Source: Octopus sinensis (lineage: Eukaryota). Taken from it: a stretch of DNA of 64,000 nucleotides. This document shows, piece after piece, positions 1 through 64,000 of the stretch (positions within the stretch are counted from its first letter, which is position 1; each line of letters opens with the position of its first letter). Where the stretch lies: the NCBI RefSeq assembly GCF_006345805.1, contig NC_043010.1, positions 60,450,001 to 60,514,000 on the forward strand, given 5' to 3'. The position numbers and the translations under genes are program-made. The notes under the pieces were generated by a model that had not been told where the DNA came from, ran no database searches, and worked only from the letters and a program-made list of their open reading frames with translations.

Positions 1-989
1 GTTACCACTCAGCCTAGTTCTTTGTCTATCTCTTCCATGAAACTCAGTATCCAGAGGCCTTGACAGAATCCAAAATGTCTGTATTTTGATAGCTGACATT
101 ATGCATTTAAACAAAGGAAACTGACACGTTTATGCTTTCTCAACTGTATAAATGTAATCAGTGGATGATGCTACATATGTAAAAATTCTTACAAGTTATA
201 CTTCGAGTAGAGTATGTTGTCTAAACTACAAAGTGTCAAAAACTTTTTTTGTTTTTTGGTAGTTTCTCAGAGAATGTTCCACATGATAGCATTTTCACTT
301 AAATAAAGGATCTTAAGATAACAACTGTGTTACAGTGGTTTCTTTCTTTCATTTTATCTTAGTGTTTCATTACACTCTCATAAAGATTTGTTGTGATGCA
401 ATGGTATGCCTGGGAAATAAATAAATGTGGCAATGTGCATTTTCGCATCTCTATAAATCAAATGCTTTTATTAATATACACATAACTGTATTTGCAATCT
501 TTAGTTATGAGGTCACTCTTAATCAAGCGTAATAATCATCATTTACCATGATGGCATGTACTGATAGTTGTAATATTAACTGAAGTAAATATGAACAAAA
601 ACATTAAAAAAAATAATATGTCAGTAAATTTGTCAAATTTAACATTACATATGCATTTAACAATGCTATGTGAATAACAAAAATGTTACTTTTAAGTTGT
701 TAACTAATTTTTGAAATAATAAGTGAAAACATATTCGAATAAAATTGATATTTCATACATGTTTTTATTAAAATTACTTTTAAATCTATTTTTGATAGGG
801 AAAATACATGAGAAAACATGTTTGTAAAAGGCTTTATGTATTTCATATATTGTACAACAAGCTAACTATTTTGTACTCAAGTAATTTTTCCTGTACTTAG
901 AGTTCATGCAATAGCACAAATGAAGAGAAAAATGTTAGCTGCTGTCTCTCCCTATCTGACTCACACCTCTAGTCCATCAATATTTTCAC

Positions 990-1069
990 ATTCTTGCTGC
1001 AGCAGTTACAAAGAACAGTACAGAGATGTAGCAGTCTTGTCACATACACTAACTTCAACAAAAGAGCAA
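990..1069 (+). promoter_or_regulatory. Candidate non-coding first exon / core promoter of Pcdh-A
   Basis: AGCAGTTACAAAGAACA at 1001-1017, related to a motif in three other candidate first exons; strong donor CAA|GTAAGT at 1069/1070; pyrimidine-rich acceptor TAG at 2761-2763 just before the ATG. The 5' boundary is unknown. Confidence 0.5.
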
Positions 1070-2807
1070 GTAAGTTTTTCCACATCATGTTCTTACACTT
1101 ATAATTTTTAGAAAAAGTATAATTTTAAAATATTTCTTTAAAAAGTATTTGTTTTAGAAAATATACAAATTTGACTTTTTTTTTATTATCAGAAGATAGT
1201 AATAAATTTAGTTTGTATCTTACAAGGTACTCACTCATCAAACAAATATTCAAATAGTTATATTACATTTATAATGCTAAAATATGAATACTAAGTTTTT
1301 TATTTACAATCAGTAATCATTTATTAGTGCCCAGAAAACAAGGAAATTGCTTTTCTTTGAGTCATTGTCTGTGAAATTTTATGCATTTAAAGAGAAGTGA
1401 TTTCAGTATATTAATGCATAATATGGTTTATTTAAAAGTAAAAGTAATTATTTCATTTACTTTTATTAATAAAAGAGAAAATACAGAAAGAGATACAAAT
1501 TTGTCCTTATTACTCAATTTGATACCTTGCTTTTCTATCAGTTCACTATAGACAAATTTTCCAACAAAATTAAATTGGCACAGACTTTTCTCCTCCACTA
1601 ACTTTTCATATTTTCACATGCCCATAAAACTTTGTGAATAAGTTTAGTTAATCCTGCTAGTATATAACTAATGTTTATTTTATCAACCATTGAAGGCTGA
1701 AAGTCAATCCTGGCAGGATTTCAACAAAGAACATAAAGCAATATAACCATATACTGTGAGGAATTTTTTTTAGCTACCTTAACGTTCTTTCATATAAAAA
1801 ATATGAAGGCTTAGCAGTTTATATTGGCATAGTTCATGGATGAGAGAACCAGCAGGGCATCAAACAAAATATTTCATGGTATTTAGTTATGTCCTTTCTG
1901 AAGTTTTGATTTTCATTCTTGTGAAACAAGTGCCAGTCAAATACTAAGTTTGATATAATTAACTATACCCTTGAAGGCATTCAATGACTAAAAGTAATAA
2001 AAAAATACAACTATACTTATTATATTATTTGACTGAGAAACTAAGATAATATCTATATAACAACGATTATACTTAGTGAACCTAAAACTTATTTTTTAAT
2101 ATTTTAGGTCCTCATACTTAATTGTGTTACTAACCTGGTTTTAATGAGCTGGTTCTCAGAGTAAAGAAGATTGGTGTAAAACTAATAATATAGATTCTTT
2201 GATGCAAAGATCCCTTTGTTAGTCAAATAAAACAATATCAGACATAGATGTGTATACCTACATCAACGACACATTAGATGATGCAACCCTTTAGCCACAT
2301 TGAACACAAACAGCTAGTTGTACACAAGAAAATTAAATACATAGAAATATAAATAATTGTTTATAATTGAGAATAATTAGCAAGGTCTAAGAGGTTCAAC
2401 AAAGACTGTACAAGGCTCTGAGATGTTTGTTTTGTGTTGTTACCATGGGAATTCATAATCACAGTAACTGTCACACTCAAGAGATGTTCAGATAACTAAA
2501 CTAAAACAGGAACCTGCTTTTTAGTCCAGGTAATGAAATATGTGGCTTGCATACACGGTTCCTTCCTTCCTAAGTGACACCACCCCAACACAGTACTACT
2601 TTATTTATAAGAATTGATAAAATGTATGAGTGATAGAAAATTTGAAAACAAAGACAGAAGGAGTGGATCCATTGTAAATTCTTGTCAATGCTATGTAAAC
2701 AAAAAGCATGGATGAATATAATTTTAATTTATGACCAATAATTATAATTTTTCTCTCTTTTAGATCTCCAATTTAAAGATTATACTGAACTCTAGTACAA
2801 ACCAAAA

Positions 2808-5207
2808 ATGATAAGAAATATTCTTTCACTATATTTGCTAGACATGCTACTGTTCTCTGTTGTGTCTTTAGACATTACCTACCATATCAATGAAGAAAAC
2901 AGCCCTCATGCCTACATAGGAGATATTGCTGCTGATTCTAATATGTCACATTTTTTTAAACATCAACAACACAATCTTGTTACGTTTACACAATTACAAA
3001 GGAAGGTGTCAAGTGGCTCTCATCTATTTAATGTCACCAACTTAGGGAAACTTTACACAACTCAGACACTGGATGCTGAATCTTTGTGTACAATCAACAA
3101 AGAATGTTTCAAAATTGTTAGGATAGCAGTTCGGAAAAGAAAAACCTATGTAAAGATTTTAAAAGTCAAAGTAATCATAAAAGACATCAATGATCATGGA
3201 CCTGAGTTTCCAGAAAGTGAAATAAATTTGCAATTTGATGAAAATGATCGGGAAGGAACTAAAAAGCCAATTCCAAATGCTATTGATAGAGATATTACCA
3301 TTCAGAATTCTAGGATAACTTATGAACTGAAGGAAAATATAGATGACCCATTTTCATTGTCTCTTTCAAAAGACTATGATGGGACTTTCATACCTGAGAT
3401 AGTTCTACAAGGTAAGCTGGATAGAGAAAGAAAGAAACATTATATGTTAAAGCTGATTGCTAAAGATAATGGTATACCACCAAATGAAAATATTTTACAT
3501 TTTCAGATATCTGTAACTGACTCTAATGATAATAAACCATTATTTTCTCAAAAAGTATATAACATTTCAATAAAGAATAAACACCCCAAATCAAAACCAA
3601 TTTTAGTTTTAGAAGCCACAGATTTAGATTCAGGGACAAATGGAAAGATTGCCTTTAATTATAGTCCCAAAACACCAATTGAAATAAGAAAATATTTTGA
3701 TTTGAAAAAGGCATCTGGAGAATTGTTTGTAAATGAGTACTTTAAAATAGATACCAAAAACTCTTACAAGCTGTTTGTTGAGGCTAAAGATGGAGGGAAA
3801 CCTCCCTTAAGTTCAACAACAGTGATTTTGATTTCTAAAGAAAGCAATCATAATATTGCTCCAAAAATTGATATAGACTTTGTGTTTCCTTTGTCAGAAA
3901 GTTCGACTGCTCTTTTAGAAGACATTAAAGTTAGTAGTTTTATAGCTTATGTCATAATTACTGACAATGATATTGAAGAAAATGGACAGATTGATTGTAA
4001 TTTGGAACATGAAACCTTTGGAATAGTTGAAATGGGTTCACATGAATATAAAATGACCACAAAATGTCCTCTTGACAGAGAAACAAAAGATCGCTATGAT
4101 ATTGTACTTGTTTGCCAGGATATGGGATTTCCACCACTCAAATCAGAAAAACAATTTTCTATTGAAGTACTTGATGTCAATGATGTAGAGCCACATTTTA
4201 CCAAAGAGACATTCCAATTCCTCACCTATGAAAACCAGAAAGTTGACTTCCCTATTGGCTTCATCAATGCTACAGACCCTGATCTTGGAGATGGAGGCCA
4301 ACTTACATATTCTATCATCAATGATAACAACAATGATAACATTCCTTTCCAACTGACAAAATATGGATTTTTTTCTACATCACAATCAATAGATCGAGAA
4401 ATGAAAGACATCTATAAGTTCAAGGTTTTAGTGAAAGATAAGGGAACACCTTCACTCAATGACACTGCCAATATTGTTATCGAGATTCTAGATAAAAATG
4501 ATAATGCTCCATATTTTACGTTTCCTAATAATGACCCTTACAATCTAGATGTCCACTACCATCCAAACAGTAAAAAGGACATCACAATTCTGAAAGCATC
4601 TGACAAAGACACTGGAAACAATGCTTTCCTCACATATGGAATATTAAAATCTAATGATAAAAACATGCTAACGGTAAATTCTTACACTGGGGTATTATCA
4701 TTCTCTCGTATAATTAATATAAATGATGCTGGAACGTATGAGCTACAGTTCATGGTGAAAGACAGTGGTACTCCAGTTCAATCAGCAACAACTGTTATCA
4801 TGCTAACACTGCATGTTAGTAATGATACACTTCCAATGCAAGCTGCAACCCATCTCTTATCTGGCACTGACTTAAACATAATTTGGGTAATAATCATTGT
4901 GGCAGCAGGAGTAATACTATCTGTGGGTATTGTAGTTTGCTTAACAATGTGTGTTTTCAGATGTATTAATCACATTAAAAGTTCACCTTCAACTTCAGAT
5001 AATCATAAAATCCTGACAGGCTCTAAGATGAGGCCAATGCCATATGAAACTAACAACCCTATTGCATTTACAAGAAATACAGAAGACACATATAACAGAA
5101 ATTGTCAGACAATGAGCTCAAAAAGTCATTATTACCCTGAGATGGAAAAGACTATCAATGAAGGCAAATTTTCAGCAACAGCTAGAAAACTTCCACCAAT
5201 TCCACAG
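2808..5207 (+). CDS. Protocadherin A, large coding exon (signal peptide, EC1-EC6, TM, proximal tail)
   Basis: 811-aa ORF with hydrophobic leader, cadherin motifs (DINDHGPEF, LDRE, DSNDNKP, DVNDVEP, DKNDNAP), EC1 C-x5-C (CTINKEC) typical of protocadherins, and TM IIWVIIIVAAGVILSVGIVVCL. Phase-0 donor CAG|GTTGGT at 5207/5208, homologous to the donors in genes C and D. Confidence 0.95.
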
Positions 5208-5448
5208 GTTGGTAAAATTTATAACATTCCTTTTATAGCTTAAATTCCCAGACGTTTTAACCTCATTCTGTATTTTTTAAGATTTACATTATATTTTAAT
5301 TAATTTAATCCCTGATCATCTCATGTACTACATTCCAAATATAAATGCATTTTTAAGGCTTAATCAGAGTGTTTATTTCTAATACTGAGTTTCAAACTTT
5401 AAACAACTGTGCCTCTACCCCAACTTTTGAAATATGATACCACTTTTT

Positions 5449-5751
5449 GTTGTTGTTCCTTCTCGAGCCATGTCTGGCTCATAAGGGCCCGTTTCCCGGT
5501 TTCCTTGGCATATAGGTTCCCCATCTGGATGGGACACCAGTCCGTGGCAGGTAAGCTGCAAGATGCAAGAGGAAAGAGTGAGGGCAAGTTATGGCAAAAG
5601 AGTCAGCAGAAGTTCGCCATTACCTTCTGCCGGAGCTGCCTAGAGCTAGGTGTTTCACTCATAAACACACACATTGCTCAGTATGAGATTCGAACCCACA
5701 ATCCCTCAACCGCGAGTCCGCTGCTCTAACCACTGGGCCATGTGCCTCCAC
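5449..5751 (-). mobile_element. tRNA-derived SINE
   Basis: Minus strand starts GGAGGCACATGGCCCAGTGGTTAGAGC...GGTTCGAATC (Pol III A and B boxes) and ends in an (AAC)n-like tail. Confidence 0.75.
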
Positions 5752-5899
5752 ACATGATACCACTTGAAACAATGTACAGCATGCATATGATATATGAAAT
5801 TAATAGTACAGAAAATTTTCATCATTACCACAATAACATATACCAAAAATCTAAACATATTTTTCAGACTTTTAGTTATATCTACCCTAGTTTCAAGCA

Positions 5900-8070
5900 C
5901 TAACCCAATGGTAAATGGAAAAGTATGCCATTTGCAGTACCAATAATATGGCACAAACCAACAAACCACTAAACTGATTGTTATTTCTGCTTAACTAACA
6001 TCACAAGTTTCTCTGAGAAGAACAAATCCAAGATTGTTTATCCAGATTGCCCTTCAGCTTTAAAACCAGTTGCTCATGCTGTTGAAAATATTCCAATTCC
6101 AGAGCCTCTTTCATCTTTTGACAAAGATATTTTAAGTGAAGATAGTGCTGCATCTACTTCAACTGAAGGCATGCTGAGTGATACAGCAGATCACTGTGAT
6201 GAACCAGGATCTTCAAAAAAAGTTCCTCATTTATGAAGTCAACTTGAGTTAAATGATTTAGTTAGAGACTTGGGTTTAACAAAAGAAAAGTCAGAACTAC
6301 TGTGTTCCAGGTTGAAACAATGGAATCTTTTACACGATTTTATATAATGCTCGTATTTTCGAAAACGGCATACAGAATTGCATGAAATTTTTACAGAGAA
6401 AGATGGGATTTGTTTTTGTGTGATGTTGAAGGACTCCTATATGAGATGGGGTACAGCCATAATACTGAAGGATGGAGATTCTTCATAGATTCCAGTAAAG
6501 TAAGTCTAAAAGCTGTTTTGCTGCATAATGGCAATCAAAAACCTTCAATACCACTAGCACATGCTGTAGGATAAAAGGAAACTTAATGAATCACTGGATG
6601 AAATTTTGCACTTGATTAAATATTCTGAGCACAAGTGGAATATATGTGGGAACTTGAAAGTTATTGGTTTGCTTCATGGGTTGTAAATGGGGTATACAAA
6701 GCATCAGAGCTTTTGTGCCTTTGAAACAGCAGAGATGACTAGCATCACTATGACCAAAAAGAGTGGCCAAAAAGAAGTGATTTCACTTCAGGGAGATACA
6801 ATGTTAAATATATCCCTTTAGTTGACCTCAGAAAATTTACCTTCCTCCCTTACACATTAAACTTGGCTTGTTTAAGAATTTTGTTAAGGTCATAGATGAA
6901 GACGGTGAAGGATTCAAATATCTCGATGAAAAATTTGTTTTTAGCAAGTGTGAAGCTAAGATCAAATCTGGTGTTTTTAATGGACCAGAAATTTACACAC
7001 TAAGGCGCAGGAGTGGCTGTGTGGTAAGTAGCTTGCTTACCAACCACATGGTTCCGGGTTCAGTCCCACTGCGTGGCACCTTGGGCAAGTGTCTTCTACT
7101 ATAGCCTCGGGCCGACCAAAGCCTTGTGAGTGGATTTGGTAGACGGAAACTGAAAGAAGCCCATCGTATATATGTATATATATATATGTGTGTGTTTGTG
7201 TGTCTTTGTTTGTCCCCCTAGCATTGCTTGACAACCGATGCTGGTGTGTTTATGTCCCCGTCACTTAGCAGTTCGGCAAAAGAGACCGATAGAATAAGTA
7301 CTGGGCTTACAAAGAATAAGTCCCGGGGTTGAGTTGCTCGACTAAAGGCGATGCTCCAGCATAGCCGCAGTCAAATGACTGAAACAAGTAAAAGAGTAAA
7401 AGAGTAATTTGTGAAGAGCTTTTTCAAGAAAAATTAAACCCAGTAGAGAAAACTCCTTGGGAAAAGTTTGTTTCTCTTGGAAAAAATTTTTGGGAAATGA
7501 AAAATCATCTAATTCCATTGCAATTGTGAATAATTTTTTGATAGCTTATAAGCAACTTAGGGCAAGATGTCTCTAAAAATTCATTTTCTCCACTCTCATC
7601 TTGACTTTTTTCCATCCAATATGGGTGATGTAAGTGATGAGCATGGTGAATGATTTCATCAAGAAATCAAAGAGTTAAAAAGCCACTACAGTGGCAAACT
7701 TACACTAAACATACGGATGGAATACTGCTGGTTTTAAAATGAGAAATGGACATGCAACATAAGCATAAAAAAAGACACCAAAGCTATTTTTAAAACACAT
7801 AAAATTAATAATATTCACTTCACACTTTTGCTTTGTGTTTTATTGGTTTTAGAGCTATTTGTCCACCTAGTTGCAATTGTTCTTAAATCAAATAACAGTA
7901 ATTTATGCTTAACATAACATTTTATTTGTCATGAATTTTCTCACTATTGTAATTTTGATAGCAGTATAATAATGATAGCAAAAACCCCCCCAAAAAACAG
8001 GACATGCTAGAGCAAAAATATGTATGAGCTCTATTTCATCTAGTAGTAGCAAAACTTTTGTTGCTGAGTG
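5900..8070 (+). mobile_element. Degenerate Chapaev3-like DNA transposon in Pcdh-A intron
   Basis: Broken-frame transposase motifs MPFAVPIIW..P.NH.TDCYFC, ELNDLVRDLGL.KEKSELL, FIDSSKVSLKAVLLHNGN, LPPLHIKLGL, HSHLDFF..NMGDVSDEHGE. It ends TTTTGTTGCTGAGTG at 8070, resembling a CAC...GTG terminus. The family name is recalled from motif similarity; the 5' boundary is approximate. Confidence 0.75.
7005..7406 (+). mobile_element. tRNA-derived SINE (family A) nested in the Chapaev3-like element
   Basis: GGCGCAGGAGTGGCTGTGTGGTAAG head, GGTTCAGTCCC B-box-like motif, internal TA/TG microsatellite, (GTAAAAGA)n tail. Relatives at 20823, 29391, 38623, 39575 and 52912. Confidence 0.85.
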
Positions 8071-8135
8071 TTATGAAAGAGTCCTAATAAATATACCAAT
8101 TAAAATAGCATTCTAAATGTTTCTTTTAACTTCAG

Positions 8136-8298
8136 TCTATTGATCAGCCAAGTAAGGAGTCTTCTGATGAGCATGGAGAAACTATATCTACTAAGAGTAT
8201 CAATTATATGAGTAATACATTGCCATGCCAATGGCCATCTGAAAGTACCTGGGATGAAAGATATACAAGAAATTTCAGTGATATTTCTATTACATCAG
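8136..8298 (+). CDS. Protocadherin A, cytoplasmic exon 2
   Basis: Acceptor TTCTTTTAACTTCAG, 163 nt open in phase 0 (SIDQPSKESSDEHG...RNFSDISITS), donor CAG|GTAATT in phase 1. Same 0-to-1 phase pattern as the equivalent exon in C and D. Confidence 0.75.
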
Positions 8299-8906
8299 GT
8301 AATTTGTGAATTATATTCTTTTTTTTAAGAGTTCTGTATGATTTTAGCATTTCTCTAAGTTGTAATTAATTTCAAATGATTAATGTGAAAATTGTAAAGT
8401 TAAAAAAGAGAATACAAAATAATGATACTACAAAAGTAGTATACAACTGCATTAGAGATTCATAAGAATAAATTTTGTTTGGTACTAAGGTGATCTAACA
8501 TATTATTTCATATTTGTTTATTCACATGCTCTCATTGCACTTTAACATCTTCTGCTGCCTGATCTATGATAGGAGTCAGTATGTAAGAGTTTAAGTTTAC
8601 AAATCAGACTGCTAGCACTCAGTACCAAAACATATACATATGTAATATATTATATATTTTTTATTTAATCTAAGGTTTGACAGTATCCATTGATTCTGTT
8701 AGCTCTCATAGACTGGTGAAACAGATGAGGCTAATACTCAGCTTGAACTTCTGTAGGCTACTGTCAGAATACAGCAGTTCTGGGAAGAAAGAATTGCGTG
8801 AAATGATTTGTAAAAAATTTTCTTAAAAATAATTGGCTAAAATATGTAATATCATTATTTAGCAAATGTTCCTGTTCTATGAGAAAATGTTGAGAATTAA
8901 ATAAAA

Positions 8907-11359
8907 CTAGGAGACAGGTTTATTTAGCCAGAGGGGAAGCAGATAAGAAAAAAATTGCCAATGTTCTGTGCCGTGAGGAGCAAAGACTTGAGGTATTTTG
9001 TATTGCAAGACAGTGTGTGAGAGAGGATCATGATGTTGTAGGAGAGAAATGTGTCTGCATGGATGATGGTTCACTTGCACTAAACGAGGCTGCAAAGAGA
9101 GAGGTTTCGAGACGCCACTATGAGAGGTTGCTCAATAAAGAACATGAAGGGGAGAAAGAGAGTCTGCTGAATGTCAACCCAACAGAGGGACCAGCTATCT
9201 GAGTTTACAGTACCTTGGTAGATAAAACAGTTGAGAGTATGAAGACAGGGAAAGCCCCCGGTCCACCAGGAATCACTGCAGAGATGCTCAAAATATCTGG
9301 CAGTGTTGGCTATAGCCTAGTCACCTGTATAGTTATCAGGTGATATACAAAGGAGCCATACTCAATGACTAGTGTAGCAGTACCATAGTCAACTGCTACA
9401 AAGGTAAAGGTGATGCTTTAGATACAAATAATTACAGAGGTATCAAGTTGTTAGATCAGGTAATGAAGGTCATGGAGAGGGTCATAGCCCAACTAATTAG
9501 AGAGAGAGACAGTTTAGATGAGATACAGTTTGGGTTCATGCCAAGGAAAAGCACCACCGATGCTATATTTCTAGTAAGACAGCTGTAGGAGAAATACCTA
9601 GCCAAAGATAAACCTCTGTACCTGGTTTTCGTTGACATGGAGAAAGCTTCTGACAGGGTCCCCTGATCCCTTATCTGGTGGTCAATGAGGAAACTAGGGA
9701 TAGATGAATGGTTAGTGAGAGCTGTGCAAGCCATCTACAGGGGTGCTGTCAGTAAGGTGAAGAATTCCGGGTAGTCCTCAGCCCCCTCCTATTTATCATA
9801 GTCCTCCTGGTAATAACAGAGGAATTCAAGACAGGATGCCCTTGGGAGCTCCTCTATGCTGACAACCTTGCTCTAATTGCTGAGTCACTATCAGAACTAG
9901 AGAAGTTTCAGGTGTGGAAACAAGGATTAGAATCGAAGGGCCTTAGAGTCAACCTAGCTAATAAGTAGGAAGGCAGACAAACCATAAATCCCTTCAGGTA
10001 GATGGCCCTGCTCGATCTGTAGAAAAGGCATAGGTAGAAACTCTATAAGATGTACCCAGTGTAATCTATGGACACAGAAGAGGTGCAGCAATATCAAAGG
10101 AAGGTTAACTGGCAGATAGTTTTCGTATGTGGCAGATGGTCAGGAGCAATAAACACTGAAAATGTGTAGAGAACAACTTCTGCCACATTCCAGGGAGAAA
10201 AACTAGAAGTAGTTGATAGCTTCTGTTACCTAGGTAACCAAGTCAGTAGTGAGAGAGGGTGCACTGAAAGTGTAGCTGCTAGAATAAGAATAGCCTGGGC
10301 AAAGTTCAGAGAGCTTCTACCTCTGCTGGTGACAAAGGGCCTCTTGCTCAGAGTAAAGGGTAGACTGTATGACGCATGTGTACAAGCAGTGAAACATAAG
10401 CCATGACTGCTGAGGACATGCATAAGCTCGCAAGGAATGAAGCCAGTATGCTCCGATGGATGTGTAATGTCAGTGTACATACTCGACAGAGTGTAAGTAC
10501 CTTGAGAGAAAAGTTGGACCTAAGAAGCATCAGATGTGGTGTGCAAGAGAGATGACTGCGCTTGTATGGTCATATGGTGAGAATGGATGAGGACGGCTGT
10601 GTGAGAAAGTGCTACTCCCTAGCGGTTGAGGGAACCTGTGGAAGAAGTAGACCCAGGAAGACCTGGGATGAGGTGGTGAAGCATGACCTTCCAACATTAG
10701 ACCTTACCGAGGCAATGACTAGTGATTGAGACCTTTGGAAATATGCTGTGGTTGAGAAGACCCAGCAAGTCAAGTGAGACCATAACCTCATGGCTTATGC
10801 CAGGGGTGTAAGCAGCCTATTTTTGTGTACCTTTCCTTCATTGGACACTAAAGTCTGCTTGCAAAGACCTGTTGAGGCAATTGAAATCAAAATTGAAATC
10901 AAATTCGATGACTGGCATCCATGCTAGTGGAGCACTAAGAGCACCATCCAAGTGTGATTGTTGCCAGAGCAGCTGACTGGCTTTCGTGTTGGTGGCACGT
11001 AAAAAGCACCATTCGAGTATGATTGTTACCGGCGTTGCCTTACTGGCACTTGAAAAATCATTCGAGCAAAGTCATTGCCAGTGCTGCTGGATTGGCTCCT
11101 GTGCAGGTGGCACATAAAAAACACCATTTGAGTGTGGCCGTTGCCAGTACTGCCTGACTGGCCCTCATGCCGGTGGCACATAAAAGCACCCACTACACTC
11201 TTGGAGTGGTTGGCATTAGGAAGGGCATCCACCTGTAGAAACTCTGCCAGATCATATTGGAGCCTGATGCAGCCATCTGGTTTGCCAGTCCTCAGTCAAA
11301 TCATCCAACCCATGCTAGCATGGAAAGCAGATGTTAAACGATGATGATGATGATGATGA
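8907..11359 (+). mobile_element. 5'-truncated RTE-like LINE with 3' UTR and (ATG)n tail
   Basis: Decayed RT motifs QFGFMPRKSTTDAIF, PLYLVFVDMEKA.DRVP, LLYAD(N)L, a Cys-rich CSICRKG...CTQC segment, and a 3' end GTTAAACGATGATGATGATG. Many stops and frameshifts. Confidence 0.85.
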
Positions 11360-12479
11360 ATTAGCAGTAGATTTGTCAGTACTTATGTTAGTTTTTGTCT
11401 GTATGGTGCAAATTAAGAAGATTTAAAGATCAAAATTTGAGAAAAACAAGCTGTTCATTTATTTAATCTGTGGAAGATTTAAGTAATAATATGATGTAAT
11501 GTTTTAATTATAGCAAAATGATATTAAATATTAAAAATGACAAGAGTGTTGTGAATAGCAAAACAGAGAAGTGAACCAAAAACTTAATACTTAACTAAAC
11601 TTCTAATTAGCCAAAATACTGCCATTCTGACCTCACCATTCATCCACTGCAATTTAACAAAACAAATATCAATAACATTCTAAGGTAAATTCAATCAACC
11701 ACACTCTTCCTACAAATTTATTATCATGTATCAATGTGATAAATTAATATTTATAACAAAATTTAAAAGTGTCTACTCAATGTTAGCTCGTTGACCTTTC
11801 TATATATCATTAAGAAAGATTTTAATTAAAAAATGTCTAATTAACTATTCCAGTTGTCATGCCAAGCATATATCTGAGTATCCAATATAAGTAAAAACTT
11901 TGAATATGCAATGTAAATACTTTTGGAAGCTTGCTTTCAGTGGTAATTAAGTGGAGGAATGTAAAAGCCTGGTGAGGAGAGTTGTATTTGTCTGTAGATG
12001 AAATTTGTATAGGATATGAGAAGTATCCTCCTCCTCATCATCAATTAATATCCACTTTCCATGGGTTGGATGGTTTGGTAAGGAGATGGCCAGCTGGGGC
12101 CAACTCTTTACAGTGTGCTGGATGGTTTTTATGTACCATTGGCATGGGTGCATGAGTGTATTTTATGTGGCATTGACAGTGTAAAAGACAAGCCTGTATT
12201 TATGGATGACAGCAATTTTGTTTAGCTAGATGTGTCTTCTCAAGTACAACAAATCACCACAACTCCCAGTTCCTTGTCATTTCCTCAGTGAGGCTCAATG
12301 AAAATCTTGACATATTTAGATAATTTAATAAAACAACTGTAATCTAGCAAAAATGTATTATAATAAAATTATTGCACATATCTCAACAAACATTCTTATT
12401 ATTTTCTGAGTTTGGCTTCAGCTTTAATGACTGCTTCAATGCAGGATCAGAATAGCTAAATGACCCTTATTTATTTTGG

Positions 12480-13600
12480 ACATTATATGGACAATGGTGG
12501 CCTTCAGTGAAGCTATGGCATTGTTAGGATGTCAATTAGTTTGCCTTTCAGCATGCCCTAAATGTAGTAATTCAAAGGATTGAAATCTGGCATGTTTGGA
12601 GGTCTCAAGTTTGTGTTACAGGATAATATTGTCTGACATCCATTCTTGGGTTATACAAGTTTTATGAGAAGGGGTTTAGTCTTGTTGGAGTATGTATGAC
12701 CTTCCACTGTGCATTTCACCAATCCAGAGCTTAACAACTGTCTCCAACACCTCAACATATCTAAGTTTCAATTCTAAGATCCTTGGAAAGATGTGTGATA
12801 ACATGATATAACCTTCATTACTCACTACTATTAAAACCATTACAGGTACTGGAAACCCTGGGGGGCATCAAAAGAATCTATACATAACCATCAGTCATTT
12901 CTCCTGTTTGACTTTTGGTCTTGGTCAAAGTTTTTCTCATTAGAGAATAACTAAAGCATACAATGTTTATGGAGGCCTTTAACTTTGCTAAGTAACCACT
13001 TGGAAGGGATCAAACAGCTTTCCTGTGTCTTTGCCAACATGAATTAATCTTCCCATAGTATATATGACTTGTAACAAATGTCCTCATGATCCACAGTTCT
13101 GATAGTCCACTCTAACACCTTAAGTTCCTTGCCAATGGTCCTCATTGATCTTCCAGGATCACTCAGTGTTCTGAACCCATTGAGTTTCGTAGTGTGTGGA
13201 CATTAGAATATTTTTGTTTCTTTGAAACAATCAAAACATTCACACTAGCAGCTTACAATTTCATCCAAACTTTGCAACATCTGAAAAGTTGGCAACTTCT
13301 AAATCTCTATGTTCTCCTGCACATATGGCAACATTTTTTTATGCTAAACATTTTATCTGCCATGAGAGATCTGATATCCATTCTTGAGATATATAGGCTT
13401 CGTGAGAAGGTGTTCGGTCTTGTTGAAATACATATGACATTCCATTGTGCGTTTCAACAATCAAGAGCATAACAACTGTCTCTAGCACCTTAACATTTCC
13501 AGCAGCATCACGTCTAAGACCTTGTTGAAAGTTCTGTGATGGCATGTCATGACCTTTGTTTACTCACTACTTTTAAAACCATTACATCAAATACCTTGCA
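12480..13600 (-). mobile_element. Tc1/mariner (maT/DD37D-like) transposase remnants, partly duplicated
   Basis: Minus-strand fragments FSNEKNFDQDQKSNRRND and YVFQQDRTPSHEA (ORF 13339-13545); the same catalytic segment appears twice (~12680-12850 and ~13400-13570). Confidence 0.6.
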
Positions 13601-13731
13601 TACCATGTATGTAAAATGTGAGTTGAGGGTACTTTTATTCAGCAATATGCATGTGTGCAAGTAGTTAGATGTATTTGAAAAGTAGTTAACGTAAAGATGA
13701 AATATTGCACCCAAGTTAATTAAATGAAGGT

Positions 13732-13828
13732 CAGAGAGAGGAAGAGAGAGGAGTGAGGGGGAGAGAGAGGGAGAGAGAGAGGAAGAGAGAGGGGAGAGAG
13801 AGAGAGGGAAAGAAGGAGAGAGAGAAAG
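13732..13828. repeat. (GA)n-rich simple repeat
   Basis: Imperfect GAGAGAGG/GGAGA array. Confidence 0.9.
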
Positions 13829-14493
13829 AACTCAAAGAATTACTAGCACTGATAACATTACCCATCAAGTGCAATAATTTGACTTTGCTAAATTAATTTT
13901 ACTCAGGGTAATTAACTGGATTCATAAATCTCAGATTTGAATTTAGTAAATCTACACAGTTGATACTGAGGCAGAAAAGAGATTCAAGATGTAAATTTAT
14001 GTAGAATATATTATAATTTTTAATTTTTTTATCCATGTATTTCATTGAAAGGCAGTTTAGGAACATATGGTATCTAAAAGATGTTACTATATTTATGACG
14101 CCATAAGATAAAGATAAACGCAAAAAATAAACCTATCCAGTGTATGATTTTATATTAAAATCTATAGGTTAGATTCTATTTCTAATGTTGCTTGAACTCT
14201 TCGATATATTTGTTGATGCTGGTTTAACATAAATTTTTCCATGGGGTGTTGAATTGGCTGAGTTTCTTTTATATAAAATATGCTTTTTACTTTTCAACAT
14301 GTGTTCTAGAATCTAACTTCATTACTTTGAAGTTGCATTATAACAATTCAACAATCTGAAACCAACATCTGATACCTCTCCTTTGAGGCTCCATGCCAAC
14401 ACAAAAATGCTATTTCTGTCAAATTGTGTTAGTTTTTATGCTTTATCCAACGATTTGAGCACAAGTTTTTTTATTTTATTTTATATTTTACAG

Positions 14494-14585
14494 AGTTTGA
14501 TGATTCTAAACCAGAAGTTCCTCCAAAACCAAATCGTCTACAAAACCAAGATACATATTTAGAGCCAACATATCTAACAAAATAA
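14494..14585 (+). CDS. Protocadherin A, terminal coding exon
   Basis: Acceptor TTATATTTTACAG; phase 1 gives (E)FDDSKPEVPPKPNRLQNQDTYLEPTYLTK*. QDTYLEPT matches QDTYLQPT of genes C and D. Predicted spliced protein is 884 aa. Confidence 0.8.
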
Positions 14586-15739
14586 CTTTATTTGAATTCT
14601 TTGATGTCATGAAGATATATCAATAAATTATGAAATTCCATACAGAGGATAGTATAGCTGATATTTTTAAATGATACGACATTTGATACATAGGAATACT
14701 CTATTAGATTTATATATATATTATCAAAATTCTGTTAAAAAAACAATCCTCATCTTAAGATGTAACCAAGCACTACAAAAGTTTTAGTTCTTTATACACT
14801 GTATAATTGAAGCACCAAGGTAAAATTAAAAGAATACAAGTTATCAAATGAGACATTTATAGCATCTTCTGCTCTAAATGTTTTATATTCTATAAATGGG
14901 AAATCCTTAAAGCCTTTCCATTTATATTTTCATATATTACATAATTGAATGCTTTAGAAATTAAGAATATAGCTCCAAAACAAATTCAATTATTTCCTCT
15001 TCTGGGAGATCAAAACGTTGCAATTAACATTCCTATTTTCCTGCCCTAGTCAAAACTTTTCTCTAATCTCAGCTAAGTTTCCAGTGTCCAGTATCACCTT
15101 TCTCTTTTCCATTTGGTTTCTAGTTACAGCAGTGTATAATTCACAAATAAATTTAATTCACTGACTGAAATATACACTCTCTGAATGTCCAAGAATAGGA
15201 TGGAAAATAGAAATTTGAATGTCCAAGTACGATATATCACATTACTTAATGAAATAAGCATTTTGTTTTATCAAAAGTGAAACATCTTCAATATATTCCA
15301 CCCTCTATAGACAAGGTAAAAAGTACATCAAGATAGTTCAAATATTTTCAGAACATTTCTTTCGTTATATGACACCGATTATCATTGCTTTTTAATAAAT
15401 TTAAATATAAATATTCTCGTGATTGACGAATGTATTTTGATATAATAAGAACTAATTTGAGATTTTAGTTTTACATAGAGTTCAAGTTAAAAACTTTCAA
15501 TACATAGTTATAGGAAATTCTATACCACAAATCGAAAAAGCAAGTTATATGGAGTAGAAAAGGCATTATTTACAGTCAGCTTCTTTCTACAATAATTGAG
15601 TAACGATGAGGAGAATTCATATAGGAATAAAAACAATATAGCGTTTTAAATCACATCAGTTCCAAAGGAAATAACCCAGACGACACCCTCATAGTTGGTT
15701 CATGGAATACACAGAAGCTGGAGCAGTCTGTTAGGTAGT

Positions 15740-15835
15740 TACGCCTGCTATTGTGTCAATAGTTACAGTGGACTACCTGTTAAGAGGCTCCTGTTACAAA
15801 GAACATTAGCAACACCCATAAATTAATCAAACAAG
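15740..15835 (+). promoter_or_regulatory. Candidate non-coding first exon following Pcdh-A (probably that of psi-Pcdh-B)
   Basis: CTGTTACAAAGAACA at 15791-15805 and donor ACAAG|GTAAGT at 15835/15836. Same relative position (about 1.2 kb after the previous stop codon) as the first exons at 43.5 kb and 51.5 kb. Confidence 0.45.
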
Positions 15836-16381
15836 GTAAGTTTTTTCAAAAGTACTATTCAGAATTATCTTTCATAACAAACCAGTAAGCCGATGATAAT
15901 GGTTTGGTTTTAGAAATCAATTTGCTTAAACTGGAATACTGAAAGTATTTTTAGAAATATAACATAATACTTAGAAAACTGTTCAGATAAGAAACCCTAG
16001 ATTTGTTACACAACTTTGATGCAAGGAGGTTTGGAAAGAAATACTTTTTTTGAAACTACTCAAAAAATTCATAGAATATATTAAATAACTAGCAAGGTGT
16101 TAGTATAGCATCCTCAAGGCATTAGTATTAGTCATTGTTTTACGATGATAAATAAAACTTCAAAGAAAATTGAAACCTGAAGAGCCAATTGGGTATGTTT
16201 AAATGCGAGTGATGTTTTCGCAATCGAATATTTTAAATTATAAAGAAAATAAAGCAAATTTTATTAAATATAAACACGATTCTTTTGAAAATGCTCACAA
16301 TTTACTTTCACTTTCCATCGCTTTCTATTCATAAGTTTTTTTGTTTTTTTTTGTTTTAAGTCACAAACTTTCTAAATGTAA

Positions 16382-17278
16382 TCTATATATATAAAACTGT
16401 AGTTGTGTGAGTGTCTGTCTCCTACGATTTAGATTCCTAACTACTCCCACATTTTGCGGTGCAGTTTAACCAAATTCGGGTATCTTATAGTCGTGATTCA
16501 TATCGAGCCCGTCTGGGTATTAGCGCGCATCTACGATGAGTCTACGATTTAAAAAATAATTTACCATAATTTTTTTCCGTTTTAACGCATATTTTTTCGT
16601 GTGTCGATGGCGGCGGAGTTGGCGTCCATGCTCACAGCTGCACCTGTGTTGTTTCTCCCCCTTCTTCCCTCCCTTGTGAAGCTGTGGGGAAGGGAGTGTA
16701 AGGAAATCAACGTCGTAAAGCGTTGTCAAGGAGACCAGTGTTCTTTTAGAACAACGACTTCATGGCTTGAAGTCGCCAAAACAGAAATCGCTAAAAAAGC
16801 TGAAACAGATCCACAACCGCCACACAGGGCAGGTTTCCTCTGCAAACAATTTGCCCAACCGAATGTTTTAGTTGTTGCACAAATCTTTATATATAAAAGT
16901 GAAGTTGTGTGTCTGTCTCCTACGATTTAGATTCCTAACTACTCCCACATTTTGCGGTGCAGTTTAACCAAAACCGGGTATCTTATAGTCGTGATTCATA
17001 TCGAGCCCTTCTGGGTATTAGCGCGCGTCTACGATGAGTCTACGATTTTAAAAATAATTTACCATAATTTTTTTCCATTTTAATGCATTTTTTTTGCTAT
17101 TATATAAGGGAAGTACCTCTCTAAAAATGTCTACGATGAGTCAATGATTTAAAAAAATTTACTATAATTTTTTTTCCATTTTTAATGCATTTTTTGCTAT
17201 TTTTGGGCTATAACTCTCTAAAAATGCTTTATAGTTATTTCCCTTATAAACCCGAGCAACGCCGGGCGATACTGCTAG
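16382..17278 (+). mobile_element. Non-autonomous Helitron with duplicated 5' segment
   Basis: A|TCTATATATATAAAA 5' end, a second A|TCTTTATATATAAAAG start at 16884 repeating about 190 nt, and a 3' GC-rich segment followed by CTAG|T at 17275-17279. Confidence 0.8.
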
Positions 17279-19450
17279 TTACAAATAAAAAATGAAAATT
17301 CAGGTAAATAAATTTCTGTACAATATTACCCAAATCCAGAGAGGGAGCTTTTGAATCATCTTCGGGTTGCGTCAAAGTTACACGATATATCTGACGTGGT
17401 GGGACAATGGACAGTGGAGTGTCTCGCTCGTCTAGCCCGCGTATCACAAAATTTTCGGCGATTAGAAAACTTTATCTCATAATTTTACAATAGTTCTATT
17501 TAACGGCTATACGATCTTTATTTGTTTAGTTCTTATGTATTTTGCTTTCTCATTTTTCAGAGACATACAAGTTAAAAAGCACTAGTGTGTTCATTCTCAA
17601 ACTTTTTGAAGGATTGAGTACTCTGGCGTGAGTCTGTGAAATTGTCCAGTATAATTAAAGAACCAGACTTATCCACACTCAATATTTTTGTAAATATATG
17701 CTGTCGACTTTTTTGAGAAACAGACAGTCAATCGGCTGCTTTGACTCTTAATTGGAAAACTGTTGTCATTGAAGTGCCACAAATAGTATGACAAGTTTAT
17801 TTACCATGCTCACGATGTAATGATCTCTATGTGGCATCACTCATCAAATATAGGAACTTGATTATTAGTCAAATCGAATTCCAGAAGAGAGAGACAAGTG
17901 ATGACATTCCTATTCGATGTGTGTTTGGTGTGCGCGTGCTTGTTTCGATATCGATCAGTTTATGTCATTTTCCCCGAATCTTTATATATACTAAATAATT
18001 CGCTATTTTTCCGTTATTAGGAGCAAACTTATTTCTCCTAATTATGTCTGAGGCATAAACAAAATTGGTAAACGAATATTAGAAAACAGAAACAAATTGA
18101 ATTTCAAGTGATTAGCGTTTCTCATTAAAACATGTTGGCTATATTTTGTTTTGACTTAAAAGCTGTCATCTGGGTTCGTTAATTTCGGTAAAAATTTTAT
18201 TTATTTATTTACTTCTGTTTTAAAGTGAAAGAGAGGAGAAAGTGAAAGATGTATGTACGCGGATATGAAATGGATGTGTGTGTGAGGGAGAGACAGAGAG
18301 GGAAAAGAGAAAGAAAGAAAAGAGGTGTGTCGTCATGTATATGTACATACATCAATACATATGCACACATCTTTTTTGTATGTATATATGCGTGTGTGTG
18401 TGTGTGAAAGAGAGAGAGAGTAAGTGAACGTGTATGTTCTCATGTATGTGTAAGTGGCTCACTCTCTCTCTTACTCACACATTCATTTCATATACACGTT
18501 CATCTTTCACTTTAAAACAAAAGTAAATAAATAAATAAAAATTACGGAAACTAACGAACAAAACAACAGATCCGGATGACAGTTCGTTGACAACTTGGCG
18601 AGTGATATCGAAAGATAGCCAACATGTTTTCGGTTAGTATGCAAAATACGAGTCATGAAAATTTGTAAGTTCCTGAACATATTTAATTTATATTCCAAAA
18701 GACCAGATGCTCCAAGGTATATTCAGGCGAGTGAAGTAAAGAAATATATATTCAGGCGAGTGAGGAGTGCATATTTTTTTACATTTCAACGTTTCTTCAT
18801 TATTAGGAGTCGATAATTTTAAATTGGGGGGGGGGGGTGAATTAAAAAAAATTTGCATATTCGTAATCTCTGACGTATAAAACGTAGGAATCCGAAAATT
18901 TACCATTTTTTTAAATGCATTTTTCTTGGAGAGGTGCGATTCTGCATTAGCCCAGATGAAAGAACAGGTATGATTATTGTAAGCAATTCACTCGAATATA
19001 CTCCCTATTCATTTGAGACCTCGTGCCATGCATTTAAAGAAAAAAATAATAAATCAATGACTATTGTAGAACAACGCTAGTTTCATAATGTTCTGTTGTT
19101 ACCAAAAATTAAAAAAAGATCGATGGCGTTCATTAACTCCCAGAAGCTTTGGTGCCCAACCCAATTTTAACTCTCAAATGAAGCATTTTAACTCATTGCT
19201 ACCTTTTTAATTTTCATAGAGAAACTAGATTTACAATAATCCTTCAAAATCGACCGCAACTTTTTCTGCAGGATTTGTAACACCAGCTGCTACGATATTT
19301 CCTTTCTCTTGTTTCTTCGTTCTCCCTCGCTTTCTACGATTCCTCCTTGTGCCTTTCTTCTCCACATCAAATCTACAAAGTGGAGCGTCCTCGTAAAAGT
19401 CCTTTAAATGCGCTTAAATTGAACCCACGACTTATATCAAATTTGAATTA

Positions 19451-20591
19451 GGATCTTTTCGGTTTGAACGGCAGTTTTTAAAAATAATTTCCACGTAACT
19501 AAACACTTTTAAACTTCGTATACTGGTAGAATGTGTTTATAAAACATCTTTTTCTCTTAGATTTATTGAGAAAATTCAATAGTTTGTAAGATTTTTTTTC
19601 TTCAATTTCTGCAATTTCAACCAATCAATGACGTCTATTGTGGTAAAAAACATTCTGTGCCGTATGAATATGTCCCACGTTTAAGAAACAGATTGGGTTT
19701 ATTTACATTTGTGAAGAAAAAAAAGATACCCTTCCGCCACCCCTAACCCTAACCAACCCTAAATCTAAAATAGATTGAAATGCAATAGATCGATACTAGG
19801 ATCATAATTATGGGTGACAATTTCATATGACACCGCTAGAAAAAAATGCCATTTTCTCTAGCGGTGTCATGAAATTGTCACCCTTAATTATGACCCTAGA
19901 ATCGATCTATTGCATTTCAATCTATTTTAGATTTAGGGTTGGTTAGGGGTGGGGGAAGGGTATTTTTTTTTCTTCACAAATGTAAATAAACCCAATCTGT
20001 TTCTTAAACGAGGGACATATTCATACGGCACAGAATGCCTTCGCCTCAATAGACGGTCATTGATTGGTTGAAATTGCTGAAACGCAAGAAATTAAAGACG
20101 AAATATGTTACAAACTACAGAATTTTCTCAGGAAAGCCAAGAGAAAAAGATGTTTTATAAACACATTCTACCAGTATACGAAGTTTAAAATTTTTTAGTT
20201 ACCTAGAAATTATGTCTAAAACTGCCGTTCAAACCGAAAAGATACCCTTCCCCCACCCCTAACCCTAAAACAGATTGAAATGTATTTCTTTACTGCCCAC
20301 AAGGGGCTAAACATAGAGGGGACAAACAAGGACAGACAAAGGGATTTAAGTCGATTACATCGACCCCAGTTGGAAACTGGTACTTTATTTATCGACCCCG
20401 AAAGGATGAAAGGCAAAGTCGACTCGGCGGAATTTGAACTCAGAACGTAACGACAGACGAAATACGGCTACGCATTTCGCCCGGCGTGCTAACGGTACTG
20501 CCAGCACGCCATCGATACTAGGGTCATAATTATGGGTGACAATTTCATATGACACCGCTAGAAAAAACTGCCCTCCAAACCGAAAAGATCC
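19451..20591. mobile_element. Rearranged MITE-like element (forward / inverted / forward)
   Basis: TIR-like ends GGATCTTTTCGGTTTG and CAAACCGAAAAGATCC, flanking direct repeat GAATTA (19445-19450 and 20592-20597), internal CCCTAA motifs, ~390-bp inverted arms centred on 19849. Confidence 0.75.
20283..20510 (-). mobile_element. tRNA-derived SINE (family B) inserted in the MITE
   Basis: Minus strand GGCG.GCTGGCAG...TTAGCACGCCGGGCG...GAGTTCAAATTCC. Decayed relatives near 53780, 56750 and 57000. Confidence 0.75.
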
Positions 20592-20822
20592 GAATTATCG
20601 AAAGATAGCCATGTAACATGTTTTCGGTTAGTATGCAAAATATTGTATACGAGTCAAGTTGTCAACGAACTGTAAACGATATATAAAAAAAAACCGCAAA
20701 GTCTTGTTTCTGTTAATAATTCTACCAATGACATTAATTGATAAATTCAGGTGAGCTGTTAGACCGAAGTTCCAACTAGTATTTACAATACTATACTTTT
20801 ATTGGTATGCTATTTTATTTTC

Positions 20823-21138
20823 GGCATACAGGCGTGACTGTGTGGTAAGAGGCTTGCTTCGAACCTCGGGTCGACTAAATAAATAGATTTGGTAGACGGA
20901 AACTGAAAGAAGTCCGTCGTGTATGTATAAATATGTGTGTCTTTGTAGCAGTCACCCAGCACCGCTTGACAACCGGTGTTGTATTTAAATCCCCGTATCT
21001 TAGCGCTTTGGCAAAAGTGCCGATAGAATAAGTACCAGCCTTAAAAAAAAAAGTACTGGGGTCGATTCATTCAACTAAAAATTCTTCAAAGGCGGTGCCC
21101 CAGCATGGCCGAAGTCTAATCACTGAAACAAAAAGAAA
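20823..21138 (+). mobile_element. SINE family A, internally deleted
   Basis: Matches the 7005-7406 head and body with part of the 5' half missing. Confidence 0.7.
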
Positions 21139-23085
21139 CCTACACATGTGTGTCCCTCACCTCCACTTTGTTTCCCCGTGACTTCCAGGAAAATGGATAT
21201 TTTTAATGAAATTTTCTACAAATACGCTTCAGAGTAGATTCCAATATGATTGTAACTTACTGAAAGATATTGGTAGGAAATTTGGTTAATGTTTACATCT
21301 TGACCCGGAAATGAAAATTAAAAAAAATACTTGAATGGGTGTAAAACAATGTGTAGGAAACGAATATGAAAAAGAAATGCTCGCAAAGCAATGGGTGGAG
21401 AGAGGACTTCGGAAAATTTACAAGATCCGAGTTTTTTCCTCATAACTTTTAGGAAAATGAGATTTTTTCAATGAAATTTTATAGAAATACTTTTCAAACG
21501 GCATACATTACGATTATAAAGAAATTTGTGGGGAAAATCTTTTCCAAAGGGTGGGGAAAGGACTTCGGAAAATTAATTTTTACATATCACTGGAAACATA
21601 GACCTTTTCTGGACTAAGGAGCACTATGAAACAATATTTTAAAATCAATGTTCACTTCCGAAAGTTTGTAATTAGAGGTTTGGATGGTAGAGTAACTTAT
21701 ACAGAAAAAAGGGAAAAATTTTTCATTTACAGCATAATGAAAAATAAGGTTTGAATCAAATTATAAAAATTGTATTTAAAATATGTTCTTCAATTAAAGT
21801 TCTTGTGTCACACTTGCTGTGACAATTTGGTGTTTTATTCAACCATAACAATGTTTGGTTTGAGACTGTTGTAGCTAAATTACATGGAAAAAGAAAGCAG
21901 GAACAGCTTGCTCCAGCTGTATTTATCAAGACTTCTGCTTATATAACCAGTGCCTTGTTAAAGGATACTAATTTTTGATGACTGGTCTGGATGACCACAA
22001 TTTAGCTTGGTTGTATGAGAGTTGTTACAAAGCTTCCTTGTTAACTCAACTTGGTTTTTAATTTTTACTGCTGCCTAGAGCTTCAGTTGATCATATTGTT
22101 CTCCTCTACTTATTTCAATCGGGTATTTATTTAGTCAGTATCTTTTTATTGAGTTAGCAAGTTATGTTTTGATGTAAAGGAACGCAACTTGGCTACACAC
22201 ACACACATATACAGTAGGCTTTAGCACAGTTTTTATCAACCAAACTTCACACAATGTATGATTACAGAAGATATTTCTCCATGGTGCTATGCAGTGGGAT
22301 TAAACTCAAAACCACATGATTGTGAAATAAATCCTTACCACACAACTATGTCTACATAATAGAGAAAGAAATAACCAATACAGAATTGGGAGATAAAACA
22401 AAAATTGAAAGCTCTTCAGATATTTGGAAATATTAAAGAGTATTTTATTACCAAAAATGTGTACCTTTCTAATTTATTTATTTTTATTTTTTTCAGAACT
22501 CAGAAACTATGAACTAAGTTGAAAAGTTATGCAAACTTTTGCTTACAAATCAACTGATTTACCAAACAGAGGAATAAAATCTGAGATATCATCTTAACCC
22601 TAGCAATATTTAGAAATAAATTCTCATACATTATTTCAGAATAACTTGCTCAGTCTTATAAACTAGACATATAAGAATGTTATTGTCAACAGTTTCCTTT
22701 TTTATTAAACTCCTCTCATTTTCTTGATTCTATTTTTTAAATTGTGTAGTTTCATTTCAATATCACATTGTAGCATTTGCTAAATATAAGTAAATTATAA
22801 TTATAATGTTGAAGCTAGGGATTTAATCATTATTTTCTGAAACAAGTGGAGGTGAATAACAAAGTTAATTATGTACTAAAACAAGTTCAATATTTTATTT
22901 CTACCGATGCTACATTCATAGCAAAAGACCTGTGAGAATTTATAAGCTTCAGTACATACTACACGTAGAGAAGTATTTTTTTAAAAAATTTGATTAGAAT
23001 ACATTATTTCATAAAATGCAACCTAAAATTTTACCTACAAATTATTCTCACTCTGCTGGCATTTGTGCTAAGAAATATTTAATAT

Positions 23086-23350
23086 CATCATCATCATCGT
23101 TTAACGTCCATTTTCCATGCTCTGATGTTTAATGAAGTTTAACATTCAACAATAAAATCGTTATCATTTAACATCCATCTTCTATGCTGGCATGTGTTGG
23201 ATGGTTTGACAGGAGCTGGCAAGGTGGAGGGCTGTACCAGGCTCCATTGTCTTCTTTGGATTGTTTCCATAGCTGGATGACCTTCCTAATGCCAACCACT
23301 TCACAGTGTAGTGACTGCTTTTTATGTGGTACCAGTACTGGTGTTTTCTA
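23086..23350 (-). mobile_element. RTE-type 3' tail fragment
   Basis: CATCATCATCGTTTAACGTCC...CCATGCT is the reverse complement of the LINE end at 11300-11359. Similar fragments near 12030, 26076, 40969 and 54112. Confidence 0.7.
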
Positions 23351-24636
23351 TATGGCACTGGCACCAGCAGGGTTGCCAAGTAACTTGCAAGATGAAGACT
23401 TCTCTGCTGGGAGAGGGAGTAGACCATAGGAAGTGGCTTTGTACCAGGTAAGAGTGTTAGAAATAGGTGTCTTACTGCAAGATTCTTGGCTACACCAGTA
23501 GGAAAGGAGAGGAAGAAGAGATAGAAAGATAGTCAATCAGACAAAAAAGAGTATGTTAGGTATGTGAAGGCATGGAGAGTGTGGATATGCTTGTGAGGGA
23601 GAGAGAAGAGGGCCTGTAATGAGTAGTGATCGTAGATGGTGGGATTGGGAGATGTTAGAAAGATTGGTTGTTGGGGAGTTTTAACTGAGGACAGATTGTG
23701 TGTGTGTAAGAGAGGAGTATGGCCTGCCATCTTCTCAAACACAGCAAATCATCAGAAGGTTCAATCCCTTGTCATCTCTCTGTGAGGCTCATCATCTGAA
23801 GGTCATTTCTCACCACTTCATCGCACGTCTTCTTAACTATAGCTTTTCATCATTAAGAGAGACATGCTTCATTTCTAAGCTACAAATCTCAAATATCAAT
23901 TAAGTGGTCAACAAGTTCATTTCACAACTATGTGGTTTAGGATTTGATTCTACTGCACTGCACATTGGGCAAGTGCTTTTTACCATGACCTCTGGTCTAC
24001 GAAAACCAGTGAATGAAATTTAGAAAACAGAAACACTTAGTCTCTCAAAGACACTGTTCATATTTCCAAATGGTGGACTTCATCCATATTCCAGTTTAAC
24101 ACCACCACCGCTTGGATTTTGAGTGTTTTTAGCAGATTCCACTCAGTTGCAAGCATTCAGGCCAACTCTTTGGTTGGATAAGTTTTTCCTATCACATGGA
24201 AGTGATGGAAGCCTTATAACAGTTATAGGTGATGCTCATTTTTCTCTAATAAAAAAGCAACAAAATGTAAATTTTCATTTTTGCATCCCATAAAATTCTA
24301 TAAGATTAAAGAAACTAAGATGAAAAGTACAGTTGATGTTCCAAATATTAAAAAAACAACTTAGAATTAAAATGTATGAAAAAGGGTGCAGTAGTTCAAG
24401 CTTTTGGTATAAGGGTGAGCAGTTAGCAGGATTTATTAGATCAGGTTGGATAGTGCTGAAATAAATATATTTTAGAATTAATGAATAAAAATTTTTCAAA
24501 ACATGTATTACATACAATTTAAACAGTAACTATATTTGTTTAGGAAAAGTGCAACTACAATCTATACTGATGAAAAAACTGTACCTCAAAGTATACACCA
24601 CAGTAAAAAGTAATTTCTTTAGGTTGCCACCATATA

Positions 24637-25202
24637 TTGGGTTGTCCGGAGAGTTTGTGACTATTTTTAAAGGAAAGAAAAAGGTCAATAAATACTTGCC
24701 ATTACATTTTTAATCAACCAAATATGAACCATTTTGTTGCAGAATGCGTCTCCATCTTTCCTTTAACTTGAAAGTACCCTCTTCCCAGAATTGAGGTGGT
24801 TTCATGCCAAAGAATTCATCAAGGTATCTTTTTACATCATCCAAGGAATTGAAATTTTTACCATTAAGACTATTCTGCAGAGACCTGAATATGTGGAAAT
24901 CTGAGGGAGCAATATCTGGTAAATATGGAGGGTGGGGTAACACATCCCAGCCGAGCTGCAGCAATTTTTATCTAGTTCCCAAAGCATCAAGTGCCAAAAA
25001 TGAACTTTCTTATCTTCCATTTTAAAGGGTTACTGAATTAACACAGGTTATAGGAACATAAATCTTCTTCCATGAGAAGATAGCTTATACTGTGCTCTAA
25101 ATGGAAGGGTAGTCAAATCCTATTTTATGGACTCAACCATGTTCTAAAATAAGTCGAAAGGTAAGGTACTATAAATCGGCACAAACTTTCCGGACAACCC
25201 AA
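24637..25202 (-). mobile_element. Internally deleted mariner element
   Basis: TIRs TTGGGTTGTCCGGA(G/A)AGTTTGTG at both ends, TA flanks at 24635-24636 and 25203-25204, and minus-strand ORF 24710-24964 with HPPYLPDIAPSDFHIFRSLQN (mariner YSPDLAPSD motif) running to the C-terminus. Confidence 0.92.
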
Positions 25203-26075
25203 TAAAATAAAGGTGAGTAATAATATCCATATGTGTGTATGTTTTTATAAATTTGAGTGTGTATGTAGATATTTATGTATATATACATGCACACATACAC
25301 ATATAAACATACATATATACAAACACAAAATGCTGCATTGCAGGGCTATCTCTGTGTGGGTAACAAGCAGTATTATCTGCAAAAAGTAACTCATGAACAG
25401 GTTGTTTCAGTGTTTTGGTGTGAGCTTACATGTGCCTCCGGTTGAAGAGATATTGGGTGTAGATGCCATCTACATCATTATGGTCTTCTGAAGCATCTTG
25501 CTGAAGATGGGGAAAAAGGTTGGCATGAGAACACAGTCTTCCTTCATACTGTTGCCACAAGGGAAGGGCTAGGAGAGGTTTTTGCTACACCTGACCTGAT
25601 GGGGAATACCATAGAAGTGGTACAAGAACGCTAAAGAAATCCCTCAATACCATGTGTCTGTTCTTGATGAAGACTATGGAGCATGGCATCTAACTGACCT
25701 CCTTTGAAAACGTATGCAGGACCATCCTTGCAAACAAAAGAAAAAGGAATGAAAAGACAAGGATACGACAACCAACTCTGATCAGCCTACCTTCCTATAC
25801 AACCATTTCCATTCGTCTTGTGCATCAGCAAGCCTGCAGTAGACATGAACATCACTGTAAACCTTTGCTAGCTAAGACAAACATATATGCATAAATACAT
25901 GTACACTCACAATATATATATATATGTATATATATAAGCAATTAAGTGGATAAATTAATTGCTTCTATACCTGTTCAACCTGTGTAACAATCTCCTGTAA
26001 AGACATTGGAGTCTAAGTTTGAATATTACTGTCTTCTATGCAGAGAATATCTGGATCTCATCTGTGAACTCACAA

Positions 26076-26687
26076 TCATCATTTAACGTCTGCTTTCCAT
26101 GCTAGCATGGGTTGGACGATTTTGATTGAGGATTGACGAACCAGATGGCTGCACCAGGCTCCAGTCTTGATCTGGCAGAGTTTCTACAGCTGGATGCCCT
26201 TCCTAACGCCAACCACTCCGAGAGTATAGTGAGTGCTTTTACATGCCACCAGCACAAGGGCCAGTCAGCGGTACTGGCAATGGCTATGCTCAAGTGGTGT
26301 TTTTTACATGCCACCTTGCACAGGAGTCAGTCCAGTGGCACTGGCAACGACCTCGCTCTAATGTTTTGTTCACATGCCACCGGCACAAGTGCCAGTAGGG
26401 CGATGCAGATAACGGTCATGCTCTAATTGCTGAGTCACTATCAGAATTAGAGGAGAATTTTCAGGTGTGGAAACAAGGATTAGAATCAAAGGGCTTTAGA
26501 GTCAACCTAGCTAAAACCAAAGTCTTAATAAGTAGGAAGGCAGTCAAACCATAAATCCCTTCAGGTAGATGGCCCTGCTCAATCTGTAGAAAAGGCGTAG
26601 GTAGAAACTCTATAAGATGTACCCAGCGTAAGCTATGGACACATAAGAGGTGCAGCAATATCAAAAGGAATAACAAGAAAGATGAAC
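26076..26687. mobile_element. RTE-like LINE fragment: 3' tail on minus strand joined to an ORF piece on plus strand
   Basis: 26076-26405 matches the reverse complement of the LINE 3' end; 26411-26687 matches roughly 9870-10100 in forward orientation. Confidence 0.75.
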
Positions 26688-26930
26688 TGAAGGCTAGGAT
26701 TATGGCAGCATTCACCAACTTAAACATGGAGACTGTCCAGAAGAGTTGCAGGAGATTCCGAAGTCATCTTGAGGCCATGGTTGAAGCTAATGGCGATTTT
26801 ATTGAATAAATTTATTCTTTAGTATTTCAAGATATCTTAATGTAATTTTGGTAAATATATCTGTTAAAATGAGATGTCAGTGTTATTTTCATTTTTGTGT
26901 AGTTTAGATGAGTTTATTCACTGGGCCCTG
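26688..26930 (+). mobile_element. 3' end of a maT/Tc1-mariner element
   Basis: KDELKARIMAAFTNLNMETVQKSCRRFRSHLEAMVEANGDFIE* followed by TIR-like TTATTCACTGGGCCCTG|TA. Confidence 0.7.
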
Positions 26931-27141
26931 TACATACCTACATAAGTGTGTACACACACACATATATACATATGCACACATATATATATATGAACACATG
27001 CATATATATATATATATGCACACATGCATATATATATATGCACATATGCACATATATATATATACATGTACACATACATACATACACAGCCACAATATGC
27101 ATACACGTACACACATTCATATGCACGTACATGTACAAGCA

Positions 27142-27180
<39 letters not shown>

Positions 27181-27215
27181 ACATACATACATAATATTCA
27201 TACACATATATATAA
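26931..27215. repeat. Compound (CA)/(TA)/(CATA) microsatellite
   Basis: Low-complexity array; it explains the HIYIY/YVCV ORFs in the track. Confidence 0.95.
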
Positions 27216-29195
27216 AAGTTAAATCCATATACAATGTATAACTCCTAGTATGCAAACCAACCTTAGTGTAAACATACTGGTTGATTTAGACTGGTTCATT
27301 CAAGCCATTCAGCCAACCAAATGAAAAGCTGTCATACATGAATATTCACTTTTTGTATTACTTGGAAAAAGAATAGTGGTGGGGGGAGGCATACGAAAAA
27401 TAACAAAAAAGAAAACTTTTATCTTGAAAAGTATGACTGAGGAGAGGGGGTACAAAATTTTTTCCTCTAAAAGTACGGATTACAAGTGTTTCAAAATGTG
27501 GTAAACTACAACAGGACGAACAATAATGTAAAAGGAAAATTATATAATTTTAGCGGTCGCTGATGTCCGAAAGGCATGTTGAGAGAAGTGGGGCTTTTGG
27601 AAAAAAAAATTTTTTTTTTCATTTTTCATTTGTTAGGCCTTTCCCTAAGACTGTTAAAATTGGAAATCTGGAGAAAGCAAAAAAACTCCGATTGAGACAA
27701 GACAGCTATTCCGAAAATCCTCTTCACGGGAATTTCACATTTATAGTCATTGCAGCGTTACAAAGGAAATTGTTGTAAACACACGTAAATTTTCAGATCA
27801 AATATGTATAAACATGACATAAGTATTAAAATATCCATTTTATGAACATTTTCTAAAATTATTCTAAGGATAATGTAAAATTTGAAACATAACAACATAA
27901 AGTAGACGAACTTGCATTGACAACAGAACATTATATTTATTGACTGCTTATATTGCGCGTAAGTGTATATGTACGTGTGACTGTTTGTGTTAGTATGCAC
28001 GCATGGATGATTCTGTGTGTTAGCATGCAAGTGTAACCGATGTTTTTTGTGTGATTGTGTCTGTGACAATGTGTGAACGTTTTGTAATACTGGCGGCAAA
28101 AATGTTGCAAGGGACATAACTTGTCGCGCACCTGAACTGCTTTATTCAAAATAGTAAAGTTTGTGTTGTTTTATAATCCACGAGGTATAAGTTACAACTG
28201 CCGTTAGAGGCTACCCCTTTCCGAGAGAGGTATTAAAGTATTTTCGTCTTATAAGGTGAAATGTCAGCATTTTCGTTTTCCCATGACATACGAACTTCTC
28301 CAAATTAACGAATTTCATTATTTAAATTTTGCCGATTCAGACCAACACCAGTTTTCGCGGACTGAGGCTTTTTATTGTTACAAAAGGTGAGAAGTTTTAA
28401 ACTCTATCTTTAAAGCATGCTGCATATATTTTGATATGTGGTGCAGCCATGAACAGGGATCGATTTTTATCGGCTACAGTTGCAGAAAATTCAAGGTTTT
28501 GTGCTTGTTTGAAAAAAAAAAAAAAAATCAATGGGTGGGGTGGGGGTTCAAAATGAGGTGCTTTACTGCATTTTTGACTGAGACAATATATCTTTTACAA
28601 AAGTGAAACTATACGTTCGGCAACTTCTGTAAAACATTTTTATTTCTTGATTTTCTTTTACATACATACACAGACCTATAAATATATACAAATATACATA
28701 CACGCTGGCACACATGCATACACAAATATACATACATGCACATAAACATAAGCCATTCGTGAAAACAAAACGTATATTTATGTATGTATGTATGAGTGTG
28801 CGTGAAAATGAAAGACAATGAGCGTGTGCGACCGTCTTTTTCACTCTTCAGTTGCAAAACAGAAACAGTAAAGAAAAAAAAATTTACGAAAGTTGCTGAA
28901 CGTATAGTTGTACTTTCTCGAGACCAATACCGATTGATTGCCTTAAAAATTATATCAGCAAAATAAATAGCCTTCCCTAAATGCATTAAAAGCATTATAA
29001 AATAATTTGATCACTATTTCAGAAAATTATCGCCGTCCTTTCATATGAAAGACCAATTTAGCTGGGGCAAAATGATTAAGCCAAGATTAGGTACATTTTC
29101 CTCATCAATTTTCCAGAATTACATTTGAAAAGTGACTTATACACATCAATATCCATCCTTTATGACAAAAATTAGAACTGCAACAAAACTTGGCT

Positions 29196-29883
29196 GAGGT
29201 AAAGAATGTGTACACCACCCGTTTTCGGTGTTTTTTTTTCTCCGGATTTCTGTTTTCGATATAGGAGAATACGATTTTGCCTAAAAATCACGTTTTCAAA
29301 ATTTTAATTTCCTCCATCCTCCTGCCAATTCATCTTTTTTTTAAAAATCACGTAGAAAAGTACAGAGATTACGATTCTTTCTTTTTTTTTTCTTTTACTT
29401 GTTTCAGTCATTTGACTGCGGCCATGCAGGAGCACCGCCTTTAGTCGAGCAAATCGACCCCTAGACTTATTCTTTGTAAGCCCAGTACTTATTCTATCGA
29501 TCTCTTTTGCCGAACCGCTAAGTTACGGGGACCTAAACACACCAACATCGGTTGTCAAGCGATGTTGGGGGGACAAACACACACACATATATACATACAT
29601 ATACACATATACGACGGGCTTTTTTCAGTTTCCGTCTACCAAATCCATTCACAAGGCCTTGGTCGGCCCGAGGCTATAGTAGAAGACACTTGCCCAAGGT
29701 GCCACGCAGTGGAACTGAACCCGGAACCATGTGGTTAGTAAGCAAGCTACTTACCACACAGCCACACCTGTGCCTAAACCTGGAAAGATTTTTTTTTAAC
29801 TTTTAATTTTCCTTTAAGAAACATTCAATATCCCTTTTACCTACCCACCACCAAAAACGGGTGGTGTACACATTCTTTACCTC
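29196..29883. mobile_element. Non-autonomous TIR element with nested SINE
   Basis: 35-bp inverted repeats GAGGTAAAGAATGTGTACACCACCCGTTTT(C/T)GGTG with one mismatch. No convincing TSD seen. Confidence 0.65.
29391..29774 (-). mobile_element. SINE family A, full length
   Basis: Reverse complement of the 7005-7406 element from tail to head. Confidence 0.85.
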
Positions 29884-30765
29884 CTCCTCAAAATTTAAAA
29901 TATCTAGGTCAAATGAAAGAGGCTCGTGGAAAAATAGCACATGAAATTAATGAAACTGAACTAAAAAAAAAAAAAGCTCAAAATAAAATATCTTCTATAG
30001 CTTCTTCATGATATATTTACACAGAAATGAAGTCACTGAAATTAGGCATTACTCATTCTACCCCATTTTTAGACATCACTTTTGAAACTTGAAAATTATC
30101 AAATTAGACATTAGTGTGGAAAAAAAATTGACTTAGAATCTCATTGAAAAAAGGATATTAATTGTTTAACACCAAAAATTATCCAAATATTTTATTAGTA
30201 ACCTCAATTACAATCAGGTCAAACTGAGGAAAATTTTCTTGAAAAGAAAAAAATACCTGTCATCTATGTTCAACCTAACTTCACTTCAGCAGCTACTATA
30301 TTGACCAATTTCTATTCCTTAAGATGATGCAACAGTAAAAAATATAGATGGCATTACTTACAATGTAATGATTTCAAACAGGTAGGGAAAAAAAAATAAC
30401 GAGAAATCTGAAGTTACTCATTTTGTACCCTCTGTAATTTAAGGTTTGGCATACCTGCACAAGTAATTCAATTTCGTCATAACTTTCAGAAAAATGGCTA
30501 TTTTTAAATGAAATTTCTACTAATATGCATCAGATAGCTTAAACCCTGATTATATTGAAATTTGATGTGAAAAGGAAAAAAATTCTGTGGGTGGGGAGAG
30601 GGTTTCAGAAAATTCACCTGAGATGGCTGGGTACTTTTTTCTGAAATTTTTCTACAAATACCTTTCAGAGTGTTATGATAACAATTATATTGGAATTTAA
30701 TATGGAAAAATAAATGGTGAACATGCACACACACTCACATACTGACACACATCACAATTTTTTTC

Positions 30766-31082
30766 TAGCTCACGCTCTTAACCACAACGCCATATGCCCA
30801 CAGGCATATGGCATAGTGGTTAAGAGCATGGGCTACTAACCCCAAGATTCCAAGTTCGATTCCAGGCAGTGACCTGAGTAATAATAATAATAATAATAAT
30901 AACAACAACAACATCGAAAAACACCTTAGGAATGAGAATCCATGTTCGAAAATTTCCCAAGACACCTGATGAAGGCTGGTGGGTATATCAGCCAAAACAT
31001 GTTGACAACAAACAAGATGAGGACAACTATCTGTCAAATTTAAATAATGTACATAATTTCTCATCTCTTAAATATAGAACTG
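30766..31082 (+). mobile_element. tRNA-headed short element with 5' inverted duplication and hammerhead-like motif
   Basis: A box TGGCATAGTGG, B box AGTTCGATTCC, (TAA)n(CAA)n tract, CTGATGA-A-GGCTG...CAGCC-AAAAC at 30966-30998, and a 33-bp inverted copy of the head at 30766-30798. Confidence 0.65.
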
Positions 31083-32059
31083 TAGTAATAATTGCATTAA
31101 CAAACAGATTATTGTCAACTTACTAAAACCTAAGATTGAACCATGTTTAGAATTCATTAAATTTAACACTGTTTCAATGCAGCCATTCATCTATCTGCAA
31201 ATAGCTCCATTCTTTATAGAAGTGTCTTTAAAAGGTAAAGAAAATAACTATTCCAAATTAAAGAGTAATTCAAAACAATAGTCTTTTGTTTCCTTTTTAA
31301 ATGCAACAGATGTATTGCCTGTCAGGCAAACATTTTTCTTAATGCCAAACACTTTTACCACCAGATACATCAAGGTTTGGTAAACACACACAATAATTTA
31401 GTTGTTGAATCTACTGAAAAGACCAAAACCCCAATAAATTGCACAATGTATGAACAAAAATAAATTTCCTACTTTTCAAATGATAGGATTGTTATGACTA
31501 ACACTTTTCATCATAGTTTTTTGGCTATAATTGATCTAATACTAAACAACACAAACATTTCTTTAAACATGGTGAGGAGAAAACTTCTGAAGGGCTGTGA
31601 TATTTGCTTGATATAGCAATAAATCTCATCCTGTCGTCTTAGATTAGTAAAATATTAAAAGTGCCATTTGTGTAAATGTTGGTGTATCACATATGTTAGT
31701 GCATGTTCATATTTTTCACACATAATTTTACTTTTTTAATGTGATTTATTATACACATCACCCTCTTAGAATTGAGGCTTTGTTGTAGCCAAGAATCCAA
31801 TCTCATTGGCAGTGTTGTGTTAGTTTGATTCGTCTCTCTACTTATATCAGGAATCACTTTGTACTCCATCTCTGCTTATCCATGTCAGGGATCATATTTT
31901 TGTAAAGATCTTTTAGCTCCAGTTTGTATTGTTATTTGTATGTGTAGTCTTGCATACTATAGAGAGTGCCTGCTATGGAGGATGAAGAGCAACATCTAAG
32001 TTCAGTTTTCAACCTTAATTGTATGTGTATGTATACATATAAACTAACATCAGATACAT

Positions 32060-32783
32060 ACACGGGATTGATATATTCCTACAGATGATACTAAAATGAT
32101 AAGGCAATTTAATACCTCCATTAAAGCAGACGATATTAAAACAATATGGAAATTTAATATTTCTATTAAAGCAGATGGTATTGAAACAATATGGAAATTT
32201 AATATTTCCTTGGGAACAGACGATACAAAACAATGAAGCAATTTAATATTTTCATTAAAGCAGACAATAGTAACAGAATATGGAAATTTAATATCTCCAT
32301 TAAAGGAAACGATATTAAAACAATTTAATATTTCCATTAAAGGAAACGATATTAAAACAATTTAATATTTCCATTAATGTAGACGATACTAAAACAATGT
32401 AGCAATTTATTATTTTCATTAAAGCAGACGATACTAAATCATACGGCAATTTAATATTTCCATGAAAGCAGACGATACTAAAACAATGTTGCAATTTAAA
32501 ATTTCCATGAAAGCAGACGATATTAAAACAATTTAATATTTCCATTAAAGGAAACGATATTAAAACAATATAAAAATTTAATATTTCCATTAAAGGAAAT
32601 GGTATTAAAACAATTCGATATTTCCATTAAAGCAGACGATACTAAAACAAAATGGCCATTTAATATTTCCATTAAAACAGACAACAATAAAACAATGTAG
32701 CAATTTGATATTTCCATTAAAGGAAACGATACCAAAACAATATAAAAATTTAATATTTCCATTAGAGCAGACGACAATAAAAC
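32060..32783 (-). repeat. 45-bp minisatellite, short array
   Basis: Reverse complement of the unit ATCGTCTGCTTTAATGGAAATATTAAATTTCCATATTGTTTTAGT; some units are ~35 bp. Confidence 0.92.
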
Positions 32784-33334
32784 TGCTCCAAAGTTGGCAA
32801 TGGAAGTACTTCGAATTTTTTAAGCAACATTATTTAAACACCGTTAATGAAATGTTAGTAAAAAAAGAAGAAAGGAAACAAAGAACTTATGGAGCTTCTC
32901 TGAATTTCTTTTTAGCATTTTATAAAGACTTTTTTTTTTTCGATTTATGAATAAAACTTTTTTTGATTATCAAACTATGAAATATTAACAAGTTTTCTTT
33001 TTAGCAATTAATAAAGAATCCTCCCTTTTTTGTTTTATAAAAAAGGATTATCAAGCATTGTTAGAAATTCACAAAATATCAGTCAAAACTCATAAGGTAT
33101 ATCAGAAATTAATATCATTACTCACTCTTTGCCTTTACATGTAAATATCCATATTGAAAACATTTTCCTAAATTAATTTTGCAACAATATAAAATTAGAA
33201 ATCAAAGGAGACGAATTTTACGATCTTTCATCGACGGCGAAGAGCGTCTGCTGAGGGAACGCAGACGACGAATGTTGCAGGGGAGATGACTCTTGAGTTC
33301 TTAAAATTCCACATCGTTTTCAAAATATTAATAT

Positions 33335-35554
33335 CACTGGTCAACAGCCAATTTTCAGCGGGGATCTTTTATGGTGTTTTATATGTAGTTTTGTCCGCAG
33401 ATTTCAAAAATGTTATCGGTTTCCTTCTATCAGGCACAGTTTTTCTGATGAGATAAGAGAGGTATATAACTCCCATCAGCAGTATCGCTACACGTAAATG
33501 TCTTACACAGGTAAATTCTGACTATATCAAGGCATTGCAAGAACAGTCCTGATATATTTTGTCATGTCTGTGGTTCATTTACCATCAAAGCTCAGCAACG
33601 TGCCATCACAAGAATATCTGACAGTACTACTTTGGCTGCTCTCTCGGGGAACAAGATAAGAGTTGGGCCCCGCACATCATCTGCTCAGTTTGTTCAAATG
33701 GATGAAGAGATTGGCTAAATAAGAGGAAGAGAGCAAAGCCGGTTGCAATACCTATGATATGGAGAGAGCCAAAGGATCATTTCTTGGACTGTTATTTCTG
33801 CAATGTTAATGTATGTGGGTTTACTGTAAAGACCAAGCATAAGATTGTGTATCCCAACTTGGAATCAGCAAGAAGACCAGTACCACACAACGATGATGAT
33901 CTTCCTATTTCAATACCACCAGAAAATGGCCTTCAGATGTCTGACGAAGATGTATTTCCTGAAGAAAATATTACTGCTGTCGAAGACACAGAAGTGGGTG
34001 CAGATTGAAAATGAAGACGTACCACAGAAATTTTCTCAAGGAGAGTTAAATGATTTAGTTAGATACTTGTCATTGTTGAAGGATAAAGCTGAACTATTAG
34101 CCTACAAGAAAAGTGTCTGCTTAAGAAAGATGTTTGTATTATTCATTTCAGGAAGAGAAATAGGGGTCGGACTTCACGCTTCTCTGTTGATAGACCACTT
34201 TGTTTCAGTAATGACACTGATGTGTTATTTCGCTGTTAGTTCAAAGAGCATGTTCCAGCTGAATGGCGCTTATTCATTGATTCATCTAAGAGAAGCCTCA
34301 GAGCAGTACTACTACACAACGGCAATAAGAAACTATCCATTCCCATAGGACATTCAGTGTACATGAAGGAGTGTTATGAATACATGCAAGTACTCTTCAA
34401 TGCCATAAAGTATACAAATTGCAGCTGGAAAATATCTGGAGACTTGAAGGTGATTGGAATGTTGATGGGAATGCAATCTGGGTTCACCAAATATTGTAGT
34501 TTTTTATCCCTATAGGACAGTTGTGCAACTAACAAGCACTATGTGCAATCAGAGTGGCCTTTGCGAAAATCATATGAGCCAGGAGTTTCTAGTGTCCAGA
34601 GTAAGCAACTTTTAAACTCAGAAAATGTTCTTCTTCCCCCTCTTCACATAAAGCTTGGCCTCATGAAACAATTCGTGAAGACATTTGCCAGGAAAAGCTC
34701 TAAAGATTTTGAATATGTGAAGGCCAAATTTCCAAAAATCCCCAAGGCAAAACTGAAGGAGGGCATATTCATAGGTCTGCAGATAAAAGAACTCCTGAAG
34801 GACAACCACTTCCTCACAGAACTGGATGAGATTGAGCTTAGAGCCTGGGAATCCTTCAAATGGCTCTGTGAAAATTTCCCAGGCAACAAGAGATCTCTAG
34901 AATTTAGAAATGGAGTGAAATGTCTTCTAGACTCCTACGCTGCAATGGACTGTTGGATGTCGCTAAAAGTCCATTTCCTCGATTCACATCTGGACTTTTT
35001 TGCAGAGAACCTTGGAGCAGTGTCTGACGAACAAGGGGAACACTTTCCTCAATATATTACATCGATGGAACAACGATATCAAGGATTTTGGAATGCAGGA
35101 ATGCTAACTGACTACTGTTGGATGTTATACGGGGATGAACCTGAGTTAAAACACAATAGAAAGTTCAAATCCCAAAGATTTTAAGTTTTGCATTTGAGTG
35201 TATTCTAACTTATTTATACACAATAATTTTAATTTTGTACAATAAAAAGCCATGAAATTATCGTAACTTGTATTTAATATACTTTATATAAACATGCTTT
35301 ACGTATCCTATAAGTGAAAACAGCAGGTATCATTAACATGAAAATGTGACCTGATGGAGGAAATCGGACTTCAGATTCGTAAGCAGCATCAAAAATTAAC
35401 CCAGAAAAGTCAATCATCAACTCTGATGATAAAAAAAATTTCCTTTTGTCTCTTAGCTCCAGTTTGTATTGTTATTTGATTGTGTAGTCTTGCATACTAT
35501 AGAGAGTGCCTGCTATGGAGGATGAAGAGCAACATCTAAGTTCAGTTTTCAATG
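33335..35554 (+). mobile_element. Near full-length, inactivated Chapaev3-like transposon
   Basis: Starts CACTGGTCAACA. Transposase pieces: SRHCKNSPDIFCHVCG, QDKSWAPHIICSVC, WREPKDHFLDCYFC, ELNDLVR, LLPPLHIKLGLMKQFVK, HLDFFAENLGAVSDEQGE, MEQRYQG.W...MLTDYCW, split by stops and frameshifts. Subterminal inverted repeats present; TAT on both sides (33332-33334, 35555-35557). Confidence 0.85.
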
Positions 35555-35639
35555 TATTTAGCAGAGGGTTTCGAGCGTTGGTACTTATCAAACTTATCAA
35601 GTTTGATAAGTACCAACGCCCGAAACCCTCTGCTAAATA
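35555..35639. repeat. Apex of a large palindrome (41-bp arms, 3-nt loop ATC)
   Basis: TATTTAGCAGAGGGTTTCGAGCGTTGGTACTTATCAAACTT-ATC-reverse complement, one mismatch. Confidence 0.95.
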
Positions 35640-36630
35640 TTAATATTTTGAAAACGATGTGGAATTTTAAGAACTCAAGAGTCATCTCCCTTGCAACATT
35701 TGTCGTCTGCGTTCCGTCAGCAGACGCTCTTCGCCGTCGATGAAAGATCGTAAAATTCGTCTCCTTTGATTTCTAATTTTATATTGTTGCAAAATTAATT
35801 TAGGAAAATGTTTTCAATATGGATATTTACATGTAAAGGCAAAGAGTGAGTAATGATATTAATTTCTGATATATCTTACGAGTTTTGACTGATATTTTGT
35901 GAATTTCTAACAATGCTTGATAATCCTTTTTTATAAAAAAAAAAAAAGGGAGGATTCTTTATTAATTGCTAAAAAGAAAACTTGTTAATATTTCATAGTT
36001 TGATAATCAAAAAAAGTTTTATTCATAAATCGAAAAAAAAAAAAGTCTTTATAAAGTGCTAAAAAGAAATTCAGAGAAGCTCCATAAGTTCTTTGTTTCC
36101 TTTCTTCTTTTTTTACTAACATTTCATTAACGGTGTTTAAATAATGTTGCTTAAAAAATTCGAAGTACTTCCATTGCCAACTTTGGAGCAGTTTTATTGT
36201 CGTCTGCTCTAATGGAAATATTAAATTTTTATATTGTTTTGGTATCGTTTCCTTTAATGGAAATATCAAATTGCTACATTGTTTTATTGTTGTCTGTTTT
36301 AATGGAAATATTAAATGGCCATTTTGTTTTAGTATCGTCTGCTTTAATGGAAATATCGAATTGTTTTAATACCATTTCCTTTAATGGAAATATTAAATTT
36401 TTATATTGTTTTAATATCGTTTCCTTTAATGGAAATATTAAATTGTTTTAATATCGTCTGCTTTCATGGAAATTTTAAATTGCAACATTGTTTTAGTATC
36501 GTCTGCTTTCATGGAAATATTAAATTGCCGTATGATTTAGTATCGTCTGCTTTAATGAAAATAATAAATTGCTACATTGTTTTAGTATCGTCTACATTAA
36601 TGGAAATATTAAATTGTTTTAATATCGTCT
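35637..36630 (-). repeat. Inverted duplicate of ~32344-33334
   Basis: Mirror ORFs in the track are nearly identical (32705+ vs 35985-, 32523- vs 36197+, 32315- vs 36384+); only a few substitutions and poly-A/T length differences by eye. Confidence 0.95.
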
Positions 36631-38196
36631 GCTTTCATGGAAATATTAAATTGCTACATTGTTTTAGTATCGTCTGCTTTAATGGAAATATTAAATTTCC
36701 ATATTGTTTTAGTATCGTTTGCTTTAATGAAAATATTATATTGCTACATTGTTTTAGTATCGTCTGCTTTAATGGAAATATTAAATTTCCATATTCTGTT
36801 ACTATCGTCTGCTTTAATGAAAATATTAAATTTCCATATTGTTTTAGTATCGTTTGCTTTAATGAAAATATTATATTGCTACATTGTTTTAGTATCGTCT
36901 GCTTTAATGGAAATATTAAATTTCCATATTGTTTTAGTATCGTCTGCTTTAATGAAAATATTAAATTGCAACATTGTTTTAATATCGTCTGCTTTAATGG
37001 AAATATTACATTTTTATATTGTTTCCATATTGTGTTACTATCGTCTGCTTTAATGAAAATAATAAATTTCCATATTGTTTTAATATCGTCTGCTTTAATG
37101 AAAATATTATATTGCTACATTGTTTTAGTATCGTCTGCTTTAATGGAAATATTAAATTTCCATATTGTTTTACTATCGTCTGCTTTAATGGAAATATTAA
37201 ATTGCCATATTGTTTTAGTATCGTTTGCTTTAATGAAAATATTATATTGCTACATTGTTTTAGTATCGTCTGCTTTAATGGAAATATTAAATTTCCATAT
37301 TGTTTTACTATCGTCTGCTTTAATGGAAATATTAAATTGCCATATTGTTTTAGTATCGTTTGCTTTAATAAAAATATTATATTGCTACATTGTTTTAGTA
37401 TCGTCTGCTTTAATGGAAATATTAAATTTCCATATTGTTTTACTATCGTCTGCTTTAATGAAAATATTAAATTTCCATATTGTTTTAGTATCGTTTGCTT
37501 TAATGAAAATATTATATTGCTACATTGTTTTAGTATCGTCTGCTTTAATGGAAATATTAAATTTCCATATTGTTTTACTATCGTCTGCTTTAATGGAAAT
37601 ATTAAATTGCCATATTGTTTTAATATCATCTGCTTTAATGAAAATATTATATTGCTACATTGTTTTAGTATCGTTTGCTTTAATGGAAATATTAAATTTC
37701 CATATTGTTTTACTATCGTCTGCTTTAATGTAAATATTAAATTGCCATATTGTTTTAATATCATCTGCTTTAATGAAAATATTATATTGCTACATTGTTT
37801 TAGTATCGTCTGCTTTAATAAAAATATTAAATTGCTACATTAGTTCACTATCGTCTGCTTTAATGAAAATATTAAATTGCCATATTGTTTTAATATCATC
37901 TGCTTTAATGGAAATATTAAATCGCTACATTGTTTTAGTATCATCTGCTTTAATGAAAATATTATATTGCTATATTGTTTTACTATCGTCTGCTTTAATG
38001 AAAATATTAAATTGCCATATTGTTTTAATATCATCTGCTTTAATGAAAATATTAAATTTCCATATCGTTTTAATATCGTCTGCTTTCATGGAAATATTAA
38101 ATTGCTACATTGTTTTAGTATCGTCTGCTTTAATGAAAATATTAAATTGCCATATCGTTTTAATATTGTCTGCTTTAATAGAAATATTAAATTTTC
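36191..38196 (+). repeat. 45-bp minisatellite, long array with 135-bp higher-order repeat
   Basis: About 2 kb of 45-bp units; translation shows 15-aa periodicity cycling through three variants. Confidence 0.95.
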
Positions 38197-38622
38197 ACAG
38201 CCTTTGACCATTCTTCCATATTAAATACACTTTGTTATTGCTATAAATATTCTTTTCATCCTCTCGTTTGTGATAAAAGTTTCTGTAACTCCAAAAGCAC
38301 TGCTCCTAGAATTCAATGTATGTGTGAGGATGTAGACATTTCTGGTTTGGTCCCCACATGCACATTTAGCTTACCAGGATTGGTCAGACTAATTCTCTGA
38401 TAGAAAAGCTTGAGGTATTTTGTTAATTGACTTTGTGGCAAGCATTTACTCAAACTTTCTACAATCAGCATTTCCAAAAAGTGTGCTCATCTTAAACAAG
38501 CTTTCATTACTGTAAAAAAATCATCTCTGGGTAGTCTAATGGCTATAATATTAACCATTAGACTGAGGAATCCACTAAAATATATGTGCGTGGGTGTGTA
38601 TGAGTATTATGTGTATGTTTAT

Positions 38623-39011
38623 GGTGCAGGCATAGCTGTGTGGTTGGAAGTTTACTTCCCCAACCTTTACATGTGGTTCCAGGTTCACTCCCGATATGTG
38701 GCACCTTGGGTAAGTGTCTTCTGCTATAGCCTTGGGCTGACCAAAGCCTTGTTAGTGGATTAGGTAGCTGGAAACTGAAAGAAGCCAGCCGTGTGTTTGT
38801 ATCTATGTTTGTTTCCCACCACCTCTTGACAACTGGTGTTGGTGTATTTACATTTCTCTATCATAGCAGTTCAGCAAAAGAGACTAATAGATTAAGTACT
38901 AGGCTTAAAAAAGAAGACAATAAGTACTGGGGTTAGTTAGTTCAATTAAAATTCCACAAGGTGGTACCCCAGCATGGCCACAATCTAATGACTGAAACAA
39001 GTAAAAGAAAA
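38623..39011 (+). mobile_element. SINE family A, diverged copy
   Basis: GGTGCAGGCATAGCTGTGTGG head through ATGACTGAAACAAGTAAAAG tail. Confidence 0.75.
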
Positions 39012-39949
39012 AAATGTGTGTATATTATATATGACATGATTTAAAATTAAATGTTTAAATTTTCACTTTTATTGAATTAATCATTCCTAATGGTACTTTA
39101 ATATCCCTCTGAACAACTTGCATGTCTATCCTTTCATATTAAACTCACTTTCACATTACTATTAATGAATATTTACCTAATCTGTAGATAAATACTTTTA
39201 AAAAATCACTCCCAGAACTCATTGCTCTGTATTAATAGAACGTATAACTCTCAATTAAATAATTCTCTTCATAAACGATGTCTGTGTTAGGATGATAGTT
39301 TATCATGTGAGTTACATTATATTCATCGTCTTCAGCATCATAATATAATATCCACTTCCCTATGCTTGTTGTGGCAAGTTATCTAAAGGCAGATGCCCTT
39401 CCTGTTTGCAACCTTTACCTATTTCCAAGCAAAGTAATATTTTCCTATAGCTAGATATTTTTTGTGAAAGACTGGAAATGAACATTTTATTTACAACCAT
39501 CAGGTGGTGTCTAGACAAGGGTACTCACACATGCATACACTCACACACACACACACGCATATATGTGATATATATATATATATGGGCTTCTTTCAGTTTC
39601 CATCTACTAAATCCATTCACTAGGCTTTAGGTGTCCTGGGGCTATAGTACAAGAGTTAAAGACTCTTGCCTTGGGTTTCATTCAAAACCTAAGAATGAAA
39701 CCCAAGGCAAGAGTCTTTAACTCTTGGGTTTCATTCTTAGGTTTTGAATGAAACCCAATACCACTATAGTCGGATAGTAAGTTTCTTAACCACTTAGCCA
39801 TGTCTCTACCTCTTAATTATTATGCTTCTGAGATGTTTCAATCTTTAGTAAGGAATGCTAAATATTTCTAATTCACAAAATTTGATGTAGAAATTCATGC
39901 ATTCTTCTGAGCTTTGTTTTCTTTCTTCAGAAACTCTACACCAAAAACA

Positions 39950-42440
39950 GACTGTACTGCACTGGCAATTACATTGGAACTTTATGCAGAAAATTTTAAG
40001 CAAAAGATAATAAAAGATTCTGTTCCAAAGAAGGGTATTTTAAATATTAATGTGTACATGTGTCAAATGTTAATAAAAATCAACTATAGTTTTCTAAACT
40101 ATTAACATCTCGTAATAAAAAATATACAGGGTTTAGATATAACAAAATGGACAAAGAGTTCATATTTTAACTATAATTTATCCTTCAGTTTATTTCTAGC
40201 TTGTAGATAGAAATTTTAAAATAAATCATTTAGATTTGCTAGAGAATTTTTTGTACCTTCTTTATTAATGTTACAGTTCTTCAGATTATAGTGTCTGTCA
40301 CAATTCACTGATCATTATTCTGTTTACTTTTTTAGCTTGTGGTGCAATAATTAATAATGATGTTGGACATAATGGGGATGTTACATTCTATTATTAGAAG
40401 ACACTTTGACAAAGAAACATCTGTTGTATATCATGACCTGGAATCATCTCTGTTAAAGACTAAGAAACAGTTCTCTGTCAAAGTAACTGATGTCAATGAT
40501 GTAGAACCACATTTTACCAAAGAGACATTCCAATTCCTCACCTATGAAAACCAGAAAGTTGATTTCCCTATTGGCTTCATCAATGCTACAGACCCTGATC
40601 TTGGAGATGGAGGCCAACTTACATATTCTATCATCAAGGAAAATAATAATGATAACATTCCTTTCCAACTGACAAAATATGGATTCATTTCTACATCACA
40701 ATCAATAGATCGAGAAATGAAAGACATCTATAAGTTCAAGGTTTTAGTGAAAGATAATGGAACACCTTCTCTCAATGACACTGCCAATATTGTTATTGAG
40801 ATTCTAGATAAAAATGATAATGCTCCGTATTTTACGTTTCCTAATAATGACCCTTACAATCTAGATGTCCACTACCATCCACACAGTAAGAAGGACATCA
40901 CAATTCTGAAAGCATCTGACAAAGACACTGGAAACAATGCTTTCCTCACATATGGAATACTGAGATCCATCATCATCATCATTTCATGTCGGTTTTCCAT
41001 GCTGGCATGGGTTGCACAGTTTGACAGGAGCTATCTGTTTTGGCTGGATTTCTACAGCTGGATGTCCTACTTAGTACCAACCACTTTACAGAGTGTGCTG
41101 GGTGCTGAACTTACACGCTGATGTGTTATATTTCTCAGACAATTTACCAAAATGTTTCAGAAACATATGAGCTGACCTTAGCAAGTGATGTAATAGCACT
41201 GCTAACACAATAGAACATGGTATTGACTTAAAAAAACATTTACTCTACTTTGTAATATATTGTGGTTGCATAACAAAATACCATGTTCTTAAAGTCTTTA
41301 ATATTAGCTGGAGTTTATAGTGGTACTCCAGTTCAATCAGCAACAACTGCTATCATACTAACACTGTTTGTTAGTAATGTTACATCTTCAATGTTGACTG
41401 CTGTGCCATTCCAGTCTGGTCACGACCTGAATATGACTTGGATAATTATCATTGTAGCAGCAGCTGTAATAGTATCTGTGGCTATTGTAGTGTCCATAAC
41501 ACTGTGTGTTTTCAGATGTATTAATCACACAAATAACGCACCTACAACAGCAGAGAATCCCAACTTTCTCTCTCAGACTGAGATGAGACAATTGCAAGAA
41601 ATGCAGAAGAGATATTTAACTGAAATCTTCAGACAATAGAGTTTAAAAGTCAGTTTTTTCTGGAGATGGAACAGACACCAGATGAGAGGAAATTCTGAAC
41701 AACACAGAGGAGACTTCTCACCTGTTCCTCAGGTAAATATCATTTTATGTCTCTGATATCCTTTTGATTTTAAATGCAAAAGTATTTTAGTGATTATTCA
41801 CACATGTTCAAATATTTATATAAATTATCAATTTTAGAAACTCATGTGTATGAGCAGTTTTATTCCTTTGCTTAAAATTTATTGTTTATCTGTGACTTTC
41901 TGAATTAATTATTCATTTTTGTTTAGTGATACTTAAACAGTTTCAATGCCTATTATAGAAATACAACACTTTTTATATAATGACTGTTTTATTAGGTAAG
42001 ATCTAGATTTGTATCAATATAATTTTTTATCTTTTCTATAATCAACTGAGATATGTTTCTATCCATAGTCGAGAAGGTCACATCAGTTCCAACCTGTCTA
42101 ACTACAACAGTGACACCTTAACATCCCAAAAGGACAGAGAAGCTAGCAAGAGTAATGGCAAGACTAAACCATATGATGAGATACCTGCAGAACCAGGTAA
42201 CTTTTATCGAAACATAACATATAAATGTAATTGCCTTTATTACTGTAGGACAATATATAATGTTATGCTTAGTGTAATATAAGATCAATGTTTCTATCTT
42301 TATATATTGGAGTTGTTATATTGAAATGTAATTTGTGTTTGTATATTTGATATTTTGCAGAATATACCAATGACAATCCAGTGGCAGCCACAATACTAAA
42401 GGGACAGCAAATACAAGATACCTTTCTACAGCCAACATAG
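39950..42440 (+). pseudogene. Protocadherin pseudogene (psi-Pcdh-B)
   Basis: Decayed EC2-EC4 traces (IKDSVPKKGILNINV, NVNKNQL*FSK, NNDVGHNGDV then a frameshift to HFDKE). Intact EC5 block 40471-40968, RTE-tail insertion at 40969, 131-bp insertion at 41175, 10-nt deletion near 41320, deletion near 41595, exon-2 acceptor AG changed to TG near 42047. Terminal exon 42361-42440 intact apart from Y to F. Confidence 0.88.
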
Positions 42441-43289
42441 TAGATGTTCCATGACTATTGTTAAATGATTCTCTCACATACCAAATTTTATACAATACTT
42501 TATATTCATATAAAAATATCAACTTTATTTTTCTTTCACACATCACACAAAACATGCCTTTAATGTGATTTACATCTCTGATACATGAAATACTACAAAT
42601 ACCCTTCTGTATATTATCATTGATGACAGTATATTGGGCTCATTGTATGTTATATTTAAATTGCTAAGCTCCTGTTTTAGTGTAATTCTAATTTCTATAT
42701 TTACTTCATCCATTTGTAGCATAAAACAACATAAAAGTTTTGCTATTATATCATTTAACTAATGATCTTAATCTCAAATGTTGTAATCTGGTAGAATGAA
42801 TCACACACATGCATGCACACAGTTCACAGATTCAGATTCAAGTTATTATTTCTTTATTCTAGAATTAGAACGTGTAAATACAATATATTATAATAATGAT
42901 ACACAAAATTTAATGAATGAATTTTTAAAACTGTTTGTTTATGCAATTAAAACGTTTAATAAACATTGATTTGAATTTATTTTATTAGTTTTGTTATATC
43001 AGGAAATGATTAGAGTGTTGGATTTACTTTTGTTGCCCATTTTGTTCACATTATTATACAGTATTTCCTCTTCTTACCCTAAGTCTTAACAGTTCATGAT
43101 GTTATAATAGTCTCAACCAAATACAGAATATTTTTCAGTATTTAAACTCTCATACAATCAGAATTATACTCTTAACACTAAATATCAGATTTGTTTTTTA
43201 GTAAGCCCTAAATACGTAATATGATAATGTGATCTTATGAAAATCATGAATCTACTTCAGTGTAAAGTGAGTTCTCTTGTTCGATGTGT

Positions 43290-43686
43290 TTGTGTGACAC
43301 AGACACCATTGCAGTAATTTCCTATTGGATGAGAGAGATTTGCTATATTTCCTTCAATATTGAAAGTGAGGCTGATAGCTTTTTTCTTTGTTCATCATAC
43401 ACACAATTGTGTGTTGTGTGTGTGGAGGACATAGAGTTGTAACTAGCACACACCAGCATCTGGCTAACATCTCATACAAGCCCTGTCACACTATTATATC
43501 AGCAGTTACACAGGAACACCACCACTACAACAGCAGCAGCAGCTGCAGTAACACAGGAACACTACTACAACAGCAGCAGTACCACTATAATACCACTACA
43601 GCAGCAGCAGCAGTTAGAGTGGAACACTACAGCAGGATACACATCATCCATCACACACAACTACAGTGAAGGATTAAACAATGCAG
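43290..43686 (+). promoter_or_regulatory. Candidate promoter and non-coding first exon of Pcdh-C
   Basis: Block duplicated at 51230-51621. Reverse CCAAT (ATTGG) near 43325, AGCAGTTACACAGGAACA at 43501, CAG/CAC/CTA triplet-rich tract, donor ATGCAG|GTAAGT at 43686/43687. Confidence 0.6.
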
Positions 43687-45649
43687 GTAAGTCTCTCTCT
43701 CTCTCTCTCTCTCTTTCTCTTTAATATCTTTTCATATTCATTATAACATTTATATTATTTGTGTTTCTAATGAAAGACAGGGTAAGGCTAATATCTAAAA
43801 TGTCTGCCATGTTATATGTGTATATGTGTATATATATATATAGGGATTGAGAAAGTAGAGGATAGAGACATCTAGCCATCACTTCCACCATTACCAACAG
43901 TAGCAGCAGCTGTTGTAATATCTCTGAAGTAAAGGCACATTTACAGAGCAGTTGTTGCTTGCAGGGCTCGTTTTGGTTGTAATAGTTTTATTTGATTGGT
44001 CATAAAATAATATATATGTAGAATTCTTGTGTAATTTGTTCAATAAATTTTCTGTGGTTCAATAAATATTCATTGATATCCAGTCGTACATAAGCTGTTA
44101 GGATATTTAACAGTGTATTTGCATCTTAGATATAATCTGCATAGATATAGATAGTATTTAGACAGTTTCTATGCAACAGCAATATCACGAAGTATCTTAA
44201 ATCCTATTTCATTAAGAAAGAAACATTGTTAGATAATTTACAATCTAGATGATACAAAGTAACAACTGACACAATATCTGACTTTATTGTTTTAGTCATG
44301 AATACATGTTTAATTCTGTTTCTTTTTTTTTTTTTTTAATATAAGAATCTTATTCTTTCAGCAAATACTTTGTTGTGCATTATTCTAGGAGAACCATTGC
44401 CTTCTGTTTGTTACTAAACATTCAGAACTATTTTTCTTGTTTCCTGTTATTTCTTTGATTGTAATGGTATCCTTAATGTTCAATATTTTCTTTATACATT
44501 TCCTTTCTTTCTATTATGTGTCAGTGTTCTTTTTCACCTTCTTATATTGAAATTTAAAAAATAGTCATAATGTGAATTATATTATTGTATAATTATGGTT
44601 AATTTAATCTGTAAGATGATATCTATATTATTAGTGCTGTTCTGGTATAATCCTTTCTCATTGTACAGAAATTACATATGTTTTATCAATAGACTCACTG
44701 TGAAAATATAATACATGAATAAACCAGCAGTAGAAAGTTAAGAATGCCCAACTACTTTTACTTTTCTTAAAACTCATGAGAAATCACTTGCCATGTCTTT
44801 CACTTGCTATAATTAATGATATATCTTCTTAAAATATCCAAGCAAATTATTACTGGGATAAAGAAACTTACACAATATTACATAATGGTACAAAGTTGAA
44901 GGCCAACATTTAATAGGAAAACTTCAGACACAGCTTTGTTATAATTAAATAGGTATATAGAAATTGTGTATGTTTATGTGTGGGTCATATATATGAATTG
45001 CTTATGAGGGTGCAGATGTGCAATCAGGTGAAAAGTCAGTAATGAATAGAATGAAGAATTTAGTATGAAAGCAGATATCAACCAGGTTTCAGCTCTCTTA
45101 TTTATTGTAATCTTCGAGTATATAACAAGTTTAAGGCCAGCTGTCCATAAGAATTCCTATGTACTGAAGGACTCACTCTTTTAGTTGAATGTGTTGTAGA
45201 ATTTAGAGTGTAAATTCCAGTTGTAGAAGCAAAATCTAGAATCAAGAGGCTTGAAAGTAAACTTCATAGTCACTATAATATTAGTAGGTAGGTTACATTA
45301 TATGGATTTCTTACCTATTCCTTTTCTGGTTATTGAACATTGCTGTTTCCACACCAACAGGAAAACAGCCATGTTCAATTTGCAGAGAAATAGTAGGTAG
45401 GAATTCCATATGATGCACTGAATGTAAATGATAGACACACAAGAAATGTAGTAGTATTACAAGTTGGCTAATGGAAAAAACAAACATTGCAGCAAATGCA
45501 AAGGCACTAAAACTGCACAGGAAGTTGATCCGTTCAAATTTTAGGAAGGATTTCTTGATATTGTTGATAGTTTTTGTTACATCAGGGGCCTAATTATCTA
45601 TGGTGGTGGATCTGTTGAAGGTATAGTCGCCAGAGTAAAAGCTAATTGA

Positions 45650-45818
45650 AATAAAGTGATAGTATGTTGTCAACTTAATGTGACAGTCCCTTGAAAGGGA
45701 AGAATGCTACTGTTATTTAGCCCTAGGAAACACTGTTTCCTTTTGGACTAAATAACAATAGCATTCTTCCCTTTCATGGGACTGTCACATTAAGTTGACA
45801 ACATACTATCACTTTATT
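45650..45818. repeat. 169-bp near-perfect hairpin (MITE-like or fold-back)
   Basis: Arms of ~82 bp (AATAAAGTGATAGTATGTTGTCAACTTAATGTGACAGTCCC...), loop ACT; the outer 41 bp pair perfectly. Confidence 0.92.
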
Positions 45819-47156
45819 GTGTTGCTACTGCATAAATCTCTCTGAGAGATTTAGAAATGCCTTATTTCTATTTTCAAAAATTAGTTGAAATAAGTTCAGG
45901 GAGTTATTAACTCTGCTCATAACAAAATGGTTCTCTCTGAGAATGAAAGGCAGATTGTATAATGCATGTGTACAAAATACAATGCTGCATGGTAGAGACA
46001 CATGGAGCCTGAATACAGAGGATTTCTAAAAGCTAGAAAGAAACGAAGCTTGCTCCACTGGATTTGTAATGTTAAGTGCTTGAGCAGTAGAAAACAAATG
46101 GGGTAAAAGAAAAACTGAATGTAATAGAAATTAGATGTAGTATGCAAGAGAGTGTTGACTACTTGAAGTAGTTGGAATATGTTGAAGAGGAGACCCTGGA
46201 AGACATGGACCAAAGTGGTGATGACGAAACTCATAAAAGAAATGATTTTAAAAAATATGATGAATGATGACTCATGGTGGTGATGGCTGCATTTCGGTCA
46301 CTTACCCAGTGTATTCTTGTTATGTTTCCATCTACCGCTATTTACATTACCCTTTCATCTATCACTCTATCTCCATGTCACCTGTATAACTATGAATAGT
46401 ATTTCATGTGTCTGGATTTAACCCTTCCACCATCACTCCTTATCGCTCTTCTAACATAAGACCCTTTTTATTTAAGGGAATTTTTTCCGCAACTCCCATA
46501 CTTTTCAAAAATTTATGTATTCAACAAGCTGATTTTAGTAACTAATAGCCAGTCATTTTCACAGTTTTATTTCACAACTGAATAATATATGTACCTGAAT
46601 ATGTTACTGAATACATCACATTAACCAAAGACCAAAATCACTTATTTAATAAGAAAGCTGATGCTGCTCTTGACGCAGGGGTAAGAATTTTAGATGCAAA
46701 CACAGACACTTTTAAGCTTAAGTCATGTTTTAAAAATTGTCTAAAAAACTTGAACTCTTTCTGTAGATTTAGAAAGTATTTTGAAAATCTTAGTTTGTCT
46801 TGATCAGCCTTATTGTGATTAAATATGCATTTTACAATGCAGAATCCTCAAATTTAGGTCTTCGTTCAAGGTTCTCCTGCTTTACTTTAGCAGGTTCACA
46901 GGCTCCTTTGGATGCTAGGCTGGAAACCAATTTATAGCTTATTGCTGACAAAATAATTTTGAAATTCAAATCAAATACACATTTATGTATGTTAAACCTG
47001 AACTATATATTGCAAGAATGAATCACTTAGCAAAACTGTTTTTAGAAAAAATTTTGCTCACTGACATATATTTAATCTTACTTTGTCTCTGTTTGTAATT
47101 TTTACCTATTGTAATTCTAGAAATATCTCATAGGAGAGTAATGACGACCTACAGAC

Positions 47157-49559
47157 ATGAATGGAAATATCATTTACCTGGTGTGTTTGCTACAATTACG
47201 ACAGTCTCTTGTACTGTCCATAGATATTACATACCATGTCAAGGAAGAAGGCAGTCCTCACACCTATATAGGAGACATTGCTGTTGACTCCAACTTATCA
47301 TACCCTCTCACACATCAACAACACACTCTCATTACATTTACACAACTACAAAGGACAGTTGAAAGTGGTTCTCACTTATTTAATGTCACCAACTCAGGAA
47401 AACTATACACTACTCAAACACTGGATGCTGAGTCTCTGTGTACATACAACAAGGAATGTTCCAGAATTGTTAAAGTAGCAGTAAGGGAAAATAAAAGATT
47501 TCTGAAGATCCTGAAGGTGAAAATAATAATAGAAGACATCAATGATCATTCTCCAGAATTTTCTATTGATAAAATCACTGTTAAATATACTGAAGATAGT
47601 TTTAAAGGAACCAGAAGGATAATTCCATTTGCCATAGATAGGGATATAACCATCTTGAATTCCCAAATTTCATATAAAATAATGGCTAGTCAAAGAGATC
47701 CATTTTCTTTGTACATGAAAAAACAAAATGATGGTGCCTTCATACCTCAACTTATTCTTGAAGAAACATTAGACAGAGAAGTCAAAGACTCATATATGTT
47801 GACCCTGGAAGCTAAAGATGGAGGGAACCCTCCCAAAACAGCTACACTCAAGGTACACATATCTGTGACAGACGTCAATGATAACACACCTGTATTTTCA
47901 CAGAAAGTCTACAATGTCTCTATAAGCAATTCACATCAAAGACATTTACCAATTCTTACTTTAAAAGCAACAGATAGAGATTCTGGACACAATGGAAAGA
48001 TTTCTTACCATTTCAACCATAAAACTCCCATTCTGTTCCAGAAATATTTTTTATTAAAGAGAACTAATGGTGAGATATATTTAAAAGATAATTTTAGTTT
48101 TGGTGGAAAACATACATACAAATTATACATTGAAGCACAAGATGATGGGAGTCCCTCCCTAAGTTCTGTAACAATGGTACAGATTCACGTAATTAGTAAC
48201 CAAAATTCTGCTCCCATGATAAATATAGATTTTGTATCTCCTTTATCAGAGAGTTCCACAGCAGTTTCAGAAGACAGTGAAGTAGATAGTTTTATAGCTT
48301 ATGTTATGGTCACCGACAATGATAGTGGACCTAATGGTGAGGTTAGCTGTGATTTAAAACATGATAAATTTAAACTTGCCAAAATGGATTCTAAAGAATA
48401 TAAAATAATTGTTAAGGGCCACCTTGACAGAGAAATAAGGGACCATTATAAAGTATCTGTTGTGTGTCGTGATATGGGGTCACCTCAACTAGAAAGTAAA
48501 AAATATTTCTCTGTCAAAGTAACTGATGTCAATGATGTAGAACCACATTTTACCAAAGAGACATTCCAATTCCTCACCTATGAAAACCAGAAAGTTGACT
48601 TCCCTATTGGCTTCATCAATGCTACAGACCCTGATCTTGGAGATGGAGGCCAACTTACATATTCTATCATCAGTGATAACAACAATGATAACATTCCTTT
48701 CCAACTGACAAAATATGGATTCATTTCTACATCACATCCAATAGATCGAGAAATGAAAGACATCTATAAGTTCAAGGTTTCAGTGAAAGATAATGGAACA
48801 CCTTCTCTGAATGACACTGCCAATATTGTTATTGAGATTCTAGATAAAAATGATAATGCTCCGTATTTTACGTTTCCTAATAATGACCCTTACAATCTAG
48901 ATGTCCACTACCATCCACACAGTAAGAAGGACATCACAATTCTGAGAGCATCTGACAAAGACACTGGAAACAATGCTTTCCTCACATATGGAATACTGAG
49001 ATCCAATGATAAAAACCTGTTTACAGTGAACTCACACACTGGTGTGTTATCTTTCTCTCGCACAGTTTACCAAAATGATGCAGGAACATATGAGCTGCAG
49101 TTTATAGTGAAAGACGGTGGTACTCCAGTTCAATCAGCAACAACTGCTATCATACTAACACTGTTTGTTAGTAATGATACATCTCCAATGTTGACTGCTG
49201 TGCCATTCCAGTCTGGTCACGACCTGAATATGACTTGGGTAATTATCATTGTAGCAGCAGCTGTAATACTATCTGTGGCTATTGTAGTGTCCATAACACT
49301 GTGTGTTTTCAGATGTATTAATCACACAAATAACTCACCCACAACAGCAGAGAATCCCAACTTTCTCTCTCAGACTGAGATGAGACAATTACTGTATCAG
49401 ACCAACAATCCTGTTGCAATAACGAGAAATGCAGAAGAGATATTTAACCGAAATCTTCAGACAATAAAATCTAAAAGTCAGTTTTTTCTGGAGATGGAAC
49501 AGACACCAGATGAATGGAAATTCTCAACAACACAAAGGAGACTTCCACCTGTGCCTCAG
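47157..49559 (+). CDS. Protocadherin C, large coding exon
   Basis: 813-aa ORF with signal peptide, six EC repeats, C-x5-C in EC1 and TM. Acceptor CTAG|AAATAT at 47120/47121; phase-0 donor CAG|GTAAAT at 49559/49560. Confidence 0.95.
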
Positions 49560-49935
49560 GTAAATATTATTTTAAACAATTCTATGGCATATTTTTGAAA
49601 CATTCATCAAAATATATTTGAAATCTCTTATTTTATATACATGTTATGTTCTTTATGCCTTCTCCATAAAACATAATGGCTCTTTCATATTTTTACAATT
49701 TACAGAATTCATAAATCTAAAATTTCCATATATTTCATTAAACTAGTATCTCTGTTTTGTTTATTGTCTACTCCAAGTTATTTTCATTAACTAAGACTGT
49801 CTTCAATTATACTGTTTCTGCTCATTTTAAAAGCATTCCTCTCTTGTGTCTTACCAGAAACATTCTAGAATACAAATATATATGTTTCTTCTTTTTAACA
49901 TTATGCTTCACTCTGCTTTTTTTTCTAATCACCAG

Positions 49936-50080
49936 AGATGTGATTCAATCCATAGTCAAGGACGTCGTACCAGTTCCATCATGTCTTACAACAGTGACAC
50001 CTTAACATCCCAAAAGGACAGAGAAGCTAGCAAGAGTAATGGCAAGACTAAACCATATGATGAGATACCTGCAGAACCAG
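49936..50080 (+). CDS. Protocadherin C, cytoplasmic exon 2
   Basis: Acceptor TTTTCTAATCACCAG, 145 nt open (RCDSIHSQGRRTSS...KPYDEIPAEP), donor CAG|GTAACT in phase 1. Confidence 0.85.
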
Positions 50081-50244
50081 GTAACTTTTATCAAAACATA
50101 ACATATAAATGTAATTGCCTTTATTACTGTAGGACAATATATAATGTTATGCTTAGTGTAATACAAGATCAATGTTTCTATCTTTATATATTGGAGTTGT
50201 TATATTGAAATGTAATTTGTGTTTGTATATTTGATATTTTGCAG

Positions 50245-50324
50245 AATATACCAATGACAATCCAGTTGCAGCCACAATACTAAAGGGACAACAAATACAA
50301 GATACCTATCTACAGCCAACATAG
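50245..50324 (+). CDS. Protocadherin C, terminal coding exon
   Basis: Acceptor ATATTTTGCAG; (E)YTNDNPVAATILKGQQIQDTYLQPT*. Predicted spliced protein is 875 aa. Confidence 0.85.
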
Positions 50325-51229
50325 TAGATGTTCCATGACTATTGTTAAATGATTCTCTCACACACCAAATCTTATACAATACTTTATATTCATATAAAAA
50401 TATCAACTCTATGTTTCTTTCACACATCACACATAAAGGGCCTTGCAGGGCATCTATTATGACCCTTGATTTACATCTCTGATACATGAAATACTACAAA
50501 TACCCTTCTCTATATTATCATTGATGACAGTATATTGGGCTCATTGTATGTTATATTTAATTTGCTAAGCTCCTGTTTTAGTGTAATTCTAATTTCTATA
50601 TTTACATCATCCATTTGTAGCATAAAACAAAATAAAAGTTTTGCTATTATATCATTTAACTAACGATCTTAATCTGGAGGTTCTGCAGAATGTTGACATA
50701 TCTTGTAGTATCCACACCATCTGAGAGGAGAGTAACAATAAATTTAGCATAATTTGAAGTAAAGTGAAATTTAAATGAAATATTATCAGATCTAGTGTTG
50801 AATTTCGATTTAGTAAATCTTAAGAATACTCCCCAAATTAAATACATTCCTACACTAAACACTTTTAGTTTGTCCATTAAAATGTAGCTATATGAATATT
50901 TCATATAAATAATAAAATACAATTTTTATGCAGCATTTTGCTTAATTTACATTTACTGTTGTCACCTAATAGCTGTTGTTTAGATTTCTTTTTGCCACGT
51001 TTGTAGCAACGATGTCTATTTCTTTAACTAACATTGAATTTTTTGTTGTTACAAGGATCTTTTTATTGCTAGGATATACTATAATCTGTTTAATATTAAA
51101 AAATAAGTAATAACAGAACTAAATAGGATACTCCTCGATTAATCACACTATCTATAAAATATATGAATGATAATTGCACATAATTCATCAAACAGCCTCT
51201 GTTTAACATCAATTCTCTTATTTGATGTG

Positions 51230-51621
51230 TTTGTGTGACACAGACAACATTGCAGTAATTTCCTATTGGATGAGAGAGATTTTCTATATTTCTTTCAATA
51301 TTGAAAGTGAGGCTGATAGCTTTTTTCTTTGTTCATCATACACACAATTGTGTGTGTGTGTGTGGAGGACATAGAGTTGTAACTAGCACACACCAGCATC
51401 TGGCTAACATCTCACCTCCCACTACATACAGCAACTGTCACACTATTATATCAGCAGTTACACAGGAACAGCAGCAGCAGCTGCAGTAACACAGGAACAC
51501 TACTACAACAGCAGCAGTACCACTATAATACCACTACAGCAGCAGCAGTTGGAGTGGAACACTACAGCAGGATACACATCATCCATCACACACAACTACA
51601 GTGAAGGATTAAACAATGCAG
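51230..51621 (+). promoter_or_regulatory. Candidate promoter and non-coding first exon of Pcdh-D
   Basis: Paralog of 43290-43686; TCAGCAGTTACACAGGAACA at 51451-51470; donor ATGCAG|GTAAGT at 51621/51622. Confidence 0.6.
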
Positions 51622-51748
51622 GTAAGTCTCTCTCTCGCTTTCTCATCTTTTCATATCCTTTATAATTATATTGTATGTGTTTCTAATGTACGACAGGGTA
51701 ATGCTACAATCTAAAATGTCCACCATGTTGTGTGTGTGTGTATATATT

Positions 51749-51780
<32 letters not shown>

Positions 51781-52911
51781 GGGACTGGGACAGTGGAGGA
51801 TAGAGAGATCAAGCCATCACTTCCACCATTAACATTAGCAACATTGGTGGTAGTAGTAGTAGTAGTGGTGGTGGTGGTAGTAGTAGTAGTTTGTCCCCTT
51901 ATTTTTAAAACACACACATAATATATACACCTTTATTTGTAAAATAACCATATGAATCTGTCCACAACCAGAGAATTTACCTTCAATTAATTCCATACTG
52001 TCTTCTAAATATTCTTTTAAACATTTTCGTAAATAGTATTGGTGTAATATACTTTAAATAAGAGAAGTGTGTTTCATTACATGTTGTAAAACATTTATTG
52101 ATCTGCCAATAATATAGAGTTGAGTTTTATGAATTCGTTTCAGTGTGTTTGGATTATAACACTTCTTTAATAAAGATAATCTCTCTTAAAAAGATTTACA
52201 TGATTAGATATTTACAATAATAATAAGAATATGAAGCATCTTATTTTACCACATTTAACTATTAAAGAAACATTGTGTGGAGATTTACATCCAAGATGGT
52301 GGAAGATGATAGAAATTAACCCGGAAATAACAATTTGAAATAGAATTAAGATGAATGTTTAATGTCAAATTTTCTGTGCTATATTTTTATCTCATAAGAA
52401 TTTTGGCAGACTTTCTGCTGTATATTGGTTTGCAAGAACCTTCTCTTTTCCTATTAATTGTTGAATCTTTCAGTATTTATTTTTTATTGGAACTATTATT
52501 TGTTTTCTACTAATCTGTTGTAAAATAAAAGTTTCTTGTAGTTCAGTTCACATCTTTCATTTGAAACTGTCTCCTTTAATTTGGAAGCATTCTAATATTT
52601 ATTTTAACTCTAAAAGTCTTAATTTCATTTAAAGAAAGCAATTAAAGATTTGATTCATATTATGGTCAGAATGTAGGCCAAGATAATCCAAAGACCTCAT
52701 TTGCAGCAACGAAACAATGCTTACATTAATGTAATATATTTCACTTGTGAAAATGTATTCCATCAATGGCCTTCATGTCCTTCCTTACAAACAGAAACAC
52801 AAACTAAAATTTCAAAACGAAATACGAGGAAAATTGTAAAATTATTGATAGATTAATCTGTGAGAAAGATTTGTGAATTGTTCATTGATTATTACTGCAT
52901 TCCTTTTCCTC

Positions 52912-53293
52912 TTTATTTGTTTCAGTCATTTGACTGCGACCATGCTGGAGCACTGTATTAAGTCAAACAAATCGACCCAGGACTTATTCTTTGTAAGCCT
53001 GGTACTTATTCTATCGTCCCTTTTGCCGAACTGCTAAGTTATGGAGACATCAACACTCCAGCATTGGTTGTCAGGCAATGGTGGGGGGACAAGCACAGTC
53101 ACACAAACACACACACACACACACATCTATATACGACAGGCTTCTTTCAGTTTCTGTCTATCAAATCTACTCATAAGGCTTTGGTTGTCCCAAGGCTATA
53201 GTAGAAAACACTTGCCCAAGGTGCCACACAGTGGGACTGAACCCAGAACCATATGGTTGGTAAGCAAGCTACTTACCACACAACCACTCCTGC
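52912..53293 (-). mobile_element. SINE family A, full length
   Basis: Reverse complement of the 7005-7406 element. Confidence 0.85.
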
Positions 53294-56200
53294 AGTTCAA
53301 TTGTAATGCATTTTTGGTAGATTGCTGTATGTATCTGACATTTCATTAGCTAGTCTCTCATATCATTAATTATATATCTTCTAGTCTCTACTAGAAATCC
53401 ACCTCTGCAATACCTATTTATTTTGAATACATGTCTACATGTCCATAACTTCACTATTTATGCACATGCATTGCTATTTAAAACTCTTGAATTTAAAGTC
53501 TCTAATAAACATCATACTTCACCAGAAACTCACATTAGCATCAACATTAATGTTACATGTTTAATGTTCCATTATATTATATTAAAAGTTTTCATTTTAT
53601 GTATGTAGTAATCACTAATTGTTCAGTGCCAACATACTGATGCAAATATGTCAGTAAGAATGCTAGAAAGTCTATGTTATTGCAATTATTTGGCTGTTCA
53701 GAAATTAGATTTCATTTTCCTTTATTATTTATTCAATCCTTTTCTCTTTTTTTTATTGTCTCTGATATTTGTCTGTCTTCTGAGTTCAAATTCTGCTGAG
53801 GTCAACTTTGCCTCTCATCCTTTTGGGGTCAATAAATTAAGTACCAGTTGTGTACTGGGGATGATCTAATTAACTGGCCCCCTTCCCCAAGATTTCGGGC
53901 CTTGTGCTTAGAGTAAAAAAGAATATTGTCTCTGATATTAGAGTGTTGCTATTTTGTATTCTTATGTTAATTTCAGCCATCATTTCTATCAAACCTTTAT
54001 CTCACTGGACATAGAGTCACAACATAAACACCACTAGATTTTAGACCAGGGTAAACATATTGGTAGACATAAACAAACACATACCCATATAAACACACAC
54101 ACACATACTTATATCATCTTCATTTTTGTCAGCCTCCCATTGCTAGCATGGTTTGGATGGCTTGTCACAGACTTAGTCAAATCCTGTTTCAGATCAGAGA
54201 CCATTCCTCTTGTCTCACTCATGCATTCCATTTCTGGCATGTTTTATAAGATTGAATGTCCTTTCTATTTTGCCAACCAATATTCTGGGTGCATTTTATC
54301 ATGGCATCAGTGCTAGTGACATTGTCTTGTCACCAAGGATACCTCCAGTATTCCCAAGGTGTGTGCAGCATTGTCCTTTAAGGATGTGGACCAATGATTG
54401 TGCTTTTCTCTTGTGTAGAATATGTGCTGCGTGAATTGTATTATTTTGTTGAGTGGTGATTGTGTTTTTTGTTGTGTAGTGTGTGTATGTGTGTCTGTGT
54501 GCTAGTTGTTTGTATGGCAGTAATAAGTTTCAGTTGTATAGAGTGAGTTGTTGGTGTTATACAATTGTATGTACCAGGTATGGTATGAGGAGAGAGAGTT
54601 ATAATCCAAAGTGTGTCCTCTTGAAACACATTTGCTTATTTCAGTATTTCAAAGTTATATCTGGATGCTATATTTGTGTGAGATATGCATAAGAGTTGAA
54701 AATACTGGGAAATATTTTTCACTGAGTAATTACATATCAAAACAGAATATTGGAAACCAACATTTTTTTTCTTCTTAATCTCCTGTTTTGATATAGCATA
54801 TATAGTATGTACATAAAGTGTTCCTGGAAGCATGAAGATAGTTCCAATCTGTTGCTGTAAGAATGGGAACACGTGTCTTCAGTCCTGCAGAGTGCTTCAG
54901 CTTCAATGATTTTTCCACAAACCTGAGAGTAAACATCAAATATTTGTACAACATGTCAGCCAAGTAGTGCTCTGTTGACATGTACATATTCATTCTGGTA
55001 GAAACTAAATTTAAGGGAAGAATGAAATAGTTTTTCATTGTTTTATGAACTTTCCCTCATTGTTTTGTTTGGCAAAATATTTACTTTTGGTTATTTCAGA
55101 ATCTTTATCTTCAACTATCTATTTTTGAGTGCCATAGACCTTTATTGTAGTATTAGTTGTACAAGTTGCTCTATCAGTAATTCTATGTCAATAAGAGCCC
55201 ACAGTTTTCCAACATTGCATTGTTGATTTTCAGTTATTTAGGAGTATCTTTAATTTCATTGAGTAATGATGGTGTTTAGTATTACATTGTGTTATTTGGT
55301 GTTGATTCTATAGACTATGAATCTTGTGTTATTATATTTTGTACTTATTGTATTGTATATGTGCTGGTGTACTGTATAAGTTGTGCTATAGGATTCAAAG
55401 TATTTGTGTAGGATGTAGAAAGTGCTACACAAAGTTACCTTGTGAACTGTGTGTAATGTTGTAAGCCATGGTGTGACTTGTATATTTTTGTCCATTTTAA
55501 ACAAACCTAGTATTTTAATTATCATTGGTACTGTTTTTTATTTTCAGGCTGATATCTTTCTATTTTGACTATTTTCCCACTATGATTTAGACAATGTTTT
55601 TGTCAGAAGAGATTTCTCACTCTTATTAATACTTTTGTAATTTATGGTTTAAGAAACATCTAGTGTTTCTTCTTAAAATGCTGAGAGGTTAGAGAGGGTC
55701 TCTTTTCAGCATGTGCTTTTATGCTAGAGAGACCAGCATGGAGTAAGTACTAACTCTTTCTATTTAAGGTAATTCTCGGTCTATAATGTTAGGTAATTGG
55801 CCCTAGGTAGCTGTGCACCCCTTATTGATGTGTCTCATTTCATTCCTTTTGTGTACTGTTGTTTTCAATGCCATTTTTTTCTGCAATAGATTTTGTGATA
55901 TTCCTTATGGGGCCCCTTTATTCTGTTACTCCTTTGTAATTTTTCCTTTATCCATTGTCCAAGCATGCACTGAGGTTGTAATATCTCCTGCAATTCCTTA
56001 ATTAAAAGCAAAAAGGTGTAATACTTTTTGTCAGATACATTTTAGCCCAGCTCATCTCTTTGACCACTGAACCAAGCCTGTAGATGGAAGTTCTATATTG
56101 GCATTCTATAAAGGATTAGCAGAGGCCAAAAGGGACAATGTACTTGAGAAAATTCTGAGCATCAGTGAAAATCAATTGGCAGATCTCTTCTGGAGGACTT

Positions 56201-57699
56201 TCAGGACAAGTTCCATGAATAACTCTCAGAAATGCCTGGTCTGACAATGCCACCCGTAGGTGAGCACATTGCTGCTTTGAGATAATTTCCACAGACATGG
56301 AAGTGCCATCACATGTTAGTTCCATGATCAGGTGGTCTGACTGAAATGGCTGAAGACCAACACCTTCCCCTTTTTGCCAAGTCCTCATCAACATTTTCAA
56401 GTTTCACTTGAAAAAGAAAATGAGTGTTGAGAGAGAAGTGTTGCCCCTCCAGGAAATTTGTTGAAAGATGGATGTGAGTGATGAGTATGGTCTGAGGGAA
56501 CAGGTCTGCTTTGAGTATGCACCTGTGGACTAGAGGACAGCTGGGTAAAGGTGCTTTGCTTTTGTTTTCAGAGTGACCCATGCTGTTTGAAGTGTTTCTA
56601 AAAGCAGGTCTTTGAATTGTATATTTTTTGCTTATGTTGTTTACCTTATACAGTATCTATGTCACCTGACAATGTGTTGTCCTGTCCCTTCCTTAATCTT
56701 GTCTGTCAACTATTTGTAGGTAATAAAGAAAATCAATTATTACTGTAATTAATCGGGTGGTGAGCTGACAAAATCATTTGTGTGTCTCACAAAATGCTTA
56801 TTCGCATTTCTTCCGGGTTTTTATGTTCTTAATTAAAAACCCATTGAGGTTAAATCTGTTTTTTCTTCTTTCAGAGTCAATAAAATAAAAGTATCTGTCA
56901 TTTACTGGGGGTCAATATTCTTGACTAAACCCTAGCCTTAAAATTGCTGGCCTTGTGCCAAAATTTGAAACTATTATTATGACGATGATGATAATGAAGG
57001 CAGGCAAGTGTCAGATTTGTTAGCACACTGGACAAAGTACTTCATGGCATTTCTGGATTTGCATTCAGATTTCAGATTCCACTGAGGCTGACGATTGATT
57101 TTGTCTTTCACTCTTCCAGTGTTGATAAAATAGGTAGTCAAGCACTGAGATCGATGTAGTCGACTACCCCACCCCCTCCCACGAAATTTTTGCTTTCATG
57201 CCTTTAGTAGAAGGGAATATTCTTGTTGGTGTATGGCAAATATTCTGAATTCAACTCCTGCTCAGGCCAGATTGTTTTTCATCCCTGTGGGGTGGGGGTG
57301 GGGCCAGTAAAACAGCACCCGTCATCCACTAAGACTTGATATAATCCACCTATTTTTTTTTTCTCTCTAGTTTCAGCTCAGAGCTGTGGCCATGCTGATG
57401 CACTGCCGTTATATACTTTCTCTCCATAAATATTTTGCCTTGTGCCTATGATACAAACAGTTGTCATTATTAGTTAGTTCTAATAAGAAAAGACTCATTA
57501 TTTCTTTTTAATTCCCACTTCATCAGTATATCAGCCATTTTTGGCTATATGTATATCCCTTCTGTTGATTTTTTTATGTTAATTACAATCAGGTGTAAAA
57601 GAATGATATTCATTTCATCACCTTCACTGTTTGCCTTTTCTACATCCATGGAACTCTGTTTATGAATTAGTTAAACAATTTTGCATCTCATTAATGTAT

Positions 57700-60004
57700 T
57701 GTATCAGATTGCCAGAAGGAAAGCTAGGAGATAGGTTTACTTAGCCAGAGGGAAAACAGATAAAAAATTCTGCATCATGAAGACCAAAGACTTGAAGTGT
57801 TTAGTGTTGCAAGACTGTTTTGAGAGAGAATCATGATGTCATAGGAGAGACTTGGAGATGCCACTATGAAAGGTTGCTAAATGAAGAGAATGAATGGGAA
57901 AAAGAGTCTATCAATTGTCAACCAAACAGAGGGACCAGCTATCCAAATTGACAGTACCTTGGTAGATAAAGCAATTAAGGGTATGAAGATAGGGAATGCC
58001 CCCAGCCCATCAGGAATCACCACAGAGATGCTTAAAATATCTGGCAGTGTTGGCTATAGTCTAGTCAGTCGTATAGTTAGTCAGGTGATACATGAAGGAG
58101 TCATACACAATGGCTGGTGTAGCAGCACCATAGTCAACTGCTACAAAGGTAAATGCGATGCATTGGATACAAATAATTAGAGGTATCAAGTCGTTGGTTC
58201 AGGTAATGAAAGTTACAGAAAGGGACATAGGGTGAGAGTTAGTTTAGATGAAATGCAGTTTGGGTTTGTGCCAGGGAAAAGTACCACTTATGCTATATTT
58301 CTGGTAAGATAGCTGCAGGGGAAATACCTAGCCAAAGATAAACCTCTGTACTTGGCTTTTGTTGACATGGAGAAAGCCTTTGACAGTGTCCCCCGATCCC
58401 TTATCTGGTGGTCAGTGCAAAAACTAGAGATGGATGAGTGGTTAGTGAGAGCTGTACAAGCCATGTACAGGGGTGCTGACAATAAGGTGAGGGTTGGCAA
58501 CAAGTATATTGAAGAATTCCATGTAGGAGTAGGGGTCCACCAAAAATCAATCCTCAGCCCTCTCTTATTTATCATAGCCCTCCAGGCAATAACAGAGAAA
58601 TTCAATACAGGCTGCCTCTGGGAGTTTCTCTGTGTTGATGACCTTGCTCTAATAGCTGAGTCACTATCAGAACTAGAGAAGTTTCATGTGTGGAAGTAAG
58701 GTCTAGAATCGAAGGGCCTTAGAGTCAATCTAGCAAAAACCAAAGTCTTAATAAGTAGGAAGGCAGACAAATCACAAATCCCTCCAGGTAGATGGCCCTG
58801 CTTGATTTATAGAAAAGGCATAGGTAGAAACTCCATAAGATGTACCTGGTGTAAGCTATGGACACATAAGAGGGGCAGCAATATCAAAAGAAGGCTAACT
58901 GAGAAGATAGTTTTTGTGTGGCAAATGCTCAGGGGCAACAAACACTGAAGATGTTCAGAAAACAGCTTCTGTCACTTGCTAGGGGGAAAAACTAGAAGTA
59001 GTTGATAGCTTCCATTATCTAGGTGGTCAAGTCAGTTGCAGGGCTGGATGCTCTGAGAGTGTAGCTGCGACAATAAGAATAATCTGGGCAAAGTTCAGAG
59101 AACTCCTACCTCTGCTGGTAACAAAGGGCCTCTCTTGCTCAGAGTAAAGGGTAGACTCTATGGTGCATGTGTGTGAACAGCCATGCTACACAGCAGTCAA
59201 ACATGGGCTATGACTGCTGAGGACATGCATAAGCTTGCAAGAAATTAACTTAGTATGCTCTGCTGGATGTGTAACGTCAGTGTGTATACACGACAGAGTG
59301 TATCGCCCTGAGAGAAAAATTGGACATAAGAAACATCAAATGTGGTGTGCAAGAGAGACGAATGTGCTGGTATGGTCATGTGCTGCATATGGATGAAGAC
59401 AGCTGTGTGAAAAAGTGTCACATCCTAGCAGTAGAGAAAACCTGTGGAAGTGGTAAACCCAGGAAGACGTGGGATGAGGTGGTGAAGTACAACCTTTGAA
59501 CATTGGAACTCAAGGAGGCAATGATGAGTGACCGAGACCTTTGGAGATATGCTGTGCTTGAGAAGACCTGGCAAGCCAAGTGAGACCATAACGTTGCCTA
59601 TGCCAGTGCAGCACAATCGGCCCATTTAAGAATACCCTTCAATTACTGGGCAATAAATGGTGCTTTCGAAGACCTGTTGAGTCAAGTGAAGTCATTGTCG
59701 TGCCCGATGCCAGTACCACCTGAGTGGCACTCGTGCTGGTGGTACGTAAAGAGCACCATTCGAGCGTGTTCGATGCCAGTGCTGCCTAACTGGTTCTGTG
59801 CTGGTGGTACATAAAAAGCACCATTCAAGCATGGTCGTTGTCAGACTGGCCCTCGTGCCGGTAGCACATAAAAAGCACGCACTACACTCTTGGAGTAGTT
59901 AGCATTAGGAAGGGCATCCAGCTGTAGAAACTTTTGCCAGATCAAACTGTCCAACCCATGCCAGCATGGAAAGCGGACGTTAAACGACGTTGAGCAGGAT
60001 GATG
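57700..60004 (+). mobile_element. 5'-truncated RTE-like LINE in the 5' intron of Pcdh-D
   Basis: Same family as 8907-11359: AFVDMEKAFDSVP, GVHQKSILSPLLFII, LCVDDLAL; 3' UTR repeats and GGACGTTAAACGA end; multiple stops. Confidence 0.85.
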
Positions 60005-60289
60005 TATAAAATTTTTGAAAGAACGCTTCAGATGAGTATTGTTTACAACGTCTAGGGGAGATAACTCTAATGTAAATCCGGACTATTTCTTCACACTAAC
60101 AGGAACACATAAAAACTTACTTTTAATGACTTTCTTTCACAATTTTCAAATATATTTCTATTGTATAGTACTCCAAGGTTTATATTTGATGAACTTTCAT
60201 GTCAAATTTTTTCTTTAAGCTGGTATTAAATAATTTCTATTATATTTGTAGAAATATTCAATAATAATGAAGAATGAAGAGTTGCAATC

Positions 60290-62686
60290 ATGAATGAAAA
60301 CGTTTTTTACTTGGTGTGTTTGCTATATATAAAACAGTCTGTTGTAATGTCTGTAGACATCACCTACCACGTCAAGGAAGAAGACAGACCTCACACCTAT
60401 ATAGGAGACATTGCTGTTGACTCCAACTTATCACACCCTCTCAAACATGAGCAACGCGCTCTCATTACACTTACACAACTACAAAGGACAGTCGAGAGTG
60501 GTTCTCACTTATTTAATGTCACCAACTCAGGAAAACTATACACTACTCAAACACTGGATGCTGAGTCTCTGTGTACATACAACAAGGAATGTTCCAGAAT
60601 AGTTAAAGTAGCAGTGAGGAAAGGAAAAACTTTCATGAAGATTTTGAAGGTGAAAATAATAATAGAAGACATCAATGACTATTCTCCAGAATTTACGGAT
60701 GATGAAATAGGTATCAAGTTTGCAGAAGATAGTCTGAAAGGAAATCAGAAAAAAATTCCATATGCTATAGACAGAGATATTACCATCATGAATTCCCAAA
60801 TTTCATATAACATAAAATATCATAAAAGAGAACCATTTTCTTTGTATATGGCAAAAGATAATGATGGTGTTTTTACACCTGAACTGACTTTAGAAGACAA
60901 ATTAGACAGGGAAGTAAAAGATTTGTATATATTGACCTTAGAGGCTAAAGATGGTGGGAACCCTCCCAGAACAGGTACACTCAAGGTACGCATATCTGTG
61001 ACAGATGTTAATGATAACACACCTGTATTTTCACAGAAACTCTATAATATCTCTATAAATAATTCACATCAAAGACATTTACCAATTCTTACTTTAAAAG
61101 CCACAGATCAAGATTCTGGAGACAATGGAAAGATTTCTTACCATTTCAACCATAAAACATCTCAAAATATCCAGAAATATTTTGTATTGGATAAGAAAAC
61201 TGGAGATTTATTTTTACATGATAATTTTTACTTTAGTAAGATGCAGTCTTTATTTATAGAAGCAAGAGATGGTGGGAATCCACCTCTAACGTCGGTAGCC
61301 AGAATTCACATTTATGTAATTAATAACCAAAACAATGTTCCGTTGATAAATATAGATTTTGTGTCTCCTTTAACAGAGAGTTCCACTGCAGTTTCAGAAG
61401 ACAGTGAAGTAGATAGTTTTATAGCTTATGTTATGGTCACTGACAATGATAGTGGACCTAATGGTGAGGTTATCTGTGATTTAAAACATGATAAATTTAA
61501 ACTTGCCAAAATAGATTCTAAAGAATATAAGATAATTATTAAGGGCCATCTTGACAGAGAAATAAGGGACCACTATAAAGTATCTATTGTGTGTCATGAC
61601 ATGGGGTCACCTCAACTAGAAAGTAAAAAATATTTCTCTGTCAAAGTAACTGATGTCAATGATGTAGAACCACATTTTACCAAAGAGACATTCCAATTCC
61701 TCACCTATGAAAACCAGAAAGTTGACTTCCCTATTGGCTTCATCAATGCTACAGACCCTGATCTTGGAGATGGAGGCCAACTTACATATTCTATCATCAA
61801 TGATAACAACAATGATAACATTCCTTTCCAACTGACAAAATATGGATTTATTTCTACATCACAACCAATAGATCGAGAAATGAAAGACATCTATAAGTTC
61901 AAGGTTTTAGTGAAAGATAATGGAACACCTTCTCTCAATGACACTGCCAATATTGTTATTGAGATTCTAGATAAAAATGATAATGCTCCGTATTTTACGT
62001 TTCCTAATAATGACCCATACAATCTCGATGTCCACTACCATCCACACAGTAAGAAGGACATCACAATTCTGAGAGCATCTGACAAAGACACTGGAAACAA
62101 TGCTTTCCTCACATATGGAATACTGAGATCCAATGATAAAAACCTGTTTACAGTGAACTCACACACTGGTGTGTTATCTTTCTCTCGCACAGTTTACCAA
62201 AATGATGCAGGAACATATGAGCTGCAGTTTATAGTGAAAGACGGTGGTACTCCAGTTCAATCAGCAACAACTGCTATAATACTAACACTGTTTGTTAGTA
62301 ATGATACATCTCCAATGTTGACTGCTGTGCCATTCCAGTCTGGTCACGACCTGAATATGACTTGGGTAATTATCATTGTAGCAGCAGCTGTAATACTATC
62401 TGTGGCTATTGTAGTGTCCATAACACTGTGTGTTTTCAGATGTATTAATCACACAAATAACTCACCCACAACAGCAGAGAATCCCAACTTTCTCTCTCAG
62501 ACTGAGATGAGACAATTACTGTATCAGACCAACAATCCTGTTGCAATAACGAGAAATGCAGAAGAGATATTTAACCGAAATCTTCAGACAATAAAATCTA
62601 AAAGTCAGTTTTTTCTGGAGATGGAACAGACACCAGATGAATGGAAATTCTCAACAACACAAAGGAGACTTCCACCTGTGCCTCAG
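60290..62686 (+). CDS. Protocadherin D, large coding exon
   Basis: 809-aa ORF with the same architecture as C. Acceptor TTTGTAG|AAATAT at 60251/60252; phase-0 donor at 62686/62687. Confidence 0.95.
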
Positions 62687-63146
62687 GTAAATATTATTTT
62701 AAACAATTCTATTGTTTGATAGCATTTTTGTATAACATTCATGAAGACATATTTTAAATATCTAGTTTTATTTACATGTTATGTTCTTTATATTTTCTCA
62801 GTGCCCTTTTTGATAGTTTTACATTTTGCAGATGTCTTAAATTTAAAATTTCCAAATATTTTATTAAAGTAGTATCTTTGTTTTGTTTACTCCAAAATAT
62901 TTTAATTTGCTTAGTATGTAAATATAATAGATCTAAAATTTTCACATACTTCATTAAATGAGTTTTCCGTTTTGTTTATCACTTCTCCAAGTTCTTTCTA
63001 TTAACTTAGTAGATCTTTAAAATTACATTATTTCTGCACATTTTAACAGCATTCCTTCCTCGAGTCTTACTGGAAACATTCTAGAATATAAATGCGAATG
63101 TTTCTTTGATTTAACATTATGTTTCACTCTGTTTTCTAATCACCAG

Positions 63147-63291
63147 AGATGTGATTCAATCCATAGTCAAGGACGTCGTACCAGTTCCATCATGTCTTAC
63201 AACAGTGACACCTTAACATCCCAAAAGGACAGAGAAGCTAGCAAGAGTAATGGCAAGACTAAACCATATGATGAGATACCTGCAGAACCAG
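63147..63291 (+). CDS. Protocadherin D, cytoplasmic exon 2
   Basis: Appears identical to 49936-50080, including splice sites. Confidence 0.85.
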
Positions 63292-63455
63292 GTAACTTTT
63301 ATCAAAACATAACATATAAATGTAATTGCCTTTATTACTGTAGGACAATATATAATGTTATGCTTAGTGTAATATAAGATCTATGTTTCTATCTTTATAC
63401 ATTGGAGTTGTTATATTGAAATGTAATTTGTGTTTGTATATTTGATATTTTGCAG

Positions 63456-63535
63456 AATATACCAATGACAATCCAGTGGCAGCCACAATACTAAAGGGAC
63501 AACAAATACAAGATACCTATCTACAGCCAACATAG
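63456..63535 (+). CDS. Protocadherin D, terminal coding exon
   Basis: Matches 50245-50324 except one synonymous change (GTG/GTT). Predicted spliced protein is 873 aa. Confidence 0.85.
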
Positions 63536-64000
63536 TAGATGTTCCATGACTATTGTTAAATGATTCTCTCACACACCCAATATTTTACATTGATTTAAAG
63601 CATTAATATGATATTTACCACTCATAAAGCTTTCATTGTCATTGATATTGAGCCCTAATTAACACTAAATAGTACAAATATTGTCCTGTATAACCATCAT
63701 TGGCTTATTTAAAACAGTTGACACCACTCGTTTGTTATGGCTTCATATAACATTAAATGTTACTGCATTTTACTCTACAAAGTATGAAAAATAAAAAAGC
63801 CTGGTCAGGAATTGTCAGATGTTGTTACATAAACAAACAATTATTATAGTTCCACTTATATTAATTAAGCTTCTGATTGTTAATTTTCCCTTTTAGATTT
63901 ATAATTTTCATTTGTATAACAGAAAAACCTCCTGGAGCTAACCAGCAAAATACAATTACACATTATTTAATGTTCCTTTCATGATATAATTTGCCCATAC

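Follow-up and report, generated by a model that had tools for sequence, protein, structure and literature searches.

In vertebrates, clustered protocadherins give individual neurons their identities, with specificity in EC1-EC4 and promiscuous cis pairing through EC5-EC6. The 3′ ectodomains of these proteins are homogenised by gene conversion, and Noonan et al. 2004 (Genome Res 14:354) reportedly found this conversion to be regional in the variable exons of vertebrate clustered protocadherins. Regional gene conversion is described for these exons in fugu, zebrafish and human (PMC1852091), which makes apt the parallel with vertebrate clustered Pcdhs drawn in an earlier reading of the DNA studied here, made from the sequence alone (the sequence-only reading). 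For cephalopods, two papers suggest that clustered PCDH genes are alike because they duplicated recently, because gene conversion has homogenised them, or both (Albertin et al. 2022, PMC9068888; Styfhals et al. 2019, PMC6339937). In the available portions of these two papers the remarks are made at the level of whole genes and trees, unlike the tract boundaries, dS profile and domain resolution given below, and our literature search found no paper supplying these for cephalopod PCDH homogenisation. Styfhals et al. 2019 (PMC6339937) contains none of the terms EC5, EC6 or "concerted".

The DNA analysed here (the window), 64,000 nt of a chromosome of Octopus sinensis, belongs to an array in which three-exon protocadherin genes are repeated in tandem. 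All Pcdh loci in the window lie on the + strand; A, C and D are intact and B is a pseudogene.

2808-5207, + strand: gene A exon 1 (signal peptide, EC1-EC6, TM, proximal cytoplasmic part)
8136-8297, + strand: gene A exon 2, cytoplasmic tail (tblastn, 100% to P0001 residues after PPIPQ)
14490-14585, + strand: gene A exon 3, 5′ end approximate, stop codon 14583-14585
~40330-41747, + strand: locus B, a 5′-truncated, disrupted Pcdh pseudogene (degenerate EC4 remnant, cassette, damaged 3′ part)
47157-49559, + strand: gene C exon 1 (ORF runs to 49598)
49936-50321, + strand: gene C exons 2 and 3 including intron 2 (tblastn), a second block homogenised with D
60290-62686, + strand: gene D exon 1 (ORF to 62719; matches XP_036365213.1)
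63147-63532, + strand: gene D exons 2 and 3 (tblastn)

Judged by their sequence these genes are protocadherins, with six EC repeats, one transmembrane segment (TM) and a cytoplasmic tail, mostly in one large exon. Pfam Cadherin is matched at 1.4e-65 by A and 6.3e-69 by D, with five scoring stretches plus a Cadherin_2 N-terminal domain, and EC linkers of the DxNDxxPxF type are found in A at residues 127, 239, 348, 457 and 563. The closest PDB sequences after CELSR1 are Pcdh gammaB4 EC1-6, Pcdh10 and Pcdh19, and database entries name the genes here "protocadherin beta-15-like". The exon-1 ORF of A (2808-5243) continues past the exon end, where a splice donor GT lies at 5208; its product is 100% identical to XP_036365163.1 of O. 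sinensis, and the C-terminal 27 residues of P0001 match exactly at 14502-14582, within exon 3. Gene C has an ortholog in O. vulgaris (L004:10001-12442). A, B, C and D each carry their own copies of two small 3′ exons, and constant exons shared among these loci were not found. A further ORF at 36384-37733 was rejected as a gene, having no Pfam match and being a minisatellite artefact.

Gene A is a divergent paralog of C and D, with 55-75% identity over most of exon 1. In 30-codon windows its nucleotide identity to C or D is 0.53-0.87 before codon 436, 0.93-1.00 for codons ~456-612 and 0.64-0.91 past codon 616. The near-identical sequence and its counterparts are located as follows.

4172-4643, + strand: tract in A, most probably converted (A residues 456-612: the EC4/EC5 linker, EC5 in full and the initial 43-47 residues of EC6)
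40488-40959, + strand: cassette copy in B, indel-free within an open 254-aa ORF (40357-41121), 10-14 mismatches to A, C and D
48524-48995, + strand: cassette copy in C
61651-62122, + strand: cassette copy in D

The sequence-only reading had located the partner copies correctly, and had estimated by hand some 12 mismatches in ~470 nt between A and D, an identical run of roughly 175 nt and two sharp edges. Our recount gives exactly 12 mismatches in 472 nt (4190, 4371, 4386, 4442, 4454, 4481, 4511, 4538, 4547, 4566, 4574 and 4594) and a longest identical run of 180 nt (4191-4370). The edges are indeed sharp: over the 100 nt preceding 4172 ~40% of the sites differ, and mismatches return at 4644. 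The cassettes of other pairs differ at 15 (A-C), 14 (A-B), 11 (B-C) and 10 (B-D) sites. The label "EC5 cassette" used in that reading is right in that all of EC5 lies inside the tract, and too narrow in that ~45 codons of EC6 are included together with the EC4/EC5 linker; in most other paralog pairs the homogenised block starts at the EC4/EC5 junction and continues across EC5, EC6 and the transmembrane segment.

Silent sites share in the identity, as had been claimed. Between A and D, dS (Nei-Gojobori) drops from 1.05-1.69 across EC1-EC4 to 0.08 in the tract and climbs back to 0.63 over the remainder of EC6 and 0.79 for the TM and cytoplasmic part, so that the tract falls far below the flanking domains on both sides, while dN/dS is ~0.2-0.3 inside and outside alike. 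Of the codons at which A and D encode a common amino acid, the tract holds 144 identical and 7 differing ones, compared to 229 and 145 outside it (Fisher p = 9e-18). Identical codons of this kind form an uninterrupted run of up to 83, while 10,000 permutations gave at most 41 (p ≤ 1e-4). By these two tests the identity of the tract is far beyond both chance and protein-level constraint. GC3 is 0.34 in the cassette and 0.23-0.285 in EC1-EC4; raised GC3 has also been used as a sign of conversion in the Pcdh genes of fugu (PMC1852091). We put at about 90% the probability that the 472-nt identity is an interlocus (non-allelic) gene conversion tract, a single episode in a process of long standing.

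Such a block might be thought to persist with no exchange between loci if purifying selection acted on the protein or at the level of DNA or RNA (through codon usage, splicing signals or a regulatory element within the exon, for instance). This explanation would fit with EC5 being the best-conserved ectodomain even between subfamilies (63-71% identity, versus 43-53% for EC2-EC3) and with the low dN/dS of the cassette between genera (~0.15-0.25). However, residues 61-100 of EC1 provide an internal control: this stretch is strongly conserved between A and D (pN 0.06), yet its pS is 0.51, so strong protein constraint alone does not yield synonymous identity. For the same reason we rejected this EC1 patch of A as a second conversion tract, its conservation being due to protein-level selection only. 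The comparison between subfamilies also contradicts the notion of a "universal EC5", since the cassette is confined to one subfamily and the next Pcdh subfamilies are just 63-71% identical to A and D over the cassette segment. The related claim that distal domains diversify is borne out for EC2-EC3 and not for the strongly conserved part of EC1.

Orthologs of A in O. vulgaris (GCA_951406725.2) and O. bimaculoides (GCA_001194135.2) display the same mosaic with the same boundaries. This bears on whether the mosaic was created during assembly, either by collapse of paralogous reads or by short-read polishing that put the majority cassette into A. The cassette is a multi-copy, near-identical repeat of the kind prone to such errors, and the short-read assembly of O. 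bimaculoides does break, with N gaps inside several cassette copies. However, the A ortholog has this structure in three assemblies of three species, the A-specific variants 4190 G, 4371 T, 4566 A and 4574 A are common to O. sinensis and O. vulgaris, and Argonauta hians has the same pattern with a cassette sequence of its own. With the pattern thus reproduced, at the level of assemblies rather than reads, in three assemblies besides that of O. sinensis (O. vulgaris, O. bimaculoides and A. hians), we regard the artefact reading as hardly credible. We note that base-level differences are taken from single assemblies and may include allelic variation, copy-number errors and polishing effects.

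The comparison of the two genera extends the gene conversion reading from A to the subfamily. Cassettes differ by 2-16 nt within Octopus and by 7-11 nt within A. hians, compared to 32-39 nt between the genera; within Octopus there are two cassette haplotypes, 18-25 nt apart. Sixteen differences are fixed between Octopus and Argonauta, 12 of them at third codon positions. Paralogs of one genome have a cassette dS of 0.04-0.10 and every between-genus pair 0.22-0.28, while the EC2-EC3 dS of the same paralogs ranges from 0.3 to >2. In neighbour-joining trees of 37-40 proteins the number of genus changes is five for EC2+EC3, one for the cassette and one for the remainder of EC6 with the TM (reciprocal monophyly). 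Paralogs are thus grouped by genus in the cassette and by orthology in EC2-EC3, as per-domain trees should show under concerted evolution. The five changes in the EC2+EC3 tree imply that several paralog lineages are older than the split of the genera. The 5′ boundary is shared to within ~6 codons (A residues 450-455) by the comparison of Octopus A with C/D and that of Argonauta subgroup 2 with subgroup 1. Lasting, domain-bounded concerted evolution by interlocus gene conversion is supported by these results. They also argue against selection without exchange: silent sites of the cassette do change between genera, at a rate of divergence (0.22-0.28) that is normal and led us to reject nucleotide-level constraint, yet they remain alike within a genus, and constraint would not make paralogs older than the genera monophyletic by genus. 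We therefore consider that explanation extremely unlikely.

A third possibility is that the loci are young duplicates, or chimeras generated by unequal crossing-over, with single crossovers between misaligned members of the array. The genes stand head to tail, where unequal crossing-over is expected, and C and D, diverged in their 5′ halves, are near-identical in their 3′ halves, as after a single crossover: their identity is 99-100% from mid-EC4 to the end of exon 1, and the homogenised block runs from mid-EC4 through EC6 and the TM and includes the cytoplasmic exons. However, C and D are 97-100% identical across 49900-50390 and only 74-82% identical in intron 1 (49590-49899). This diverged intron between two exon blocks of ~100% identity indicates patchy conversion rather than simple recent duplication. 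The tract of A is flanked by divergent sequence at either end; being internal, it needs two exchange points, which implies conversion. Moreover, the paralog lineages are older than the genus split, yet in both genera the coalescence of their cassettes is younger than it. Duplication or crossing-over is accordingly a very unlikely source of the pattern, and interlocus conversion remains our preferred reading.

The dS of 0.08 in the tract is similar to that between the A genes of O. sinensis and O. bimaculoides (0.03-0.10), and the boundaries in the latter are the same, which makes the main event in A older than the split of these two species. Between the A genes of O. sinensis and O. vulgaris there are 6 differences in the 472 nt of the cassette and 3 in the 1964 nt outside it (p = 0.0025, from small counts). 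Since the main event predates the split, the case for "ongoing" exchange into A depends on these small numbers (6 versus 3). Two further observations may point to continuing exchange: in the cassette, orthologs fail to group together, and the four-gamete test fails for 22 of 91 informative site pairs, a result from only 14 informative sites to which recurrent mutation may contribute.

Pseudogene B carries the cassette as well. Its orthologs in O. vulgaris (L004:3100-4700) and O. bimaculoides (L002:29800-31300) have the same truncation, deletions and insertion, the last being a repeat:

40970-41105, + strand: repeat-like insertion in B, which interrupts the B-D alignment and is present in all three Octopus species

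Dispersed copies similar to the insertion are present at 59874-59993 (inverted), 11059-11254 and 26162-26394, and the insertion lies 26 nt downstream of the aligned end of A's tract. Between species the B cassette diverges by 2.5-3.0%, less than half of the 6.3-7.2% in the B flanks (p = 0.009 and 0.0002), which together with its indel-free frame counts in favour of conversion. Over aligned sites the 3′ part of B is also ~96% identical to C and D, so its cassette is not much closer to C and D than its surroundings are. We considered B as the donor for A, given the insertion just past the tract end and the mere 6 sites separating A and B in O. vulgaris, but rejected it: in O. sinensis A and B differ at 14 sites and D is equally close. 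Overall, A lies 6-15 nt from B, C and D without a clear nearest copy.

We suggest that gene A, old and divergent, received a type-1 cassette resembling that of B, C and D, direction and donor being what we infer, and that it lost its own EC5 and the beginning of its EC6 in the exchange. Across the subfamily, the stretch that starts at the EC4/EC5 junction and reaches across EC6 and the TM is homogenised repeatedly among the paralogs of one genome, with EC1-EC4 (above all EC2-EC3) and intron 1 escaping. Conversion would require near-identical flanking DNA. Purifying selection on EC5-EC6-TM may keep the block similar enough for continued conversion, diversified domains and neutral introns may have drifted past the homology threshold, and conversions overwriting the recognition domains are probably selected against. 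In this way threshold and selection together could make the boundary perpetuate itself at the same place. We infer this role of selection in fixing the boundary, and likewise any function that the block may have, for instance as a module next to the membrane that the paralogs have in common. The observation made in the sequence-only reading is confirmed and its interpretation partly supported.

For practical purposes, cephalopod PCDH phylogenies and orthology calls should use EC1-EC4 only, and short-read assemblies should be expected to break inside the cassette.

How far do these genes resemble the vertebrate system in function? The homogenised block of octopods corresponds to the membrane-proximal EC5-EC6 region, the cis-dimer module of vertebrate clustered Pcdhs (PMC7811963, PMC7082078), and the spared block to the EC1-EC4 trans-recognition unit. 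Tyr532 and Val560 of gammaB7 are critical for the vertebrate cis interface by mutagenesis (PMC7082078), and A's tract spans the positions aligned to them. In a phmmer alignment to gammaB4 (6E6B), Tyr532 corresponds to Phe572 of A, a conservative change, and Val560 to Lys596 in A, Lys in B, and Arg in C and D; in this sequence alignment the vertebrate-type critical residues are thus not conserved in A-D. In delta-protocadherins whose interface residues are not conserved, the ectodomains do not dimerise in cis (PMC7811963, PMC7082078). By analogy, octopus Pcdhs could conceivably pair in cis through the shared EC5. More broadly, we raise the tentative and rather doubtful proposal that octopod Pcdhs have converged on the two-module logic of vertebrates, with a diversifying EC1-EC4 recognition unit and an interchangeable EC5-EC6-TM unit maintained by conversion. 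The EC4/EC5 conversion boundary, fixed before the Octopus-Argonauta split, would then be a functional border, and the shared module might act when mixed isoforms assemble laterally (in cis) or are delivered to the surface, by way of an interface not necessarily that of vertebrates. This yields a testable prediction on octopus protocadherin assembly.

In their architecture and pattern of change the two systems are much alike. Both have tandem large exons for EC1-EC6, the TM and the proximal cytoplasmic part; in vertebrates, too, paralogs are 60-80% identical in the 5′ part and near 100% in the 3′ part with a discrete boundary that falls in EC4 or EC5, the homogenisation extends to synonymous sites, GC3 is raised, and EC2-EC3 are spared and hold the diversity. 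They differ in that the octopod family is an independent, lineage-specific expansion in cephalopods, and in that octopus genes have their own 3′ exons rather than shared constant exons, as is likewise stated for cephalopod Pcdh genes in the available portion of Albertin et al. (PMC9068888). Unlike the vertebrate case, A's tract is an internal 472-nt patch rather than a whole 3′ end, and the octopod process can be traced over two genera, including a pseudogene copy. Since the EC4/EC5 boundary is older than the Octopus-Argonauta split, it argues that the division into variable recognition and common membrane-proximal parts is a general solution and not a vertebrate peculiarity. Domain-bounded concerted evolution, a process known from vertebrates, is thus found here in a new, independently expanded invertebrate lineage.

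Four protocadherin loci lie in the window, all on the + strand: three intact genes (A, C and D) and one pseudogene (B).

2808-5243, + strand, exon-1 open reading frame of gene A
8136-8297 and ~14490-14585, + strand, small 3' exons of A
~40330-41747, + strand, truncated pseudogene B
47157-49598, + strand, gene C
49936-50079 and 50244-50321, + strand, small 3' exons of C
60290-62719, + strand, gene D
63147-63290 and 63455-63532, + strand, small 3' exons of D

Pfam recognises five to six cadherin repeats in A and D. The A product is XP_036365163.1 at 100% identity ('protocadherin beta-15-like', Octopus sinensis), placed on a 68.4-Mb chromosome record, and the D product is XP_036365213.1. Since each locus has its own set of two small 3' exons behind it (degenerate in B), these are complete three-exon genes in tandem rather than variable exons sharing constant exons, in agreement with the available text of PMC9068888 on cephalopods. 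Elsewhere, a minisatellite of 45-bp units (~45 copies, 84% match) occupies 36191-38193; overlapping long ORFs on both strands at 36384-37843 are its product, and a Pfam search of them gave no match. A segment of ~1.2 kb upstream of D (58790-60007) is 76-90% similar to intergenic sequence downstream of A (10000-11361 and 26162-26667), and these could belong to a repeat family or be what is left of duplicated units of the array.

By codon alignment of A, C and D in 30-codon windows, identity of A to C or D was 0.53-0.87 before codon 436, 0.93-1.00 from codon ~456 to 612 and 0.64-0.91 past codon 616. Over the corresponding tract (4172-4643) there are exactly 12 mismatches between A and D, as the sequence-only reading had estimated by eye, and the identical run it put at ~175 nt measures 180 nt (4191-4370). 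It had also located correctly the copies of this 472-nt cassette in B (40488-40959), C (48524-48995) and D (61651-62122), and the edges are as sharp as it described, with ~40% of sites mismatched just upstream of 4172 and mismatches back at 4644. A and C differ at 15 tract positions; the B cassette has 14 mismatches to A, 11 to C and 10 to D. Because the tract (A residues 456-612) takes in the DVNDVEP linker past EC4, the DKNDNAPYF linker and EC6 residues 1 to 43-47, the proposed label 'EC5 cassette' is slightly too narrow, EC5 itself lying wholly within.

Synonymous divergence between A and D (Nei-Gojobori dS, per region)
EC1, 1.05
EC2, 1.49
EC3, 1.69
EC4, 1.09
Tract, 0.08
Rest of EC6, 0.63
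TM plus cytoplasmic part, 0.79

The tract thus falls far below both flanks (dS 0.08 versus 0.63-1.69), and dN/dS is alike within and outside it. In sliding windows of 40 codons, A-D pS is 0.43-0.82 over EC1-EC4, drops to 0.00-0.19 at residues 461-620 and returns to 0.27-0.60. Where A and D share a residue, the codons are identical in 144 cases and different in 7 within the tract, compared with 229 and 145 outside (p = 9e-18); such identical codons follow one another for up to 83 in a row, whereas 10,000 permutations never gave more than 41. A highly conserved stretch of EC1 (A residues 61-100, window 2990-3110) bears on constraint on the protein as a cause: here A-D pN is 0.06 but pS is 0.51, indicating selection rather than conversion, so that protein constraint, even when strong, is not enough alone for synonymous identity in these genes. 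Between C and D, pS over the same residues is 0.07. GC3 is raised in the tract (0.34 versus 0.23-0.285 in EC1-EC4), the same kind of signal that a fugu protocadherin study took as a mark of conversion (PMC1852091). A protein of another subfamily, 54% identical to A overall, is 89% identical to D in EC1 versus 44% for EC2-EC3, a likeness that hints at a possible second shared module.

Related loci came from O. vulgaris (L001 with A, L004 with B and C, and L007 with three 'subgroup 2' genes of the same array, ~110-130 kb away from A), O. bimaculoides (L002, a 120-kb stretch) and Argonauta hians (L003, L005 and L006, nine genes altogether). The A orthologs of O. vulgaris and O. bimaculoides are mosaic in the same way, with their boundaries at the same places, and A-specific cassette variants are common to O. 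sinensis and O. vulgaris; this recurrence argues strongly against an artefact of assembly or polishing confined to one genome. The short-read-based O. bimaculoides assembly is interrupted by N gaps within several of the other cassette copies, an effect to be expected from a near-identical multi-copy segment; in L002 they start within the copies of three paralogs (~39631, 68136 and 109838). An O. bimaculoides model of 5049 aa, annotated 'protocadherin Fat 4, partial', fuses many array genes.

Domain by domain, among 40 subfamily proteins, cassette identity is 0.96-0.97 within genus (minima 0.91 and 0.94) versus 0.90 between genera. Mean identity in EC2 and EC3 is equal within (0.55-0.60) and between genera (0.56), with orthologous pairs reaching 0.77-0.83. 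On neighbour-joining trees the cassette splits by genus with one change, as does the rest of EC6 plus TM, compared with two changes for EC4, three for EC1 and five for the interleaved EC2+EC3. Cassettes differ at 2-16 nt within Octopus, 7-11 within Argonauta and 32-39 between them, and 12 of the 16 fixed differences are at third codon positions. Paralogs of the same genome have cassette dS of 0.04-0.10 regardless of their EC2-EC3 dS (0.3 to above 2), whereas every between-genus pair has 0.22-0.28. Constraint at the nucleotide level is excluded by this between-genus divergence, found with paralogs alike inside each genus. Silent sites of the cassette change freely over time yet stay alike in paralogs far older than the genera, which bears out the earlier attribution of synonymous identity to gene conversion and makes this concerted evolution.

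In the tract, A is separated from C/D by a dS of 0.08, close to that between the A orthologs of O. sinensis and O. bimaculoides (0.03-0.10) and one third as large as between genera. With the boundaries shared as well, the main event in A falls after the Argonauta split and before that of the two Octopus species. Later exchange is suggested, though not proven: orthologs fail to cluster within the cassette, 22/91 pairs drawn from only 14 informative sites do not pass the four-gamete test, perhaps in part through recurrent mutation, and the A genes of O. sinensis and O. vulgaris differ, in small counts, at 6/472 cassette sites versus 3/1964 elsewhere (p = 0.0025). Octopus cassettes form two haplotypes 18-25 nt apart, mostly in the central third, with type 1 in A, B, C and D and type 2 in subgroup 2 (O. 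vulgaris L007:2196-2667, 11365-11836 and 24848-25319). O. bimaculoides B has two adjacent bases of a type-2 codon change (FIFP versus FTFP in type 1).

B is an old pseudogene, since its 5' truncation, EC4-remnant deletions and repeat-like insertion (window 40970-41105) are common to the B orthologs of three Octopus species. Its cassette has an open frame without indels and diverges between species by 2.5-3.0% versus 6.3-7.2% in the flanks (p = 0.009 and 0.0002), which fits repeated overwriting from functional neighbours. However, the 3' part of B likewise matches C and D at ~96% of aligned sites, so that its cassette is not much closer to C/D than the sequence around it, and B as a whole is a mosaic, subgroup-2-like upstream and C/D-like from the cassette onward. 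The disrupting insertion resembles a short dispersed repeat at several intergenic sites (59874-59993, inverted; 11059-11254; 23263-23333; 26162-26394). The O. vulgaris ortholog (L004:3262-5267), a cassette-only fragment, carries a gene annotation with a predicted product of 226 aa.

Homogenisation has its 5' limit no more than about six codons from the EC4/EC5 linker in two independent comparisons, one of A with C/D in Octopus and one of Argonauta subgroup 2 genes with those of subgroup 1. The residues immediately before this limit differ by subgroup (PPLKTKKQ versus PQLESKKY) and are kept across genera, so the 5' boundary is older than the genus split. The 3' limit is at residue 612/613 in A, at ~residue 720, just past the TM segment, between Argonauta subgroups, and at the end of exon 1 plus ~30 nt for C-D. 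Intron 1 (C 49590-49899, D 62720-63100) is only 74-82% identical, with indels, yet it is flanked by the ~100% identical 3' half of exon 1 and a second block (exon 2, intron 2 and exon 3) of 97-100% identity, indicating a patchwork of tracts that passes over diverged DNA. Such a boundary may be self-maintaining: purifying selection would hold EC5-EC6-TM alike enough for further conversion, diversified EC1-EC4 and neutral intron 1 would already lie beyond the homology threshold, and tracts overwriting recognition domains would probably be selected against.

Specific trans contact in vertebrates belongs to EC1-EC4, of which EC2-EC3 are the diversified domains, and promiscuous cis dimers form through EC5-EC6/EC6 (PMC7811963). 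The octopod boundary matches this division, hence the appeal of the earlier suggestion that a common EC5 could let any isoforms pair in cis. By phmmer alignment of A to mouse Pcdh gammaB4 (6E6B), both residues reported critical for cis dimerisation, Tyr532 and Val560 (PMC7082078), fall inside the tract. In this alignment Tyr532 pairs with Phe572, and Val560 with Lys596 in A and B or with Arg in C and D; delta-protocadherins, not conserved at these positions, show no ectodomain cis interaction (PMC7082078). These are reasons for caution, and promiscuous cis pairing through the cassette is treated here as a candidate idea. Nor is the EC5 'universal', as had been proposed, since other protocadherin subfamilies reach no more than 63-71% identity to A and D over the segment.

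For cephalopods, duplication or gene conversion has been suggested in general remarks as a possible source of the similarity among these genes (PMC6339937 and PMC9068888, in their available text), and in that part of the literature searched we found no tract boundaries, dS profiles or domain-resolved trees. Octopod protocadherin conversion is real and cleanly bounded, and its functional reading stays a possibility. It extends a known process to a further lineage: vertebrate clustered protocadherins are a well-documented case of regional conversion that has a discrete boundary within EC4 or EC5 and spares EC2-EC3 (PMC1852091), and the octopod pattern, bounded at EC4/EC5 and likewise sparing EC2-EC3, is convergent with it.

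Follow-up and report, generated by a model that had tools for sequence, protein, structure and literature searches.

A protocadherin array in the octopus window

The window, i.e., the whole 64 kb stretch of DNA analysed, is an octopus protocadherin (Pcdh) array with three genes on the same strand and one truncated copy (Table 1). The three plus-strand open reading frames (ORFs; 2808-5243, 47157-49598, and 60290-62719) encode six-EC protocadherins. The original prediction treated them as intact proteins: the ORFs are indeed intact in all three genes, but each of them is a large first exon read through its CAG/GT donor and is followed by two more short exons. The short exons of gene 2 match at 100% the tails of the O. 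vulgaris and O. sinensis proteins P0001 and P0015. The truncated copy is devoid of EC1-EC3 and of the EC3-EC4 junction, and it is uninformative on the latter.

Pfam Cadherin matched five stretches (E 1e-65 to 5e-74), while Cadherin_2 matched EC1 above the curated cut-off of 23 bits in genes 2 and 3 and just below it in gene 1 (22.9 bits). The proteins are collinear with EC1-6 of PcdhgB4, PCDH10, and PCDH8.1, and the hydrophobic stretch WVIIIVAAAVILSVAIVVSITLCVF after EC6 is a single transmembrane (TM) helix. The Pfam search of the three proteins gave no match to Cadherin_C, the catenin-binding tail of classical cadherins. With six ECs including a Pcdh-type EC1, a single TM, one large exon, and a tandem arrangement, the genes are protocadherins of the delta/clustered type.

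Table 1. Features of the Pcdh array and of its EC3-EC4 junctions (window positions)
Feature	Position	Strand	Details
Gene 1, large first exon	2808..5243	+	Signal peptide, EC1-EC6, TM, start of cytoplasmic tail
Gene 1, EC3 (in frame)	3546..3869	+	SIKNK 3567-3581; FKID 3741-3752; linker SNHNIAP 3843-3863
Gene 1, EC4 top-side ligands, kept	3960..4127	+	TDNDIEENG 3960-3986 (DXD-G-x-N); CQDMG 4113-4127 (XDX)
Gene 1, donor CAG/GT	~5207	+	ORF reads through
5'-truncated Pcdh copy	40390..42437	+	Late EC4 to tail; own exons 2 (42049-42195) and 3 (42360-42437)
Gene 2, large first exon	47157..49559	+	Donor CAG/GTAAAT after 49559; ORF to 49598
Gene 2, EC3	47898..48221	+	SISNS 47919-47933; FSFG 48093-48104; linker SNQNSAP 48195-48215
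Gene 2, EC4 top-side ligands, kept	48312..48479	+	TDNDSGPNG 48312-48338; CRDMG 48465-48479
Gene 2, short exons 2 and 3	49933..50321	+	49933-50079 and 50244-50321; encode cytoplasmic tail
Gene 3, large first exon	60290..62686	+	Donor after 62686; ORF to 62719
Gene 3, EC3	61031..61348	+	SINNS 61052-61066; FYFS 61226-61237; linker NNQNNVP 61322-61342
Gene 3, EC4 top-side ligands, kept	61439..61606	+	TDNDSGPNG 61439-61465; CHDMG 61592-61606
Gene 3, short exons 2 and 3	63144..63532	+	63144-63290 and 63455-63532

Motifs at the EC3-EC4 junction

At the EC3-EC4 junction of the three genes, three of the five motifs are absent, and both EC4-side motifs are intact. The XEX position reads SIKNK, SISNS, and SINNS in genes 1, 2, and 3 (Glu replaced by K, S, and N), the DRE position FKID, FSFG, and FYFS, and the DXNDN position SNHNI, SNQNS, and NNQNN. 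The EC3 substitutions originally described are real and lie in place in all three genes, but the intervals assigned to EC3 were off by 1-2 nt: 3545-3870 is out of frame and meets stops on translation, and the other two, in frame from their first base, are 1-2 nt too long. In the AF2 secondary structure, the altered positions fall where strand A ends, within the E-F loop, and beyond strand G. These are the places expected for XEX, DRE, and DXNDN, and an alignment artefact is thus ruled out.

The statement that the Ca2+-binding motifs are lacking is correct for XEX, DRE, and DXNDN, but not for the DXD, the Asn of DxDxGxN, and the XDX of EC4. The lost ligands (XEX Glu, DRE Asp and Glu of EC3, Asp1 and Asp4 of DXNDN) build Ca2+ sites 1 and 2, whereas site 3 is formed, from the top of EC4, by those that are kept: the two DXD Asp, the DxDxGxN Asn, and the XDX Asp. 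Linker position 3, in canonical linkers a site-3 ligand side chain, is also altered, from Asn to Gln, His, or Lys, so that site 3 may be weakened or rebuilt. The other four linkers are canonical or almost so (DAE for DRE in EC1; DINDHSP; DVNDVEP), as had been noted.

Conservation of the altered junction

The junction was then compared among 123 octopod and 122 decapodiform Pcdhs, a sample made of the best 120 matches for each of two queries, outside which more divergent coleoid Pcdhs and Nautilus fall. The octopod proteins are of 48-100% identity, and the named decapodiform ones are from Acanthosepion pharaonis. At EC3-EC4, the acidic base-side ligands (EC3 plus linker) had a mean of 0.51 out of 5 in octopods and 0.18 out of 5 in decapodiforms, against means of 4.7-5.0 out of 5 at the four other linkers of the same proteins, which are canonical in the 123 octopod Pcdhs. 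This ligand loss, relative to the other linkers, is well above chance level. The top-side ligands of EC4 had a mean of 2.98 out of 3, and 98-100% of the 245 proteins keep the DXD and XDX residues (octopods, n = 123: DXD D123 and D122, Asn of DxDxGxN N123, XDX D121; decapodiforms: 120-122/122).

Just 15/123 octopod and 5/122 decapodiform Pcdhs have the Glu of XEX (octopods: S38, K32, R17, E15), and its place is taken by Lys or Arg in 49/123 and 86/122, respectively. The Asp and Glu positions of DRE are acidic in 8% and 28% of the octopod proteins and in 6% and 6% of the decapodiform ones. In the linker of octopods, position 1 is N in 113 proteins, S in eight, and D in two, and position 3 is Q in 55 and H in 43. 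The position of Asp1 is acidic in ~2%. At position 4, all the 245 proteins (123/123 octopod, 122/122 decapodiform) have Asn in place of the central Asp of DXNDN; Pro7 is found in 245/245, and Asn5 in ~82%. DXNDN is replaced by a new conserved linker motif, N-x-[Q/H]-N-N-[A/P]-P.

Since Asn4 is one transition from Asp and nevertheless invariant over 245 paralogues, this conservation shows a state that was selected, not decay. The variation of the XEX and DRE positions among paralogues would agree with a junction decaying under relaxed constraint, or with incipient pseudogenes, and with no structural meaning at all. However, the ORFs are intact, the linker carries a conserved motif of its own, the state is common to octopods and decapodiforms, and the flanking EC4 ligands are invariant. 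We discarded decay, which is contradicted by the conservation data and deserves next to no credit.

A milder form of the junction (D-x-x-N-N-x-P, with XEX Glu kept) was found in 61 of 83 bivalve, gastropod, and other invertebrate relatives, including the delta-like Pcdhs of Mytilus, Mizuhopecten, Saccostrea, Tegillarca, Lottia, Biomphalaria, Lymnaea, and others; of these, the number of ECs was checked in Tegillarca and is seven. In this state Asp4 is Asn (61/61), Asn3 is replaced, and the Asp of DRE is lost, with EC4 DXD and XDX, XEX Glu, and Asp1 kept, and such a junction may still hold two ions. The second invertebrate group (22/83) is fully canonical at EC3-EC4. A single origin of the coleoid and the bivalve/gastropod states was neither supported nor excluded by the NJ tree. 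The expectation of a conserved rather than sporadic loss was therefore borne out by the alignment (245/245 coleoid Pcdhs, with canonical vertebrate clustered, delta1, and delta2 Pcdhs), and the trait is not confined to this cluster, nor to cephalopods, the milder version being common in bivalves and gastropods. On the sequences sampled, coleoid Pcdhs share the trait in octopods and decapodiforms alike, and the milder state occurs in bivalves and gastropods, so the three genes inherited it instead of acquiring it.

The genomic Asn and Lys codons might also be recoded by A-to-I RNA editing (AAY to GAY, AAR to GAR), with acidic ligands regained in some transcripts and a tunable stiffness. Editable codons are present at linker position 4 (AAT, AAT, and AAC in genes 1-3; that of gene 2 at 48204-48206), at position 1 of gene 3 (AAT), and at the XEX position of gene 1 (AAG), and cephalopod Pcdhs have been reported to be enriched in editing (bioRxiv 10.1101/714394). 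However, the residues at the DRE position (Phe, Ser, Thr, Leu, Gly) are not editable to Asp or Glu, and Asn4 in 122/122 decapodiform proteins, read assemblies included, means that editing does not occur at the majority level. Furthermore, Asn4 is also invariant (61/61) in Pcdhs of bivalves and gastropods, for which mass recoding is not known. On this evidence, editing is a very improbable explanation.

Calcium occupancy and known cadherin linkers

EC3 is the most variable domain among the 123 octopod Pcdhs (mean pairwise identity 0.49, with 0.53 for EC2, against 0.69 for EC5 and 0.70 for EC6), and the altered joint adjoins it, as expected from the original prediction. Between the genes starting at 47157 and 60290, divergence falls to near identity exactly at the linker codons. 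The partition into a variable EC1-3 and a homogenised EC4-6 applies to genes 2 and 3 only: EC4 of gene 1 is just 55-57% identical to theirs, and EC5 is the homogenised domain. In vertebrate clustered Pcdhs, diversity is highest in EC2 and EC3.

A sequence search of the PDB returned no cephalopod Pcdh chain. The AF2 model of EC1-6 superposed on vertebrate EC3-6 crystal structures with TM 0.72-0.80 and rmsd 5-6 Å, and the EC3-EC4 model (pLDDT 92.5, pTM 0.61) on canonical EC3-4 pairs with TM 0.55-0.72 and rmsd 4-6 Å. In both models EC3-EC4 is extended, with no 90-degree kink; AF2 omits ions, pTM is 0.52-0.61, and such models do not inform on flexibility. Since ions are not modelled and the full-length model (pTM 0.52) kinks within EC1-EC3 despite the canonical linkers there, we take this interdomain geometry as weak evidence.

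The extended models, superposable on vertebrate EC3-6 and EC3-4, and the EC2 and EC3 diversity peak shared with vertebrate clustered Pcdhs, which fits a conserved EC1-4 binding mode, both speak against a fully Ca2+-free EC3-EC4. Such a junction, as originally proposed, would be a true hinge or a fixed bend, like DN-cadherin EC2-3 or PCDH15 EC9-10, with a geometry unlike the straight antiparallel EC1-EC4 dimer of vertebrates. We consider it unlikely, although all the coleoid Pcdhs sampled have lost three of the five motifs, the site-3 ligand Asn3 of the linker is altered too, the junction adjoins the domain that varies most, and Ca2+-free linkers, which are bent in DN-cadherin and PCDH15 (PMC5120219), occur within the specificity ECs of DE- and DN-cadherin (PMC8325961). 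Indeed, the bent, fully Ca2+-free precedents originally invoked also lose DXD and XDX (AIN and DSL in PCDH15 EC9-10; PMC5120219), whereas DXD, the Asn of DxDxGxN, and XDX of EC4 are invariant in the 245 proteins.

At the opposite extreme, two or three Ca2+ could be held by alternative ligands (Asn/Gln carbonyls, backbone oxygens, water) in a junction as straight and rigid as a canonical one. Asn, whose carbonyl oxygen can ligate Ca2+, never varies at position 4 and is common at positions 1 and 5, and the AF2 models resemble canonical linkers in geometry. Sea water and molluscan blood, both rich in Ca2+, would be favourable (extracellular Ca2+ is roughly 10 mM in marine molluscs). However, 0-1 of the four or five carboxylates that sites 1 and 2 normally require are left, and the Lys or Arg often found at XEX is a cation unfavourable to Ca2+. 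In PCDH15, linkers that have lost less already bind one or two ions with weaker affinity (PMC7547225), and we regard an occupancy of two or three ions as distinctly improbable.

On the basis of its motifs and of the analogy with PCDH15, the octopus Pcdh EC3-EC4 junction is conserved and probably a partial Ca2+-free linker of the same type as PCDH15 EC5-6. Of the motifs of a canonical three-Ca2+ linker, XEX, DRE, and DXNDN are missing and DXD and XDX are present; all five are absent from complete Ca2+-free linkers, whereas EC4 DXD and XDX are invariant here. The combination observed, with ligands of sites 1 and 2 lost and site-3 ligands of the next repeat kept, is that of the partial Ca2+-free class. 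The junction would bind one Ca2+ instead of three, an ion number read from the motifs by analogy, and, although extended on average, would be softer than the four canonical junctions and flex more. The soft spot would separate EC4 from EC3, whose sequence varies most, and lie inside the EC1-EC4 module. Its softening would probably affect the part through which vertebrate Pcdhs form antiparallel trans contacts and mediate cell-cell recognition, and a changed recognition geometry is possible. Such a conserved one-calcium soft joint has apparently been unreported so far.

Vertebrate clustered and delta Pcdhs (PcdhgB4 6e6b, PCDH10 6vg4, PCDH19 6pgw, PCDH1 6bx7) are six- or seven-EC homologues with 30-35% identity to the octopus proteins (E down to 4e-91). 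They likewise have one large ectodomain exon, tandem arrays, and the greatest diversity in EC2 and EC3, and the delta Pcdhs also have the long EC4 A-strand segment in common with them. Unlike vertebrate genes, the cephalopod ones have their own short 3' exons and no shared constant exons (PMC9068888). All the vertebrate EC3-EC4 junctions examined have canonical motifs (xEN, LDFE/LDYE, DxNDNAP), and that of PCDH1 holds three Ca2+ (PMC6769022).

DN-cadherin EC2-3 (Jin et al. 2012) and PCDH15 EC9-10 share the loss of XEX, DRE, and DXNDN, and their linkers are family-conserved and serve as bending points; however, they have no DXD/XDX and no Ca2+ and bend by ~90 degrees, whereas the octopus junction is modelled as extended. 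The complete Ca2+-free linker of DE-cadherin EC2-3 and the partial one of DN-cadherin EC7-8 lie inside specificity-determining ECs, and bending at these joints was seen by HS-AFM (PMC8325961). They offer a parallel for a conserved Ca2+-poor joint within homophilic-specificity repeats, although they belong to classical (type III and IV) cadherins with another binding architecture, and the HS-AFM imaging is theirs only.

PCDH15 EC5-6 is a repeat pair, at another place, of an 11-EC tip-link cadherin, and its role is filament elasticity under force and not that of a homophilic recognition module. It keeps Asn3, which in cephalopods is replaced by Gln or His. Its motifs are nonetheless lost in the same pattern, with XEX modified, DRE absent, DXNDN turned into PPNNQ (Asn for the central Asp), and DXD and XDX of the next repeat kept (PMC7547225). 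The octopus junction is likened to it by these motifs, the one-Ca2+ occupancy being a PCDH15 result: PCDH15 EC5-6 has a single Ca2+, at site 3, and is a flexible linker with several interdomain orientations (Choudhary et al. 2020, PMC7547225).

Gene content of the protocadherin array

The window is a protocadherin (Pcdh) array. Each of its three long ORFs (genes 1 to 3) encodes, according to Pfam, a signal peptide, six cadherin repeats (EC1-EC6), a TM helix and a short tail, and the closest proteins among the matches listed are the "protocadherin beta-15-like" proteins of Octopus vulgaris and O. sinensis, with one O. vulgaris database entry showing 100% identity across 76% of the query. The three ORFs are large first exons reading through a CAG|GT splice donor, and the real proteins extend into two short gene-specific exons (~873 aa in the O. 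sinensis relative P0001). For gene 1, a search for downstream exons using protein tails as queries gave no match. This gene structure agrees with that described for cephalopod Pcdh genes, which are multi-exon and fully duplicated (PMC9068888). A fourth, 5'-truncated copy begins late in EC4 (aligned from query residue 418) and does not include the EC3-EC4 junction; it probably arose by partial duplication or represents a pseudogene, and such fragments have been reported from cephalopod Pcdh arrays (PMC9068888).

Positions of the Pcdh features in the window (+ strand)
Feature	Gene 1	Gene 2	Gene 3	Truncated copy
Long ORF	2808-5243	47157-49598	60290-62719	
Truncated coding region				40390-41747
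Asn4 codon (EC3-EC4 linker)	3852-3854 (AAT)	48204-48206 (AAT)	61331-61333 (AAC)	
EC4-EC5 linker	4173-4193	48525-48545	61652-61672	
EC5	~4191-4508	~48540-48857	~61667-61984	
CAG|GT donor	5202-5210	49554-49562	62681-62689	
Short exon 2		49933-50079	63144-63290	42049-42195
Short exon 3		50244-50321	63455-63532	42360-42437

About 3.4 kb without recognizable domains lies between two satellite arrays (32082-32783 and 36191-38193): 44.8 copies of a 45-bp AT-rich unit, and a shorter run of the same unit in reverse complement. The repeat also accounts for a 449-aa ORF at 36384-37733, which is an artefact. The region 58001-60000, immediately before gene 3, is GC-rich (45%, the window as a whole having ~33%) and its GC skew is positive.

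Conserved loss of calcium ligands at the EC3-EC4 junction

The original prediction was that the Ca2+-binding motifs are absent at EC3-EC4, forming a hinge that implies a different recognition geometry. All the substitutions on which it relied are present: in genes 1, 2 and 3, respectively, the XEX position reads SIKNK, SISNS and SINNS, the DRE position FKID, FSFG and FYFS, and the DXNDNxP position SNHNIAP, SNQNSAP and NNQNNVP. The other four inter-EC linkers are canonical or nearly so, as had been proposed. Of the EC3 intervals that accompanied the claim, the second and third start in frame and the first is off by one base. More importantly, the absence holds for the EC3 and linker motifs and not for the EC4 half of the junction, which is intact in all three genes, with TDNDxxxNG (DXD and the Asn of DxDxGxN) and C[QRH]DMG (XDX). 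A mis-registered alignment was rejected on two grounds. In the AF2 model the motif positions map to the last part of strand A, the E-F loop and the residues immediately following strand G, as expected for these motifs; furthermore, in HMMER alignments the sequences are collinear with the solved vertebrate Pcdhs in the PDB, and the altered positions fall opposite E, DFE/DYE and D[VI]NDNAP.

The junction was then surveyed in 245 coleoid Pcdhs. The octopod set (123 proteins) comprised the three window proteins and the 120 best matches, from O. vulgaris, O. sinensis, O. bimaculoides and Argonauta hians (48-100% identity). The decapodiform set (122 proteins) was built on the 120 best matches to one of three cephalopod-like proteins from a bivalve-seeded search, and its named members are from the cuttlefish Acanthosepion pharaonis. 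More divergent coleoid Pcdhs and Nautilus lie outside both sets.

Among the octopod matches listed, the central Asp of DXNDN is replaced by Asn (Asn4) in 123/123 proteins. The linker residues are N113/S8/D2 at position 1 and Q55/H43/K10/R8 at position 3. The counts for the XEX Glu are S38/K32/R17/E15, while the DRE residues vary and most are not acidic. In the same proteins the EC4 ligands are invariant (DXD D123/D122, Asn N123, XDX D121). Coherently, among the decapodiform matches listed, position 4 is Asn in 122/122, position 1 is N100/S15, position 3 is Gln in 97 and the XEX position is K70/N16/R16/E5, with the EC4 ligands present in 120-122/122. Considering the five base-side acidic ligands (XEX Glu, DRE Asp and Glu, Asp1 and Asp4 of DXNDN), the mean per protein at EC3-EC4 is 0.51/5 in octopods and 0.18/5 in decapodiforms, against 4.7-5.0/5 at each of the four other linkers. 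The mean for the three top-side EC4 ligands, which build Ca2+ site 3, is 2.98/3, similar to that of the other linkers.

The 245-protein alignment thus bears out a loss that is conserved across these Pcdhs rather than sporadic, and on this survey a cluster-specific quirk was rejected. Neutral or pseudogene decay is likewise contradicted by the conservation data. Indeed, the Asn4 codons are one transition away from Asp and no reversion was found among the 245 coleoid Pcdhs sampled, which shows that selection maintains the new state.

An intriguing possibility is that the ligands are restored by A-to-I editing (Asn to Asp, Lys to Glu): the invariant Asn and some Lys codons at former Asp/Glu positions are exactly the recodable ones, so that a hinge might even be tunable, ligand restoration being one edit away, and enrichment of editing has been reported in cephalopod Pcdhs (bioRxiv 10.1101/714394). 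Against this, bivalves and gastropods show the same invariance of Asn4, the residues at the DRE position cannot be edited back, and Asp4 occurs in no assembled decapodiform sequence among the matches listed. No evidence of editing at the Asn4 codons of the three genes was found in the sequences compared.

Lys or Arg occupies the former XEX Glu position in 49/123 octopod and 86/122 decapodiform proteins among the matches listed (in gene 1, the AAG Lys codon at 3573-3575); a fixed positive charge here might take the place of the lost Ca2+ opposite the carboxylates that EC4 retains. The EC4-EC5 linker also has a distinctive form, DVNDV[E/Q/R]P, in which the last Asn is replaced by Val (118/123 octopod and 105/122 decapodiform proteins among the matches listed). 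Absent from the other molluscs and vertebrates compared, it is a coleoid signature. In the canonical scheme the last Asn position of DXNDN ligates Ca2+ through its backbone, so this change is presumably harmless.

Origin of the junction and mosaic evolution of the genes

A search of 1.84 billion representative proteins returned mostly giant Fat/Dachsous-type cadherins and fused vertebrate Pcdh arrays, and no squid sequences; it supplied 14 vertebrate units and a Tegillarca seed. EC3-EC4 is canonical in 14/14 of these clustered-Pcdh units (lungfish, manta ray and coelacanth), in 27/31 further vertebrate proteins (of the remaining four, three are misaligned or truncated and one, from a bird, has DINNHVP) and in the solved delta2 and clustered Pcdhs. 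The EC3-EC4 junction of PCDH1 binds three Ca2+ ions (PMC6769022). Several public entries are fused Pcdh gene models (P0124, P0147, P0150 and P0214); those of lungfish, manta ray and coelacanth join 2-6 detected units each and carry names such as "Fat 4-like" or "cadherin-23-like".

The junction of the bivalve Tegillarca granosa (P0255, KAJ8298477.1, a public gene model joining two seven-EC Pcdhs) is intermediate: SVNEDI / LKYE / DVHNNPP. Among 83 non-cephalopod invertebrate relatives, 22 are fully canonical at EC3-EC4 and the other 61 carry D-x-x-N-[N/S/T]-x-P; the named ones among these 61 are bivalves and gastropods, including Mytilus, Mizuhopecten, Saccostrea, Sinanodonta, Mya, Lottia, Biomphalaria, Bulinus and Lymnaea. 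Asn4 is found in 61/61 of them and Asp1 in 59/61; they retain the XEX Glu, and most have lost the DRE Asp. This milder junction suggests that the erosion is older or more widespread than the coleoid expansion; on sequence comparison, coleoids went further, losing the XEX Glu and Asp1 as well. BLAST identity to cephalopods is 33-36% for every invertebrate group and does not separate the groups. In a 129-taxon NJ tree built with masking of the junction columns (100 bootstraps), cephalopod (coleoid) monophyly received 100%, while the support for their sister was 64% for seven canonical invertebrate sequences and 14-25% at deeper nodes; tree and BLAST identity are thus compatible with one origin of the cephalopod and bivalve/gastropod states or with two.

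Across the 123 octopod Pcdhs, mean pairwise identity is 0.60 for EC1, 0.53 for EC2, 0.49 for EC3, 0.595 for EC4, 0.69 for EC5 and 0.70 for EC6: diversity peaks in EC2 and EC3, and EC4 is intermediate. A peak in EC2/EC3 reportedly characterizes vertebrate clustered Pcdhs too (structures of Rubinstein, Goodman and Nicoludis), and this likeness speaks mildly for conservation of the antiparallel EC1-EC4 mode rather than for a new geometry.

The picture of a variable arm on a homogenized stalk holds for the pair of genes 2 and 3, which share 93-100% identity from EC4 to the tail, third codon positions included, and 65-71% in EC2 and EC3. It fails against gene 1, whose EC4 is 55-57% identical to theirs, and is thus limited to one gene pair. 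The switch from low to high identity falls at codons 343-362, corresponding to the EC3-EC4 linker, which coincides with the edge of a likely conversion or duplication tract. Overall, 47106-50378 and 60237-63589 (genes 2 and 3) form a mosaic, with hot spots at codons ~100-230 and 290-350 (up to 25 differences/60 nt); past the switch they are almost identical, introns and 3' exons included. Among all three genes, EC5 is 94-97% identical in amino acids and 96-98% in nucleotides, third codon positions included, which suggests a short gene-conversion tract centred on EC5.

Calcium occupancy, geometry and known Ca2+-free linkers

A sequence search of the PDB found no cephalopod Pcdh structure. The structural comparison proposed with the original prediction was made on AF2 models without ions, in which EC3-EC4 is extended and superposes on vertebrate pairs. 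The EC1-EC6 model (109-sequence alignment, pLDDT 82.7, pTM 0.52) matched vertebrate EC3-6 crystal structures (gammaB2, gammaB7 and PCDH19) with TM 0.72-0.80 and rmsd 5-6 A; its fit to EC1-4 structures was poor (TM ~0.42) because it kinks upstream, at canonical linkers. This kink is likely a modelling artefact, and the model was rejected for judging whether the chain bends; the comparisons used were those with EC3-6 and EC3-4, as weak evidence. The EC3-EC4 model (150-sequence alignment, pLDDT 92.5, pTM 0.61) gave TM 0.55-0.72 and rmsd 4-6 A against canonical EC3-4 pairs. Both models argue against a fixed sharp bend, bearing in mind that AF2 takes no account of ions and is blind to flexibility.

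The extended models and the invariant EC4 ligands make it improbable that the junction is a genuine hinge devoid of ions and that binding has a new geometry. At the other extreme, Asn or Gln carbonyls are unlikely to provide for full Ca2+ loading, as 0-1 carboxylates are left and Lys or Arg is frequent at the XEX position. Between the two, in terms of their ligands, sites 1 and 2 are abolished; site 3 is probably retained, judging from its invariant ligands, and may be altered, since linker position 3 is Gln/His instead of Asn. By analogy, the junction would be softer than its neighbours. The junction observation is solid and its conservation striking; the mechanical and recognition consequences are what we infer.

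Cephalopod Pcdhs are a textbook neuronal adhesion family, expanded independently of the vertebrate one. In every solved clustered or delta Pcdh, EC3-EC4 holds three Ca2+ ions, and it lies inside the EC1-EC4 recognition module; a family-wide Ca2+-poor joint is a concrete, testable structural difference. The prediction is that a single ion replaces the three, that the joint is more flexible and that trans or cis geometry may be altered. We consider it doubtful that a one-calcium or calcium-free EC3-EC4 acts as a working hinge and that coleoid trans-recognition departs from the straight antiparallel EC1-EC4 dimer of vertebrates; if true, two independently expanded neuronal "barcode" families would use different binding geometries. 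Squid and cuttlefish share the trait, and a milder form is common among bivalves and gastropods, so it is older than the octopus arrays and was part of the scaffold for the expansion, not a peculiarity of one cluster. We found no earlier description of this junction in the searchable literature, and some key papers on cephalopod Pcdhs or Ca2+-free linkers may mention it. What emerges is a precise hypothesis for structural biologists on cephalopod versus vertebrate Pcdhs, not a new kind of system.

The closest known case is PCDH15 EC5-6, where XEX is modified, DRE is absent, PPNNQ replaces DXNDN and the DXD and XDX of the next repeat are kept; its one bound Ca2+ occupies site 3 and it adopts several orientations, and the less degraded PCDH15 EC3-4 binds two ions with weaker affinity (PMC7547225). 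Conversely, PCDH15 EC9-10, which has also lost DXD and XDX, is fully Ca2+-free and bent by ~90 degrees (PMC5120219). The octopus EC3-EC4 pattern resembles that of EC5-6 and differs from those of EC9-10 and DN-cadherin, and on this motif match we interpret it as a partial Ca2+-free linker. Such linkers, whether partial or complete, form a known class; the new instance is the fixation of one at EC3-EC4 of the whole coleoid Pcdh family, together with a precursor state in molluscs that is milder.

What the first reader, a model, noticed from the sequence alone, without database searches (positions are those of the whole stretch)
39950..40968. Pseudogene with a freshly converted EC5 inside heavily decayed flanks
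Seen: EC2-EC4 remnants upstream of 40471 are barely recognisable (stops, frameshifts, deletions), and 41106-41732 has many indels. In contrast 40471-40968 is open and nearly identical to C and D. Inference: the same EC5 tract was overwritten after the gene died, where protein selection cannot act. This points to a mechanistic conversion hotspot, and the pseudogene may also act as a donor.
Basis: partly seen in the sequence, partly recalled or inferred. Interest (0 to 1): 0.7.

Follow-up and report, generated by a model that had tools for sequence, protein, structure and literature searches.

The report
Octopus protocadherin relic patched by conversion
A long-dead, truncated protocadherin gene in the Octopus sinensis protocadherin array keeps several stretches (including its EC5 domain) indistinguishable from its living neighbours, most likely because they are repeatedly overwritten by gene conversion while the stretches trapped between insertions and deletions decay; this is a clean but unsurprising example of concerted evolution.

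Summary
The window is Octopus sinensis CM016872.1:60,450,001-60,514,000, part of a tandem protocadherin (PCDH) array. Genes A, C and D are intact; 40326-43900 is a 5'-truncated relic (psi).

The core observation holds. In 40471-40968 psi is open and 97.8-98.0% identical to C and D. Two details do not hold:
- No PCDH homology exists upstream of ~40326, so there are no EC2/EC3 remnants.
- The 3' flank contains a second clean block (41317-41593), 97% identical to C and D.

Psi's EC4 deletions and repeat insertion are shared with O. vulgaris (DNA) and O. bimaculoides (protein XP_052828893.1). The gene therefore died before these species split.

I counted substitutions private to psi, shared by both species' copies and absent from 10 paralogs. 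There are 0/499 in the EC5 tract and 0/274 in the EC6-end/TM block. The stretches between lesions carry 22/279 (p=1e-13).

Five of the 10 O. sinensis/O. vulgaris psi differences in EC5 swap variants found in paralogs (p~2e-5). Synonymous divergence in the tract is low within species (A-C 0.12) but normal between Octopus and Argonauta (0.25-0.28).

Post-mortem gene conversion is supported. A dedicated EC5 hotspot and a donor role for psi are not. This is a known kind of process in a new setting.

The parts
40326..40470 (+). Remnant of the C-terminal part of EC4. It is the 5' end of the relic; EC1-EC3 and the start of EC4 are absent. It carries 56-nt and 18-nt deletions and many private substitutions. 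At paralog-variable sites it resembles the 'KTKKQFSV' (L001-type) subfamily.
   Evidence: tblastn hit of C aa 378-397 to 40326-40385 and nothing above the shuffle level upstream; alignments; 7/71 psi-private substitutions in 40400-40470; indel list.
40357..41121 (+). Open reading frame of 254 aa: the EC4 tail, a complete EC5 cadherin domain, half of EC6, then read-through into the repeat insertion. It has no signal peptide, no TM segment, and none of EC1-EC3 (nor the N-terminal part of EC4). The same ORF exists in O. vulgaris (254 aa) and O. bimaculoides (259 aa, XP_052828893.1).
   Evidence: Pfam PF00028 at residues 61-150, E=3.9e-16; three-species alignment; accession.
40471..40969 (+). Homogenised tract 1 (C residues 451-616: EC4 last strand, EC5, first half of EC6). 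0/499 psi-private substitutions and no indels. 97.8-98.4% identical to C, D and E, and 95.2% to A. Its 3' end abuts the repeat insertion. Its 5' end coincides with the family-wide boundary where the subfamilies converge.
40638..40647 (+). Cluster of four substitutions private to the O. sinensis psi, all at consecutive third codon positions (AAGGAAAATAAT versus consensus AATGATAACAAC). No donor was found in about 185 kb of paralogous sequence.
40970..41105 (+). Insertion of a dispersed repeat (136 nt, replacing about 21 nt of EC6). It is present at the same site in O. vulgaris, and it is translated in the O. bimaculoides ortholog.
   Evidence: At least 10 related copies in the window and loci.
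41106..41174 (+). Decayed mid-EC6 island trapped between two insertions. It has 8/69 psi-private substitutions (9 of about 10 changes at codon positions 1-2) and a 2-nt deletion. At least two of the changes, including the stop at 41119-41121, are shared with O. bimaculoides.
41175..41316 (+). Unique insertion of about 130 nt with about 10 nt of EC6 deleted. It is shared with O. vulgaris and has no other copy in the sequences held.
41317..41593 (+). Homogenised tract 2 (end of EC6, transmembrane helix, juxtamembrane). 0/274 psi-private substitutions and no indels. It differs from C/D-type genes at 6-9/277 positions, from L001-type at 21-29, and from A at 67-69. It lies outside the ORF and is bounded on both sides by psi's own indels.
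41594..41747 (+). Cytoplasmic tail of exon 1, following a 31-nt deletion. It has 7/139 psi-private substitutions, a 1-nt insertion at 41718 and in-frame stops. The splice-donor-like CAG|GTAAAT is retained at about 41730-41738.
42040..42750 (+). Relic's own exon 2 (to 42196), intron 2, exon 3 (42361-42440) and 3' region. The 5' part of exon 2 is decayed. 42150-42749 has 0 psi-private substitutions (homogenised block 3).
   Evidence: blastn 93% identity to C 49919-50675; windowed counts; exon peptides read against P0007.
43350..43800 (+). Downstream non-coding block shared with C/D-type units; 0-4 psi-private substitutions per 150 nt (homogenised block 4).
   Evidence: blastn.
47157..49598 (+). 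Intact paralog C (exon-1 ORF), a likely donor type. Its O. vulgaris ortholog is CAI9733457/8.
60290..62719 (+). Intact paralog D (exon 1 of O. sinensis protein P0007), a likely donor type.
2808..5243 (+). Intact, divergent paralog A (exon 1 of O. sinensis P0041). It shares only the EC5 tract with C, D and psi. The high-identity run corresponds to psi 40488-40959.

Best explanation
40326-43900 is an old, non-processed, 5'-truncated relic of a tandem protocadherin gene in the Octopus sinensis PCDH array. It is still a recipient of non-allelic (interlocus) gene conversion from neighbouring intact paralogs.

Each stretch of psi that keeps uninterrupted homology to intact genes is repeatedly overwritten and stays at the family consensus, synonymous sites included. 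These stretches are 40471-40969 (EC5 plus half of EC6), 41317-41593 (EC6 end plus TM), 42150-42750 and 43350-43800.

Stretches that are short, or are isolated by psi's own insertions and deletions, or have no close donor, are no longer converted. They accumulate private substitutions. These are the EC4 tail, the 69-nt mid-EC6 island and the cytoplasmic tail.

Shown: the mosaic itself, its age relative to three species, exchange of paralog variants, and low within-species but normal between-species synonymous divergence in the tract.

Inferred: the molecular mechanism (heteroduplex or synthesis-dependent strand annealing (SDSA) repair limited by heterology), the direction of transfer (gene to psi), and the absence of function of psi.
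For: (1) Identity of the locus. The window equals O. sinensis CM016872.1 (100% over 13.7 kb with L003). A, C and D are intact 809-813-aa exon-1 ORFs with 5-6 cadherin repeats.

(2) Psi is truncated and broken. The structure is the same in the O. vulgaris assembly: L004, 97.8% over 22.7 kb, 1.4% mismatches. It is also the same in O. bimaculoides XP_052828893.1, which shares the EC4 deletions, the junction into the repeat insert and the stop codon.

(3) Psi-private substitutions shared by both species' copies and absent from 10 paralogs: tracts 0/773, islands 22/279, Fisher p=1.1e-13. At the island rate about 61 would be expected in the tracts.

(4) Of 10 O. sinensis/O. vulgaris psi differences in the tract, 5 have both alleles present among paralogs. 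Examples: O. vulgaris psi carries the A-type G at 40506 and T at 40687. The chance per substitution is 0.039, giving binomial p=2e-5. In the decayed islands all such differences are private.

(5) O. bimaculoides versus O. sinensis psi ORF, amino-acid differences: 4/166 in the tract against 14/88 in the flanks (p=1.4e-4).

(6) Family level. A-C dS is 0.124 in the tract, against 0.9-1.5 in EC1-EC4 and 0.6-0.8 in the 3' part. Octopus-Argonauta dS in the tract is 0.25-0.28, the same as in EC4, EC6-rest and the cytoplasmic part (0.27-0.29). A versus Argonauta is 0.32. Paralogs are thus closer within a species than across species only in the tract, which indicates concerted evolution and not nucleotide-level constraint.

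(7) A second relic (L001 ~9923-11200, O. vulgaris) shows the same clean/decayed mosaic around its own 34-nt deletion.
Against: - No O. bimaculoides DNA could be retrieved, so the deeper comparison rests on protein only.
- Donor and direction are not identified for any single event.
- The window copy is not 'fresh': it has 5 private changes in the tract, including an unexplained 4-change cluster.
- The island counts come from short segments (69-139 nt). Part of the EC4-tail divergence may be pre-death paralog divergence and not decay.
- Individual variant-swapping sites could in principle be short-read polishing errors in paralogous sequence.
- The ORF is intact in three species and is called as a gene in two annotations, so some function cannot be excluded.
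Confidence: 0.85

Rival explanations
1. The EC5 tract is a dedicated, mechanistic conversion hotspot. A sequence or chromatin feature initiates exchange specifically there, with fixed tract ends in all cluster members.
For: The tract is the only part shared at about 95-98% by three otherwise divergent subfamilies: A, L001-type and C/D-type. The high-identity run of A (psi coordinates 40488-40959) ends within 17 and 10 nt of psi's tract ends. GC3 is slightly higher in the tract (0.34 versus 0.22-0.28 in EC2-EC4).
Against: Between C and D the 3' region is more homogenised than EC5 (dS 0-0.011 versus 0.039). Psi has at least three further clean blocks outside EC5. Psi's block ends sit on its own indels. 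The second relic has clean blocks with different ends (C coordinates 48324-48698 and 48849-49223). EC1 has a similar GC3 (0.33). Selection for a constant EC5/EC6 module in the intact genes, combined with homology-dependent conversion, explains the same data.
Confidence: 0.2
2. The ORF 40357-41121 is translated into a single-EC5 mini-protein, and purifying selection on that domain, not conversion, keeps it conserved.
For: The ORF is intact in three species, including an in-frame 15-nt indel. It is annotated as a protein in O. bimaculoides (XP_052828893.1), and a 226-aa gene is called over it in O. vulgaris (L004 3262-5267). Amino-acid conservation is confined to the cadherin domain.
Against: There are zero psi-private changes at synonymous sites too; at least 9 would be expected at island rates on about 115 synonymous sites. 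Tract 2 and blocks 3-4 lie outside the ORF and are equally clean. In tract 2 most psi differences from C/D (five of the six I read in the alignment) change the amino acid. Differences between orthologous psi copies swap paralog variants. There is no signal peptide or TM, and the ORF runs into a repeat insertion. Survival of the flanking ORF is not unlikely by chance: my rough estimate is about 0.1-0.4.
Confidence: 0.07
3. Psi is a young duplicate of a C/D-type unit. The 'decayed' patches are recent local rearrangements or hypermutation around insertions, so no post-mortem conversion is needed.
For: Most alignable psi sequence is 95-98% like C/D, including non-coding downstream DNA. The divergent patches adjoin insertions and deletions.
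Against: The EC4 deletions, the repeat insertion and at least two island substitutions (including the stop codon) are already present in O. bimaculoides. The psi flanks of that species differ by 16% at the amino-acid level. The clean blocks therefore should carry roughly 3% lineage-specific changes but carry none that are shared by the two close species. The EC4 tail has L001-type variants while the 3' part is C/D-type.
Confidence: 0.05
4. The EC5-coding DNA is conserved because it is itself a cis-regulatory element under nucleotide-level selection, retained even in the relic.
For: Very low dS in the tract among paralogs. By analogy, from my own knowledge and not tested here, vertebrate Pcdh variable exons contain exonic CTCF sites.
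Against: Between Octopus and Argonauta the tract's dS (0.25-0.28) equals that of neighbouring domains, so synonymous sites are not constrained across species.
Confidence: 0.03
5. Assembly or polishing artefact: a paralogous EC5 segment was misjoined or copied into the relic.
For: Highly similar paralogs are prone to collapse and to short-read polishing errors. Some single variant-swapping sites could arise that way.
Against: The same structure, junctions and clean/decayed mosaic occur in two independent assemblies (O. sinensis GCA_006345805.1 and O. vulgaris GCA_951406725.2) and in the O. bimaculoides protein model.
Confidence: 0.02

Closest known systems
Domain-restricted gene conversion in vertebrate clustered protocadherins (Noonan et al. 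2004, Genome Res 14:354, as summarised in PMC4978886)
   Same: The family is a tandem PCDH array. Synonymous divergence is lowest in the membrane-proximal ectodomains (EC5/EC6) and the 3' part, and highest in EC2/EC3. Here C-D dS is 0.5-0.6 in EC2/EC3, 0.04 in the tract and 0-0.01 further 3'. PMC4978886 reports the lowest dS in EC5 or EC6 and the highest in EC2 or EC3.
   Different: Octopod PCDHs are whole-gene duplicates, each with its own exons 2-3; there are no variable exons spliced to shared constant exons (PMC9068888; seen here for psi, C and D). The expansions are independent. Here the evidence comes from a dead copy, which removes selection on the recipient as an explanation.
Proposed homogenisation of cephalopod PCDH clusters (Albertin et al. 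2015 as cited in PMC6339937; Albertin et al. 2022, PMC9068888)
   Same: Same gene family and clade. Those papers suggest recent duplication and/or gene conversion to explain very similar clustered PCDHs, and they note fragmentary PCDH reading frames that may be pseudogenes.
   Different: In the texts I could search, conversion is offered as a possibility from tree shape. No tract-level mapping, domain-wise dS or pseudogene analysis was found.
Gene/pseudogene pairs evolving in concert by non-allelic conversion, e.g. CYP21A2/CYP21A1P in the RCCX module (PMC3843699)
   Same: A duplicated, non-processed pseudogene stays highly similar to its functional paralog through ongoing interlocus conversion.
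   Different: In CYP21 the medically relevant flow is pseudogene to gene. Here no psi-private variant is seen in any of 10 paralogs, so only gene-to-relic flow is evidenced. The relic is also far more damaged, and conversion is broken into blocks by its lesions.

Membership tests
Octopod tandem protocadherin gene (relic/pseudogene of) | Cadherin EC repeats, a TM segment and a cytoplasmic tail homologous to neighbouring PCDH genes, followed by the gene's own exons 2-3 | tested here: met
   Pfam PF00028 at E=3.9e-16. blastn and tblastn hits to A, C and D from EC4 to the tail and to C/D downstream exons.
Octopod tandem protocadherin gene (functional member) | Uninterrupted exon-1 ORF from the signal peptide through EC1-EC6, TM and tail | tested here: not met
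   No homology upstream of 40326. Two deletions in EC4, two insertions, a 31-nt deletion, frameshifts and stops.
Non-processed (duplicated) pseudogene | Retains the intron/exon layout and flanking unit DNA of the parent, and has no poly(A) or retroposition marks | tested here: met
   Its own exon 2 (to 42196), intron 2 and exon 3 (42361-42440) plus downstream unit DNA align to the C and D units.
Interlocus gene conversion / concerted evolution | Sharp mosaic: near-identical segments flanked by much more divergent segments in the same pair of paralogs | tested here: met
   Psi versus C p-distances along the gene are 0.34, 0.022, 0.15-0.26, 0.029 and 0.079. Private substitutions are 0/773 in tracts versus 22/279 in islands, p=1e-13.
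Interlocus gene conversion / concerted evolution | Low synonymous divergence in the tract relative to the rest of the gene | tested here: met
   A-C dS is 0.124 in the tract versus 0.6-1.5 elsewhere. C-D is 0.039 versus 0.15-0.6 in EC1-EC4.
Interlocus gene conversion / concerted evolution | Paralogs within a species are closer than between species in the tract, although the paralog split is older | tested here: met
   Tract dS: A-C 0.124 versus A-Argonauta 0.32 and C-Argonauta 0.25-0.28. Outside the tract A-C is 0.6-1.5.
Interlocus gene conversion / concerted evolution | Orthologous copies differ by alleles that exist in paralogs (transfer of paralogous sequence variants) | tested here: met
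   5 of 10 O. sinensis/O. vulgaris psi differences in the tract, binomial p=2e-5. In the decayed islands the count is 0 of 4.
Interlocus gene conversion / concerted evolution | Direct observation of a conversion event (pedigree, gamete or population haplotypes) | not testable with these tools
   No read-level or population data are available.
Sequence-specified recombination/conversion hotspot | The same tract ends in independent recipients | tested here: not met
   Psi's blocks are at C coordinates 48507-49005 and 49120-49390. Relic L1a's blocks are at 48324-48698 and 48849-49223. In each relic the ends sit at its own lesions. Paralog A's run does end within 10-17 nt of psi's.
Sequence-specified recombination/conversion hotspot | GC-biased signature or DSB enrichment | tested here: inconclusive
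   GC3 is 0.34 in the tract, 0.22-0.28 in EC2-EC4 and 0.33 in EC1. No DSB data are available.
Vertebrate-type clustered Pcdh locus | Variable first exons spliced to shared constant exons | tested here: not met
   Psi, C and D are each followed by their own copy of exons 2-3. PMC9068888 states the same for coleoids.

The most novel reading that the evidence does not exclude
The EC4-end/EC5/half-EC6 module is held constant across otherwise deeply diverged octopod PCDH subfamilies by conversion that has run since before the Octopus-Argonauta split. Each species carries its own version of the module in all subfamilies. This arose convergently with the EC5/EC6 homogenisation of vertebrate clustered Pcdhs. 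Relics such as this one may be nearly as old as that split, judging by 10-12% private change in the islands against a per-lineage dS of about 0.14. They would persist as neutral recorders of where conversion can and cannot reach, and so could be used to map the conversion landscape of the whole 40-Mb array free of selection.
Probability: 0.3. Interest if true: 0.6.

Novelty: new member of a known kind. Interest (0 to 1): 0.42.

Why it matters
Cephalopod and vertebrate protocadherin arrays expanded independently. Whether they evolve by the same rules (variable recognition domains, homogenised membrane-proximal domains) has been suggested mostly from tree shapes.

A dead copy whose lesions predate three species, yet whose intact-homology blocks stay at the family consensus at synonymous sites, gives selection-free evidence. 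It indicates that interlocus gene conversion is active in the octopus array and that it is limited by local heterology.

It also has a practical consequence. Automated annotation calls this relic a protein-coding 'protocadherin beta-2-like' gene because conversion keeps one cadherin domain and an ORF looking healthy. PCDH gene counts and phylogenies in cephalopods can therefore be distorted by converted relics.

Tried and rejected
- EC2-EC3 remnants at 39950-40325. I tested sensitive tblastn (word size 2, E up to 50) against shuffles and blastn with word size 7. Nothing rose above noise, so this is rejected.
- O. bimaculoides DNA for the ortholog. XP_052828893.1 is not on record in the contig look-up. 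The window's own C ORF, the psi ORF and P0021 were not on record either. The O. vulgaris locus was reached only through the longer isoform P0127.
- The first protein search, using the EC5 peptide, returned only 6 hits because few candidates shared words. It missed A, C and D but did find the O. bimaculoides ortholog.
- A donor for the 40638-40647 cluster. No match within 3 mismatches in about 185 kb of window plus loci, apart from the consensus form in Argonauta, and no 'KENN' variant among 127 proteins.
- Nucleotide-level constraint on EC5 DNA. Rejected, because the Octopus-Argonauta dS in the tract is not reduced.
- GC-biased conversion signature. GC3 is only weakly elevated and is matched by EC1, so it is not informative.
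- Noonan et al. 2004 (PMC353213) is not held in the library. Its findings are cited through PMC4978886.
- ORFs at 33845-35184 have no Pfam match and were left unexplained.
- The third homolog search and the representative-library search were not spent. Dating psi in further species would strengthen the conclusion but would not change it.
Full report
**What the window is.** The 64-kb window is AT-rich (about 33% GC). It holds three long single-exon ORFs of 809-813 aa with 5-6 cadherin repeats: A 2808-5243, C 47157-49598 and D 60290-62719. L003, fetched through the O. sinensis protein P0007, is 100% identical to window 50290-64000. The window is therefore Octopus sinensis GCA_006345805.1, CM016872.1:60,450,001-60,514,000. 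D is exon 1 of P0007 and A is exon 1 of P0041. This is part of the octopod tandem protocadherin array described in PMC9068888 and PMC6339937.

**Anatomy of the relic (psi).**
- Protein-level homology to A, C and D starts only at ~40326-40390, in mid-EC4.
- Upstream, in 38000-40330, the best tblastn score (18.9 bits) is below the mean of shuffled controls (20.4; maximum 23.5).
- The layout against C, runs as follows:
  - An EC4 remnant with 56-nt and 18-nt deletions (40326-40470).
  - A gap-free match at 40471-40969.
  - A 136-nt insertion at 40970-41105. It belongs to a dispersed repeat family with at least 10 copies in the sequences held.
  - A 69-nt mid-EC6 island (41106-41174) with a 2-nt deletion.
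  - A unique ~130-nt insertion with a ~10-nt deletion (41175-41316).
  - A gap-free match at 41317-41593 (end of EC6 plus TM).
  - A 31-nt deletion.
  - The cytoplasmic tail (41594-41747), with a 1-nt insertion.
  - An unalignable intron 1.
  - Psi's own exon 2, intron 2 and exon 3 (about 42040-42750), and further unit DNA to about 43900.
- Psi is thus a non-processed, 5'-truncated duplicate.
- The 'EC5' tract corresponds to C residues 451-616: the last strand of EC4, EC5 and roughly half of EC6.
- ORF 40357-41121 (254 aa) contains one complete cadherin domain and reads through into the repeat insertion.

**Check of the observation.**
- In 40471-40968 psi matches C at 487/498 positions, D at 488/498, E at 490/498 and A at 474/498, with no indels.
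- The adjacent EC4 tail is about 33% different from C/D, and the mid-EC6 island is 15-26% different.
- However, 41317-41593 differs from C at only 8/277 positions, and the tail at 11/139.
- The picture is therefore not one fresh domain in uniformly rotten flanks. It is a mosaic of clean and decayed blocks.

**Age of the relic.**
- The O. vulgaris ortholog locus (L004; OX597827.1:79,377,850-79,401,017) aligns to window 37302-59944 at 97.84%, with 321 mismatches (1.4%). It has the same lesions.
- O. bimaculoides XP_052828893.1 (P0001, 259 aa) is the ortholog of the psi ORF. It has the same shortened EC4 tail, the same junction into the repeat insertion and the same stop.
- That stop, and the preceding Arg codon, are among the island's psi-private changes. 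The island was therefore already decayed in the common ancestor.
- The gene was dead before O. bimaculoides split from the O. sinensis/O. vulgaris lineage.

**The key test.**
- I aligned 12 copies: psi from both species, C from both species, D, E, three C/D-type and two L001-type O. vulgaris copies, and A.
- I counted substitutions present in both psi copies and in no other copy.
- Conservative counts:

| Segment | Psi-private substitutions |
|---|---|
| EC4 tail, 40400-40470 | 7/71 |
| Tract 1, 40471-40969 | 0/499 |
| Mid-EC6 island, 41106-41174 | 8/69 |
| Tract 2, 41320-41593 | 0/274 |
| Cytoplasmic tail | 7/139 |

- Pooled, the islands give 22/279 and the tracts 0/773 (Fisher p=1.1e-13).
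- At the island rate about 61 private changes would be expected in the tracts.
- Downstream, 42150-42749 and about 43350-43800 also carry essentially none.
- The island changes fall almost entirely on codon positions 1-2, as read from the alignment. That fits decay and not functional divergence.

**Conversion or selection on a translated EC5?**
- The absence of private changes includes synonymous sites. At least 9 would be expected on about 115 synonymous sites.
- Tract 2 and the downstream blocks lie outside the ORF.
- Psi's few differences in tract 2 are mostly amino-acid-changing.
- The 10 differences between the two species' psi copies in tract 1 split into two groups. Five are O. sinensis-private: 40563 plus a cluster at 40638/41/44/47. 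Five have both alleles present among paralogs: 40506, 40542, 40686, 40687 and 40863.
- A random substitution would reproduce a paralog variant with probability 0.039, giving binomial p=2e-5.
- The O. vulgaris psi carries the A-type alleles at 40506 and 40687. This is compatible with a transfer of 180-270 nt from an A-like gene.
- At the protein level, O. bimaculoides and O. sinensis psi differ at 4/166 residues in the tract and at 14/88 in the ORF's flanks (p=1.4e-4). Excluding the O. sinensis-private cluster, the tract differences are paralog variants (YFIFP, GILKS).
- Purifying selection on a mini-protein cannot produce these patterns. Conversion does.

**Conversion or nucleotide-level constraint?**
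- Domain-wise Nei-Gojobori estimates give A-C dS of 0.9-1.5 in EC1-EC4, 0.124 in the tract and 0.6-0.8 further 3'.
- C-D dS is 0.15-0.6 in EC1-EC4, 0.039 in the tract and 0-0.011 further 3'.
- Against three Argonauta hians genes (L005), the tract's dS is 0.25-0.28. That equals EC4, EC6-rest and the cytoplasmic part (0.27-0.29). A versus Argonauta is 0.32 in the tract.
- Synonymous sites in the tract therefore diverge normally between species but are homogenised within a species. This is concerted evolution and not constraint.

**Hotspot or homology-limited conversion?**
- Tract 1 ends exactly at the repeat insertion. Tract 2 is bounded by the second insertion and by the 31-nt deletion.
- The 5' end of tract 1 (40471) is where psi's L001-like EC4 tail stops resembling C/D-type donors.
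- A second relic (L001 ~9923-11200, part of the P0002 gene model) shows the same mosaic, but with clean blocks at C coordinates 48324-48698 and 48849-49223. These flank a decayed patch around its own 34-nt deletion.
- C and D are more homogenised 3' of the tract than within it.
- These facts favour ordinary homology-dependent conversion, interrupted by heterology, over an EC5-specific initiation site.
- What is special about the tract is that it is shared by subfamilies that are otherwise saturated at synonymous sites. A's high-identity run (psi coordinates 40488-40959) nearly coincides with psi's tract. I therefore leave a 0.2 probability for a real hotspot component.

**Donor role.** No psi-private island variant occurs in any of the 10 paralogs. 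The only hint is the C at 40686, which is shared by psi (O. sinensis) and gene C of both species. The direction of that transfer is unknown.

**How fresh?**
- After the O. sinensis/O. vulgaris split, the window copy accumulated 8 private changes in 773 nt of tracts, against about 5.5 expected.
- The O. vulgaris copy accumulated only 1, which suggests it was reset more recently. A caveat applies: the paralog panel holds more O. vulgaris copies.

**Comparison with the known.**
- Conversion restricted to membrane-proximal ectodomains, with EC2/EC3 spared, is established for vertebrate clustered Pcdhs (PMC4978886 summarising Noonan et al. 2004).
- Conversion has been proposed, without tract-level analysis in the texts I could search, for cephalopod PCDHs.
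- Pseudogenes evolving in concert with functional paralogs are well known, for example CYP21 (PMC3843699).
- The finding is therefore a new, clean instance of a known process and not a new mechanism.

**Verdict.** The extent of the remnants, the uniqueness of EC5, the hotspot and the donor role are not.

Noticed in passing
window 36191-38193: Minisatellite with a 45-nt unit, 44.8 copies and 84% matches. It produces spurious ORFs of up to 449 aa on both strands (36384-37733, 37006-37764, 37019-37843).
   Followed up: partly
window 39530-39800: Dispersed element with an internal inverted repeat (about 39650-39760 pairs with itself). Related copies lie at 7092-7203, 29573-29686, 38717-38786 and 53095-53206 and in the O. 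vulgaris loci, so it looks MITE-like. Together with the repeat at 38620-39014 (copies at 7001-7401 and 52904-53294), it occupies the place where psi's 5' half should be.
   Followed up: partly
window 40638-40647: Four substitutions private to the O. sinensis psi, at four consecutive third codon positions (N>K, D>E and two silent). The 3-nt periodicity suggests a micro-conversion from an unsampled coding paralog, but no donor was found.
   Followed up: yes
L001 ~9923-11200 (O. vulgaris OX597827.1, ~79.6 Mb): A second 5'-truncated PCDH relic, which begins in EC4 and has a 34-nt deletion in EC5. It shows the same clean/decayed mosaic and is merged into a 207-aa gene model (P0002) spanning 10 kb.
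   Followed up: yes
L002 9995-11271 (O. vulgaris): A C/D-type copy with a 1-nt indel inside the EC5 tract. The annotation splits it into a 123-aa model (P0006, ending in out-of-frame residues) and a 326-aa model. It is either a very young pseudogene or an assembly error.
   Followed up: no
window 48673, 48737, 48781 (gene C; psi-equivalent 40637, 40701, 40745): Gene C carries three EC5 variants (N>S, Q>H, L>S) that are private to it and shared by the O. sinensis and O. vulgaris orthologs. This one intact gene therefore resists homogenisation at these sites. C and D differ more inside the tract (7/499) than in the 555 nt 3' of it (1).
   Followed up: partly
window 47106 / 60237 and 58001-60000: Homology between the C and D units starts only 51 nt upstream of the ATG, so no promoter-region similarity is seen at blastn level. 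The 2 kb upstream of D is unusually GC-rich for this window (0.45 versus about 0.33).
   Followed up: no
window 33845-35184: Two adjacent ORFs (167 and 213 aa) with no Pfam match. They may be transposon-derived.
   Followed up: partly
L004 3262-5267; P0001; P0045: Annotation pipelines call the relic a protein-coding gene: a 226-aa model in O. vulgaris, starting at an ATG created by the C>A change at window-equivalent 40438, and XP_052828893.1 in O. bimaculoides. They also produce chimeric models such as P0045, which fuses exons 2-3 of one PCDH to the next gene. Cephalopod PCDH counts may therefore include converted relics.
   Followed up: partly
L005 (Argonauta hians BAAFZT010000037.1:10,712,705-10,736,803): Three tandem PCDH genes whose EC5/EC6 carry Argonauta-specific residues (FELSKDGF, FPMNDPY, ILKGSDKD, GIRRSN). 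The same residues are present in a divergent Argonauta subfamily member (P0030). This is concerted evolution of the same module in another octopod.
   Followed up: partly

What the first reader, a model, noticed from the sequence alone, without database searches (positions are those of the whole stretch)
47157..63580. Variable ectodomain tip plus constant stalk and tail, achieved by concerted evolution instead of shared exons
Seen: C and D differ substantially in the signal peptide and parts of EC1, EC2 and EC3. From the start of EC4 (~48225 / ~61352) through EC6, TM, both tail exons, the last intron and the proximal 3' UTR they are almost identical, while the first ~250-330 nt of the intron after the large exon is more diverged. 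Known: vertebrate Pcdh-alpha/gamma obtain a constant tail by splicing to shared exons. Inference: a convergent variable/constant receptor design in which each gene keeps its own homogenised constant copy.
Basis: partly seen in the sequence, partly recalled or inferred. Interest (0 to 1): 0.72.

Follow-up and report, generated by a model that had tools for sequence, protein, structure and literature searches.

The report
Octopus protocadherin genes homogenised by gene conversion
Two neighbouring octopus protocadherin (neuronal cell-adhesion) genes keep different EC2-EC3 domains but near-identical stalk, membrane and tail parts because neighbouring copies repeatedly overwrite one another there, a pattern already well known from fish protocadherin clusters.

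Summary
The window is Octopus sinensis chromosome CM016872.1. Genes C and D are intact three-exon, six-cadherin-repeat protocadherins.

C and D differ at 189 of 1060 bases in the 5' part of exon 1 and at 21 of 1343 in the 3' part. The break lies at C 48217-48239, the EC3/EC4 junction (p<=0.0005). Exon 2, intron 2, exon 3 and 54 nt of 3'UTR differ at 7 of 443 bases. Most of intron 1 and both flanks are barely alignable.

Synonymous divergence drops tenfold (dS 0.42 to 0.04), so protein-level constraint alone does not explain the identity. All seven sampled O. sinensis paralogs show the same profile, as do an independent O. vulgaris assembly and Argonauta hians.

In EC3, C groups with Argonauta genes (bootstrap 86-91), apart from D. 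From EC4 onward every gene groups by species (100). This is regional concerted evolution, best explained by short-tract interlocus gene conversion.

- The EC1 core is also homogenised.
- No positive selection appears at domain or 25-codon scale (dN/dS 0.3-0.45).
- Tail-exon homogenisation is absent in Argonauta.
- Vertebrate variable exons undergo the same EC4-EC6 homogenisation (teleosts).

Verdict: a new member of a known kind, of moderate interest.

The parts
47157..48216 (+). Gene C exon 1, variable part: signal peptide, EC1, EC2, EC3
   Evidence: 189 mismatches in 1060 nt against D. dS is 0.22 in EC1, 0.61 in EC2 and 0.49 in EC3. EC3 groups with Argonauta genes P0024 and P0025, bootstrap 86-91.
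47284..47470 (+). Homogenised EC1 core inside the 'variable' part (approximate limits)
   Evidence: Mean identity among 7 paralogs is 97.5% in the bin 47284-47433. C and D are fully identical in the 100-nt bin starting at C 47365. pS is 0.04-0.09 at aa 45-94.
48217..49559 (+). Gene C exon 1, homogenised part: EC4, EC5, EC6, transmembrane segment, membrane-proximal cytoplasmic region
   Evidence: 21 mismatches in 1343 nt against D. dS is 0.14 in EC4, 0.03 in EC5, 0.04 in EC6 and 0.00 in TM+cytoplasmic. Breakpoint at 48217-48239.
49560..49935 (+). Gene C intron 1. Not homogenised except about 25 nt at the 5' end and 36 nt at the 3' end
   Evidence: GT/AG boundaries. The middle 315 nt has 66 mismatches and 99 gap columns against D. 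Length ranges from 147 to 1552 nt among paralogs, and identity is at background.
49936..50378 (+). Gene C homogenised tail block: exon 2 (49936-50080), intron 2 (50081-50244), exon 3 with stop codon (50245-50324), first 54 nt of 3'UTR
   Evidence: 7 differences in 443 nt against D. Among 7 paralogs exon 2 is 98.9%, intron 2 98.7%, exon 3 99.0% and UTR 1-60 96.7% identical. Intron 2 is 164 nt in all seven.
60290..61343 (+). Gene D exon 1, variable part: signal peptide, EC1, EC2, EC3
   Evidence: Counterpart of C 47157-48216. Orthologous to O. vulgaris D: 135 orthology-pattern sites against 0 species-pattern sites.
61344..62686 (+). Gene D exon 1, homogenised part: EC4 to the cytoplasmic region
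   Evidence: The D model equals NCBI protein P0001.
62687..63146 (+). Gene D intron 1 (460 nt), diverged from C and carrying an insertion of roughly 64-88 nt relative to C
63147..63589 (+). Gene D homogenised tail block: exon 2 (63147-63291), intron 2 (63292-63455), exon 3 (63456-63535), 54 nt of 3'UTR
2808..5207 (+). Gene A exon 1, a more distant paralog (equals P0039). It carries one sharply bounded conversion patch at 4185-4664, covering EC5
   Evidence: The patch is 92-100% identical to C and D in a 55-75% background. EC5 dS is 0.05-0.08 against 0.33-1.7 elsewhere. A's own tail exon lies at 8133-8297.
40419..42774 (+). Gene B, a truncated copy lacking EC1-EC3. It keeps an EC4/EC5 fragment (40419-40969), exon 1 3' remnants (41106-41732), exon 2 (42049-42196), intron 2 (42197-42360), exon 3 (42361-42440) and 3'UTR
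   Evidence: Against C: the EC4/EC5 fragment is 95% identical, intron 2 98.8%, exon 3 96%, UTR 92%.

Best explanation
C and D belong to a tandem, same-strand array of three-exon protocadherin genes in Octopus sinensis. I call this array subfamily S1, defined by the tail sequence RCDSIHSQ.

Shown:
- The array evolves in concert, region by region.
- Homogenisation acts on two separate blocks. Block 1 runs from the EC3/EC4 junction to the end of exon 1. Block 2 is exon 2, intron 2, exon 3 and about 55 nt of 3'UTR.
- A further homogenised block covers the EC1 core.
- EC2-EC3, the signal peptide, most of intron 1 and the intergenic DNA escape.
- Homogenisation is nested. The EC5 patch is shared even with the distant gene A. 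EC5-EC6 is shared between subfamilies S1 and S2. EC4 through the tail is shared within S1 only.

Inferred, mechanism:
- The islands of identity are short and sit in unalignable DNA, so short-tract non-reciprocal interlocus gene conversion is the most likely process.
- The boundaries stay put for two reasons. Tracts that would erase EC2-EC3 differences are removed by selection. Indel-rich, diverged DNA such as intron 1 blocks heteroduplex extension.

Inferred, function:
- By analogy with vertebrate clustered protocadherins, EC2-EC3 carry homophilic trans specificity.
- The homogenised EC5-EC6, transmembrane segment and tail provide a common cis-association and signalling module.
For: Synonymous divergence and breakpoint:
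- C vs D dS is 0.42 in EC1-3 and 0.042 from EC4 to the end. dN/dS is 0.36 and 0.19.
- The breakpoint lies at C 48217-48239, p<=0.0005.

Generality:
- Seven O. sinensis paralogs show the same profile. Mean identity is 0.72-0.90 across EC2-EC3 and 0.97-1.00 from C 48334 onward.
- O. vulgaris D vs E, from an independent assembly, shows the same profile.
- Three Argonauta hians paralogs do too: EC2-3 dS 0.41-0.82, EC4 to cytoplasmic 0-0.10.

Non-coding DNA:
- Intron 2 is 98.7% identical and exactly 164 nt in all 7 paralogs.
- Intron 1 is 147-1552 nt long and at the 0.76 background identity.

Topology switch:
- EC3 DNA and protein trees group C with Argonauta Ah_a and Ah_b (bootstrap 86-91), and group D/E/F/I with Ah_c (83-85).
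- From EC4 on, bootstrap support for the EC3 grouping is 0% and genes group by species: Argonauta vs Octopus 100% in EC4, EC5-EC6 and TM+cytoplasmic; all Octopus S1 genes together 57%, 82% and 100% in those three regions and 100% in the EC5-cytoplasmic protein tree.

Subfamilies S1 and S2 both exist in Octopus and Argonauta:
- In EC2, EC3, EC4 and the tail, same-subfamily cross-species identity exceeds same-species cross-subfamily identity.
- In EC5 and EC6 the order reverses: 0.93-0.98 within species against 0.87-0.91 between species.
- S1 vs S2 dS within O. vulgaris is 0.06-0.15 in EC5-6. That is below the Octopus-Argonauta dS of 0.20-0.33 for the same region.

Tract and boundaries:
- Gene A carries a 480-nt patch at 92-100% identity in a 55-75% background.
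- Breakpoints recur at aa 345-377 in both genera, at aa 434 for S1 vs S2, and at aa 456 for A vs S1.

Recent activity:
- 20 of 52 D_sin/D_vul differences have both alleles present among the other paralogs.
- In EC5 to the exon end the quartet counts are 2 orthology, 2 species and 1 cross pattern, against 135, 0 and 0 in SP-EC3.

Architecture:
- Pfam finds five Cadherin repeats plus an N-terminal Cadherin_2 domain.
- The protein is colinear with the protocadherin gamma-B4 EC1-6 structure 6e6b, E = 3.5e-91.

Literature:
- The same pattern and reasoning are published for fugu and zebrafish (PMC1852091) and for mouse and Xenopus (PMC4978886).
- Gene conversion has been suggested for cephalopod PCDH arrays in general (PMC9068888, PMC6339937).
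Against: - A Sawyer-type longest-run test on polymorphic sites was not significant for C-D (p = 0.19). Because all paralogs are homogenised together, few polymorphic sites remain in the tract, so the test has little power.
- The rise in GC3, a usual mark of biased conversion, is small: 0.25-0.30 rising to 0.30-0.32.
- In EC2, third-position trees do not recover the trans-species grouping. For C, dS to D in EC2-3 (0.49-0.61) is not larger than dS to its Argonauta relatives (0.60-0.85). The age of the C/D split therefore rests mainly on non-synonymous and all-position signal in EC3.
- No reads, population data or expression data were available.
- The functional split into trans specificity and a cis/signalling module is purely by analogy.
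Confidence: 0.85

Rival explanations
1. Recent whole-gene tandem duplication, followed by very fast and possibly positively selected divergence of EC1-EC3. No sequence exchange between copies.
For: The genes are tandem and closely related. EC2-EC3 have the highest dN, 0.18-0.22.
Against: - dS is also about tenfold higher in EC1-3, and dN/dS is 0.3-0.45, never above 1 in 25-codon windows there.
- Intron 1, the upstream region and the downstream region are at background identity, while the blocks embedded between them are 99-100% identical.
- C's EC3 groups with Argonauta genes.
- S1 and S2 share EC5-EC6 within a species although they split before the Octopus-Argonauta divergence.
Confidence: 0.04
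2. Strong purifying selection on EC4 through the tail, including synonymous sites and intron 2. One candidate cause is RNA structures needed for the heavy A-to-I editing reported for cephalopod protocadherin transcripts.
For: - Editing is reported to be enriched in octopus protocadherins (bioRxiv 10.1101/714394).
- Cross-species dS is lower in EC5-6 (0.20-0.25) than in EC4 or the cytoplasmic region (0.33-0.40). Some synonymous constraint is therefore possible.
Against: - Constraint cannot make paralogs within a species more alike than orthologs between species.
- Intron 2 is 98.7% identical among Octopus paralogs. Against Argonauta it is not alignable beyond about 45 nt, and it varies in length within Argonauta.
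- The tail block folds no better than shuffled sequence, z = +0.41.
Confidence: 0.04
3. Unequal crossing-over between misaligned array members created chimeric genes and homogenised the 3' halves, rather than short-tract gene conversion.
For: Tandem arrays do undergo unequal exchange. Copy number differs between species. Truncated copy B and the frame-broken copies G and H indicate turnover.
Against: A crossover inside exon 1 would also homogenise intron 1 and the whole downstream spacer. These are at background identity. The identity comes as separate islands of 0.45-1.3 kb, and gene A carries an internal 480-nt patch with both flanks diverged.
Confidence: 0.05
4. Assembly or polishing artefact: reads from paralogs were mis-mapped and the consensus was homogenised, or copies were collapsed.
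For: The O. sinensis assembly contains frame-broken copies (G, H) that may be indel errors. Repeated gene arrays are hard to assemble.
Against: - The same profile appears in the independent O. vulgaris assembly GCA_951406725.2 and in Argonauta hians GCA_054771915.1.
- C_sin and the O. vulgaris C protein differ at 1 of 689 residues.
- The blocks still contain copy-specific SNPs.
- Block edges coincide with domain and exon boundaries in three genomes.
Confidence: 0.02

Closest known systems
Regional gene conversion in teleost clustered protocadherin subclusters (fugu Pcdh2-alpha and -gamma, zebrafish; Yu et al. 2007 PMC1852091; Noonan et al. 2004 as cited there)
   Same: - Tandem array of ~2.4-kb exons encoding six EC repeats.
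- A low-identity 5' region (EC1-3) and a 3' region with ~99% nucleotide identity.
- A discrete boundary in EC4 or EC5.
- Homogenisation that is lineage-specific and nested by subcluster.
- EC2-EC3 escape conversion.
   Different: - Here the array arose independently, in a mollusc.
- Each gene is a complete three-exon unit.
- In O. sinensis and O. vulgaris a second homogenised block covers the gene's private tail exons, one whole intron and the start of the 3'UTR.
- The GC3 rise is weak here.
Vertebrate Pcdh-alpha and Pcdh-gamma constant exons (shared by cis-alternative splicing)
   Same: The outcome at protein level is alike: many ectodomains joined to one nearly invariant C-terminal tail within a subcluster.
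   Different: There are no shared exons here. Every gene carries its own exon 2 and exon 3 (PMC9068888). Tail identity is maintained by DNA-level homogenisation, and not in all octopods.
Mammalian Pcdh-beta cluster
   Same: Each gene is self-contained, with no constant exons and its own short cytoplasmic tail. Paralogs are subject to some gene conversion.
   Different: Beta genes are single-exon. The octopus genes have two extra tail exons and much stronger 3' homogenisation.
Octopod and decapodiform PCDH arrays as described by Albertin et al. 2022 (PMC9068888) and Styfhals et al. 2019 (PMC6339937)
   Same: This is the same gene family and the same kind of chromosomal arrays. [quoted passage not shown]
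   Different: In the papers I could read the statement is made at whole-gene tree level. I found no domain-resolved description covering the EC3/EC4 and EC4/EC5 boundaries, the EC1 core or the tail-block island.

Membership tests
Clustered-protocadherin-type receptor gene (architecture) | Six extracellular cadherin repeats, one transmembrane segment and a short cytoplasmic region | tested here: met
   Pfam finds 5 Cadherin stretches plus an N-terminal Cadherin_2 domain. The protein aligns colinearly with the Pcdh gamma-B4 EC1-6 structure 6e6b, E = 3.5e-91. A hydrophobic segment WVIIIVAAAVILSVAIVVSITLCVF is present.
Clustered-protocadherin-type receptor gene (architecture) | The whole ectodomain and the transmembrane segment are encoded by one large exon; genes lie head-to-tail on one strand | tested here: met
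   Uninterrupted ORFs of 2.4 kb for A, C and D on the + strand. Further copies follow downstream on the same strand.
Vertebrate Pcdh-alpha/gamma organisation | Variable exons spliced to one shared set of constant exons at the 3' end of the cluster | tested here: not met
   Each of C, D, E, F, G, H, I and B has its own exon 2 and exon 3. AG/GT splice sites were checked for C through I. The NCBI model P0001 uses D's own copies.
Vertebrate clustered protocadherins (orthology) | Descent from the vertebrate alpha/beta/gamma cluster | not tested
   The literature treats the octopus arrays as an independent expansion (PMC4978886, PMC9068888). Non-clustered delta-protocadherins score almost as well as gamma-B4.
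Regional concerted evolution by interlocus gene conversion | Synonymous divergence sharply lower in one part of the gene than in the rest, with a discrete boundary | tested here: met
   dS is 0.42 against 0.042. Breakpoint at C 48217-48239, p<=0.0005. Fisher p = 6e-19.
Regional concerted evolution by interlocus gene conversion | In the converted region paralogs within a species are closer than orthologs or subfamily members between species, while the unconverted region keeps trans-species relationships | tested here: met
Regional concerted evolution by interlocus gene conversion | Non-coding DNA inside the tract is homogenised with it, and DNA outside is not | tested here: met
   Intron 2 is 98.7% and UTR 1-60 is 96.7% identical. 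Intron 1, the upstream region and the region more than 200 nt downstream are at the 0.76 background.
Regional concerted evolution by interlocus gene conversion | Raised GC3 in converted regions (biased gene conversion) | tested here: inconclusive
   GC3 is 0.25-0.30 in EC1-3 and 0.30-0.32 from EC4 to the end. The direction is right but the effect is small.
Regional concerted evolution by interlocus gene conversion | Significant pairwise tracts by a GENECONV/Sawyer-type test | tested here: inconclusive
   My condensed-run test gave p = 0.19 for C-D. It lacks power when all copies are homogenised together. GENECONV itself was not available.
Diversifying (positive) selection on EC2-EC3, as reported for mammalian Pcdhs | dN/dS above 1 in EC2-EC3 or at sites within them | tested here: not met
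   Domain dN/dS is 0.19-0.48. The highest 25-codon window in EC1-3 is 0.57. Codon site models were not run.

The most novel reading that the evidence does not exclude
The homogenised modules are functionally selected, not just tolerated. On this reading octopods arrived independently at the vertebrate clustered-protocadherin logic: EC2-EC3 as a private trans-recognition code, with the EC1 core and EC4 co-homogenised as a common frame, and EC5-EC6, the transmembrane segment and the tail as a common cis-multimerisation and signalling module. Gene conversion would then be the genomic device that keeps this module interchangeable among dozens of separately transcribed genes, doing the job of shared constant exons. 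The recurrent EC3/EC4 and EC4/EC5 boundaries in Octopus and Argonauta would be selection-defined.
Probability: 0.35. Interest if true: 0.7.

Novelty: new member of a known kind. Interest (0 to 1): 0.45.

Why it matters
Cephalopods and vertebrates expanded protocadherins independently. This window shows that the octopus arrays are shaped by the same domain-specific homogenisation as teleost clusters: EC2-EC3 spared, EC5-EC6 overwritten.

Three consequences follow.

- It gives a concrete, testable prediction for the untested octopus proteins: specificity should map to EC2-EC3, and cis association and signalling to the shared EC5-tail module.
- It is a practical warning. Whole-gene trees of cephalopod protocadherins will overstate 'lineage-specific expansion'. 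Only EC2-EC3 carry orthology signal, as was learned earlier for fish.
- The contrast between Octopus and Argonauta is a natural experiment on whether a uniform tail matters. In Octopus the tail exons and an intron are homogenised. In Argonauta they are not.

Tried and rejected
- Sawyer-type longest-concordant-run test on polymorphic sites: no power, p = 0.19 for C-D. I replaced it with a maximum chi-square scan and a Fisher test on synonymous differences.
- Search for a shared promoter motif by exact 10- and 12-mers within 800 nt upstream of 13 genes. Only the ~45 nt next to the ATG is shared, within the E/F/G/I group. No family-wide element was found.
- RNA folding of the tail block, to test for a structured or editing-related constraint: z = +0.41, nothing.
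- DNA look-up of the O. vulgaris C ortholog (P0007) and of P0044: neither is on record. The C ortholog could therefore be compared only as protein.
- Noonan et al. 2004 (PMC353213) and Albertin et al. 2015 (PMC4795812) are not held. Their content is cited only as reported by PMC1852091, PMC4978886 and PMC6339937.
- cDNA-mediated conversion was considered and rejected, because both introns are retained and intron 2 is co-homogenised.
- My first identification of the species as O. vulgaris was corrected to O. sinensis.

Full report
**What the window is.** The window has three long + strand ORFs of about 810 aa, at 2808, 47157 and 60290. All three translate to six-repeat protocadherins.
- A protein search found gene D identical to O. 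sinensis 'protocadherin beta-15-like' P0001, and gene A identical to P0039 over exon 1.
- P0001 lies at CM016872.1:60510290. The window is therefore O. sinensis chromosome CM016872.1, roughly 60.45-60.514 Mb.
- The orthologous O. vulgaris region (L001) is 98.2% identical in intergenic DNA.
- The array continues downstream for at least 210 kb, with more copies on the same strand.

**Gene structure.**
- C has exons at 47157-49559, 49936-50080 and 50245-50324.
- D has exons at 60290-62686, 63147-63291 and 63456-63535.
- All splice sites are GT/AG.
- The D model reproduces the NCBI protein exactly.
- B (40419-42774) is a truncated copy without EC1-EC3.

**Checking the observation.**
- The 5' 1060 nt of exon 1 has 189 mismatches.
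- The 3' 1343 nt has 21 mismatches, and none in the last 408 nt.
- The middle of intron 1 is diverged and full of indels.
- A second island covers exon 2, intron 2, exon 3 and 54 nt of UTR, with 7 differences in 443 nt.
- Similarity ends at C 50378 / D 63589, and about 51 nt upstream of the ATG.
- A maximum chi-square scan places the break at C 48217-48239, p<=0.0005.

**Is it homogenisation or constraint?**
- NG86 estimates give dS 0.42 in EC1-3 and 0.042 from EC4 to the end. By domain: EC5 0.03, EC6 0.04, TM+cytoplasmic 0.00. dN/dS is 0.36 and 0.19.
- The fall in synonymous differences is highly significant, Fisher p = 6e-19.
- Among seven O. sinensis paralogs, intron 2 is always 164 nt and 98.7% identical, the same as the exons beside it.
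- Intron 1 ranges from 147 to 1552 nt and sits at the identity obtained for unrelated DNA, 0.76.
- Against Argonauta, intron 2 aligns only over its last ~45 nt.
- The tail block has no unusual RNA structure.
- Constraint therefore does not explain the pattern.

**Generality.**
- All seven O. sinensis paralogs share the profile.
- So do D and E in the independent O. vulgaris assembly.
- So do three adjacent Argonauta hians genes: EC2-3 dS 0.41-0.82, EC4 to cytoplasmic 0-0.10.
- This also argues against an assembly artefact.

**The decisive test is the change in tree topology along the gene.**
- In EC3, C groups with Argonauta P0024 and P0025 (Ah_a, Ah_b), with bootstrap 86-91 in both protein and DNA trees. 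D/E/F/I group with Ah_c at 83-85.
- From EC4 on, those groupings have 0% support and genes group by species. Argonauta separates from Octopus at 100% in EC4, EC5-EC6 and TM+cytoplasmic. All Octopus S1 genes form one group at 57% (EC4), 82% (EC5-EC6) and 100% (TM+cytoplasmic) in the DNA trees, and at 100% in the EC5-cytoplasmic protein tree.
- Two subfamilies, S1 (tail RCDSIHSQ...) and S2 (tail IYNKQ...), exist in both genera.
- In EC2, EC3, EC4, the cytoplasmic region and the tail, same-subfamily cross-species identity beats same-species cross-subfamily identity.
- In EC5 and EC6 the order reverses: 0.93-0.98 against 0.87-0.91.
- At synonymous sites, S1 vs S2 within O. vulgaris is 1.2-1.7 in EC2-3 but 0.06-0.15 in EC5-6. 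That is below the Octopus-Argonauta value of 0.20-0.33.
- Gene A in the window carries a textbook two-sided tract. Positions 4185-4664 are 92-100% identical to C and D in a 55-75% background.

**Boundaries and timing.**
- Breakpoints recur at aa 345-377 in 8 of 10 O. sinensis S1 pairs and in all three Argonauta pairs.
- The remaining S1 pairs (two in O. sinensis, plus O. vulgaris D vs E) break near the EC2/EC3 junction.
- S1 vs S2 breaks at aa 434, and A vs S1 at aa 456.
- Paralog dS in the blocks (0.04-0.06) equals the O. sinensis/O. vulgaris ortholog dS of 0.045.
- Quartet site patterns lose all orthology signal from EC5 on: 2, 2 and 1, against 135, 0 and 0 in SP-EC3.
- For 20 of 52 D_sin/D_vul differences, both alleles are present among the other paralogs.
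- Exchange therefore continued up to about the split of these sister species.

**Corrections to the interpretation.**
- The EC1 core is also homogenised. The variable part is essentially the signal peptide, the end of EC1, EC2 and EC3.
- No domain or 25-codon window in EC1-3 has dN/dS above 1.
- In Argonauta the tail exons and intron 2 are not homogenised. The 'constant tail by conversion' is specific to the lineage of the two Octopus species sampled here, not a fixed property of the system.
Fugu and zebrafish variable exons show the same 5'-variable, 3'-99%-identical structure with a boundary in EC4 or EC5. EC2-EC3 escape conversion in mouse and Xenopus as well (PMC1852091, PMC4978886).
- For cephalopods, gene conversion has been suggested at whole-gene level, and the lack of shared final exons is stated (PMC9068888, PMC6339937).
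- I found no domain-resolved description for octopods in the papers available to me.

**Mechanism.**
- Shown: regional, nested, recurrent homogenisation at the DNA level that includes non-coding sequence.
- Inferred: short-tract interlocus gene conversion rather than unequal crossing-over. The identical islands are 0.45-1.3 kb, are separated by diverged intron 1, are flanked by unalignable spacers, and include a two-sided patch.
- Inferred: the boundaries persist through selection against loss of EC2-EC3 diversity, and because diverged, indel-rich DNA blocks heteroduplex extension.
- By analogy only: EC1-EC4 mediate trans recognition, with EC2-EC3 giving specificity, and EC5-EC6 mediate cis association (PMC7811963). 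The protein is colinear with the gamma-B4 EC1-6 structure.

**Verdict.** Its evolutionary explanation, concerted evolution, is well supported. It is a new example, in an independently expanded invertebrate array, of a phenomenon established for vertebrate protocadherin clusters. The added twist is a separately homogenised private tail block in Octopus.

Noticed in passing
window 36191-38193 and 32082-32783 (to about 33334): A 45-nt satellite with 44.8 copies at 84% match. A second, inverted array lies 3.4 kb upstream (16 copies), and 32082-33334 is 95% identical to the reverse of 35637-36901. The long 'ORFs' at 36384-37733, 37006-37764 and 37019-37843 lie inside the satellite and are most likely artefacts of the repeat.
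   Followed up: partly
window 57845-59833 and 9099-11021: A relatively GC-rich repeat (0.45 against ~0.33), present in two copies 80-84% identical. One ends about 450 nt upstream of D's ATG, the other lies downstream of gene A. An ORF fragment at 58352-58699 matches reverse transcriptase RVT_1 (E = 2.4e-8), so this is a decayed retroelement. It is also present at the orthologous O. vulgaris position.
   Followed up: partly
window 60444-60470 (aligned to C 47311-47337), EC1 of gene D: Six substitutions within 27 nt are unique to O. sinensis D. All other paralogs and the O. vulgaris D ortholog carry the family consensus. The protein reads KHEQRALITL instead of THQQHTLITF. This is either a very recent patch from an unsampled donor or a multi-base mutation. 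It lies inside the otherwise homogenised EC1 core.
   Followed up: partly
window 40419-42774 (gene B): A truncated protocadherin copy lacking EC1-EC3, with gaps in exon 1. Its exon 2, intron 2 and exon 3 block is still 90-99% identical to the intact genes, so a probable pseudogene still takes part in the homogenisation.
   Followed up: partly
window 14355-14582: An orphan stretch encodes a peptide 53% identical to the tail of gene A (aa 38-104 of the tail query). I found no large exon near it. It may be a relic tail exon of a lost gene.
   Followed up: no
merged locus L003+L002: copy G spans L003 10017-13175 and copy H spans L003 20899 to L002 3371 (O. sinensis, outside the window): Two array members, G (P0004) and H (P0005), have a disrupted exon 1 reading frame in the assembly. 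NCBI models bridge the disruption with artificial introns. These are either young pseudogenes or long-read indel errors.
   Followed up: no
L001 and L004, E_sin vs E_vul, EC2-EC3: The E 'orthologs' of O. sinensis and O. vulgaris have dS 0.23-0.25 in EC2-EC3, against about 0.045 elsewhere and 1.8% divergence in intergenic DNA. The variable region may therefore also have exchanged sequence with another paralog since the species split.
   Followed up: partly
window 34543-35184 (+): An ORF of 213 aa between the two satellite arrays has no Pfam match. Its origin is unknown.
   Followed up: partly
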